From positions 10,775,186-10,839,185 of the forward strand of contig OZ199839.1 of the NCBI GenBank assembly GCA_964304625.1: 64,000 bases of DNA. The letters run 5' to 3'. The notes under the pieces were generated by a model that did no database searches, was not told the origin of the DNA, and saw only the letters and a program-made list of their open reading frames with translations. Made by a program: the position numbers and the translations under genes. Shown here piece after piece: positions 1-64,000 of the stretch. The stretch is from Kudoa neothunni. Taxonomy: Eukaryota; Animalia; Cnidaria. Every line of letters begins with the position of its first letter. Positions within the stretch are counted from its first letter, which is position 1.

Positions 1-166
1 AATTTTGACAAGCTTAGTTATTTTACAATCAGCCTCGCTGAATACAGAAATTTCACACAGATCAAGTTAAGGGTTATCGGTAACTGAATCCAAACTTTAT
101 TATACGGCTACTTTTACGAAGTTGAATAATTTCTATCTATGTTGACCCTAGTATATTTAGAAAGTT

Positions 167-1310
167 ATGTCGACTGATGATTCTGATTGTTTTAGTAGTG
201 ACTTCAACGGTGATGAAACTTCTGACAGCGAATTGGAATTCGAAGGATTCCTATCGGATGCTTCGTTTTATGATGACATTCTTGATTCTCATGAATCTTC
301 AGAGGAATATGGAGATATTGATATTATATCAGTTTCAAAATCAGGGTATGAGTGAGAGTTTTCGAACATACTAAAGGAAAGAATGCGAACTCATAATTTT
401 GTTACCTCTGACCCTGAACTCATAGAAGCTCTCAATGTTGAATTTATGATAGATTTCTTCGCCTTATTTTTCTCAGAGTTTGTCCTAGAAAAAGTTTTGT
501 ACTATACAAATAAATTTATTCCAGAAAACGTCCGATATATTAATGAGAAAACCATATCAGTCAGTGGAAGTGTTAAAAGCTTTTTTAGGTGGTTTCGATC
601 GATTCTGGAAACGCAACGGATGAAAATTGTCATTCAAACAAGTGTGGGTATACAAATCCACTTTTTAAACAAAGTTTTTTTCACCTGTGATATCTAGGGA
701 CAGATTTAACACGATATATCGTACAATACGATTTGACGATAGACAAACGAGAACATCAAGGTTCAAAATTACTGGGGATAAGTTAGAGCCTATCCATGAG
801 ATTTTCGATCTCATTAATTCATCGTTCCTTCAGAACTATTCTCCCGGCTCCCATATTATTGTTGACGAACGAATGACCGGGTTCAAAAGTGGGTGCCCTT
901 TTCGTATTTATATAAAACGTAAATCTGAACGCTGTGGATTGAAGTTGTGGGTGGCCCCAGATGTGGTTACATCTTATCTCCTCAGTATCCAGCCATATAT
1001 TGGAAAACTTGATGGGGAAAAAGAAGAAACCCTGGGAGAAAGAGTGGTGAAAGATCTTGTTTCTCCATATTATAAAACCGATCGAGGTGTCAGCACAGAT
1101 AAATTCCTCACCAATGTTCCTCTTGCTTCATTTTTCTTAGAGAAGAACCTCACCTTTACAGGCACAACGAGACGAAACAATCGTTACATTCCACCAAAAC
1201 TATTGGACCTGAAAGATCGAGAGGGATAAAATCATCCCCATTTTGTTTTGCTGATGCATAAAAATGTGATTAATGTCACTATCACATCAAGTTTCATTTT
1301 TTAAGCACAT
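167..1310 (+). mobile_element. Decayed piggyBac transposase (N-terminal and catalytic part)
   Basis: Acidic N-terminus (167-355), then frameshifted ORFs 383-697 and 687-1229 with piggyBac DDD motifs: SRDRF..I...IRFDD, IIVDERM..FK.GCPFR.YI..K..R.GLK.W, TD.F.T.V.LA..L.....TFTGT.R.N. Stops and frameshifts indicate it is inactive. Confidence 0.9.
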
Positions 1311-2496
1311 TGCGCAAGATAATACTGATAAATATGACCAAGTTAGCATATGAAATTCACAAACTAAATGCTCTAACCGCGAATAAAAAATGTTTTATTT
1401 AGTACAAGGATATAAACGTTTAATTTTTAAATAATCAAAAAAGTTAATCCTTTCAAAAGAATATTTGTGCTATGTTAACATTTTTTTATTTAATATGAAG
1501 GTAGCGTTGTTTACAAGAACTGGAATGATTATTATTTTTTATATTTACTAGAATTAAGAAATTATCAAACAAAATCGATTGTGATTTATATGAATTAATT
1601 AAAATAAGTGCAATTAATTGTTTTATGATAACCACAAACTAAATCCTTCTTAAGTTCCTCAGAAAAAAATACGATAATGTATAATTTGCGAGAGCGCAAG
1701 TAACAGAAAGTGTAAAATAAAATCATATTGGTAGGTGGTAGAATTTAATTGTCAGAAAACACTATAAACATAGATTGTATAAATCGTTAATGTTAATTGT
1801 TCAGGTAAAATAATTTTTTAATAGAACAGGAGTTACATGTAAATAATAACCTAGTATAATTATTCTTGTCTAAAAAGGAATATTTTAGCAGCATAAACAA
1901 AGAAGTGTACAATAAAGTAGTACCGCAATATTCAAATTAACGTTATTCTTCGGACCTTATGCTCTATCCCTGTCGTTGTGTCAGTCCCAAGGTTCGAGTG
2001 TTAAACACGTTTTAACGTTGTTATTCTTTATCCTGTTGCTATAGACTCTAGTACATATTTTAATCTATTTGGTAATGATTTTTTTTATATATTTCGCATT
2101 TGTTCGTATGCATGTAACACTTATTCCAAGGATTTATTACATTTTTATGTTAAATTTCTTTCAGCATGAAATAATTAAAATAATACTTTTTACATGTATT
2201 AATTGTAATTATGAGATTTCGCAAGCATAATCAAAAAACATATATTAAAAATGACTCCCAACATTCCCGGTGTAATTTTTCTGAGCACCGTCCTTCGAGG
2301 GTTAACGAGTCTCGAAAAATTAATATGACATTATTTAAACATTACCTTGAAACCATTAGGGTGTATAACACTAATAGGTTATTATTAAAATGATGATTTC
2401 TAAATTATTTCATTCATTAAAAATTGCACATTTGGCACAATCAATTTAATTATTTAAAAACTTCTTATGAGTTTAAAGGTGTTATAGCTTTTTTCA

Positions 2497-3841
<1,345 letters not shown>

Positions 3842-3958
3842 TTAAAGTATGAAAAAGAAAATTTGATCCAAATGTGTCAAACTAGATCACAGGTTACTGA
3901 AATTGCGTACGCAACCCATAACACACGTCGTGTAGCGTGTGTTGCTTTAACACGTTAT

Positions 3959-4600
3959 TTAACACTAGTAAGTACGCCCAAAAATATTACACTACTGCAA
4001 ACAGGGTCCAATGGACTCAGTTTGTAAAATGAGATTTTATGTTTGTTAATGTTTTATAAATATTCTAGAAACCAGCATAAATTTATTGTTAAGCTTTTTT
4101 AAATAAATAATATAATGATTTATAGTCAACCTACAGAAATATGAAGAAAAACACACCATTACTAAAAAAACGACAACATTGAAGAATTCAACCAAATCAT
4201 GGGATTTATAATAAAAAACAAATAATTAGTTCCAACTGTAACAAGAACAGAATAATGTTGTTCACACACATTTTGCCTGCATTTAGAGTAGATAGCATTT
4301 GTTTTTATATGTGTTGAGCATGGGGAAAAATGGCATCTTTTCTTGTCACCACTCCCATTATATTTCGGCAATGTTGAAAGTGGAAGATCAATTTTATCGT
4401 TTACGTTCTTTTCAACAATCTCATCAATTAAATTTTGTAAAATATTGACGTCTTGTTCTGCTTTTGTATTTTAGTATGAATTCTTTATATTTATTTAAAT
4501 GCACAATCATTGAGTTGTAACCAGCGATGTCATGGATTTTGGAAAAATATTGTGGGTGACTATCTGAGAGTTTTTCCTCTTACAATGTCGAATTTTTCGA
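3959..4600 (-). mobile_element. piggyBac remnant, 3' end (C-terminal Cys-rich domain and terminus)
   Basis: Minus strand reads STCKRKTLR*..IFF...DIAGYNSMIV, then KKRCHFSPC...TNAIYSKCRQNVCEQH (piggyBac cysteine-rich domain). TTAA followed by CAC at 3959 marks a likely terminus. Confidence 0.75.
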
Positions 4601-6021
4601 GTTTTCCGGTAATCATTTTGATTGCATCATTAGCGGAAAACTTAATGCACTACTAATCGTTACACGAGGTCAACAAAAGATTAATCTGTTACCATTCCTA
4701 ATTATTATTTTTAGAAAATATTTACAAACGTCCATAATTTGATTCGTTATAAAAATTTAATGATATAACTAAACTAACATAACAAAGAACAGAATATGGA
4801 ATGATTCTTCCTTTAAAGTACATGGAAAGAAATAACTAAAAATTAAAAAATTTTATTTTATATTAATTTTTTTAATAAACATAGTAATCTTCATATTGGC
4901 TTATAAAACATATTTTGGATTTTGGATTTTGAATTTGTTTTGCCAAATTATTTTGTTGTAGTCTACGTTATTACTTGAAAAATTACGATAATAACTAATT
5001 TTGTTGTGCATACAACTTAATCTCCTTCTTAAAACATTCGACAACTAGCATTACATTGTGCTTATTTAGGTCCTCTTATCAATATCGCATATTATGATTT
5101 GAATAAAAAGTTTTAAATATATTAAAGTTTTAGTTTTTTTTCAAATTAATTTTAATTAATTTATGATAAAGAATTGAAAGATTCTATGGATAGCTAAATA
5201 TTACAAAAATCATTTTCCATGGATATTTATAATCTATAAATTCTTGAAATTAGAATAAAAAATATTGTTTATCATTTTTAGTTCAATAATATACAAAAAA
5301 ATAATTTACTACAATTAAGTCGCTTTATTTGATCAATTTATACTTGGAGCAAAAAGAGGTCTACTGAACCTTTGTGTAACATTTTGAAAAAGCTGATAAA
5401 AACCATACATAAAGGGAAAATTATTTTTGATTCCAATGAATATAATTCCATTAAAATTATGATATAATTTACGTAACATTAATTTTCTTATATAGAATAT
5501 CCCTATAATTTTATATGAATTTAATTAAATTTTGGACCAAAAATGGGCCCACTGAGCTTTCTAGGGTTATAGTAAAGGGTAAGATATTATTATTAATTTC
5601 TCTATATACGATGTACATTAATGTTAAAATCTGCCGTTGTACTTATACTTGGAAAAAAGTATGTAACTATAATCTTATAGAGGCGAGACAACTAGGGGAG
5701 CCAATTGAGTATGATTTATGATGAAAATCATATTTGTTGTGGTAAATTTTCTAATATATTTGTTTTTTGCTGTATGACTAGATTATAAATATCAGTGTAA
5801 ATTCACAAGTATCTAAAATTTTTCTGATATATACATTGATGTTACGTTGTTAATAAATTTTATAAATGATATTTTCTCTATCAGTATAATTTCGCATTTT
5901 ATTATATATCGAATTAGAATGTTGATGAGTACATCACAAATATTTGTATTTGTTCTAGTAAAAAGCTGAAAATACTTTTATATTATTAAAGATATCTGGG
6001 GAGGGGGTCGACAAAAAAAAA

Positions 6022-6035
6022 TTTGGAGACCCCTA
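6022..6035 (-). mobile_element. Isolated hAT-like terminal inverted repeat fragment
   Basis: tttggagaccccta, reverse complement TAGGGGTCTCCAAA, resembles hAT/Charlie-type termini. No partner end was identified. Confidence 0.3.
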
Positions 6036-7057
6036 TTGTAGACTATTAATTTATATGATTTCTTCAAGATTTTTTAGGCTATTCGCAACAGTCCTATCCA
6101 GCGATTTTGGAATAGCATCGATTTTTATTGAGACTAGCTCAAATCACTTCTTAGTAATTGAATCTAGTTATTAATGCTAAATATTTTATATGTCGTATAA
6201 GATAATTTAAGTAAATTTAAACAATAGTTTTGGCCAATATAAATTATAATAACGAATTGGGTTCATGTCAAATCGTTTACACATTAATCTTCCCATGATC
6301 ACTATCACGTTGATACATTGGGTGATAGAATGGTTACTAATCCCCCGAAACTGTGAAAATAATGTGTAAGAATATCACATTCAATTTGACTCTTTATTCG
6401 GCACGATCATATAGTAAACATATAATGCTGTTCAACCTTCTAAGTGTAGTGATGAATTTTTAATCTTCAATTTTATATATCAAACTCAGAAGTAATTTTT
6501 TTATATTGCAAGTTATCTCGTATTATTTTATCTTATCTAACTAAAAAAGTAAACAAACAAATTTATTTATTTATTCGAAAACAAAATTTATACACAAACA
6601 CCCTCCAAGTACGTTTAGGGTATTTTTATATCCTGTACGCTTTTACTCAAAATGTTTTAAAATAAAATTTTTTTATTCTCTGTATATTTTTTTTTTACTG
6701 ATTTCAAGTCTCTTATTCTCTAGTGAGGCTCCTACAATCGATCGATATTTTTGTGAAAATTATCCAATTGATTTTGATTTCGTTTCTTCAATGCCTTTAC
6801 GGATGACATTTAGAGGATAAACTAAAGTGTTTTTACAGTTGTATAATTGACTCCTGTTTGATAACAATGTTGTAATATTGTATTATATTTTCCTTCTGTT
6901 ATTAGATTTAATTTGTTGTCATTAAATTTAATCAATTTTTTAAAACAAAATATGGCAAGAAAAACTTCGTAAAATAATAAATCATGTGATCAGCTTGACT
7001 TTAAATAGGAATGGCTGTTAGCTCGGTAAATAATATTCAAGTGACGCTAGTTTTTGA

Positions 7058-7118
7058 CTACGTTCAATTATACCTGGCCCGCCGCTACGCTCTTGGGGTC
7101 AGGAATAATTAAATGTAG
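7058..7118 (+). other. Imperfect 23-bp inverted repeat / hairpin
   Basis: ctacgttcaattatacctggccc pairs with gggtcaggaataattaaatgtag. As + strand RNA it has 2 G-U pairs and 2 mismatches, with a 15-nt loop. Confidence 0.75.
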
Positions 7119-7535
7119 CTGATTTAAAAAATAAAATCTGCGAACAGCTCACAAGTAAGAGTTCTTGAGACTACATATTTCTACTGTGCAAGCGTACATG
7201 CCATGCATACATGGGGTTTAGGATCAAATTTTACTGTGTCAATAGCCCCTGCCAATAATAATAATAATAATAATAAACTCAGCAATATAACCGCGCGTAG
7301 TCATAGTCAAGAGATAAGCCAAATGTCAAATCCAATTTTAAAAATTTATCAAAAAAAAACATAAGCGTTTTTCACAATAACAACCAAACACTAAATAAAT
7401 CACGCAATAAATTAAACCCAATACTAGAAGAAAATATGATGCGAAGAGAGACCCCAAAAAATCAACGGAATCCAAAGAACAAAAAACAGCCACATTAATG
7501 ATCACTATGTTTTCACATGAAGCGAAGTACAACTT

Positions 7536-10022
7536 TTACAAGTCAAACATAGAATCGCAGGTGTCTATATCACGATATCTTCCGTACGATCTAGGATTTC
7601 GTAAATGGGAGTGTTCAGTCGAATGGAGTGACAAGTCTTTGACAGAAACACTTAGATTTTCAGCCTTGGACTCAGAACCTCTAGTGAAGTGGGATGTCTT
7701 TTGAAGGGCATCACCTAAACACAAAAGGTCATAATAAGCCAATCATTAGTTTAGTATAGAAACCGATGATTACCATTGGTTCTAGATCTTTTTTTGAACG
7801 AATTGAAGTTGAAGGGTAAATTCTTGAACCGGCTTTTCACAAAATTATTAAAATATACAACATCGATTCGTAGCTGCAAAAGTTTATCGGTGTGTTTTGT
7901 GAGTATGTGTTTTCGAACGTATTCGGGGCTTTTAAATTTTTTCATTGAAAGTGGGCACAAGAATTTTTCGTCGGTAATTTTCTGGGTGTTAGCTTCGATG
8001 AAAGCTTCTACCTCTCTGCACAAAACAAACCAATCAATATCATACAATGGCAATTATGTTTTACTTTTCGACATCTTTTAGTTCTGTTACCGAAACGGTG
8101 CTATCTTCTTCATCGTTGTCGTTAACGAGTGGGTCGAATTTGGCGGACATTTCCGACTTGTAACTTTCAAGTGCTTCCTCATCAGTGACCTTTAACATTT
8201 GATCATCGATATTTAGCAACGAGTCTGTTTCTTTGTTGGAATCATTCTCAGAACAGGCTCGAATTGTGATTGTGCTGCATCTCACATTTCTGAGATGTTC
8301 ATAGGGATAGTCGGTCAACGCATAATAATCAATAGAATAAACAACTCTCAGGTAGAGAATAGCTGGGTCGAGTATATGTTTTATGTGTTCGATGTCAATA
8401 CTTTCCGAGGATTGTATCAACAGTTGTTGATGAAGTTCACGTAAGGGGTTTAAAATGGGATTCTCTGACGGCAATTCTATTCCATTGAAAAACTGGGTGT
8501 CTTCTGGCGACAACAATTTGTCGTAAGCAGCAACAATTCCATCGAAAGTAGTTGTTAAAGACACGTCATCTTCGGGGGTGCTTTCAGTGTTGATAGACAT
8601 GAGAAAATTGTTGTCGATAGGTTCCACTTTGTTGAACACATTATATTTGGTATCGAGTTTTTCAATCAAATCACACACATAATGCACATCGTAGATGATC
8701 ATGTCGAGAGTGTGATTGTGACCTTTTTTCAATTCCTCACATTTGACACGTCTCGTAAGCTCATAGTTGGGTCGTACATATAGACTGTTGTTGTCACGGA
8801 ATTTGGTTGAGTTGATTTTATCGGTGATTTCACGCACGTCACTATCATTCTTGAAAGAAATGTATGCACGTCGAAAATCTTTTCTACCCAAAATTGGCTC
8901 CGATACATACACACGTAAAAATCCATCAATATCTTTGTAGGTGTTGTAGATTTCATCACGAGACGCATCAACTGGAATAGCTCTAATATTGAAACCAACA
9001 ATGTGATGTTTTCCATCGACGTTGCACTCATTGGTGAAATCAGGCCGTAGATTTTCCTGAGTGAAACCACCATCAGTGACGTCGGTGATATTAAGTTTGC
9101 TTCGTTGATGGGATTTTTCATCAAAATCCAACTCATCATTCGGCGAAGACGATTCATTATTTTCATTGTTTGTAGTCTCAGCTTTGACAGCATGTTTCTC
9201 GTGTAACGCATCCTTGCATTTGTTCAATTCGTCCATATCTCCACACTCCAATAGGATATTCAAAAAAATGAGAAATTGGTGCAATTTCTGATACACACCT
9301 TTCGAGTTAGAATCCAACACAAGATCACTTATCAAACCTTGATTACACAAAATCACAAATATATGCAATCTGATTTGAAGGCATTTTCGGTGAAAATTCG
9401 ATTCACACTTTTTCCACCATGGATGAAACTTCAGAATCAACCAATCACATTGTTTATAATTTTTGAAAAATGGATCAAGTTGTTGATTGGAAAACATTTT
9501 CACATATTCGTAATAAGCATTAACCGCTTCCTCCGGACCCACATGGTCATCCAGTGTTAGAACAAAATCTTTGAAATTGTTCATGCGAGGCACAACACTG
9601 TTATAGGAGGGGACCGAGGACTCAAATGTTATTTGATTGGAGTAATTGTTGCTGGTGGCGGAATAGCGGGTACGTTTATGTGGAGTGTAATGATCGTGTT
9701 CCTTCGGAGAGCGATCTCCATTGCCACTGTATCTGGAGCTCCGGTAGTGGCGATAATTGTTGTCCCTGTAGTGGGATCTACTATGATTGAACATCTCATT
9801 GTGTGTACGTTTGCGATAGTTATTAGATGGACGATAGGTGTTTGACAGCCGTCTGTAACCTCCTCCGCCACCTGGACTTTCATCACTGCTTGAATCGGAA
9901 AATGCATCAATAGAAAGATGTTTGCGTAAAGCCTTGTTTCCAGATTGTTTTCGGTTGCTATCTTGCATTGTTCCAGGAGTATCTATCTGGTTGGCATTGT
10001 CACTTCGTACTGATTCTGGCAT
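7536..10022 (-). CDS. SRRT: Serrate RNA effector / Ars2
   Basis: Exon 1 runs about 10022-8065, with introns at 8064-8016 (49 nt) and 7773-7715 (59 nt). Motifs: W...KFHP, degenerate [18 protein letters not shown], zinc finger [26 protein letters not shown]-terminal YRDID. Confidence 0.92.
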
Positions 10023-10772
10023 CGCTTCAATCAACCACTCCTTGATTTAGAATGTGGTGCTTGCGCATACTCCAATAACAAAAATGCGACTTAACGCTGT
10101 AAGCACTTGAATTCGACCAAATACTAATTTATCTTCAAGTACCACTTAGAAAGATCATATAAAAATTCAAACTCTAAATTTAGTTGAAAAATATAATATA
10201 GCATCTATTTTAATATATGTATAAGATTTACAGTTATTTAGTTGAAAAAAATTTGAAATTTTAAGCAAAATTGATTTCCTTATTAAATTATAATTATCGC
10301 GATTAGCTAACTTAATGATACTATAGTAAGGTAATTGATATTACGCATTTATTCGGGTAAACGCGCCTGCGCACTAATATAAAAATCAGTGAATTTTGTG
10401 TTGAACTAATGCACTCTTTATTAAAACTCACAATACATACATACATACTTATATGAAATAGCTCTGAGTTGTTTTTAAAGTATGAGTTTCGATATAATAT
10501 TTATATGAATGAAATGTGAGATTATATTGTATGTGAGGTGCTTTAAATAACCCTTTTTGTATGTTTTCCGCTTGATTTAACACCGTCGGAATAGTGGAGC
10601 AAAATTGGGGTTTATATAATAGTTGGAAACTCAAATAAGGTCTAATCGAGCGTTGTCGGTATCAAATAAACTTTTGATATAAATTAATGAAAATGGGATC
10701 GTCGTTTATTTTTGTTGAATCTTTATGACTCATATTTGACGAGTGTTGAGAAATATGTGTTTCTGATATTAA

Positions 10773-13591
10773 CCCTCTAACGGACTTTAGGGTCTGTAGT
10801 GTCATGTTGGTAGATTAACAAACCATTCGATAGGGGGCGTAATTATTATTATTGTTATTATTATTGTTGCTTTGTGGTGTCTCTCTCTCTCTCTCTTGCG
10901 TTCACAGTATGTAGGACCCCCTGTTTTTTGGCTTAATCTAATTAAATAATTATGGAAATGTGATCCTTGAATCATCACAAAATTCCATCTACACAATATT
11001 TATAAAATCACACTTTACTTATTAAATTAATCCTCAATAATCAGATCTGGCGCTATTTTGCAGTCATGCGCAATGAATATAAATATGCAAATTTTGAAGG
11101 ATGTTAATCAAATAGGTGAAAATGCAGAATATGGTCAACACGTGCGAAAATAATCCACGTGGATTAACGAAAACCCCTCTAAAATGAAATTATTATAACT
11201 TGTTGCTTATCTATCTAATTACGACAGCGTATTAAGTTCTTGTTTCAAAAATAAACTTGAAAGCTGGCGCCAAATGTTTGTCCTCAATGTGGAATGCAAA
11301 GGAGATCAATCAATTTTAATTATATTGACTATCTCATATGGAGTTGTCGTTTAAATGGTTGTAACACAAAACTTTCGATATAATCCAATTCATTTTTTAG
11401 CAATTCGAAGAGGCCATTTTCAAATATTGTTCTTTTTATTCATTTATGGGTGAATAACTAACCATCTGGAATAATAATTAATGATTTTGAGTACGCATCC
11501 CATACAGTAGTGGATTGGAATCGTTTCATAAGATCATTTGGTGTTGATCATTACGAACGAAACCTCATCGACAAGATAGGAGGACGAAATAAGATTGTGG
11601 AACTTGATGAAACCATCATTGTCCGACGTAAATATAATCGCGGAAGAGTTATATACGAACAATGGCTCTTCGGAGGGATATGTCGCAAACAAGATTAAAA
11701 CCACAGTTTTGAAACTTTTGTTGAGTTCGTTGACGACAGAACGGCATCAACTCTTATTGGAATTATTCAGTGATGGATTGAGCTAGGCACTACTATTATT
11801 ACTGACGGATGGCGAGGTTACAACAATATTGGGCAACTTGGGATGAATCATTTTGTAATCATGCATGATGAAAACTTTGTTGATCCAGAAAATCGTGAGG
11901 TTCATACCCAAAACACTCAAAATCTTTGGCTACGTTTAAACGTTTAAAAAGGCTACGACGAGCCAAACGAACCCATAGAAACCCCCATGACTGGCAATGG
12001 GAATACATTACCGAATTTTTGTTTTGAAAACAAAAGAGCATTTATTCAGCTCGCTAAAAAATGAGACAACTCTAAACTATAAATTTTAATTTATAAATTA
12101 TAGATTATTAGAGTTTTTATTAATCTTCCTGAATTATTTGCGCTTGCGCGGTTACTATCTACATTTTTACCCAGTTGTGTAATTGTGTATTAGGAGTAAG
12201 ATTACAATTTGAATTCTCACACACTAACAATGTGATATTTTCATCCTATCATTTCCGTACAAAATTTACCACTTTTTTTTAAGTTGAAATCTTATTTGAT
12301 CAATATATATTGGAATCAGTTCTTATGTAATTGCTTTCGTTTATAATTCTTTTCAATTGTTGGATGTACAAAGTTAAAATCAACTCATTTAAGAAATCAC
12401 ACCTTTACATATTTTTCTCTTCGAAGATATGTTTATATAGACACATTCAATCGACCAATTTTACGTTTAATGTATAGAACCCACCATAGGCCACATTCAG
12501 CTAAAATAGCTGAATTCATAGACATGTATTGCTTAAATGAGCATCTTCGTTTGAATATGCTCATTTAGGCTGCTTATCAACAGTAATATCTTCATTAGAA
12601 TACAAACGCAGTCAAGATTCCAGCCCCCATGTGTAAATATGTTAAGACTTGGACAAAACTTGCCTAATTTCATCCTTTCAGATCTGATATTTGATCATCA
12701 AAATATAGGTACCTTAATATTTACTGAAAACACTTGAAGAGAAAGAATACACATATGCTTTACGATCAACCGAATTAAATTATTCTAGCATAGGCTCTTC
12801 TCAGTCCTTACGTGCACCAGTTAAAATTAGGGTTCCAACAAATTCCCTCAGTCCAACTTCATCCATGTTGGTCTGAGATTTATGAAATGTAATTTCCAAA
12901 TTATATTAGCGAGCATTATTATCACCTGACAAACAGCAACAACAATAAAAATATATTGAAACTATCCAAAATGTGTTCTGGGTTCTCTACAAACAAAAAG
13001 CAATTGGGCTAGAATTACATTTCATGATATTCTAAACTGATTTCCTTGAAGATGGTGGCCAGCTTAGTTATAAAATTATTCCGCTTTTGTTGTTTGCAGA
13101 ATTTGTTGATAACTTAGCTATTGATATTTCATTCGACCATTTATATACTTCAATTGTTGTTTCATCAAAATCGTTACTAATAGATTGGAATTTGCCGCTG
13201 AAATAACGATAACGGCTCTTCGTTGTCCAAAACACCATTTATTAATAAAAAGGGAACATGTACTGAGTGAAACACTTTAAATGCTTCAAAAATTTAACTT
13301 TACCAATTAAAATGTTATTACTAAAAAAAATAAAGAGAATATTTTTAAATTAACTAATTTTTCTAGTTTATACACTGTGATTATAAGCAAATAACAACGA
13401 CAGATAACGGGGCTCCGGTGAATCTTTTCGTAACAAATTATCAAGGACTAACTCGTATAGTGATCACTGATTTTATTGATATTGTGTCGATAGAATTACT
13501 TAATATTCCATAGATCGCATTTTCCTAATTTTTCAATTAGATCAAGTCAAAAAAACCTGGGGTCCCACAGACTCCAAAGTCCGCTGGAGGA
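10773..13591 (-). mobile_element. Decayed piggyBac element with both TIRs, carrying nested insertions
   Basis: TTAA at 10769 plus ccctctaacggactttagggtctgtag matches the reverse complement of cccacagactccaaagtccgctggagg (about 13564-13590). Minus-strand remnants MDEVGLREFVGTLILTG and RCSFKQYM lie at about 12400-13250. Confidence 0.8.
11049..12158 (+). mobile_element. Merlin (IS1595/ISXO2-like) transposase pseudogene nested in piggyBac
   Basis: IGG.NKIVELDETIIVRRKYNRGR....QWLFGGI, then after frameshifts V.DRTA.TL..II..WI..GTTIITDGWRGY and ENFVDP....VHTQN. Element boundaries are approximate. Confidence 0.88.
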
Positions 13592-14989
13592 TGGATTTTG
13601 ATTTTCATGTCATGCCATGTAATAGCAGCTATAATCTACAAATACAGCAATATATACTTTACATAAATATAGAGGAATAACCAAGATTACAGACTTGGAC
13701 GTATATTAGAAAAAATTTTATGGGCAATATAACTCAACGTTCGGAAAAATTCTCCCAAATTGGGAATGCGAGAATCCGCTGTGGATCATTACATCAAAAT
13801 CCCCAAAGTTAATTAGATGATTTTTCACTTATTTAATTCACATTAAAATATTGGATTAGGGTTATTTTGTTAAATACTTCCCTAATAATCTGGCGAATAA
13901 TTTAAATTTTATTATATTAGCCATAAAATTTTATTATAGACATTTTTTTCGTTTTTTAATTTAAATTTGTAAAAATAGAACTAAACTTGATATGACAATT
14001 TACGTAAAAATAATTTGACCGTAGGAAAATAAGTTTTACGAAACAATTTATTTTAAGAAATTAAGCTCCAAATTAATTTCAATTAACCCATGTGTGTTTA
14101 ATGTTGATTTAAAATGTAAATGAACACGAGAAAGAATTGCATCTCCATGGTGTTCTATTTTGAATACATTTTTTTAAATAATTTTTAAAATTTTATGACG
14201 ATTTTTATATGTTTAAAAACAAATTAAAAATAGTTATATTAAAATATAATATAAGAATAGGCTTCAAAAAATTTGAAACGGCGTCATTTTTAGAAATGGA
14301 TTAAAAAATAATCGTAACACATTCCATTAAATATTTGTGTTAAAATATAATTTTTCATTGTTTTAAAACATTCATATATATTTTTATAAAGTTTTGACAT
14401 TAATTTAAAAATGTTATACGGGGATTATTATTTTTTATTATCTTATAAATCATTATTTATAATTATATACCTAATTCGAGATGAAATGCTGTATGTATTA
14501 AAACTCAATATTTTTGGATATGGATTAGCAATTTATTGCACATTTTTTTAGAAGCTTCAGTTTTAAATATTTTTCGATATGGAATAGTTTTGATAATGAG
14601 AAGCTGACATCAAAATTGACGCATTTGCACCAAAAAATCGATATAAACATATTGATTAAATTTATTTATTTTGTTTTCAGATCAAATGCAAAATAAGTTT
14701 AAACGCATTTTGAAGACTGTAAAATTTTCACCTAGTTATAATACATACGACTAAGATTTTTATTTAATTTCTATTTTTTATTGTAATTTGATGATAATGA
14801 CTGACAAAAACTATTTGAGAATTTAACTTTTTCGATCGTAATAATTAAGGTTGGTAATTTTGGACGTCTATTTTCCCCCAAATCGATGGGTTTTATCGAC
14901 CGAAATAAAAAAAATTTAAATTCGACTTTCATTTTAGCAACAAAAATTCAGAACTTACAAAGAAATATATTGTAGAATTCTAATTTTAG

Positions 14990-15800
14990 TTATAATTGAC
15001 CATTAAAATCGAGCATTTAGAACATTGTTAGGCGCCCATCACAAAGATTAATCCTTCCTTTCCCAAATATATTTCTGAACCTTGAGAAATTCCTTTCAAC
15101 ATCAATAGAAGAAACTGGTAGCATCAATATATCTTGAAAAAGTCTCTAAAGGGTGGGACAAATATTCCACACTTTATTTCAGGAATCAATATTTGAGGGA
15201 CGAGTTGAATCTTTTTCATTTTACACAACATGTAATACTCGTTATTAACCTCGATCTTCTCTTTACCTTCTAAAAAGTAATAAAAATATTCAACATTTAA
15301 TTTATCAATAGTGATTGGAGTGTATGGATCAATATATTTCATCGTTTGAAAAATTTGGAGAGAACGAAAAGTTTCCTTAAAATTTTTGAATACTGATTGA
15401 TTAATTTCTTCATTTATGGCATCACAAACATTCTCACACTTAAATGTCAAATTTTTTCAAGATTCAAATGGAACAAAGCCAATAATATCTTTATGATTGT
15501 TGATCAAATTATCTCCCTTAATCAATAAATCATCCTTTATCGAATCAAAAATCCATGATGGAAAATTCTCGTTTGTTCCTACTAATTTTGATAAATCATA
15601 CAACGCAGAAAACATCAATTAAAAAATTTAATGATAAGATAAGCATATTGAGACTATCAGATTGTATCTTCAAAAATTCGTTAAATTCTTTGCAATATTT
15701 ACGGCCGTAGATCCACGATGGCTTCGAAATCGTTCCATTCCATCAAGTAATTAACCAATTCGTGTCATTTACTTCCAATTTCCAAACGTTCCTTTTTGGT
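14990..15800 (-). mobile_element. Decayed hAT transposase (C-terminal dimerisation domain)
   Basis: ORF 15124-15450 continues after a frameshift as LPVSSIDVERNFSRFRNIFGKGRINL, matching the hAT P.SS...ER.FS......R..L motif. Confidence 0.75.
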
Positions 15801-16199
15801 GGAAACCGATTTTTTCGATAAGAAAAATAAAATCGGCTATTTTCATTCAATTTGACGTTTTAAACTGATCGAAATAGATTTTCTCCTAAAAATATCTTTT
15901 ATAAATGCAGAATATATATTTAGTTTCATTAATTCAAGGACGAATTTTAACATAGCTAATTTGTATCCATAATATCCAAATGAAAATACAGTAAAGTAAA
16001 ACTATTTTGCCAATTCGTATTTTAAGTTATTACAATTAGCTGAATATTTTTAGCAGATGATTGATACATCACTAAAATTTAATAAAATGTTGAGTATTCT
16101 ACTTTAAATAATAAATGTTTGAAATTATCTTGTATGGCAACGCCAGATAATTGTGACAGTTTAACTTCCACATAATATTATATTTGAATATTATATATC

Positions 16200-18510
16200 G
16201 ATATTAGTGTTATTATTACTATCATCATTTTCTTTTTTTCTCAAACCAATAACTGTTTGAAATACATCTTTTGGTCTACCTCTCAATTTCACTACTGTTG
16301 GCAGCTTAATTCCTATAATTTTATGAATTTAACAAAATGGAAAAAAGATACACACCCTTCAAAGATGGATTTTTAGTTGTGGTATAATCTACAATATTCA
16401 GGATCTCCATATCAGTTATTGATGATGGGACATTATCATTAACTGCTTCTAGTATATCCTCATTCTGTATTCGTGATTCCTCAGTAACTAAACACGAAAT
16501 AAAAATTCTACTAAAAAAATATCATTAATTAAATATTGGGATTGAACTCTCTTGATTGTTTTCGTTGACAGATTTAGACGTCAACTTGAACTAAATTAAG
16601 TTGATATATGAATAGTGGAAAAAATAGTCACCTTATCCAAAGAATCCCCATTGGAAATAAGAGAGATTAATTCAACTAAAATCTTTTTTAATGAATTATA
16701 TTGACTCCCTGTTTTTTAGACCCTAGCGAAGCTATTTTCTTACAAAGAATTTCTAGCTCCCTGTATCGCTTAAAAGCAGAATTCGGAACGGGACACTGAC
16801 TCGAAATTTCTGTAATACTTGGTTGCACACAACACGAAGGATTTTAAAGATCTAAATTTTTGGTCATTATTTTTCTAGCGTAAATAATATGCCTACATGG
16901 TAACTCCATACTTACGTAGAAACAACATGTACAACTATTGGGATCAGGATTGGCATAGGATTCGATATGATTATTTATTTCATCCTGCATAATATTATAC
17001 GCATATGAAGTCAACAATGTTTTATATTGTTCATTAATGTCTGAGTTTAATTTCTCAACAGTTTGGGTTGTCCACTCTCTAACTGCTTTACTCTCACGTT
17101 CAGTTCTCATACTTGATAAATAAATAAGCAGACCGCTGAAAAAGATTTCAATAGTTGAAAATTTTTTTATGATTTGTTTCATTTTGGAATTTATGCATTC
17201 TAATCGATTATTAGTTCTATTTAAAAAAGCACCCTTTAGGTTCATGTATGCCGGGCACCATTCATGTTTGATTGGATCCCAAGATTTATTATAATAACTA
17301 ATGATTTTTTGTTACATGTCTTATTTAACAATTCATGGTGATTTTCTTAAATTTTTGGATCATCGGTATAACAAAGCTTTTGAATCAACTCTAAGGCAGT
17401 TTTTCTTTCAGCTTCGTTTATTCCCATTCTTAATCTAGAGATTTCTCTCCCAAATGTTCTTAAGACATGGTACAGGCATAAGTTTGTACTTTCGTTACGA
17501 AATACAGATCTTATAAAGTTTCTTTCAAACATGTCTTTATCCGTAATGAAACAAACTGTTTTGGTTGACATTTCCTCATTATGTTTAAGTAGAGATTGAC
17601 ATAACCAGGTAACAGTTACGGTACTCTCCTCAAATAAAAGAGCAATAGCTCCTATTTGACTTTGTCCAAAGGAATCGATAAACAGACATATATACAATGA
17701 CATACGATTATTGATTAATTTATAAATAGCATCCATAAATACTAGTTCGGGAAATTTTTTAATAACGTTTTTCATATAAAGGTCGGAAAAATATTCCAGT
17801 CATTTCATTGGATTATTGTGCAATATTTCGAGAGTTGTATTTGGGTGAGAATTTTTTATTGAATTCAACAACTCCGAAATATCAGATAAAACACTTTTTT
17901 AGTGTTTGGATATAATTATGGATTTGCTTCAAGGAAACCTTTTGTTGTGGCTGGTTCATGATTTCTACTTGTACTCTTTTTAAATTTCCATCATAAAAAT
18001 GAACATTTTTTATAAGATATTTTTCTTTCTTCATCTAATTTTCTATTCATTGGCAAAAAATCCCTAAAAGGCTCATTTCTGTTGCAGTTGTGAGTAACAT
18101 CCAATTTTCTAATAACTAACATGTTCATGTTTTTAGGAACTCGCATTGTAATGAAGAAATTGCAACCACTTTTATGGCTGTTGATTTTTCTCTTTCCAGA
18201 ACTTTTAGATTGTATCCGAATTCACATTAATTACATCAATGTTTATGTAGATAATTACATTTTTACCACCAATGAACACAACAAAAAGTGGCTTCATAAT
18301 AAACAAGATCAGAGTTCATGTCTCTATCAAATTTTTTTGGGGCAGTTGAGATTTTTCTAGAGTCTCGGATCCAGTAACAAAAGTTGTTCGGCTTTGAGTA
18401 CTTATCCATGAATTTTTTAGCCTTTTCAAAGTTTGTAAATGCATTTCCGACCTTAGGGCCTGATGTAGTATCCTGAATTAATAGTGTTTGATCAGATTCT
18501 CCTTCCACAG
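16200..18510 (-). mobile_element. Decayed MULE/Mutator transposase (FAR1/ZSWIM3-type)
   Basis: F..F.......Y......YWIRDS N-terminus; FPELVFMD..YK, FITDKD..ER.......F......LCLYHVLR, TNNRLECIN; SWIM finger CTCCFY....LPCRHI; KLRGRPK near the end. Multiple frameshifts. Confidence 0.88.
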
Positions 18511-20040
18511 GATTCTACTCGCGACTATCAACGTTACAACCGCACGCCAGAGGTTATTTTACTCGTTTATGGTGCTGTAACACAACATTAGATTAATTAC
18601 GAAAATAATATAGATTATAAATAATTTAATGTCATTTATAATGATACTTATGAATGAGTTTACAATATCCTCGATGTATTTTGATGATTAATTGTTAACT
18701 AAAAGATAAATGAAACTAAATTTATATTCTACATTTATAAAAGATATTTTAAGAGAAAAATCGCGTCCGACAAAATAGACACAGCCAAAAACCATTTTCA
18801 TGCAATATATTATTCTTGATTGCAAAAAAAAAATGGGAATGAAAGGATAAAGTAATTATACAAAAATGAGTGATAAAAATAGGGGGAATACAGTTATCTT
18901 TCGATATTAAGTGATTTATTAGGACCAAGAAAAAAAATACGCAATAACAAGAAATTTCATAATATCGGGACTTTACTATAGTTCAATCATAAAAAATTTT
19001 TAATAATTTTAATCGGAACATTTTAGTTGAAAAAATATAATTTGTCTAACTTTGAAGTAATATTCATTTTACATTTTTGAGCTCTAAATTAAGTGTGAAA
19101 TTTACATTACCATGTATAGATGATAAAGTGAGCGTTCATTACGTCCCATGAGGTAGTAGTCGAGTTTTTACACAGGAAGCACTGTTCTAAAATAATCAAA
19201 TCCGATTATAAACAAAATATATTAAATTCCTTAATAATGATAAAATATCATTTAAAATATACTTAATATACTATTTTAACCTTCCGATTGTCAATAAAAC
19301 GGATTTATTAATTCTTCTGGAGGTTGTAAGCAGGGAAAAATATTCTATCTGGTTATACCAACGTTGACTATATGAAGTTTTTAAGTTGTTTATTTTCGTT
19401 TTCTAATTTTCAACACTTCTATAAACATCCGTATATAAATATATAGTGCGGTACCTATCGATACAATACATTGGTCCCGTAATAAGATCAATTTTAATTA
19501 GATGAGAATGGTATTTTAAATCTTTTTTCTATCAATCAGACATCGATTTCTACAAAAAGCAATAAAGCTTTAAACGTTTAATACAGAAGTTTAAAAACTC
19601 AATAATGCTCCTAGTGCAAAAATGCTTACAATAAACTATAATAAATTACGATGCGCGCGCATAAATGCCTAATCGCTCAATTAAAATTTTCTTTTTATCT
19701 GTTTAACATGCGCAAAATATTGGTAATAAAATATAATTAATTTTATTCATACGAAATTGCATTGAAATATTGCCAGTTTTTTAATGGAGTTAATGGAATC
19801 TCCTTACCCAATATTATTCCGTACAAATTAATTAAAAAAGTTACCTGCTTCTCAAACTAGTTTAAAGTGCATCAAATGTAAATTATTTTTGCAATTGAGA
19901 GGGCTTGATCGAGCATATTGAGTGAGATATTCATTAATCTTCGGGGATTTAGGTTTGATCAAACACGGATAGATAAGCTAAGCGTTGCAGCCAGCATTTC
20001 ACTGAGATTTAGTCATATATGCAGGTATAGTGGGTTCGAG

Positions 20041-21775
20041 ATGGCATTAAAGTAATATTGAATCTGTTCGTATTCATCTCGCGGTGGATATGTTTGAATA
20101 ATTCATTGGAAATCATGTCAAATTTAGTTCAATCAATGCAACTCGAAATAAAATAAGTAATAGATCAAGGAATGATCTTCTGATATCAACCATAAATGAT
20201 CCTCCGGTGATTTCCTTGTCAAGACTTCAAAAAATATGTTTTGGAGGTAGAGCTAGACATTGAATTGTTGTTTGACACCACTGATCCAAATGACTATTTT
20301 AGGTATAGGAGAAAGTGAAAGTTTGCGACCTTTGTGTTGGAAGGTGATGCGTGAATAAGTTTTAAAAAATAATTTTAACTATGAAAATTCATCATTTGTA
20401 GTTATTGTTAAATTATTTGCCGCTGAAAAAAAGAGAGTGGCCACAATTTTTGGAACAACGGCGGAATAACTACTTAGAATTTGTAAAAACATTGATTATC
20501 GATCTTTCTAATGTATCCGCACAATGCTTACCAAACGATGATGTACAATGAAAAATTGATTGATTGATTGGAAATTCACATTATTAACATTACACCCATC
20601 TAGCCTCTCTCACAAAGAGACGACAGCAAATGGAATGTGTATTTCGAAGACAACAAAATTATCTCACAAATAACGAGCGATTGCATGTAATTCATCGCGA
20701 ATTTTATTGACTAAAATACTATTTTTAATAGTCGAATATGCCCTGGAATGGCCTTTTTCCTCAACGAAACCACACACCCATTATCACTCCTGTCGGGTAA
20801 TGCTAGCGAGTCCTGGCCCCTCTTCCAAATATTATGTCAGGTGGAATTAATTGTTTGCTCAATTTAGGTAAGAAAAACGTCGATGGAATACTCAAAAAAC
20901 GTATCAGTCCAACAACGTTGTCCGAATTTGAAAGTTATACCACGATTTCATCAAACAAAGAATGCCATTGGGAAGCTATATCACGCATTCTCTTTGTCTA
21001 CGCCAAACTCAATCAAGGAGTCAAATATGTGCAAGGGATGAATGAGATTTTGGCTCCTATATATTTTGTATTTGCAAATGATAGAGATCCTACATCGGCA
21101 AGTAGAATTTGTTGCTATCTTGTTTGATTGACTCAATCAACCTCCATTACCATAGAGTATGCTGAATGTGATGCATTTTTTTGCTTTTCGAATTTAATGG
21201 GAGAAATTGTGGATAATTTTATCAAAGTATTGGACAACAATATCAACGCAGGGTCCGGACGGTTGATGCACAATTTTATGTGTAAACTAAATGAGCTGAG
21301 ACCTGATCTTTATGTACATCTCACAACAAAGGGAATCAAACCCGAATTTTTCGTTTTCCGTTGGCTCACGCTTCTCTACTCACAAGAATTCAAATTGCCT
21401 GGTAAGCTGCTCATCTGCCAACAATACTTGTAAATTCTCGTTGTGCGGTTTTAGATGTAATTATGTTATGGGATACATTGTTTTCGGACCCTGAACGTTT
21501 CGAATACATATACATTTTCGGTGTTTCAATGATCAGGTAGAATTCAACTTTTTTTATGTTGTAGTAGATTTTTTAAATTCTTAATTCTAGTCTACTAGAA
21601 GATGTTATTGTCAACGGAGATTTTGCTTCAATTTTAAAAAATTTACTGGTACTATGTATTTTATTGTTTAAACCTCAATCTAATTTAATAGAATTTTCCA
21701 ACCCATCAATTCGGATTTGAAAATATACATAAAGTTGCGCTGGAATTTTATGCACCTGCTTGGGAGTTGAAATAA
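20041..21775 (+). CDS. TBC1D13: Rab-GAP TBC domain protein, TBC1D13-like
   Basis: Multi-exon model: LRPLCWK|LLLNYLP, arginine finger ITSDCIRICPGMAFF, HWEAISRILFVYAKLNQGVKYVQGMNEILAPIYFVF, AECDAFFCF, FRWLTLLYSQEF.LPDV..LWD.LFSD. Stop at 21773-21775. Confidence 0.9.
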
Positions 21776-24402
21776 CCTGTTCTGTTTTTGATTTTATATT
21801 TATTTATATTGTTTTTACGTTCATTATTACCGTGCAATAAACATAAGAAAATGGAATGGGTGGCGGGGTTTTGGTACTAGATAAAAAAGGGGGTTTTGAT
21901 TAGAATTTTCTTCTGTTTGATCGCTTTTGCACGTTAAAAAATTTTATTATTAATTTTAATCAATATTATGGCTGGAGTAGGTGGACGCAGTGATCACTAT
22001 AGTTTCTAAAATTCGTGAACGTGATGGAAAAACGTGATATTCATTACATCAAAAACGTATTGATTAATATAATTAATCCATAATTTTCTTAAATTTAATT
22101 TCAATAATTTTAAGTTCATAGTACATTTGTGCATTTAAAGGTGAAAAAAGGAATTTATTTGTATTATTTTTCGTAAAAACTTCTATTTTGTATATACAAC
22201 GCGATCGTTTATTAGTCCAACTCTAATACTCTAGCTTGCATAGTTTCCAAAATGAGTGGCCGTGATGACAAGCATGGTACGTGATGCATTTCACGCTCAT
22301 CGCGCCTTATCACCACCTTTAGATTATGACCCGAACTTTTCTCACAATATTTTTATGCATTTCGTTATAATAAAATATCAGATGTATTGCATTTAGAAAT
22401 AAATTACAGTTTTATTCCTCGGAGAGAATCAAATTAGTAAACCTTAACCTTGTTTGAAGTCCCATAAGGAACGAAATGTTTATTAGGTCCATCTGTCATG
22501 ACTTAGGACAAATAAGTGCAGTGTTATCAAACTTTTTTCTATTGTCCCATTATTAAATTAATGAAATATAAAATATACTAAAGTTGTTCAACTATAATAT
22601 TAAATGAAAAATTTATATTGACTATAAATTATTCTACTCTAAGGATAGAGGTTATACGGATTTTTCGTACAAATTTTGTTGAAATGCATATAAATCTTAA
22701 TTTTATGTATAAAACATTATACTCATAAAAAAATTCATTTTGCCACTTTATTTCCCTATAATTATTTTAAAATATAAGTTTGAAAATATATAAGTTATAA
22801 AGAATGAGTTTTTATCAAGTATTTGCATATATATATTTTTTATTGTTATAGTTCATTTCCTGATTTTTTTACTATAATTTTGAAAATATTGAGCAAAATC
22901 TATAGTATTTAAAAAAAATATGTTCCATTTTCAATGAGATTTTAAATATTTCCCACAATAATCTCACGATTATTAGTTGGATAATCATTTGAGAATTTTA
23001 TTGATCATTCTAATATTCTCTTATAACGTATTTAGTTATTTTATTAGGTAATTTTATTATAATTATAAAAAAATAAATAACAGTAAAATTATTTTACCGA
23101 ACAAGTGAGAAGTTTAACCAATTATTTTAGAAAATATTATCATTTTTTTAAGTTTAAACAAATGTATGAACTTATAAAATCAATCCTCTGAAGAAGGAAT
23201 TAGAAGAAAACATGAGAAATATCTTTATTAATCAAAAAACTATGACAACAACAATTTTGTTATTATTTTAGTAATAGTAATGTTATATTTAAGCCATCAT
23301 TTTTGCATGTCAAATATTTTTGCCTTGTTATAAATTTTTTAATATTTCTCTAATTTTAATATAAAAAATGTAGAGTTACAAAAAATGAACACAATTAATA
23401 AATTTTTACATCGTTAACATATGATTATTGAAATTGCTTTTCGTCCATTCATTCTAACATTTATTTGTTGAATATTGAAAAAAGACTAAAACATGTAAAT
23501 TTTCAAAGACAGATTTATAATAATCTAACTAAACCAAAGATTAATTATGTTTAACATGCTGTTGAGAAGATTAATTTATTAGCCTATGATAAATCCGTAC
23601 CATTCTTCATTCAAGTAATCTTCAGGATTCGAGAAAAATACCCATTTTGAGTGGACGACCAGAATATAATCACAGTCAAGCTCATCTATAGTGCGTTTCC
23701 TAGGAAATATGACCTACTAGTTATTTATCGGGTAAAATTATAGGGGGTCACTGGCCACAAGATATGGTCGACCCATTTTGGATTGCCCTATCGATGATTA
23801 ATAAAAGCGTCGACAAATTTCACCTCTCGACATATGGGTACCTCATTTCTACGAGAGTTCCCTCGTACTTTTCCCTTCTTGGCACAGTATGTTTTTGCAT
23901 TATTTAATAAGTAGCGACTTTATAAAAAACTGTCGATTGACTCATCAAAAAATTCAACGTTTGAAGGAAAATATCAGCTAAGATTTCTATCATCAAAATC
24001 TATTAACTATAAGAAATATTTTATTTAACCAACTAGATTAAAGTCGGGGTTTAATAGTTGACTCTAGAAATTCTTTGTTCGGGGACGCTTTCCATACTTC
24101 TCACTTTAAATAGCAACCCCATCAAATTTGTTCTTTTTTTGAGGGACAATCTGCGGAGTTGTGGAAATTTTTTGAACCATGTTGAAACTGTTTGCATATT
24201 TAACTTGTCCTTTTTAGAGGTAATTAAGATGGTATCGTCCATGAACAAACGATATAATAATTGAAATATTTTAATAGGATTAAATTTTAAAGCAAACTAA
24301 GTATAAAATAGTTTGGAAAAAGTTACATTATTGTGTAAATATTAGTTTCACACATTATTGTTTTTCAAACCAATGACTTGAGACGAACCTTTACATTTTA
24401 CA

Positions 24403-24427
24403 TATATATATATATATATATATATAT
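24403..24427. repeat. (TA)n microsatellite
   Basis: Direct reading. Similar (TA)n tracts occur at about 37300-37325 (intronic) and 61311-61337. Confidence 0.9.
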
Positions 24428-25265
24428 TAAAGAATATCCCATATTATTTCTGTTATACGCAGACTTCTCCATGATTGGCTTAATAACATTTATTTTCCGT
24501 TTTCTTAGGAATAAGCACTTAACATTCTTGCAATTACTACAACGATTTGAAGCCTTATGAAGATATCCTTTAGCAATATGTCATGAAAAAACTATTTATA
24601 ATAATAAACAAGCAAAAAAGCCATCATCGCCCATAAACCTTAAAAACTCCTCATTGGGATCTTTAGGTAGTAAAAAAAACGCGGCAAAATAAATCAGTTC
24701 ATTTCTTAATGAAAAAATAATGCAAGCTCTTTAAAGTAACGAATGTGTCAAAATATATTATGAGTAATTAAATTCGCATGTTTTTTTAACGGAGCGTTTA
24801 TCGTTTATTGACACGGATCATAATCTCCAGGTAGGTATAGTTTTGGTTGTATTTAATTATTTTTAGCCCTAGGAGCGATAACGACGGGAAAAAATAATTA
24901 AATACAGAGGAATAAAAAAATGAAATTATATATTAATTATAAATAGGAGCTATCGGGATTAAAAATTTCATTGCCAATAGCCAATGCCTTCTTTTAAAAA
25001 GAAAAGAGATTACACATGGGAACAGTTTTTCCCGAAATGGGATTTAGTTAAAATTTGAAAGCTATACAATTACCAATATTTCAATTAACAATAAGTTAAC
25101 TATAGACTGAAACTATATAATATAAATATATAAATATTTTGTCCCATCGGTGGAGCATTGAGAATGAGAGAGTTAAAAGTTTCGCCAAAGTCCTTACGAT
25201 ATTAACAGAAAGACACACAATAAAGCAGAGATTCCAAATCCGTAAAAAAGACAAAAATTAAAAAA

Positions 25266-26695
25266 TCAACATTTTCTGTCAATATAATCCACTGAGATAG
25301 AAGAAAGTGCCTCGGCATATTCGTTGTGTCCTATTTTTAGCAGGCTGTTCATACCTTTGCTGATTAATTCCTTGGCAGCTTTTTTTGTCAGCATTATTCC
25401 ATCACTCTATTGTTTGAGATATTTTGTTGTTAATACTCACATCAGGTAACATTTACTTTTAAGACCAACTCGACTATTCGTTTACAATAACCGTTGATGT
25501 CATCCTTATGGTCCTTTTTCGAGGCTAGTTTTTTCAACAAGCTCAAATAGCCATTCACTTCAGTAAACTAAAAACGCATTCAAATAACTAATGCTATTCT
25601 CGATTTATTACTTGCTTAGATGCATAGATCAAAGGTGCAGTATACAGACCTAGGCGAATGTCATTTCCGGTGGGTTTGCCAAGTTGGTCAGCACATGTGT
25701 TGTAATCGAGAATATCATCTATCAGCTAAATCCAAGAATTTATTATAATAATGAATCCTTATATTTTATAATTCTTTTACCTGAAATGCTATACCAAAAT
25801 ACTTCCCAAAATCGTAGGCCAACTTATGTAAATCATGTCGATCTTTGCAAGCAGCATATGCGGTCTATTTCCACTTATATCAACACCCAGAATGAACACA
25901 TACCGCTTTAAAACTATTAGCAAACAAACTAGCTGTCTTTAGATAACATATCTGTAGATAGCTGTCGATTGCAGTAGTACTAGGGTTGAAACTGTTTTTC
26001 AACTGCAACAATTCTCCTAAAATATAACAAATTTCATGAGCATCTGTCACTGTCATTTCAAATCCAATCAACCCACCTTCCACGAGATCTAATATAACTT
26101 GAGTAAGATGGGTGATTATAGTGGGCTGGTTTAGTTTGGCTAATGAATTTGCTGCTACACCGATTATATGATCACCCGCCATGGTCGCAGGCAGAAGACC
26201 AAACTCTACTCCTAACGAACTTGCGTTTCTTCGGGTGGAAGCATTATCAATAATGTCATCATGAATAAGACTGGCTGTGTGAATCATTTCCGAAAACGCG
26301 GCAATGCTTAGTTGCGTATGGGCAGCTTCACTACACTCACAACGCGATAATTATTTTTGTAAGTAGAAATCACACATGAGAGAAAATCGCTACCTACTAG
26401 TACTGCCGCTGATATCGCTACCAATACCAGGCAAATTACAAGCTTTACTGATAGTTTTCCCGATTAGAATATTGGTGGTTGGCCTTATCATTTTTCCACT
26501 AGTCTGAAACTGCTTTAGAAATAGTTGACGATTCCTTGAAGGAATGGTTTCGAATTCCTACATCAACCCACCAACTGTTACAATATTCCACCCGATTTTA
26601 ATAGCCACTCAGTTTTTGCTTACTTTTGATATCATACTTCTCACTACATTAAGCTCATTATGAAATAGTGCCCTTGTGGCTTTATCGATGACCAT
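25266..26695 (-). CDS. PDSS1: Trans-polyprenyl (decaprenyl) diphosphate synthase subunit 1
   Basis: GKMIRP, EMIHTASLIHDDIID.ASTRR (first aspartate-rich motif), GD, LVEGE..QL, KTASLFANSFKA, GKP...DIRLGL.TAP..YA. Ends ..DYIDRKC* at 25266. The start codon is uncertain and an N-terminal exon may lie further upstream. Confidence 0.85.
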
Positions 26696-28586
26696 GGAGA
26701 TGCTAAAGGTACTAACGGGTTTAAATTTGGCCACGTGATATGTTCGAGAAGTATATTAAACCATTCATCTTGGTTCAAAAAAATCTTAATGATTCTATTT
26801 TATTGCATTTTTAAAGTTATTAGCCGTGTAAGCATTGTGAGTGACTTGTTTAAATTTTAGGGGGCGCTCCTTAGTTCTCGTAAATTTAGTCCTCAGCGTG
26901 TTTTATGTTCTCTAATTATTTTTAATTTCAAAGAAGTTCATCTAATTTCACGAATAAATCGATATTTGGCTTAATATACATATATTTTGTTCTATGTAAT
27001 AAATTGAAGTTTTAAGTCCCAGCATGCATTCGCGCACGCGCAAATGCATCTAGGATTTAAAACATTCCCGCGTCAAAAAGTTCATAATTTTTAACAAAAA
27101 ATTAGAAAACACATTGGTTGTCGTTTTGAATAGTTCTGGGACCTTGGATAAATCTAGGGCTTTCCGTCCCGATTGGAGGTCCAAGCATCGTAACGTGAGT
27201 CAACGAAAAAATTGTATCGCGAAGAAAGCTTTAAACTTAATCAGAACCTCATTCGAAAGTGTATCATGTATCAAGTACGATTTGTGAGCAATTGAATCTG
27301 AAAAAAAGTCCGGTAAAAAATCTTCGATTGATGAATTTTACTGAAAATTTTACTATGTTTTAAATCTAATATTTTCTATTTAATAATATAAACATAAATA
27401 AATTATTGAATTAAAATTTTAGGATCCAACGTTGAAAAATTATGTTTTAAAATTGGTTAAATTTATAAAAATTGTTTATTTATATTTTAAAGTAAACTAT
27501 AGGCGGAGTAAGAATTAAATTTTAATTATCGTCAAAATTAAATTGTCAGATTTTTCAAAATTCCTGTAATCTTCATGTTCCAAGTTCAAGTAAATATCAA
27601 CTCGAAAATTTCATAAACTAAAAATTTAGATTCAAGGTCGGGTCCTATGTTTATTTCAATCAATTAATTTTTGTATTTACGATTAAATTAAAAAAACTAC
27701 AACATCGAATTGACGCGCAGGCGCGAATACAGTACCAGATATTCTTCTTTAAAACATTTAACAGCAAAATTATTTTTAATTTATGATTTATACATATCTT
27801 TATCTATACAATGAGGTTTTTACGATTAAATTATTGTTCAACAAAACAATAAAGAAGTCAAAACGTTAAATTTATTATCTGTTGTATCTATTTTATTCGA
27901 ATTAGTTTTCTCGTTATAGTAGACTGCTTTTTTTATTTTCCATGTAATTGAAGTAGAAATATTTTCCCTTTCTGAAAATAAATTCGTTTTTTAGTTTCAT
28001 TTTCGAGAAGATGTGTAGAGTACTCCTGATAAATGGACTGAGTGCAGAAACTAAAATGAATCGAGAAGCATTAAACTTATCGATTTACTCGGTTAACGGG
28101 AATGAAATTGATAAGTCCATGTATTTGATTTTTACAACAGACAACGGACTATAATCTGGAGGTCAAGTGTTCTATTCTCGGTCCTCATACGGCATTGCTT
28201 CTGCGTTGCGAAGTCATACTCCAAAATGAAAGCTTAGGTTAAAATGTTTGCTCAATATTAAGTGTGGTTATGGTTATTACATCAGATGCTATTATCTATT
28301 AGATGTATCAGTAAACAATTTAACCCTCATCCTAAGGTTTAAATTTTAATCACAAAATAAATTAAAAATGTAGAATTACTCTATAGTGAACGTATCACTT
28401 TTATTATTAAATAAAATAACGACAATTATCGAGTAAAATGCTATAAGATTCATAATTTTGATTAATTTGGTGTTACAGTCTTAGTAGAATAAATTAGAAG
28501 GTGAAAATGAAAAATAAACAGAAACAATGAATATTTTTGAGCGATTGAACTATCGTTGTTTCAAAATCACAATAAACATATTCAAT

Positions 28587-30117
28587 TTAAATATTGTTGT
28601 CAACATTGTTGCTAGTTTCCTCATTATTTACATTAACAGGCTCGTTCGATTCATTTAGAGACATATTTTGGGTTTCAGAGACGATATTGCTAGCTGTGGA
28701 AACTTTAGGATCTACACAATCATAGACTATTATAATTCCAGCTCAGGATCACTCAAAAATGTACTATTATTTGAGGATGATTGATTAAGAGCCACAGCAG
28801 TTTGGATGAAGGTTTGGTAAAGTTGAGATATTGTTGTTAAAGTTTGAAAGTAGGCAGCGGGGTCAATACCAGGAGGAGGAGCACCATCTAAAACGCGAAA
28901 ATAGCACAACACGACATAAAGATTTTTTACTGGTAGCAGGATTCAGCATATTTGAGAGTACACTGACAGCCGATTGTTGTTGTGGAAAGTTGGGAAGTTT
29001 GGGTGTTAACAGCGCGTTCATAAGTTTACCTAATTATCAAAAACTGTTGCCAAATTTCTTTCCACACGTTCGATTGAATATTTAACAATGAGAAAAGATC
29101 ATGTTTGGGGTTTTATAAGCGCTAGAATTTAGGCTCAACAATTACCTTGATATTCTTTTGAAAATGCAGGTTTAACTTCAACCTAAATTAACAACCAATA
29201 CTTATCAGAAAGTCACATTACCAGTGGAAATTCACTTGTTGATCACCGATTTTTTGAAAACTATTTTTTAATGCACGATCAGCCGATTCAAAATCATCAA
29301 ATTCTATAAAACAAAATCCACGTCTTCTGTGAGTTTGTGACTCGATCGGAATATCACAACTTATGATCTATGTATTAAGTAGAACTTAAAAATGGCCCAT
29401 CTATACTTAGCAAACACTTACATTTCCATATTGTTGGAAATGCTCACGTATAGCTTCATCTTGGATTTCCTGTTTGATACCACCAACGAAAATTTTCTTG
29501 GTAATGGGAAGACCGGTCTTTTTTTGGATATTAGAATTAGACAATTCACCACTGGCCGAATATACTTTGCTGTTGGCCACAGCTCTTTTAGGATCAATCT
29601 TAAATAACAAGGAGAATATAAATATGTAGATTGGTAGACGGAATCAGGTGTTTATGGATATGTTGTTACCGTTTTTCCGTCTAAATTGTGCGGGCAATTT
29701 TTCAAAACCTAAATTTATTCACATTAGATAATAACAGATAATTCCGATATTATTATTAGTTACATTGTTGGCTGCCTCAATTGTTTTAAAAATCACAAAT
29801 CCAAACCCCCTACAACAATAGGGTTAAATAGGTTTGGAAGGTGGAGAATTCGTGTCGAACGAAAAAATCACAAACCTCGATCGGCCTGTATTAGAATCAA
29901 CTTTAATACTGCATTCGGTGACTTCACCAAATTTGGACATGTATTCCCTTAGTTTTTCTACAATTTTTGGGGCTTAAACGCTGAATTTTATCTCTGAGAA
30001 ATTTACCACTAGTTGTTTCCCATGACAAACCACCCACAAATAATTTTCTAAACATATTATATTGTTTTCTCTTGATTTTTAACTAAAGAATAACCTTCCG
30101 TCATCGATATCAGTCAT
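28587..30117 (-). CDS. Two-RRM hnRNP A/B/D (squid/hrp40-like) RNA-binding protein
   Basis: MTDIDDGR|KLFVGGLSWETT, TGRSR|GFGFVIF, H.LDGKT|IDPKRA, KKIFVGGI, RRGFCFIEF, VEVKPA. The tail is Q/P/N/S-rich and the stop is at 28587. Confidence 0.88.
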
Positions 30118-30137
30118 TTTTAGAATGAACCCCGAAT

Positions 30138-30149
30138 TGCGCATGCGCG
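30138..30149. promoter_or_regulatory. NRF1-like palindromic motif TGCGCATGCGCG, about 20 nt upstream of the hnRNP ATG
   Basis: Near-exact match to the NRF1/Ewg consensus TGCGCATGCGCA in very AT-rich DNA. Related motifs occur upstream of other genes (see findings). Confidence 0.65.
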
Positions 30150-31158
30150 CCAATATATAACGGGTCGATATATTTGTCTCCCCATGATACGATACTTCAT
30201 GAAGAAATCATTATTTCCGTTAATTTTAATGATTTTTCCATTTTTCCTATTGAAAACGAATTAGATTTAATTTTTCGATCAAATAAAATTATAGAACGAT
30301 TTTTTTAATTTTAACATATTTTAGGACCGCTTAATTTAGTTGGGTAGATGACATCTCTTTTTGCTCCATTTAAAATCCACACTAAATGTATTTCTATTAA
30401 TTTGAGGGAGTAAGAAAATCCTCATAAAAAGGTGAGTTTTTACCTGTGGAGTTAATTTTTATTTTATTGGCTCTGAGACATTTTTTTTCTAAATTCTTAA
30501 TATTTTTAATAATTTAATATAAATTCAAATTAAATTATGTATATAGTTTGTGCAATATTACTTTTATTGAAAATATCAGTTTTTCTGGAATAGTACATTG
30601 TAAAATATTTGACCATAAATATAAATCGCTACTAAAACTGAGAACTTTATTTGTTGTCTAAAAATCCAAAAATCTAAAAATAGAAGGAAAGAATGAAATA
30701 AATTTTAAGATTATTAATTTTAATCCATTTTATTAGAACTCGATTTATTAGAATTAATTTTATAACGAATTTTAAAATGATATTAATTTAATGGGTATTA
30801 AAAATTTTTAAGTAACTCCAATAGCAGTTGAAATAAGACAATTTACATAAATAATATTTTCAGCAATAATTTTGGAAATAAGCTGAGATGATCGTGTGGT
30901 TTATCAAATACCTGGGGACTCAGATAAATTAAATAATAAACAAACCTAATATTTAATACCTGACATTTAAATTAATTTAAATAAAATTTTATTAAAATAT
31001 TGAATCAGTTTTATGTTAAATTCTATAGAAAATTTGGTTCGAATAACCATTTTATGACTCTCTTGATATACGATTCTAACTAATGTTATGATTAAGCTAG
31101 TAAACCCATTCTATGCGAGTTTATGTTGGACAGTCCCATTATTATTGATTAATATAAA

Positions 31159-33540
31159 ATGCTAATACTTATTATATTGCAAATAATAGATGCGGTGTTA
31201 GGTTAATAATTCTATATTTCTTTTTCGCTGTAATAATTAAGTTTAGGAGTGCAAAACGAAGACATTTTGTTAATGTATGAGAGCAACTATTTAGATAGGA
31301 CAGGAATAGTCGTTTCCCCAGTAGTGAATGGGGATGAGATGGTCCCTGATTTGTGCACCTTGGAAATTTACAATAGAGCGTCTGAACTGTATGAGCATTA
31401 TAATGATTGCGATCAAGAATCACAAGAGGAATGTGTCGATGTGTGCAATAATAAAAGAACAATTGATTTCAAATTTTTTAACCAAGGAGATCCTTTCATC
31501 AAGATCAAACGGTTAATTCAAAAGGACGGAGTACAATCTTATAGATACTATGTCAAGGGATTTCCATTTAGTAGGTAATATGTGATACTTTATTTAATTT
31601 TACTTTAGTGGTTTTGGTACCATCTTATAATATTCAGTTTGTACACTTTCAGAGTCATTTTCTGTCACTGGATATAATATTGAACAAATCGGCACATTGT
31701 AAAGCATTCTACGGCGGAAGAATATGCCCCAAGATGGAATATGATGATTTGACCAATATTTATAGTTTATTATTAAACATTAATAAAATTATAGAAAAAT
31801 TGGAATTGCTATGTGAGGGTTTTCCGCCATATATCTACAATTTTGTAATGTCCCCTTTCTTCAATCAAATGGGCTACCATGTTGACTTTAATGTATACAG
31901 AAGAGCCAACCCCACTGAAATACTCATCCATTTTCACATGAATAGTCCAAATAATGTTTGTGTTTTTAAAGTGTATAATTATTTCCCACTACAAAGTGAT
32001 GCGACAGGGGAATGTGGGGATGTTATTGGGGGATGTTTGAGTGTATGTTCGGATATGATTTTGTATTCGAATACACCTTGGCAACCTATATTAATGGTAA
32101 AGCTTACTGAAAGTGGCAATAGATGGGCTAAAAATAAAATATTACCTCGTAAGAAGTTTTTCGAGTTGAATGTTTTAAATGTTTTGTAGTGATAGGAAAT
32201 GGCGCAGATAGTCCGATATCAACAACGCCTACATATGATTACGTGCTTAGAGAAGCCAGTAAAACACTTCAGGCTATTATTGGTGTTAGGGAGAAATGTC
32301 CCGTGATACGAATCAAACAAGATAACATCCATCGCCAACTTTACGACTGCATTCAAAGTTATTACAAGGAAGATAATTGCAAAATGATTTTTTCTGTCAC
32401 TGATATATTAAATACTATACTTGGCCTACCATTCGACATTATATTTATAACATATTCGTTAGAGAAATGTTCCAATCAGATAAATTCCTTTATTCTTCCG
32501 GTCGATAAAGGTTATTAGCATAAGAGAATATTTAATTACATTAGATATAGTTGGATCGGGTGTCAAAACTAACAAGCAAAGCATTAAAGTGTTACAAATC
32601 TCAAGTAATAGTGTCACATTTAGCCTAAGAAATCAGAAAGATCTGAATAATATTTACACTTGTCAAGTTCTTGCTCAAAGATCAGGAGACTATTTGTTTT
32701 TCTTCCCAGATTGTTTGGACAAGGTGATTTGTGGTGGATATGCCGAGGAAAATTTTCGCATTATGAATCTCCAACACAGCACTACTTACAGGATAATGGT
32801 CGTTGTGTTTGAAGATATACAGAATAATTATTACACAGAGATAAAAACAAATCGTAAAATTATCAATAAAAATAATAATAATTTGTAATTTAGCTCTACC
32901 CGAAATTATCGACCTAAGAATCGAATCACTAAACTCCACTCATATCACATCTAAACTAGTCTTAAACCCACATGAAGAGAATATTATCTGTAGATGGAAA
33001 GTTTACGGTGTGGTCACTTTCGGTTCTATTAATACCAGAAATATGTTATATTCATGTTGGACGTCTTCCGATATCCCCCCAAATTGCAAAGATTATTCGA
33101 AATGTGGTGTGTCCGTTGACCTACCTGTTCCAAAAGATTTTGATTCGGTTCATATTTATGTTTCATTTAATAAGAAAGATGAAGCCAAATATTACAATAT
33201 TTCAAAAGGTATATCATATGTAGTGAAATTTTATAAAAATTCCCATATCATAGATATTATAACGCAATTGGTTCGTTATGGCACTCCTCCTATAGTTTAC
33301 TCGGAAATAACAAATATTTTATCAAATATAAAAAACAAAATTGATAATGAACGATCCAATAAATTTTATAATAAAATAACGTAAATAAACATCCATTAAA
33401 CTAATTGAATGTTGTACTTATTATTTTTAAGGATTGTAGCATTGAGTTTGTTAGGTGGGCTCACAGTTTCATGGCTTATTTGGGGTTCGATTGTTTATCT
33501 GCGGAGAAGAAACTTTTTTAGAAACACAACCGATTATTAG
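31159..33540 (+). CDS. Orphan type I membrane protein (signal peptide, Cys-containing ectodomain, possible FN3 repeat, single TM), about 700 aa
   Basis: MLILIILQIIDAVL|GVQNE signal peptide; exons join in phase across introns of about 35-65 nt; NLQHSTTYRIMVVVF is FN3-like; last exon IVALSLLGGLTVSWLIWGSIVYL-RRR..NTTDY*. Confidence 0.8.
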
Positions 33541-34216
33541 ATTTGTAATTTTTCTTTATTAAATACATAATAACTTAACTAATTTTTATTTCCCTTCTTA
33601 TTTAACGTATTTTATTATTCAAATATTTTTCACAGCAAAATATAATATTACATTTATATTTTATATATAAATTCAATATTTAATTTCTTAACAATAAAAA
33701 TTTTAATCAAACGATTAAATAACACTTTAACGTTATTTATTCAACCAAATGCCTAAATATTGTTACCATTGTTCAATTCAAAATATATCACACTGCAATA
33801 TCAATAAATACTACTAAACAGGTGGTATTAAAAAATATAAAAATTCAAATCTTTTTCAATAATGTTTCACTACACAAAATCTCCATTAGAATCTCCCCGA
33901 TTATATTGAATGAAAATAAACAAGTCGCCATAGATTTTTATTGAGATTAATCGAAAAAAACAATCATTCATCGACTACAACAATAGACCAAAACATCAGT
34001 TTTATCTTCGATATTGTGTGGATTGAAGAGAGTTTACACTGGAAACTACCGGTTCCCAGGAGAGTGTATTGTAAAGCGTTTGTTCTAGGTTAAGTGTGCA
34101 TGTTTATATTTATTGGATAACCAGCCCAATCAATATAATCGATCTAGAGTACTTTAACGATAGAGATTGGTGGCTCAACTGTGCTATACCTAGAACAATC
34201 CAATCAACAGTTTCAA

Positions 34217-35908
34217 ATGGATAACATTAGAGAGTGTCATTTTGAGGTGACTCTCTACAACGCCGGCGAAGAATACGGCATAACTTTGAGTGGGGGCAGC
34301 GACTACAACACTCCTCTCTACATCACCAAAGTACAATATAGATAGAGATCATTATTCACTCAGCATTTTTGTGATATTGATTTTTATGGTGTCACAATAT
34401 ATTCATGAATGTTCACTGAACTAGGTCAAAACAGACACTCCCGCTCACCGCTGTGGCCTCAAAAAAAGAGATATTATACTTTCAATCAATCACGTCAACT
34501 GCATACAGTGCAAACATAACACTGCAGTAAACTTGATCAGACTGAATTCGGATTTGGTTAAATTCCTTATTTACCGGTAGATTGTGAATGGTTGATCTTT
34601 TTATTTATTACTTAAATTTGTCGTAGATCATTGCAACCAATATACAGCATGAGTGGCCTTTTTGATGAAATGAAGACCTACGTTGAATATAAAAAACTTA
34701 ATTTGGGCCAGATTTTAAGTGAAACCAGTGATATTGGGGATGATGAGAGACTATCGACTATAAAAAATGAGAAATCTCCTTCTGACCCACAATCTACTCA
34801 AATTGGTTAACTTTCTTTGAAAAGTATGTTAAAATGGTAGATGTAAACCTTTAGGAGTTCCTTCTATATTTTTGAACCAACCTAACCTCAATTCAATCAC
34901 CAATGGTATCAATAAAGGGGATCAAACTTTGAGTAAAGTGGTAGGAAAATTAGTTAGATTTTTACAAATGTTTATAAAATATTTCTTATTTAATTTTTTT
35001 AAGTCATTAACCTCCTTCGGGTCAGATTGGTATAAAAACTACGCCACTAGCACTGTCAATGCAAAACAAAGTTAGTCTTTCCGCTCGGATTGCGCACATA
35101 AACACTATATTAGATGTTACAGTGAAAGATATTATGAAATTAGAGAGAAGCAAGTCTATGCAAGGTCGGTCTTATTTCCAGCGCCCATCTTCCAAGTTCG
35201 TTAATCCAACTACTAACCACAAGTAATATTGTCGATTTTTTCCTCTTCAAAATACACTTTCAGAGTAAAACACATGGTCGAACAATTCAACAACCAACCC
35301 CAATACATTACTAATAATATAACAAGATCACCAAGGTATTTTTCGGCTTTAAATTACTTTTAAATATTTTACAACTAGTAGATCGGTTAATGGAGAACAA
35401 ATGAGATGTGAAACGCATTACAATGGTGTGATGAATGTTTAGAATTTTTTCAAGTTAGTTTCTAGGTATTTCAAATGCGTTAACAACGCCGCTCGATGAC
35501 TTTTTACAAAACCCCGCCAAATATCTTCTATCTAAAAATGGGTTCTCTTTCGATCAAAACTCAGTCTATGAAGCAATAGCCTGCGACGATTATGTTGGTA
35601 AAGGTCCATGTGAAATCAATATAAGAAAAGTGATTGTTAATACTGAAATGCTTAAAACTACTATTACTTTAATGTTACAACCTTTTTTGAATTTTAATTA
35701 AAATTTATTAATTAATTTAAATTGTTAGGGCACCAAATTGGTTGTATTGCGCTCCATTGACTCCAACTGGTACGAAGGGTTCATTGATTACCCCAATTTC
35801 AAGATTATACCCAAACACATTGTTGCCATTGATCGCATTGTGTTTGTGAATAATGGCATAGATGTGGAAATCAAACCATCCGCACAACAACAGTTATCCG
35901 CCACTTGA
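34217..35908 (+). CDS. PDZ + SH3 domain adaptor protein
   Basis: N-terminal PDZ (EYGITLSGGSDYNTPLYITK|V..DTPAHRCGLK.RDIILSIN......HNTAVNLIR), low-complexity middle, C-terminal SH3-like segment (AIACDDYVG.GPCEINIRK|G..LVVLRSIDSNWYEG). Confidence 0.75.
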
Positions 35909-36350
35909 ATCGGTGTAACAAAAATATCAATTACAACATTTTAATTGTAATTAGGTATCCTAGAGAGAAATTTGTTGAGTATTTGAATTCTTTTATCCCA
36001 TCCACCAACAAAATGCTTTAAAAAATTTCTTTTAGATTAATTTCCACTATATTGCTAATAGATTTGAACAAAAATAAACTCGTTTTCGATTAATTTTTCT
36101 TCTTTGGGCATCCACATATTTTTTCCAACTAGCAAAGCTTCGATCTCTGATTGCCAATCTAATTGATCTGTTTATCTTACTTTAAAAAATATCTAATTAA
36201 TTTGGTATATAATATGATTTTTTATCGATTTAAATATTTGAAATAGACTATAAATGTTTAATATAATGTTTTATTATGGAGACGTTGTTTTGACAACAGA
36301 TGAACTAATTTTTATGTTATTATTGGATTTATTAGCTCAGTAAGATAACA

Positions 36351-38596
36351 ATGATGGATAGTTGCATAGTGGAGAGCGAGATTGGCTATCGATATCACTC
36401 AAGCCATCGTCGAAATGATGTAGATTTCGAAGGAGTAGACCGCTTGAAGTGTGTTTCGCCGAAGAGTGTTACTGTGTCTACAGACCAAAAAAATAAAATC
36501 TATATTAACGTCAGAGTGAATCTAAAAAATTTAAATGGCGTTTCCGGAAGCTCTAAAGATTTAACAAGAGCACCTAATCAGTTTATACACAGCAGTGATT
36601 ATTGCGTAAAAAGAGTGGAAAAAATAAAAAACTCTTCAAGAGTTTGTAAAGTGGCTGCAACAAACGCAAACAGTAGTTCGCTGGGATTAAACTACAGTCT
36701 AACTACAACAAATTCTGGATGTAGTTAGTTACTCTGGTTATAGTTGTGGATTTAATAATTGTTAGATGAGTTTAATGATGGAGCAAATGAGAATTCACCG
36801 CCTAAACGATTTGCTTATGAAAAAAAAGGACTGTCATTCAATAGCAACTCTTTAGAATATTCAAATTCGAATGGAACCATTGACAAATCTACCGATTCTT
36901 CCGAAGTATTCGAAACCAATAAATTAATTGACGATGATGGTTTTTTAATATTTAAGCGCGTTGTTATTGATACTGCAGAATATGTCCAAGTTTATCTGGT
37001 ACAAGAAAAAGATATTCGCACAATGAATGTGAATGAGTTGGAGTGGTTTGTTAATAGAACCCCATACACCACATTCCAGGTATTTTTTGTTATTGTCTAT
37101 GAGAGGATCACGATAATTATTTTACAACAGGGTGATTTAATTATGAAAATAAGTAATAATGGACTTCGTATCGAGAACCAAGATAGAAATATTTATGTCG
37201 TTTTGGCGCTGGAACGTGTTATTTGCTGGAACACAGACTATTTGGAGTCCCACAAGTAAGCTAAACCGACCTTGAGATAATGCTATGTTTGCTTATTCTT
37301 ATATATATATATATATATATATATAAATCTAGCTATTTCACTGTAATTTATGATGATAGTCCGAAATTCGCATTGATGCTTTATGTGTTTGTGCTGAAAA
37401 ATCGCTATTCGAAAGTCTACACTGAAGCCAATCACAATCACAAGTTACGCCAATTCTGGTTAAGCGAACCAGTTTATTTATTCCAGAAATATCTAAATCC
37501 TATCTTACAACCAAGCAATATCTGCCTCAAGTGCCAATCCTCCAATGAAATTACTCCCAATGAAATAATCTATCCAACTCAAGCGTCAACCCCTGAGCCT
37601 AGCCGAAATATATCCATGTTGGACGTGCTGGATCAGTTTGTGGTGCTTTACTTGGGCTCAGTACCAACCTATGACACCCACGATCCTGTCACAGCTTTTA
37701 AAGCAGTTACCAAGATACTTTTACGCAACTATCAAATCTACAACTATTACAACGCTATTGTTGAATTACGCATGGAAAAGTTAATGTGTACAAATATCTC
37801 TGTATATTGCTATTATTATGATCTCATCTTAAATACGAACCACTTTAAATACACTACACTAATGCCTACTATGCGTATAGAATAACGAAGCTTTGTTTGA
37901 AGTCGATCTCAGTCATATTCAATACCTTGGAAAAATTTCGAAATTCAAGTAGTCTTCCTTTGAATTGATCATAAATATGATAGATTCCGTGTAGAATAAT
38001 CGGAATTATCCAATCGGGAAATTCACTCAATGAAAAACTGTGCAGGCTTTTCTATTTACATGACGATTTTATTGAACGATTCATATCAATCAAGGAATGG
38101 GTTACCTCTGAAAGTAGTGTCTGTGCTGGTATCAGCTATATTCAACCAGTCTACATTGTTGACCTCTCCATCGAAAGCAGCCAATCATCGTGGATGGAAG
38201 TTTCGGCTACTGAGGGAGTAATTTTTGTATTTATTCCAAATTTCCCTGTTAAATTGATTTATTCTAACAGAGTTGTTGTGAGGCAAGCTTCTTTCTTGGC
38301 AATACTGGAATATTTATTACGTCCGAGTTAATATCCTCTATATTGACCAACGCAAGAACCATATGGATCCCTTACAATAGAATTGAAGCGGTTTTCATTA
38401 GGACAAACGAACAAACCCAACTCACTCTCATATTGTCCTTCAGTACCGAAATCTACTCTGAGATCACTCTTAAAAATTATACTTTTGTTATTCTGCCTCA
38501 TATTGTTAGTTTTATGAATTTTTAATTAACTATACGTTAATGTTTTAGATTAGTGCCTACAATTTGGCCATGGAAGTTCATAAATTTCTCATTTAA
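36351..38596 (+). CDS. PTB/PH-like domain protein
   Basis: Series of in-phase exons with an S/N-rich N-terminus, MKISNNGLRIE (PH/PTB-like strand) and FVVLYLGSVP...AFKAV.KI (PTB signature F...YLGS). Orthology is unclear. Confidence 0.55.
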
Positions 38597-40671
38597 GAAG
38601 CTAATGCTGGATCATTTTTTTATGTATGTCAGTATGACACTATGACACAGTTTGTTGGAATTATTTTTACGAATTATCATTTTTTTCATTCATCTCAGTG
38701 TGTATTATTTGGATTTTAAATTTGTTGTTTTCTTCCTCGACTTTCTCTTTAGATTTTCAAAGTTTTAAATGCACAAGTTACATACAATAATAAAATCTTT
38801 TCCAGCTTTATCGCATATTTTTACTAAATTATATAAAAAAATATTTCTTTTTTAGTTTTAAGATAATTTCTGTGTCTGTAAATTAGTTTTTTAATCTGTA
38901 GATAGTTGAATTTAAATTCATAACAAATTATATCATGTATTTGTTCTAACGAAACTCTTTTCTTTTAAATTTAAATATTATACCGGGGTTCATTCGTAAA
39001 ATTTGGGAAGTGGATATTAATTTTTAATTATGTTTCAAGCCTTTTTGCATCATATAAGGTGTTCCATGGATTATAAGACGGGGTTTATATTTATTTTAAT
39101 TTAATAAGGGGTATCGAGCTTATTTTCAATGTAGGTTCTAATAAAGTAATCACGATATGAATCCAAAGCGTATTTTAATCTTTCATGGATTTACTTATTG
39201 TCTTGAAAAGTATTTCTCATCAAGTCTATTCTCCTCAAAATTGCGTTAGTGCTTATTTATTAAAAAAACTTTAAAACATGATAGTTAAACAAATATACTT
39301 TAATGTGTTTCAGCTGAATTGAAATCGAATAATTGTTCGATGAATTATGAGTATTCTTCAATAGATTTTATTTATAACAAAGTCTTTGTACAATAATTAC
39401 GTTTAGTTTCGTTAGAACCATAGAATATACAAAATTCTTATTATAGAACTTTTAGTTTTGCAAATAATGCCAATATTAATATAAAATATTTATGCTTTTC
39501 ATCCACAAATATATTTATAAATAAAATTTGTATCTAAAACATAGGAAAAAATATTTAATTTATCGTAATTAAATAGGTTATCGTATTGAAATGTACTCGG
39601 GAGTATGCTAATTCATGTTCCGATACACGCAACCGCAATAATATTACCTGTCGAAAACGAAAAGCAATGGATATGAAAAAAATTCATTATTTTCTTGAAT
39701 TTTCGATTAAAAATGATTTCCACTATTATTTTATATTTTTAAATTGAAGTACTTTCTAAAATTCGCGACCCATTGTTTATCGAAAAAACCTTCCATACCC
39801 ATTTCTTTCAAAAGTATTGATTTTTTGAACTTGAACCGTTGATAATTTTGAATAAAGCCTCCTATCACATTAAAATTTGAAAGAAATTAATATATACTTC
39901 TATTCTCATTAAAATTAAAATTTATTCGATCAGATCTAAATTACTTTCTTGATGGACCTTAAAAGGTAACATCCTTAGTTCTTCATTCCGTCAAAAACAG
40001 TCCAATAAAACTCGTGATAATTCAAGATTCGTTTGGAAAGACTTTCGTGCATACGGGGCTTATAAATCAAAAAATAAATAACATAAATACACAATTAATC
40101 TATATTATATTAGGTTCAATCAAAAAAAGATTCCATATACGATTCTGAATGAGACAAGATTGAGATTCAAATCATTCTGATTCTATTTGGGTAAGGGACA
40201 TGTTGAATATCATTATTAATTTTTATATAATTAGTCATTGTATTTTTATTTTTTATGATATTAATCGTCACTTATAAGTAGGCGATAATGACTTCAAACT
40301 ACGTCATACTGCCCAATAACCTCACCATTATCCGTGTCACACCAATACTCAGTACTCTCGATATTTTTCCCCTTCATTAAACGTTCAAAAATTTCCATTC
40401 CCAACGAATTTTTTCACATCCCACACATGGGAAACACTGTATTAAATGTATTATAATCTGTTTAAAAAATCTAATTAATTGTTAAATAATTACTGGTTTT
40501 ATAAAAAACTTAAAACCCAATAAACAAATTAAAAGATTAAGCATTTTCATTTAGAAAATTATGAATTTTTGAGCGCATATACAATAAGGCAATCAATATT
40601 TTTCGAGGTTATATACAAACAAGAAAAGTAGTTCGTAATTTGGAGACCTATAGCATATAGCATATAGTATG

Positions 40672-42360
40672 CTAATGGCGAGTTGAATATTCCCCCGAAG
40701 ATCGTTTGTGTCGGTGTTTCTACAAAATAATACAAAAATTTAAAAATATCTAATTTTACATCGTTTCTCCTATCATAATTTCTATGACTTGACTCACTAG
40801 GTTCATCGCTAAAATATAAAGTATTTAATAGTGAAAATACTCTCTTCAAGTATACTCTGAGAATGATTTATAACGCGCAGACATCCCTAAACAAGAAAAT
40901 CGTTATTCGAAATTGTCGAAGAAAGGTCCCACTTGATTTTTTCCAGCGAGATGGTTTTATGGATTGACAAAAATTAACATGAATACGTCTGTCATCAATA
41001 AGAACATTGTCCATTTTGAAATAAGCTTTTTCACAATCTTCAACCTATCCAATTTATATAATGTGTGATAATTACACAACCAAGCAAAAGTAACACACAT
41101 TTTCAAATTCAATAAATCCATATTGAAGAGAATCATTGGTTTTATAGTCTCTAATTATTTCGCAACTATACAACAATAGCTATTTTTCGGATAACACATC
41201 ACAACTAAGGTAACCTTAGGATATTTCCAAATCTAGAAAACAATATCTCCAAATCTTCTTCGATGGTGACTGGATTGAGTTTGCAAATAAAGAGAACGTT
41301 TTCTGGAGGTTTCATATCAGCATCAGGAATATCTCCCACCTATTGCATGTAAAATAATCGACATAAAAAAGTGCGCTATTTTTTATCCCACCATCTCAAG
41401 GATTTGAGCGCCAGCTTTCAATTCACGATCTTCGAGAATTGTGGTGAGTTGTTCTTTGTCCATCCCATCGAATTCGTCCAAATTTTCATGTGCAGCTAAA
41501 CGTTTTGACTACGATGAATTAACTTACTTTAGTTTATATCTCCAAATGATTAACTTGAAGCAATTTCATTTCGATAGGAGGTGATTTGACAACATAATCC
41601 AAAGGGTGACTATCTTTAAATGGGTCATCGACAATTATTGTATGAGTTATTCTATCGATTTAATCAACTAGTACGAATTCAGCGTGTTATTCAAGTACCT
41701 AATGTCCTGAAAGGGAACACCATCATCGTCCTTGATAGCTGAACACAGGTTGTCAATGGTATCCATACCTTCTACGACAACACCAAATACAGTGTGTTTT
41801 CCATCAAGACTGGTTAAATTATCAGCCAAGGTGATAAAGAACTACAAAATATATTATGTGAATAATTCGAATCAGCCCCAATGTAGATGCATTGCACCTG
41901 AGAAGCATGCATGTTGTTGATTCCATTGTTTATAAATGAAACTATTCCTTTGCAAAAATGCTTGATTCTAGGTTTTAGCTCCATCTCAAACGAACTGTCT
42001 TTCAATGCCATAACCGGTCTAAATTTAGCCAGATCGCACACAGTTGAGCAAATTTGAAGTACTGAGGAATTGTGTCCCATTTTTTATCCAAATAGATAGA
42101 TTTGCCGGTTTGAGCAATGAAACCATTCTAAAATCACTCGGCTTATTTTTATACTGCTATATAACGCCAATAGCATACAATAACTTTGGAGAAAAGTGAA
42201 AAATTATAAAATTTATGTCGACAGTAGTTGATAAAATTGTAGCATGCTAAATCAGTTCGCATCCAGTCCAATTTTAAACAATGACTCTACCTATTGGTCG
42301 CTGTTCCACAAAGAGATCAATTACAATGTCTCCAAGTGTGGTTTCCACCAAAACCGACAT
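40672..42360 (-). CDS. PPIL4: Cyclophilin-RRM protein PPIL4
   Basis: [58 protein letters not shown]|[60 protein letters not shown]. Short basic tail [15 protein letters not shown]. Confidence 0.95.
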
Positions 42361-42436
42361 TTTTCCGTTAATGCGCGCAAAACCCCGACATTTTATTATA
42401 CAAAAATCAAACCAAAATAATTATGTTAATTTATCT

Positions 42437-43074
42437 CTATTCATTTGGGATATCCAAGATCTCATTATCTGTATTTTCACTTGACGATGGTTGCACTTGG
42501 GGTGACTGTGGTGGTGCAGGATTTAATACGTTTATTTGGTCACAAATTCGTTGTTCCTATTTGATTATTGATTATAGATTATAGATTTCAATACAATAAT
42601 TTCCTCAGAAAATCATTACTATAGGTGAGGTGAGTGATGAGAGTGAAAATATTCTGTCTTTTTCTTGCAAAGCATTTCTCAGAATTGAAACATCTTGACT
42701 AAAAAATATCAAACAATGTAAATTAAATTAGAAGCAAACCAACTGAATACCTGGTATTGTTGAATATATCTTCAATTTCCATGGTGGTGTCTTTGAACAG
42801 CATTGACTCCTGAAGATATACCGTCTCCAGCGCGTAAATTTGATGCTCTAATTCTTGCAGCGATTTCTATGATATCAGTGAGTTAATTCTTTGTATTGTT
42901 TTAACATAAACTGCAACTGAAACATTTCGTTCAGCTTTCATGATAAAATATTCAACCATAATCACTCACTTCACAATGTTTGCGTTCTTTAAGTAGTTTA
43001 TCCAGAGTTTCTATATTTGGTGATGCATATAAAAATTTCTTATCACGCCTGTTGTTACTAGATTGTGATTTCAT
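42437..43074 (-). CDS. MEAF6: NuA4/HBO1 acetyltransferase complex subunit Eaf6 (absent from the ORF track)
   Basis: Four short exons: ..LDKLLKERKHCE|KSLQELEHQIYALETVYLQES ... EKDRIFSLSSLTSP, matching Eaf6 motifs LE.QIY..E..YL and DR.FS.SS.TS. Stop TAG at 42437-42439. Confidence 0.85.
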
Positions 43075-45196
43075 TTGTTACAAAACGAATTAATCAATTT
43101 CCTAGAGAGTCCTTTTTTAACTTCGGCTCCTTTCGGAAATAGCCGACATAAATTTTTGTCATTATTTTAGTGTAATTTAAATTTATTATAAACATCGGAT
43201 ATATGTTTATAGATAGAAATAAATTGAAGAGTTTGAATTTGGTTTTTTACTGGTCTTTGTATATCATAAAATGAATATGAATTATACTTAAGAAAGTAGA
43301 AATTAGAATTATGACATGTTTTAACCCAATAGATATTTTTTGTAATCCGAATTAAGTTATTTAAAATTGTGGAAATCGTTAACTGGATTATATTAGCGTG
43401 GAATTATAAACTGACAAATATATTATTTTGTAATTTTCGCATTTGCGCGGGAGAGAATGTAACAGAATTTACTTTTGTTGGAAATTTCCGCGTCGTTCGA
43501 CACGGTTAAATTGTTGAGATATATGAATAATTAATTTATGTATTTTTTATTGCGTTACATTTAATGGGAACATTGTTTTTCGCAGTTTCTGATAAATTTA
43601 TGAGTAGTTTTTATTTAGTAAAAAATAAAAAATATAAAATTGATTATAAATAATTTCAGGTATTGGATTAAAATATGGAGAACAAAAAATAACATGACAT
43701 AACTGTTATGATCCAAAATTACATTTTTTATTATGTCCCTATATTGTCACATCCAAACAGTGGAACGTGCTGACATCCTTAATAAAATATTAAATATTAA
43801 TTATTAGATTGGTATCGTTATTCTATATAATACGACCAGTTTAACTTATATTTACTAATACAGTCATTATCACCTTAATTCAATTATATTATTCATTATT
43901 ATATTGGTTTTGATTCTTGCGCGACACTAAAAATAACATTATTTAATCAACACTGATAATAAATGGCAACAATACAAGACTTACGAAACCACATTTACCT
44001 AATAATTTTAATTAAAATTCAGTTAAATTAAACAATGATATAAAATTTAATGGAATATAATAAAAAATATTTTCTGTAATTAAATGTTATAATAAATAAA
44101 ATTAAAATTCAAGTGATAAAAATCATGTATATTTTTGTTTGGATTTATTAATCATTGTTTTATTACCTTCGTTGTCGCCTCAAAAATTAAATTCGAAATC
44201 CACTTTATCATATTTAGGGTATGCTAGCCTGGTTTGAGCTTTGAAACGTTATATTAGGTTGTAAAATCATAAATAGAAATTAAAATTGATATTGAAAATG
44301 AAATAATTTGAAACCGTTGTGTAAACAAACATAGAGGTCATACTTTCTTTATAGTTAGAGCTATAGCTATAGCTACAGCTAGAAGTGTGGATTTTGCACT
44401 ACAATGACCTCGGATTGAACCAAAGTAGTTTGCTCATACAAACATCATTGATAGGGTCCCAATTAAGAACCAAATTAATTGTAACATTCCAGACAACTAT
44501 ATATATCCAGGTATGTAGACATTCCCTATGTTTCTCCTACATTTTTGCTTTAAAGCTCATCAAATATAGGCTTTCTCGTGGTTATTCTAGCTTACTTGGA
44601 CAAAATAAATAATCGTATATTTTTCTGCATTCATGATTCCAAATTACTTTGAATCAAGTAATAATGCACTTTGAGGATTTACTTTAATAGTAAACGTTTA
44701 ACACATCCTTTTGAGTTAATTTTATTATAAAAGTTTATTTTTTAAAGAGGTGACTATCACCTTTATCGAATTAAAAATACAAAAATTATTGTATAAAATC
44801 GTCCTTGATTAATCGGATGAATCGATCACTATAAATAAAACTATTTAATTCTGTTTTTAATTCTTTGCTGTCTAAAAATAACAGAAAAACTAAGTGATTA
44901 TTCTTACGAAACGCACTATTCAGGCAAGGTTGGTTATAATTATATTTAATTATTCGTAATCTTCAAGAGTGTGAAAGTATTTCAGAATAATGTAAAATAA
45001 TTTAGCGTAATTTATTATTAAAATTCATCAATGTATATCGACTATAAAATAAGATATGTAAACATTTAAAATACCATGCGCGCGCACGACATTTTAGCTT
45101 TAATTTTCCATGGGTGAATTGTCGCAGCCTATTAATATAGTAGATTAATTTATAAATTTGACGAATTTATTTAGTTCCCAGTTTACCTCTGTTAAT

Positions 45197-46500
45197 ATAC
45201 AGTCGTGTCTCGATATTGCGTAATATTTTGGGACCGGGGAAAAATTACGCAATATTGAGTCAACTGCGCATGCATAATAACTTCGAATTTAACATTTATT
45301 GCAAAATTACTCATATACTTTATATTTTTATTTATTAATTGATAATTTCGTGTAAGGCATTTTTAACATGATGTACACAGAATAATTCAATAGGATTCTC
45401 AATGACACGTTTTTCGAAGATTTATAGGATTTTATACTTGAAATGTTGTAACGATTTCATCGTTGTGTATTAGAGCAGGATCTTTACTCCAAAAAGTAAA
45501 TTTATCTTGATTCTTTTAATTTTAATTTAAATGTAAAATTTCACTTTCTTCCAACAAAATAATATCATTACACATTATTATCTATACATATGAATATTAA
45601 AATTTTTCTTTTAATTACTTTATAATGTTATTTCATCATCACATTACTTTAAAGTTTTCTCTTAATAATTTTTCAATAAAAATGAATAAAAAATCAATTA
45701 TTTTTGTTTGAAAATAGATGGCTTATTAACTTAATTACTAATTTTTTAACCGTAGCCATTCTCACGTATTAAAGCGATCAAATACGACATATTTAAAAAT
45801 TTTTTAGTGCTTCCCTCCGAAAGCACATTTACGCACAATATTTTACTCTAATTGGCTTTTAAGCGGTGAATTATTCCCAGATATATTGGTTGCACCACAC
45901 ACGCAGTGTTTTTGATAGAAGTAGGAGCTGGATGTTTTTGAAATAACAGATCGATTAAGGACAATATGAGCACTGTTATAATAAAATAAAAACCTTCCTG
46001 TTATCTTGAATGAACCCCTGGTTCATATCTTGGTGGATCTGATAAACATAGATAAATATAATCACACATTCATTTGCGAATGGCACCAAACTGAAAACTC
46101 GTTCAATCCCCTAATACAACGATTTTTTATGAAATTTGAATATTATGTGTAATTTAAACTTTTAATCGGTCATTATAGAAATGATAAACATCGTAGCACG
46201 CTTTTGAATTGTTTTACACCCTTACATTGTGATAATTCTTAATAATGGACGTACGCTGTATAAGCTGTTCATAAAAATTAGCCATCTTGACAATATCTTG
46301 TGAAAATTTCTGATCCATAGATAAATATATTTATAATCAGCGCTCTCTTTCTCACTGCGATTTGAATTTGTCAGACTGCAAAGCCTTCCGCAATTATTAA
46401 ACTAACCTACGGTTCCACTAAAATATTTTATTCAAATATCTTTGGCAATAATACAAGATTTTTCGATAATTAAAAAAGTTAGATAGGTTTTTTCTCGCAT
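45197..46500 (-). mobile_element. Decayed pogo/Tigger-like transposon
   Basis: TA followed by CAGTCGTGTCTCG, a pogo-like terminus, at about 45197. Minus-strand remnants RKVFILL*QCS and NTACVVQPIYLGII..LKA resemble DDE_1 motifs LLLDN..H and NTT..LQP.D.GII..LK. The far boundary is uncertain. Confidence 0.6.
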
Positions 46501-47754
46501 TGAAACTACTCCATTGTAGAAATTATTTTAATATCTTTATATTTTCGGGCTTAAAATATTTAAAAAATATGTTAGTGAAATTTTTTGGAGATAGAGAAGA
46601 ACTAATTTTAGGAATTAACGTAAAATTCCGGTTCAAAAAACGATTTTTTAGTAGTGGAGTTTTTCCCCTTTTACTGTCCAAGTGGGCTCGTGGAGCCCAC
46701 AGGTATCTTTTATGGGTTAAAATAGCAGATCCTTTATTTTTAATTGGATATAAATATTTATTGTAGGATTTAAATATTTATCATTAAAACACAATATTAT
46801 GTATATTATTTAATTATTTGTAACTCAAATTCCAGAAAAAACAATAATTCTAATTTAATTGCGCTTTACTAATTATTTTTTCAATAAATTATCAAAATTT
46901 GTTATAATTTTAGTTGTATGAAATATAAATTAATATTTTTGTTCGACTTATTAATTTTAATTTTGTGATTAGTTAATAAATTATTTATTGAGTAATCATA
47001 ATAAGTATAAAATGGTTTTTATTGCTGTGATGACTAATATATTTATAGAATTTTATAGAGGTTTAAAAATTAAACATTGGGAGAATTGTTTATTTAGTAG
47101 AAACGATCATTAAATGAACATTTCAAGCGAAATAATACAACTGACGCAGTGAGATAATAATTTGCAGCATTCAAGATTATGACTTTTGAAAATATAAAAT
47201 TTAAATGATTTTTCATCACCAAAAATAAGCTTCTGCATTTTTCATGAGATAGAAATACCTACGTCTAATTAAATCATATTCAAAATAGTACTATCACACA
47301 CACTTTTTTAATATAATACAGCGTACACATCATTGGATATAAAATTGAGTGTATCCTATTATCCTATTGTGAGCATGTACAAGTTTTTTATAAGTTGAAT
47401 GTTATAATTATTTGAATGTAAAAGCAAAAACTTGTATAACTGGTAATTTTAGTTTCCTTTATATTTCTTGTAATAATTAAATTAACAATTTTTAATATTT
47501 GATGATTAGAAAGAAGGTTAAATTGCAGAATAGTAGCTGTAATCCAAATCAGCGACAACGGACAAATACGAACCTGTTGAATATTTTATTACTGAGTATT
47601 TATCAATTTCGCATCTCCAATAGGGCAACTTTGACAACAGCTATTTGTCGTCACAATAATAGTTGATGTTATCTATTAATTGTTACACTTCTAGCTCCTC
47701 GCGATTATTTCAACAGATTGTACCGCTAATTAAGCCGGTTCGAGTAAAGCTTGC

Positions 47755-47784
47755 TTTATTTATTTATTTATTTATTTATTTATT
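47755..47784. repeat. (TTTA)n microsatellite
   Basis: Direct reading. Confidence 0.9.
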
Positions 47785-48301
47785 TTAAAATTGAAGTTGG
47801 AAAACTCTGATTTTGATGGATTATCACAATCTGTCCTTAATGATTATCTATAGTTAAATCTATGTCCAAAATAAAAATAAATTTGTATTTTATGCGAGTA
47901 TTAGCTAATTAATTGTAGTAAATGCACAATGGTGATATCGAAAATAATTTGTTATAATTAATTCAGTCATTCCCATCATTAAATTCTCAATCAATATCAT
48001 ATTAATTTAATTTAAAATATGTAGGATTAATGTACAAACTAATTATAATCTTTAAACAGAAAATGCGGCTACTATTCTACATTTTAAGCTATTTTATAAA
48101 TGAAAAATTGTTTTTCTTATTACATATTAATTTCAAATTTTAATCATGAGTATTGCCTCAGACATAATAAAAAAGGAATTTTTCGGATGATCTTTCGTTA
48201 TTTAGTAGAAAATTAATTTTCTTCAATTAAGGAGTATTTTTATTACAAAAAAATAAATATCAAATTTTTTGTTTTAATGATGTCAATAAAATTCCCGCAA
48301 A

Positions 48302-49564
48302 TATGAATATATAATGGATGCGCTAAAATATTTTTATGTTTGAATTCGGATTTTAAATCGTTCTGGTTGGTCGTCGTCCTTATCACATCGGAACAGCAGA
48401 GCATGTTCGGGAGGTTATTTAAAAGGAAAAGTTAGAATCATTCAAGGTCAAACTCAACTTTAATATGAATTGATTTAGATTCCAAAAGATCAGTATGCGG
48501 ATTGATCGAAAAAAGGGAACAGAGTTTGGCTCAGGTATACGTAAATTTGAGTTCATTCTCAAACGTTTTCTGTTTAGTCGATAGTCTTGTCGTTGAGTCT
48601 AGTTTTGGTATTCATCGCATTCATATTGATGATGCTATCGCTACTGTCTCAGACTTTTGTCAAAGTTAAGTTATACAATATTAGTTATTATACTGGTATA
48701 ATTGCCGGATGCCTCGCATTCAAAGATGGCATTTTTGTACTTTGCGGGTACGAATACCAACTCATTGCGGATTTTAATGGGAAAAATAGTACTTTTCAAA
48801 TTAAAACTTTATTTTTAATTATTCTAATTGTTTGATTTAAGGTTTACTTGATCCTAAAACTATAGATGGTATTATTGAATCGGTTGAAAGTTAAAAAAAT
48901 AGTTTTTTGCGTAAAAATGTAGAATATGATAAAATTGCAGGCGATTATAATTGTGAAAGTGAAAATTTAATGTGTGTTGGTGCAGCCATGTGGGAGTTCC
49001 CTATATCAAATAGTATTTAGTTGTGTTTTTCACAGCGACATTAAGATAATATTTTCTTTCTAATTAGTCAGGGTTTGGAATAATTTTATATTTATTCCAC
49101 GAAACACGTATTTGAGTACATATTATTTGAATGAATGTGCTCCATGATATTTAGTGTCCAAATGCTCGAAAATCACAAAGGCTCTTGGCAGTAGCATAGT
49201 GGTTTCGCTTGTATTAATGATGCTTCCATATGCTCTCATATTACTTTCCTATTGTAAACCAAGATTCACCAGGAGGCTGATTCTGAGCTCTCAACTTTGT
49301 TGGATAATTTCGTGTAAGGCGGTGGTGTGCATGCACAATGAAAGAATTTCTGACCTTATTTATTTAGGGGGTCTCCAATGCTTTAATACACTAATGCTAT
49401 TGATGGTGTTGTTTTTTGGTTACAAACGAGAAATAAATTGTTCTATCGGTCCATCCTACTATATTATGTGGTGCTCAAATATTTTGTTCTACGCTGGATT
49501 GGGTCTTTTCGACAAATACCTACAAATGGGTCCATTGACGACTTACATACTCAACAAAAAATAA
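48302..49564 (+). CDS. Multipass membrane protein(s), claudin/PMP22-like
   Basis: Several hydrophobic exons; MWEFPISN|RFGIILY (degenerate W..GLW) and CSIGPSYYIMW (compare claudin-family G.S.YL.W) before the final TM. The start and the one-versus-two-gene status are uncertain. Confidence 0.5.
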
Positions 49565-49860
49565 ATTAGTTGTTATCTAGAAATTTATGATTGAAAATTT
49601 TATCGTGATATTGTTTTTATCCGACTCCTTGTTTGTTAAAGTGATCTAATTATACATCAATTATTATTCTTTGATATGTTGGTTTATTTGTTCCTTAGCT
49701 AACATATTTTTGATGCATTCTATTAGAATATTGGTATCCATAATAACAATCAGAATTTTGTTAGTTGAATAGAAATACGTTCATAACAACGTTTTGTTTT
49801 TATATAATTGTTTGGTAGCTTTTTTGAAACATCAACCTCTTAAAAATTTCAATATAAAAA

Positions 49861-52800
49861 ATGAATCACAGGAAATCAACTTCAATGAATTTTATCAACT
49901 CATTTTTTACTAAAGAAAAACCAAAATTAGTGTCGCCGGAAGGTGAATATGACCAACTTATTAAAGAATGTCTTGAACTTTACACTGACGGAAAATACAG
50001 TAGTTGTATAGTTGCAAATTAATTATAAGTCCATTTTGAATGAACAGGTTTTGAGAAAATAGCCCAAGCCTGTAAAAAATCCATAAGTTCACCTCAAAGA
50101 AAAATAAATATCGCCATATTTGGATCTCATTCTTCTGGAAAAAGTTCTTTTATAAATTGGTAGATCAAGAATATCGTCATTTTAAAATTGATATTTATAT
50201 CAAAATAGGTTTTTAGACGAAGATATTCAAACTACAGGCGTTGCACTCGAAACCGATACTATTACTGTAATTACAAATGGAAGTACTAGATGTACACTGG
50301 ACGTAATTTCGGTTTGTGAACCTCACTTGAATAACATGACCCTATTTAGTGCTATTCAACTTACAAATTATTTCCTCGTTTGAAAATTATTAAGGGTAGC
50401 GTAGTCTTATTTCTCTAATGGAATCTCAATTATCAAATTATAGATATTTGTGGAGAGATCAAAACTGAGGTGGTCCCTCTGAAAACAAAACCACTTGATC
50501 GCATCAATTTTATCGACTCACCTGGTCTTCATGATATTTCCAACAAATATAAGTTCGATATCGATGAAACTATTATTCAACTAGGTAATTTGTTATTTGA
50601 AAAATATTTGGAACAATCTTTGTAGCTGCCGAAGTTGATATTATTTTATTTTTCGTGGATCCTCTCACTCAAATGCTCTCCTCGAGGGTCCAATGGATCC
50701 TAGGTACACAAATCCAGGTCTACAATACTGCTAAACAAATTTAGAGCATCTTATCAATAAGCATTATTTTAAACTAAAGATTTGTGTCACTAAAATTGAT
50801 ACTGTCCAACTGGATGAAGATCTCCAAAAAATTATCTCTCAAATATCGCAAAGCTTTACGTCATCAACTCTTATTGAAGACAAAAACCTTAAAATAAAAC
50901 AAATTTATCTTCCAAACCATAACTCATCACCTCTTTTATCTAACGAAGGTAACTATAAATTCCCTGATTTAAAAAATAAAAATTTGCTCAATCCTAATAT
51001 GTTCAGATTTATTCCTCTATTTTTATTCTTTAAAAATTAGTGATTCAAATTTTTCCATCTATTAAGATTTTAATAAAATGTTGATAACGTATTTTGAGTA
51101 TTACTGGAACATTCATAACCCTTTAATGTACTAAAAATCGACTGCATCCCGATGAATTTTTAGGGTGAAAACTTGCCTCAGATTTTTATTTCTCCATTCG
51201 AACCACAAAAGATATTTCATTTCAGAAAATAAAGATATGCAAAATCCCAAAGATAGATTTAGCTGTAAAACAACTAACATCCCGAGTAGTTATCCTCATA
51301 ATCCTACGAAAACTTTATTCATTAAAATCCGCAATGAAAATTTTTGATTATGGCTTAATGTTTGAGTAGATTTCACATTTATATCAGTTAATAAATATTT
51401 TAATTATTAGTTGAGAAACAAAATAGAATATTTAATGAGAATAAGATTCGCAAACACTCAGAATGAATTTTGCGACAGTTTCGTACATATGAAACAAGCA
51501 ATAGCGGGTTTCTTATCAATTTTCCGTAATAACATTCAAACCTCGAAAATGTTGTTCGTTTATTGGGTGTGCTGAGTTAGAGTAGAATAGATAGGTTGAG
51601 CTCTTAGGATTTTAGGCTTCAAGGATGTTTCTTTCCATTAAACATTCAAGGAAAGATATAGTAACTTTGCCATATTTTAAAAAACTTCCTCATAATTATA
51701 TTGTCTCACAATTTTTTTTGTAAATCAAACATGAATTTGTATATAATAAATCCATTAAATGGAAAAATATCACCATAGGCCGTCATTGTTGATTGTGGAT
51801 TGACCCGAATTCTCAAAGTTTTCAATCTCGTCAGATTCTTACAGCATATCAATTTTAAAGAAATTTTATTCATTATTTTATTATTATTGGTGAAATCCAT
51901 CTCAATTATCGCAATGTTAAAATAAAAAAAGGAAGTCACGTGACAGTCAACATTGGTAATCACCGTGTAACTTCAAATTCAGCCATCAGATAAACCTAAA
52001 ATTTAATTTTTACAATAATTATTATTTTATCTATCAATTGAAGTGGAAAAAATATGAGGTAATTTTTTACCCCAAAAATTCATTTGAGTGTAAACGTTTT
52101 ATATCTTTTCTGATTTTCTATCTTTAGTCACAATATTTTAAAATAATATAGTGCTAACTTTTTTGGATGATTAGAAAAAAAATTGTATCCAATGAAGAGC
52201 AAACATATCACATCTACATCCATTAACTTCTCATCGGGATAAAAATTTACCTCAAATTCATTAGAGCGTTAAGTTAATTATTTTGTTCAGAAATAATTAA
52301 AATAATTGTTTGTAAAAGTTCTTAATCTAAAAATTTTAATTTAATTATGTTTATTTCATAATCCCGAGTTGATTGCTTTAAACCAGTTGCATATCTTACT
52401 GTTTCTAATGACTGATTCACGAATAATCAAAAATTTTAAACAACCATCAAAAGTCATCTCACAAGTTCACTGATTTATTCTAAGATTGAAACTAATATAG
52501 AAAGATAAAATGAGTTAAATAACTTGTAGTCTTTTTATTAAATTTAAAAAGAAAGATATAAAGTTTTATACAAAAATTCGTTGACTTTTTAATAAGGATA
52601 ATTTCATTACTGGGTATCTAATCAAGAATCATGTCATCTATAGTCCATTTTAATCTAACTCCATTTAATTAACTAAAAATAGAAATTTTAACAATTTCTT
52701 AATTCCTTATAGAAATCACATTTGGTAACACATTTAAATTTTAACCAATTAATAGTCTAGATAAAATGCAGCCCAAAACAAAAATGGTTTCTAATATTAA

Positions 52801-54291
52801 TAATGTTAATAAAAATTTGTTGTTTGTAATGGTGATTTATTCGATCTATTTTAATTTATAAGAAAATTTAACAAACATGTAATCACTTCAGTGCTTGAAC
52901 ACAACCGAAATTGAGGTGACTGTGTAAAAATTTCAATAGCTTCTTTAAAATAAATGTCTTAAATTACAGTTAAATAATCATAAAATTAATTTATTAACTT
53001 AACCTAAATAATTTATTTATGTTAAGTAAATATATAGATAAAAAATATATTTTTACGCTAATTTGTATGCTCACACATTATTTTTAATATGCATGAGCGC
53101 CAAGATGGATTAAATGCAACGATTTATCTCTTTCAAAATTTCACATTTAAACATAAATTAATATATTACATAAATATATATCCTGATAATTGTAATTTTA
53201 TTGTTGGTAAGAAAATATAGAAAAATTTCATATGTTAATTTTATAAAACTATCAATTTTTTCGTAAAATAAGCTAATTATGTTCTTAATAAAATGATTTT
53301 CACATTTATAAATAAAATTAAGTTTTTGCGAAAATATAGCAATTTATATTAAGGGAAATTATTTCTTTGGTTCAGAATCGCGATAATTTTAAAAATATTA
53401 AAGTTCATCTTAAAAATTGAAGAAATTATCTAAAAAAGTAAATGTAATTTGTTGTCGAATTCTAAGGTTGCTTTTATAAAATTTAAATAAAACTTGGGAA
53501 CAGTAGAGCTAAAAAATAATTGATAACTAATTTTAACTCATTAAACTGATTCTAAATAGAAGTGGATTCAAAGGGCAAACAGAATAACCTAATGGAACTT
53601 GTCGATGAAATCAACTATAGAATTCAAAACCACTCCTATGCTGCGTTTAGCCGTTGTATATTGGATCGTGAAATGCTAGCTACTAAAGCGTCCAAACTAC
53701 TGCCAATATACAAGTAAGAAAACTTGTTACACTCCCTGTGATTTATGTTGAACAGAAAAGAAAACAAATTATACAAGAAAATTCTTTACAGAAATATTTT
53801 TTTAATGATGACAATGTTTTCTCTCTTACTATTTATGCTAGTTGGTGCTCTTTTTGATTTCCTGCAGCTAACTGAGAATACTAAGAAGTGTGAACGTTTA
53901 AAAAGATATTTCCAATTGCCAGTGGTATTCAGTCTTAATGTGGAATCATGTGACACGTCTAAATATTTTAGTGTAACTTTTTTGTTTCCACCAAGCAATA
54001 TGCGCTGCATAATACTGGCGTAATTATTCTCTTTGCTTTCCTAGTCCTAGCAACTTGCTTATACTCCATTTCTCCACTACCAAAGTATTGAGGATATGCA
54101 ATCCCATATAAAGAATAATATTAATGATAGATCGAGACCATTAAATGCCGATATCAAGTATTTAGAAAGATCATTGAATCACTTAAAAGCGCCAGTTGTT
54201 CAAAAACAAGTAGCTCTAGTGTTGTTACGATATAACGTATTTATTTAAGGATGATATTTTTAAAAAATACATTTCGAAGAAGGTGAAATGA
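49861..54291 (+). CDS. Dynamin/EHD-superfamily P-loop GTPase with C-terminal membrane segments
   Basis: G1 GSHSSGKSSFINW, G2 region QTTGVALET, G3 FIDSPGL, G4 TKID. The phase-1 donor at 50949 joins a phase-compatible acceptor at 53559 (NE|EVDSKGKQNNLMELVDEI), followed by hydrophobic helices and a likely end ..DDIFKKYISKKVK*. Confidence 0.75.
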
Positions 54292-54596
54292 AAAAATAGG
54301 CTCATCCTTTGCATTTCAAATGTTGTGTAACCAATGGCTGACTATGATTATACTATTCTGGTATTATTAAATTTATTAGTTTTCCTACTCTTCTAGTATA
54401 TGTTTCAATAAAATGTTTTTATTCTATCGTAAAATATTTCCAGAAAAATCTATATTTTAAAATTTAACGTAAACATTAGTAATCGATTCTGTATAATATA
54501 TTATGTACAATAAATTGGATCTAAAAAATAATATTAAATACAAGTAAGGATTAAACATATTACTCATGATTCTTATAAAAATGTACCAATAGATTC

Positions 54597-57500
54597 TTAT
54601 TGGTTGGTTTTATTCATTTTGATGGCTTTTCTGACAAAATTCTTTATAATTTCGAAATCATGACTGCTTAGTTTATCTTTTAGGTTGATTAATTCAACTG
54701 TGGCGTCTTCCACGTCATGTCTATTCTATCGTGAATTTCTTCTTATATCGAATAATAAACTTAAATATTTATCATACAAGTTTTTTCTCTTCAACTTTTT
54801 CCCTATTTCTCTCTGATCTGTCTCGAGATTTTTCTAAGATATGTTATTAAGATTCGATTATCTCTATTGGAAAGTTATGAGAAACTAAATAATATACCTT
54901 TTGAGGAAATTTCTCTAAAAATGGGTCTATTTGAAACTTTAATACAATAGTAATAATTTCTTATTTACTTTTTCTTGTGTTTCTCTTTGACTGGTGGATG
55001 TGGTAGAGGCATTGAATCATAGGTAACTCCGTCTACATCGTGCTCATCGTCGTCGTACTTTTCCCCCGACATAGGCTCATTATTGCTAACATGGTGATCT
55101 CTGAGATTATGAGTATTTGGGTGATATTCCTTAGTTAGAGCAATTATATATTTGCAGGATAACCAAAATATTCGTTAATTCAAAATTTACCAACTTTTCA
55201 TAGTCGTACGGTACATGATGTTGGTAGGGAAATTCCATATGATTTAAATTCGTTTGCGGTGGTGGATATGATATTTCCCGTTGAAGCCCCGATCCAAAAT
55301 ATTGTTGACCATGGTATATAGGTTGGCTACCCATAAGAGGTACATTGTGAGTGATTGGAGCAGGTTGAATGCCCATTGGTGGTGCATTGTAATTGATTGG
55401 AGCAGGATGAGAGTACATGTAATTAGGTTCGAGTGGCATCGGTGGTGTTTGCATTGATATTGGCATCGGTGGTGCCTGCATTGGTATTGGCATCTGTGGT
55501 GCTTGCATTGATATTGGCATCTGTGGTGCTTGCATTTGTATTGGCATCTGTGGTGCTTGCATTTGTATTGGCATCTGTGGTGCTTGCATTTGTATTGGCA
55601 TTATTGGTCCGGGATTATAAGATACTGAATAAGGTTGGGGATTCATTGGTTGACCTGACATATAATTTGTCATTTGATGGGGGTCATACATTGGTGGTTC
55701 GTTGATTATGTTTTCGTACTAAAGAAATTAGTTTCTTCGGACGATAGAACAACTGAATTTACTGGAATTTCAGGTACAAATTTGATTGGTATCTCCATTG
55801 GAGTTGGTTTTTGGGGGAGATTCTCCGTTATTATTTCCTTTAATGTATCTTTGATCAAGTCTCTTGAACTTTCCAAGTTGATGGGTGACACTTGAGGTCT
55901 ATTGATCGGCTGCAATGACGGTAGGGAAACCGTCGGAGAGAATTGGGCTACTGGTCTATTTTCATTTACAACTATGGGCTCAAGCTCTATTGTAAAGAAT
56001 AGAAATGTCCTTACGATTCAAAAATTTAATACCTATTTCTGGCAATGCTGGTTCTTGGTATATAACTGGTTGAGGTATTTCAGGAATAATTTTAGTAACA
56101 GGTATATTATTTTGGGGTAGTGCCATTACTAATGGAGGAGATGACTGGGGAGTTAATGGAATACTGATTAAATTTTCCGATGGGGGAGGAGTTAGGGCAA
56201 TGTTTACATATTCAACTGTTGGAGGAGCAGGTGTTACGACCATATGAACGTACTCAACTTTAGGTGTAGGAGCAGGAGTTACGACCATATGAACGTACTC
56301 AACTTTAGGAGGAGGAGGAGGAGCAGGTGTTACGACCATCTGAACGTACTCAACTTTAGGGGAAGGAGCAGTTACAGCAACGTTGACGTATTCCACCATA
56401 GTTGGAGGGGGAGTTTCAGTCGTGCTAACATATTCTACATGGGTAACCTGGATTGGTTCTTTTACAACCTCTATAATTGGTGCAGCCGAGACTGGCGCTG
56501 TCGCGACCTCTACAACTTTTGCAATTGGTAATGGCGTTGTCGCAACCTCTATAATTGGTGCAGTAGAGACTGGCGTTGTCGCAACCACTATAACTTGTGC
56601 AGTTGGTAGTGGCGCTTTAGCTACATCTACAACTGATGTAGCCGGAAGTGGTGCTTTAGCAACCTCTACAACTGATGAAGCCTGAAGTGGCGCTTTAGCT
56701 ACCTCTACAACTGATGTAGCCGGAAGTGGTGCTTTAGCAACCTCTACAACTGATGTAGCCGGAAGTGGTGCTTTAGCAACCTCTACAACTGATGAAGCCT
56801 GAAGTGGTGCTTTAGCAACCTCTACAACTGATGAAGCCTGAAGTGGCGCTTTAGCAACCTCTACAACTGATGAAGCCTGAAGTGGTGCTTTAGCAACCTC
56901 TACAACTGATGAAGCCTGAAGTGGTGCTTTAGCAACCTCTACAACTGATGAAGCCTGAAGTGGCGCTTTAGCTACCTCTACAACTGATGCAGCCGGAAGT
57001 GGTGCTTTAGCTGCCTCTACAACGGATGCAGCCTGATGTGGCATGTTTAAGATCTTAGCCACTTTACCTCTGGGAAGAGGAACTTGACTAATATTTGAAT
57101 GGTTTGAATATGGTGGAGATTCAAATTTCTGTGCAGAATGTTTGAGAACATTACGAACGTAAATATCTGGAGGTGGTTTTTTGAGTGCTTGAAGCAAGAT
57201 ACCATATGGACTGTTACTTTTGTCTGCTTTTAAAAAATAATAATTTTCTTCATTATTATATATTTTTAATATTTAAAAACTTAAATAATGTTTTATATTT
57301 AATCTAGAAACTTACCAAGATAATTTGGTTGTTGGTTGTGAATATGTTTCATGTGATTATCATTAGGAGTACCTAGTCAATAATAATTTTCTGGTTGAAG
57401 CATTTGTTTACTTGGTTGGGAACGGAAAAAATTCTTCATTTCTTGATGAAACTCATGTTTGTTTGAGTATATTTTGTTATTCGAGGATGTAAGAAGTGGG

Positions 57501-58497
57501 TTTTGTTTTAAAAGTGGCCATGGAGGATGATCACTTATAAAACTTCTACTTTGGGCATTCTGCCGACTAGAAGTAATTTAGAAAAATATAAGGATTATTA
57601 GATACTCATTAATATTTTTTAAGACATTAAGAAATTTTGTTGCCAACAAGTGAGCAGCCATTGTTTTTTGATAAACTTGAGATAATTATTGTTAGCTTGA
57701 AGATCGCATTGAAAGAAATTTACCTGAATATATATCAAATAATGGTATTAATGAGGTTGTTAATTTTTGAAGGATGCTGGGCATTTATAATTAGTATAAA
57801 TAAATTTTTTATGAAACAAAGAGCGTATCACATTGAGTTGTTGAACGATAGATCATCATCTCCCTCCCTCAAGCATTCGACTGAATATTGTGATAGTTGT
57901 CTAGAAGGCGGGACTTATTATTAATTCGACAATAATAATTACTCTTTAAATTCATGTGATGGTTTATCAATTTTATTGGATGGTCCACCATACATACAAC
58001 CATTGCTATTTGTTTGTTTGATCAGACTTTGAATAAGACTACGCTTTAAATCTTTTTCAACTTGATGACTACTATTGTTGGCAATAGTATCTATATGTAT
58101 TGTTCACACATTATGATAAAAAATAATTGAACAACTTAGATAATTGTTTATTTTTTGATCAAAGATTTTCAGAACTGTATTTCTCAAGAGTGCCTTCCGG
58201 AAAATTTTCTTGAATTGTTTAAGATAGACATATTTGATACAGCAATAAGTTACATTTACATTATAATATTTTTGTAAAATTTCCGTAGATCTGTCAAATA
58301 AGATTAAGTATTATTTTAATATGTTAAACTTTAGGAAATATTTTGGGAAAATACGTGTCTATAACATATTTTGGAGGTTGATGAGGATTATCTTCCCAAA
58401 ATCCTGCTGGCGATGGTGGTTGACCTATTTTAGTAGATTTACATGACAAATAGAGAAAATTTAAATAGATAAAAAAATAAAACAAGTCAAAGGACAT
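54597..58497 (-). CDS. Large secreted Pro/Val/Ala-rich tandem-repeat protein (about 1,100 aa, estimated)
   Basis: Signal-peptide-like MSFDLFYFFIYLNFLYLSCKS. In-phase splicing links ORFs 55980-57197, 55706-55915 and 55131-55691 and a basic helical C-terminal part ending KMNKTNQ*. The small 5' exons were not all checked. Confidence 0.75.
55440..55601 (-). repeat. Coding 27-nt tandem repeat x6 (MPIQMQAPQ)
   Basis: Direct reading of ORF 55131-55691. Confidence 0.95.
56200..56459 (-). repeat. Coding degenerate repeat (VEYVxMVVTPAPP), about 6 copies
   Basis: Direct reading; variable poly-Pro spacers. Confidence 0.9.
56460..57044 (-). repeat. Coding 39-nt tandem repeat x15 (APLQASSVVEVAK)
   Basis: Direct reading; central units are near-identical and edge units are degenerate. 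Confidence 0.95.
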
Positions 58498-60378
58498 AGT
58501 CCCCAATATTATTATTTCCAAAATATTTGTTATTGATCTCAAATGACAGCTGTGGTTGTCATGTTTAAACTTAGAGTATACAAAAAACAATTAACACGTT
58601 AATTGAACAAATTTCACTCTTAATTGTTCCCTGTTTATAGAATTTCTTTTGTTTAAATGTCACGAAGTTTTTCGTTTGCAATACTGGGGTTATTCGGATT
58701 GTATTGTTACATTGTCAAGCGCTTTATTGAATTTCAGTTTATATTTATTTATGAATTAAAAAATAATAAACTGAATTTGAATTTATTTAAAAATTGTTAA
58801 TATGTAATAATAAATAATTTCAAATAGTTTTTCATTATTAAATGACCTTTTATGACAAAATTTATGTAAAAAAACCTAGTTGGTTAATGGCTTAACAAGA
58901 ATTGGAATATCGTACATTTTCGTGTATTCAAAAGTAGTATATAACATATTTAAAACGTATACTCATTTCCAGTAGAAGTCATCGAATGGTTGGTTGTCCT
59001 TCGAATTTATTTTGCCTTCGATTGAGCATGAATCTTAATCGCACATAATATCACATATTACTGTAAGGAGAGATTCCAATTATGTATAATCGGTGCATTA
59101 CGTCTGAAGCATGCTAGCTGTACTATATTTCCTTGACTAAATGTATGGGTCTTGGACCCATAATTAATTGGGAATTCTAGTATAAACCTCATACACACGA
59201 AAAAAAATTACGTCCCCTACAATGTGGAACGTAACTTTGAATGTATCGAGCCTTAAAAATACCTTTATAGATAATGTATTACAAATTTTTATTGTGTATT
59301 TTAATAATTAAGTTTCAAATACAAATTATTGCTAAAAAACTTTTTATTCTCTTGGACATGTTTACAAGGAACACCTAATTAATCCGGTGAGTACGTGGGT
59401 TAGCTGTGTATCATTAAACACGTGAAGTTGGAGAGGACCATTGTAGTTCATAGAAAAACTTGCATACTATTTATTATTATAATTTTTGGGCCAATTTAAA
59501 TTTCATTTCAGTTTATAATAATGCTTTGAATATTACATATTTTTTAATATTTATCATTTTAAAATTTTGTGGTTAAATGAAAAAACATCAAAAGTTATGA
59601 ATATCGATAAAAAAGGACATAACGATTAGCTTAAAACTAATGAAGTAATTAGTGGTTCTAACTTAAGCTTTATTATTATGCTCCATAAGTTATTTAAAAT
59701 TAATTTAAAACTTATTTTGAAAAAATAATTATTTAATGGACGAATAAGCATATTAATAATAATTAGAAATTCAAGTCCCCATAGATAGTTTTAATCATAA
59801 AATTTTAATTCTGTTGCTTTGCGTTTGTCTCTATTTTAGGTACGGATTTATTATTGCATACAAAATTTCAACTCAGGACATACAACGTTATATCGATGCG
59901 TTTCTGCATTTATATGAGTAAAATTATCTACGGTAATGACATCCCCAAAATGTCCCTGTTAAAATGTTTAAATAAAATGATTAAACGATTATTTAAACAC
60001 ACAAAATTTTATGATTCGACGAATAATGCTACTTTTTTTAAATTAAACATCTATTAGTAAAATATATTTTTGAACAAATTTTTGAAGTCTTAAAAATCAC
60101 AAAAAAAGTTACAAACAACGAAAGTGCAATTTTAACAGAAATTTCGTAATAATCTTGAAATAACAATTTATAAATTGTTTTAAATTAAACGATAATTTAT
60201 TTTAAATTATTTTTCAATCTAAAATTTCATCAGGGTATAATTTGTGATATATTAGACAATAATTATCCTAATAAAATTATGCAACAATAATATGAAACAA
60301 TGAGAAATATATACAACCAATTTTTAAAATCATGTAATCATTTGTAAATTAATAGTATTTTTGGGAAACCAACTATTA

Positions 60379-61033
60379 CGGTAACTTATGGGTCATGCGC
60401 AATTATGGTTCATGTGTAATGATTTTTTTCATAACTGCGAAGATTATGGCTTTTGCGTCGATAGGCTGTGAAAAAATTCTAACTCTATTTCAAAAGTTGA
60501 ATAAATGAGATATTATCAAAAATTAAGGAGTAAATCAATGGCTAAATTTGAAACAATGAATATCTTTAATGTAAAGGCAAGGTTTGCGTTGAATATTACT
60601 ATAAACATCTCGAATAATTGTTTTAACCTTAAAAAGAATTTTCTGTTCTAACAAGAAAATTTCTCAAAAGGAGAAAATATGGATTTTGATCTGCAAGTGG
60701 AAGAGTAGATTGAGCTGATGAGAGCAAAAAAGAAAGAAGATTCTCAATATGTTTTTATTAATAAAGCTAATGAATTCCTTATGATACTTCCAAATCCGCG
60801 CCTGTTAAAATAATTTGATTTATGATTTAATAAGTAGATTTAACATTTCGCATAATGCATTGTTAGTGAATCATCGAAATTTAATTCGTGTTCCATTTGA
60901 ATGAATATAAATATTAAACTAAGTAAGTATGCTAGTTGGTCAGAATATAACCTAATTTTTTATTTAATTTCACACGCACAAAGTTACGTGCCGTGCGTAA
61001 TAATATTGATTACGCACGGCCCATAAATCACTG
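60379..61033 (+). mobile_element. Internally deleted pogo/Tc1-mariner-type element with TIRs and TA target duplication
   Basis: TA|cggtaacttatgggtcatgcgcaat at 60377 versus the reverse complement of the right end, TA|cagtgatttatgggccgtgcgtaat (TA at 61034-61035). The internal remnant VEE*IELMRAK..KANEF resembles a CENP-B-type HTH. Confidence 0.75.
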
Positions 61034-61307
61034 TATTTAAACAGATCACTCTTTATTCCTATGTATTTTATAAGAACGCAAATTCTCTGTCTATTTGTTT
61101 ATTTTATTTCACAAAAATATTATAAATTTGGTTATTAATAACATTAAAAATAAATTCTTTAAAAAACGACATTTAAAATTTAAATAATGGTTTCTAATCC
61201 AAATTCAAATTCTATGTGATAAGGTAAGATGTTTTTCTATTAATCAATCTCATAAATGACTTAAGTTATGAAATTCTCTTTCAAATTGAACTTTTATTAG
61301 TTTATTA

Positions 61308-61344
<37 letters not shown>

Positions 61345-62272
61345 GTTTTAAAACAAAAGTTCAAAAGCGATAATTAAACGCCCCCTCACGATTTTTACTG
61401 GTGCTTCATCTATCCGCGTCTTTCAAATCAATAATTAAGTTGTGCGAGGTATCCCTCTTGGGCACCGTGTCTTCATTTTACTTTTTTGTATCATTCATAA
61501 TTTCAGGTAGTTTACTTTTATATATTTAGAATTTTTGTTTAAAATTATTGACATGATATTCAAATTCTTTTGCCTTTTATTTCTAGATGAGAAAATAAAC
61601 AAAAATAAAATGCACACATGGAAATTGTTTGTCTAAACATTTTTATCCGGTTTTGTTTCAATTCAGATATAAAGTTTCTTAGTATATAATTGTGATTTTT
61701 ATGATGTAATATCATTTCAATCCACACATACCACCAAGTATGGATAAATAATCAGTGAAGCGAGCTAAATATATTATTTAGCAATAAAATTTCATTTTTA
61801 CACATTATACAATGATCTCCAATTTAAACACCATAGAAATTTTAATATTAACTCTAAAATATAATTTTCGAAGTTAAAATATTTATATAAACAAACAAAC
61901 AAATAAATCAATTATAATTTTTCAAAAATAATTGTTGGTAATTATGTGTATTAGCATACAAACTAGAATTCAATTATGTTCATATCGTATTTTGACTAGA
62001 TTTGCTATTCAGACAGTAATTAAACTGATGGATTTAATGAAATAAAATTCAGTGGAAAATCTGCGAAAATAGTCGTAATAATGTATGTTTATAATAAGAC
62101 GAATCTAAGTGGAACAATATTTGATTTGGAAAACTTAATATCTATATAAAATAAAATAAAACTATTTTATGTTAATACACGCGTATCTTTAAACATTTTC
62201 AAGGCAAGCATAAAAATGCGCGGTGTTTACTAACAGAAGCGCGCGCAATCTGTCGTAATCCATATAGGATAG

Positions 62273-64000
62273 ATGGAGTCGAGAAAGTTGGAATTGTTGG
62301 GTAACCTCGCTGCAGTGGACAAACAAATGAAAGAACTAAAGTCATACGTCTGCTCGATATTCTCTGCGTATCCGTTGACGGATCGCGATAATAAACAGCA
62401 AATGGTAATTTTAATTCAACGTTGATTGCGCATCATATCAATTACAAAACCTCATACCATCTAATAATCCGCTTAGGAGTTGGATAAAAAATACAAGTTA
62501 TGTAAATCGATTTTGGAGCGGTTAAATGGAGAGTTGAATAAATTCGACAATCAACTTGATTCGGTATACCAAATGAGGTCGAAGTTATTCGAAGGTAATT
62601 TTTAGTGTGATGAGTTTAAAATTTTTCTATATGAATTTTTCAGACAAACAGAAATCGTATCAAAGCAGAGCCAAATTGTACTACACGCCAACGCCTAAAA
62701 AAGTCGAATCTAACAAAGACCGACTAGCCTCGAGAAGAATGTCTTCAGCGGATCGGTTGGTGACGACAAAGACTAATCCTCTCATTAGAAAAATGTATAA
62801 TTTGATTGTTGGTTGAAGCCTTAATTATAAGAGATTATAGTGAGAGACCTCCCGCTGTCAATAAACGACAATCGTTATTCGACGTGAAAGCCAATAAAAT
62901 CAAAAATGACCTCGCCACAAAACTCACTAAACCCGCAAACCCCACAAAACCGTCTAATTTCGGGACTAATTTCAAAGAGAACTCCGATAGGAAATTACCT
63001 TCCTCAATTTCGTCAATTAAGTCATTACCAAACAATAGCAACAACGTGAAAAAAATCAATAACACTCCAACTTTTCATAAAATCACCAACTCAAACACAG
63101 TCAGACAACCAAGAGCGTATTTAACTTGGTTCATGTGTTTATCTATACACAACACAATATAGGAGTTTATGCAATTCCGCTCTCCTTAAACCGCGAACTA
63201 ATTCCACGACCAGCACCGAAAATAAAACTATTTTTAAAATTCCAACCATGATTGTCTCAAATCGTGGGTTGGGTGGTAACAAGGAACTGGAAAATAGTTT
63301 CAACGAACAACCGATTAAACAATCGATTTGTACGCCCTCTCGTATACCTATTGCTAAGGCGTACACCGAACAACCGCCTATTTCTATCAGTCGTAACACC
63401 AATGTCGAGCACACCTCGTTAAGCAATGCTTCTACTAAAGAATCTAACCAATTTAAAATACCCAGAAAATCTATTTTCACTCTTAACACAAATCTGCTAA
63501 AAACACCTACTAGATTGCCGATAGGAGTTGGAGTTGGAGTGGCTAATGATCCACACGATTCCACATCTGTAACTCCTAAGAATATATTGCTTCATTCTAA
63601 TTGTATATTTTTTACTTATTCTGGTGCAAATTACATAAATATTATGTTCTAATTGTTTAATTGTAGTTGGATTACCGAAAATAATCGATAATTTAAAAAA
63701 TGAAGAGGAAATTGTCGATAATCAAAACAAAAAAAGACATTCAATTTTGTAAATTATTTTTTGATATTTTTATTTCCAATTAACATATTATTGCACAGGC
63801 CAACTCCATCTGGATTGAGTTCTATCTACAGTAATTTGCTTTTGGCGGTCAGTCACTAATCAATTTGTTTTAAATTTGTTTTAGAAGCGTCTGCGCTAAA
63901 CTCTGGCAACAAATCAAGCAATTAAATAGATTATTCTATTGGTCTAACCTATCAATTTAGATTTTACTGTTTTTACTCCTAGACCACACCTGAAAAAACC
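62273..64000 (+). CDS. Coiled-coil N-terminus plus basic S/T/P/N-rich disordered protein with SxIP-like motifs (3' end outside the window or uncertain)
   Basis: MESRKLELLGNLAAVDKQMKELK...|ELDKKYKLCKSILERLNGELNKFDNQLD (heptads); later exons contain PSRIP, PTRLP, RKLP, FKIP x2 and several TP sites. Confidence 0.7.

Follow-up and report, generated by a model that had tools for sequence, protein, structure and literature searches.

GCGC palindromes resembling NRF1 promoter elements upstream of genes in the AT-rich genome of Kudoa neothunni

Short GCGC-rich near-palindromes recur in a 64,000-nucleotide stretch of AT-rich DNA from the cnidarian Kudoa neothunni (hereafter the window), and the locus raises the question of which factor, if any, reads them and which genes they mark. 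The obvious candidate is nuclear respiratory factor 1 (NRF1), whose sites are found in vertebrate CpG-island and housekeeping promoters. A sequence-only reading of the window had proposed an NRF1-like motif that serves as a one-motif promoter code for housekeeping genes, separate from the regulation of host-facing genes. The words are most probably binding sites of the genome's single NRF1/EWG/P3A2-family factor, and the motif is an NRF1 promoter element of the ordinary sort, here found in a new and very AT-rich genome, not a new code.

The GCGC motif family and its enrichment

The NRF1 consensus GCGCNTGCGC/YGCGCAYGCGCR, in which a 2-bp spacer separates two TGCGC half-sites, is matched perfectly at two sites in the window, 27031 and 30138 (Table 1). 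All ten strings named in the sequence-only reading are present at the positions it gave, and the single class it made of them is heterogeneous: in addition to the two perfect sites, the string at 10363 is one mismatch away from the consensus, those at 19651, 42371 and 62239 are variants with a zero spacer or overlapping half-sites, and those at 10059, 19707 and 43438 are single half-sites. The sites at 3903 and 43438 fail the palindrome consensus, and the word at 3903, TGCGTACGCA, does not contain GCGC and is a different palindrome from the type to which it had been assigned; it is enriched in its own right, with 57 genomic copies compared with 10 for a palindrome of matched composition. The original list lacked two full sites, those at 12139 and 27714. 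Searches of the window for Rfam families and tRNAs returned none, and no nematode SL1 was detected.

Table 1. Candidate NRF1-type sites in the window and their neighbouring genes
Positions	Word	Type	Neighbouring gene (ATG, strand)	Distance upstream of ATG
3903..3914	TTGCGTACGCAA	palindrome without GCGC, other half-site spacing	ABCF1-like (3670, minus)	233-244 nt
10062..10067	TGCGCA	half-site	SRRT/ARS2 (10022, minus)	40-45 nt
10362..10373	CGCGCCTGCGCA	full site, one mismatch to consensus	SRRT/ARS2 (10022, minus)	340-351 nt
12139..12150	TGCGCTTGCGCG	full site		
19651..19714	ATGCGCGCGCAT + CATGCGCA	zero-spacer variant + half-site	RabGAP-TBC (plus)	
27031..27042	CGCGCACGCGCA	perfect consensus, within longer palindrome ATGCATT...AATGCAT	polyprenyl synthase, PDSS1-like (candidate 26695, minus)	337 nt
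27714..27725	CGCGCAGGCGCG	full site		
30138..30149	TGCGCATGCGCG	perfect consensus	hnRNP A/B-type RRM (30055, minus)	83-95 nt
42371..42379	ATGCGCGCA	overlapping half-sites	PPIL4 (42360, minus)	12-19 nt
43438..43449	CGCATTTGCGCG	single weak half-site	MEAF6 (43074, minus)	364-375 nt
45077..45276	TGCGCGCGCACG + TGCGCATGCATA		stretch without recognisable coding sequence	
62217..62246	TGCGCG, then GCGCGCGC		coiled-coil-like (62273, plus)	27-34 nt (GCGCGCGC)

The recurrence noticed in the window extends to the whole genome, where the family lies far above chance. In the window, GCGCNNGCGC occurs five times compared with an average of 0.02 over 100 dinucleotide-shuffled versions, and the 12-mer with at most two mismatches occurs ten times compared with 0.84. 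Across the genome, GCGCNNGCGC has 856 copies compared with 218 for its reversed control, CGCGNNCGCG; YGCGCAYGCGCR has 396 strand matches (191 + 205) compared with 51 (24 + 27); and ATGCGCGCAT and TGCGCATGCGCG have 41 and 55 copies compared with two and one, respectively. The control CGCGNNCGCG is itself well over its zero-order expectation (~10), and G+C-rich words cluster generally in this genome. Loose GCGC clusters are estimated at 2,300-5,200 genome-wide. Among over-represented 8-mers in a repeat-masked sample of 264 kb, the top nine are all members of the NRF1-type GCGC family.

Enrichment is strongest for the exact NRF1 consensus forms, with a preference for flanking T and A, a 2-bp spacer and GCGCA half-sites. 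GCGCA is present on one strand in 56 of the first 63 GCGCNNGCGC sites listed, where base composition predicts ~36, and the spacers TA, GA/TC and CA/TG are nearly absent from the GCGCNNGCGC sites listed; this bias and the spacer pattern agree with recognition of TGCGC half-sites (PMC10810270). The zero-spacer and overlapping variants TGCGCGCA and GCGCGCGC are also common in the genome.

Position relative to genes and conservation in relatives

Exons were searched singly, one after another, and a Pfam search of the short first exons gave no significant match. Several neighbouring genes were recognised: the exon at 25883-26350 (minus strand) matches the Pfam polyprenyl_synt family (E 9e-28), and searches against PDB sequences align the first exon of the hnRNP A/B-type gene with the N-terminal RRM1 of hnRNP A2/B1 and A1, and that of PPIL4 with residues 1-22 of human PPIL4 (E 6e-5). 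The TBC domain of the RabGAP-TBC gene lies in the exon at 20807-21124, and the earliest recognisable TBC-type coding sequence, at ~20290, is more than 500 nt from the site. The proposal that the motif sits 10-400 nt before start codons holds for the distances at SRRT, hnRNP A/B, PPIL4, the coiled-coil gene and MEAF6; the ABCF1 palindrome falls within the range, yet is non-canonical, and the tie between the site at 43438 and MEAF6 is weak. A site lies 12-95 nt upstream of five verified ATGs, namely those of SRRT, hnRNP A/B, PPIL4, NOP2 and the coiled-coil gene. The PPIL4 site lies within a 76-nt spacer that follows the MEAF6 stop codon (42437-42439), and is so near the ATG that it may fall downstream of the transcription start, or PPIL4 may be co-transcribed with MEAF6.

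Position was analysed more broadly in the 264 kb together with eight 3-kb loci. Long coding ORFs contain 15-18% of random positions but none of the 24 GCGC clusters examined, and repeated DNA likewise contains none of them; the nearest confident exon is directed away from the site in 18-19 of the 24 (p 0.002-0.02). The length of ATG-opened ORFs within 60-250 nt of the sites is the same as at random non-coding positions (p 0.33-0.60), a comparison without power because first exons are only 28-50 codons long, and seven of the eight perfect 12-mer loci (L001-L008) have no obvious start codon nearby. A k-mer classifier of the transcribed strand, which is right for 85% of known gene blocks, gives a weak signal at the sites (p 0.03-0.13). 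In so AT-rich a genome, codon log-odds yield few and noisy exon calls, and a bootstrapped splice-site set, being dominated by noise, was left out. Three RNA runs labelled with the species placed no reads on positions 26001-32000 of the window and are uninformative on expression.

Three orthologous promoters were compared across species. Upstream of SRRT, the half-site is TGCGCG at 34-39 nt before the ATG in one relative (L032) and TGCGCA at 24-29 nt in another (L033), words that are scarce elsewhere in their contigs. The SRRT orthologues share 41-43% protein identity and their flanks cannot be aligned, yet the half-site 24-39 nt before the ATG is kept in both, an outcome with a chance probability of ~0.001. 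An exhaustive search for further SRRT relatives yielded one close cluster only. In one relative, the NOP2 orthologue is not preceded by a GCGC word; an E-box that adjoins the NOP2 site is conserved there.

The NRF1 factor and competing readings of the words

A search for the NRF1 DNA-binding domain (PF10491) returned one locus, with E-values of 4e-53 and 5e-22, and the gene is single copy (G000:C2:4313831-4314551, minus strand). Its product matches the human NRF1 structure 8K4L with an E-value of 2e-50, and R206, N242 and R244, the base-contacting residues of human NRF1 (PMC10810270), are all conserved. The description of the motif as NRF1-like is thus borne out, since the consensus, the preference for GCGCA half-sites and the 2-bp spacer agree and the factor is encoded with its contact residues conserved. 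An NRF1 homodimer would bind the two TGCGC half-sites, with GCGCATGCGC as the ideal site. Chance very rarely produces GC-rich words in unmethylated DNA of 30% G+C, so that a short site in the non-coding stretch immediately 5' of a gene would suffice as a promoter mark. Binding of NRF1 to the sites, activation of transcription and the positions of the starts are what we infer from these sequence comparisons.

The resemblance to NRF1 sites might be coincidental and the words recognised by a different binder of CpG-rich words, such as an E2F-like, CXXC-type or lineage-specific protein. Many copies are non-canonical (TGCGCGCA, GCGCGCGC, GCGCAAGCGC), TGCGTACGCA is enriched without being an expected NRF1 preference, and an E2F-like TTCCCGCG lies ~30 nt from the site at 27031. 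NRF1 itself, however, tolerates spacers of 0-1 bp in vitro with a loss of affinity of just 2-5-fold (PMC10810270), and the top enriched forms are the exact NRF1 consensus including its flanks, the 2-bp spacer and the GCGCA half-sites. The E2F word GGCGGGAA seemed enriched, but in the sample it consists mostly of six copies belonging to one repeated gene family, for which reason it was dropped as a promoter word. As the contact residues of the NRF1 orthologue are also intact, a different binder is improbable.

It is less credible still that the words are non-regulatory, whether as by-products of mutation or recombination, as transposon ends or as cruciform-forming sequence. The general clustering of G+C-rich words (218 copies of CGCGNNCGCG against ~10 expected) would fit such an origin, as would the proximity of some sites to transposase-like ORFs, both piggyBac-like and ISXO2-like (C1:1.0-1.2 Mb) and at the window site 12139. 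However, enrichment depends on the order of the word and on its flanks (41 vs 2; 55 vs 1), coding DNA is avoided, the orientation of flanking exons is biased, and the SRRT site is kept across species. An origin from transposons was rejected, as the sites are unique sequence, repeated sequence holds none of the 24 clusters, and the two ISXO2-like transposase regions are unrelated, with no mutual similarity.

A further possibility accepts NRF1 sites and takes them as the sole promoter code of housekeeping genes, excluded from host-facing, surface and secreted genes, which would be regulated apart. The dominance of the NRF1-type family among over-represented words in the 264 kb is in keeping with this, and a half-site lies within 100 nt upstream of four of six checked conserved genes (SRRT, hnRNP, PPIL4 and NOP2) compared with none of six lineage-specific genes (Fisher p 0.03), a contrast drawn from a tiny sample whose genes were selected with the motif already known. 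As had been reported, TGCGC and GCGCA are absent from the 400 nt upstream of the starts at 31159, 34217, 36351, 48302, 49861 and 58497, genes whose surface or secreted label is the putative classification of the sequence-only reading itself. The start at 58497 has one isolated GCGC, 225 nt upstream. Several observations count against the code: the ABCF1 and actin starts lack a canonical site, NOP2 has a conserved E-box beside its site, the motif-less class includes an EHD-like GTPase that is hardly host-facing, and a half-site is present at one Kunitz-family paralogue. The 856 strict 10-mers, or an estimated 2,300-5,200 loose clusters, also speak against a sole code for housekeeping genes. A one-motif code that splits gene classes is therefore unlikely, and plain NRF1 promoter sites are preferred.

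Relation to known NRF1 systems and significance

It has long been known that animals from sponges to mammals carry the NRF1 motif at their housekeeping promoters. The sites described here resemble those of vertebrates in their consensus YGCGCAYGCGCR, where 2 bp separate the two TGCGC half-sites, in the conserved contact residues of the factor, and in their location 5' of RNA-processing, nucleolar and mitochondrial genes (SRRT, hnRNP, PPIL4, NOP2 and polyprenyl synthase). Unlike in vertebrates, the background is 30% G+C and lacks CpG islands, with CpG at 1.01 times the expected frequency, the sites lie as near as 12-45 nt to the ATG, and the variants TGCGCGCA and GCGCGCGC are common. No C5 DNA methyltransferase is detectable in the genome, and with a CpG ratio of 1.01 methylation cannot gate binding here. 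In animals from sponges to vertebrates, the Nrf-1 motif belongs to the recognised core-promoter elements (PMC4773876), and in human cells it is preferentially located upstream of transcription starts (PMC11269187). In the sponge Amphimedon queenslandica, whose genome is likewise compact and whose intergenic regions are short, the Nrf-1 word is over-represented around transcription starts, and the factor and its site were argued to be older than the split between sponges and eumetazoans (PMC4773876). The commonest promoter word of A. queenslandica, however, is the Sp1/GC-box, and its starts have been mapped, whereas here the NRF1 family is the leading word of the sampled DNA. Drosophila Erect wing (EWG) and sea urchin P3A2 are members of the NRF1 family (PMC10810270), and have the same kind of GCGC palindrome as their target.

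The finding of the motif reveals no new mechanism. It is possible, if rather doubtful, that NRF1 is the main promoter-defining and start-placing factor in this methylation-free, compact and AT-rich genome, with its word 10-50 nt from the ATG and very short 5' leaders. If so, a whole promoter could be accommodated even in a spacer like that of 76 nt separating MEAF6 from PPIL4. NRF1-directed choice of start sites has reportedly been described of late for human CpG-island promoters, of which the NRF1-defined promoters here would then be a natural minimal version. The AT-rich, unmethylated background makes the site nearly noise-free, and the genome is therefore a clean natural system for studying the definition of promoters and starts by one activator. 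The NRF1 word could seed the annotation of promoters and gene starts in an unannotated, fast-evolving and compact animal genome, and the genome is a natural test of how far one ubiquitous activator defines the promoter and the start site.

Abundance of the GCGC word family and its genomic setting

The GCGC-containing palindromes and half-sites of the NRF1 type are no product of chance. The window has five copies of GCGCNNGCGC, where dinucleotide-preserving shuffles average 0.02, and 10 copies of the 12-mer when at most two mismatches are allowed, where 0.84 are expected. With the identical words reversed as a genome-wide control, TGCGCATGCGCG is present in 55 copies versus 1, GCGCNNGCGC in 856 versus 218, YGCGCAYGCGCR in 191 + 205 versus 24 + 27, and ATGCGCGCAT in 41 versus 2. 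An unbiased k-mer screen was performed on a 264-kb sample consisting of the window and 200 kb of another chromosome (L012-L031), with everything present twice masked; the top nine over-represented 8-mers all came from the NRF1-type word family, and GCGCGC and CGCGCGC ranked first among 6-mers and 7-mers, respectively. All 24 clusters with at least two GCGC in this sample lie outside repeated DNA. Perfect 12-mers on contig C1 exhibit mild clustering, with three pairs at most 1.5 kb apart among ~69 sites versus 0.6 expected.

The genome comprises 40.26 Mb in four contigs. G+C makes up 30% of the window (C2:10775186-10839185), where the CpG observed/expected ratio is 1.01. This undepleted CpG content is consistent with the outcome of a search of the whole genome for the C5 DNA methyltransferase domain (PF00145), which found none; cytosine methylation appears to be missing from the genome. 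Introns are plentiful in the window, and just eight of its ORFs reach 150 aa; its exons were searched singly, not as joined spliced models. Animal-type genes confirmed in it are SRRT/ARS2, a RabGAP-TBC gene, a polyprenyl synthase, an RRM protein, PPIL4, and MEAF6, the last identified by its conserved exon. SRRT exhibits only 23-25% identity with insect SRRT, and on this divergence the genome looks like a compact, fast-evolving animal type. The canonical nematode SL1 was looked for and was absent, and no RNA reads of three runs fell on 26001-32000, which constitutes no test of expression.

Mobile and amplified elements were also observed. A piggyBac-type transposase at 126-1226 (+) (Pfam DDE_Tnp_1_7, E 2e-35) extends over three overlapping reading frames and is probably a decayed copy. 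A ZSWIM1/3-like gene at 16847-18514 (-), with MULE transposase, RNaseH-like and SWIM domains, would be either domesticated or a transposon, and no NRF1-like word lies within 400 nt of its 5' end. On the other chromosome, one gene family is present in six copies with an identical 48-nt stretch around GTGGCGGGAATGCC (L012-L018, C1:1003611-1062372), and is a tandemly amplified family of secreted proteins; Kunitz-domain ORFs with near-identical N-termini are found in the same region.

Correspondence of the sites to NRF1

All 10 strings listed in the sequence-only reading lie where it placed them. The list is mixed and comprises three full sites, variants, half-sites and one different palindrome.

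Sites in the window and verified start codons downstream of sites
Feature	Position	Strand	Detail
Perfect consensus site	27031		
Perfect consensus site	30138		
Consensus with one mismatch	10363		
Zero-spacer or overlapping variants	19651, 42371, 62239		
Lone half-sites	10059, 19707, 43438		
Different palindrome	3903-3914		TGCGTACGCA, without GCGC
Full sites overlooked in the sequence-only reading	12139, 27714		
PPIL4 ATG	42360	-	First exon aligns to human PPIL4 residues 1-22; site 12-19 nt upstream
hnRNP A/B type ATG	30055	-	Site 83-95 nt upstream
SRRT ATG	10022	-	Half-site 40-45 nt upstream, full site 340-351 nt upstream
Coiled-coil-like gene ATG	62273	+	Site 27-34 nt upstream
NOP2 ATG	L020:5987 (other chromosome)		Site 43-50 nt upstream

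The different palindrome has 57 copies genome-wide versus 10 for a composition-matched palindrome, is 6-10 times commoner, and may represent an independent recurring element. The perfect site at 27031 is embedded in an extended inverted repeat (27020-27052, ATGCATT ... AATGCAT). NRF1-like words at 45077 and 45265 lie within ~4 kb without recognisable coding sequence (44400-48300), where no Rfam families or tRNAs were found.

In its crystal structure, human NRF1 binds GCGCATGCGC as a homodimer on two TGCGC half-sites, with contacts made via R206, N242 and R244, and spacers of 0-1 bp lower its affinity only 2-5-fold (PMC10810270). Among the first 63 GCGCNNGCGC sites listed genome-wide, 56 possess GCGCA on one strand versus ~36 expected from base composition. 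Among the GCGCNNGCGC sites listed, the common spacers are AT, AC/GT, AG/CT and AA/TT, whereas TA, GA/TC and CA/TG are nearly missing. T predominates in the 5' flank and A in the 3' flank. A search for an NRF1 DNA-binding domain, as suggested in the sequence-only reading, found one in the genome, encoded by two exons at C2:4313831-4314551(-) (E 4e-53 and 5e-22). It aligns to the human NRF1 chain 8K4L with E 2e-50, and the residue count in this alignment places R206, N242 and R244 as all conserved. Half-site preference, spacers and flanks all fit, and a factor with its contact residues kept is encoded; the word family matches the pattern of NRF1 sites and its members are predicted to be such sites. 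The 5' side of the NRF1 gene itself carries TTGCGCG, TTGCGCA and AGCGCA within 60 nt (L010:2305-2368), ~280-340 nt before its first coding exon, and the gene may be autoregulated via these half-site words.

Position of the sites relative to genes

The evidence on placement is indirect. None of the 24 GCGC clusters in the 264-kb sample lies inside a long codon-biased ORF, versus 15-18% of random positions (p ~0.01). The nearest such ORF faces away from the site in 18-19 of 24 cases, versus 47-52% at random positions. Orientation was tested under six exon definitions, of which five gave p 0.002-0.02; the sixth, which required exons of 80 codons or more, yielded 13 away versus 9 toward, with 2 within an exon (p 0.086). 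Other results are neutral or speak against placement at gene starts. The longest ORF that starts at an ATG within 60-250 nt of a site does not exceed in length its counterpart at random non-coding positions (p 0.33-0.60). No start codon is evident close to seven of the eight perfect 12-mer loci, and a k-mer classifier of the transcribed strand at sites gave a weak signal (p 0.03-0.13).

MEAF6 and PPIL4 lie head to tail, with 76 nt (42361-42436) separating the MEAF6 stop codon (42437-42439, minus strand) from the PPIL4 ATG, and this spacer contains an AATAAA and the TGCGCGCA word 11 nt before the ATG. The spacer may be a very compact promoter with an extremely short leader, in which NRF1 sets the start. 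Alternatively, the two genes may be co-transcribed, and some sites may lie within 5' leaders or co-transcribed pairs.

Relatives, gene classes and known NRF1 promoters

Two Logan contigs from relatives contain SRRT orthologues with 41-43% protein identity, and the upstream DNA of neither can be aligned with that of the window. In one (L032), 2.5 kb at 22% G+C holds a single half-site of this kind, TGCGCG, at 34-39 nt before the ATG, and the other (L033) possesses TGCGCA 24-29 nt before the ATG; the joint chance of both is ~0.001. Upstream of NOP2, an E-box, CACGTG, abuts the NRF1-like word (L020:5929-5945). A relative's NOP2 keeps the E-box 31-36 nt before the ATG (L034:789-794), and a GCGC word is absent upstream of it.

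The sequence-only reading had assigned the motif to housekeeping starts and found it missing from six surface, secreted or signalling starts. The latter indeed have no TGCGC/GCGCA within 400 nt upstream; an isolated GCGC is found 225 nt upstream of 58497. Of six conserved genes whose start could be checked, four (SRRT, hnRNP, PPIL4 and NOP2) have a half-site within 100 nt, whereas ABCF1 and actin have none within that distance upstream. The contrast gives p 0.03 in Fisher's test on a tiny number of genes, chosen once the motif was already known, and its class boundaries are soft, with an EHD-like GTPase falling in the motif-less group. The conserved NOP2 E-box contradicts the further claim of a one-motif code, as do the genome-wide numbers, namely 856 strict 10-mers and 2,300-5,200 loose GCGC clusters, the latter extrapolated from 24 in 264 kb.

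NRF1 sites are a well-known feature of broadly expressed vertebrate promoters. Core promoters of the sponge Amphimedon are also enriched in the Nrf-1 word, whose family is considered animal-wide (PMC4773876). In human cells, NRF1 sites show a preference for positions upstream of transcription starts, which they help to place (PMC11269187). Given these vertebrate, sponge and human sites, the present finding adds another case to a known kind. The unusual part is the setting, a very AT-rich, apparently unmethylated genome in which the sites are sharply distinct, and sites as near as 12-45 nt to the start codon, as in the MEAF6-PPIL4 spacer, are likewise counted as unusual.
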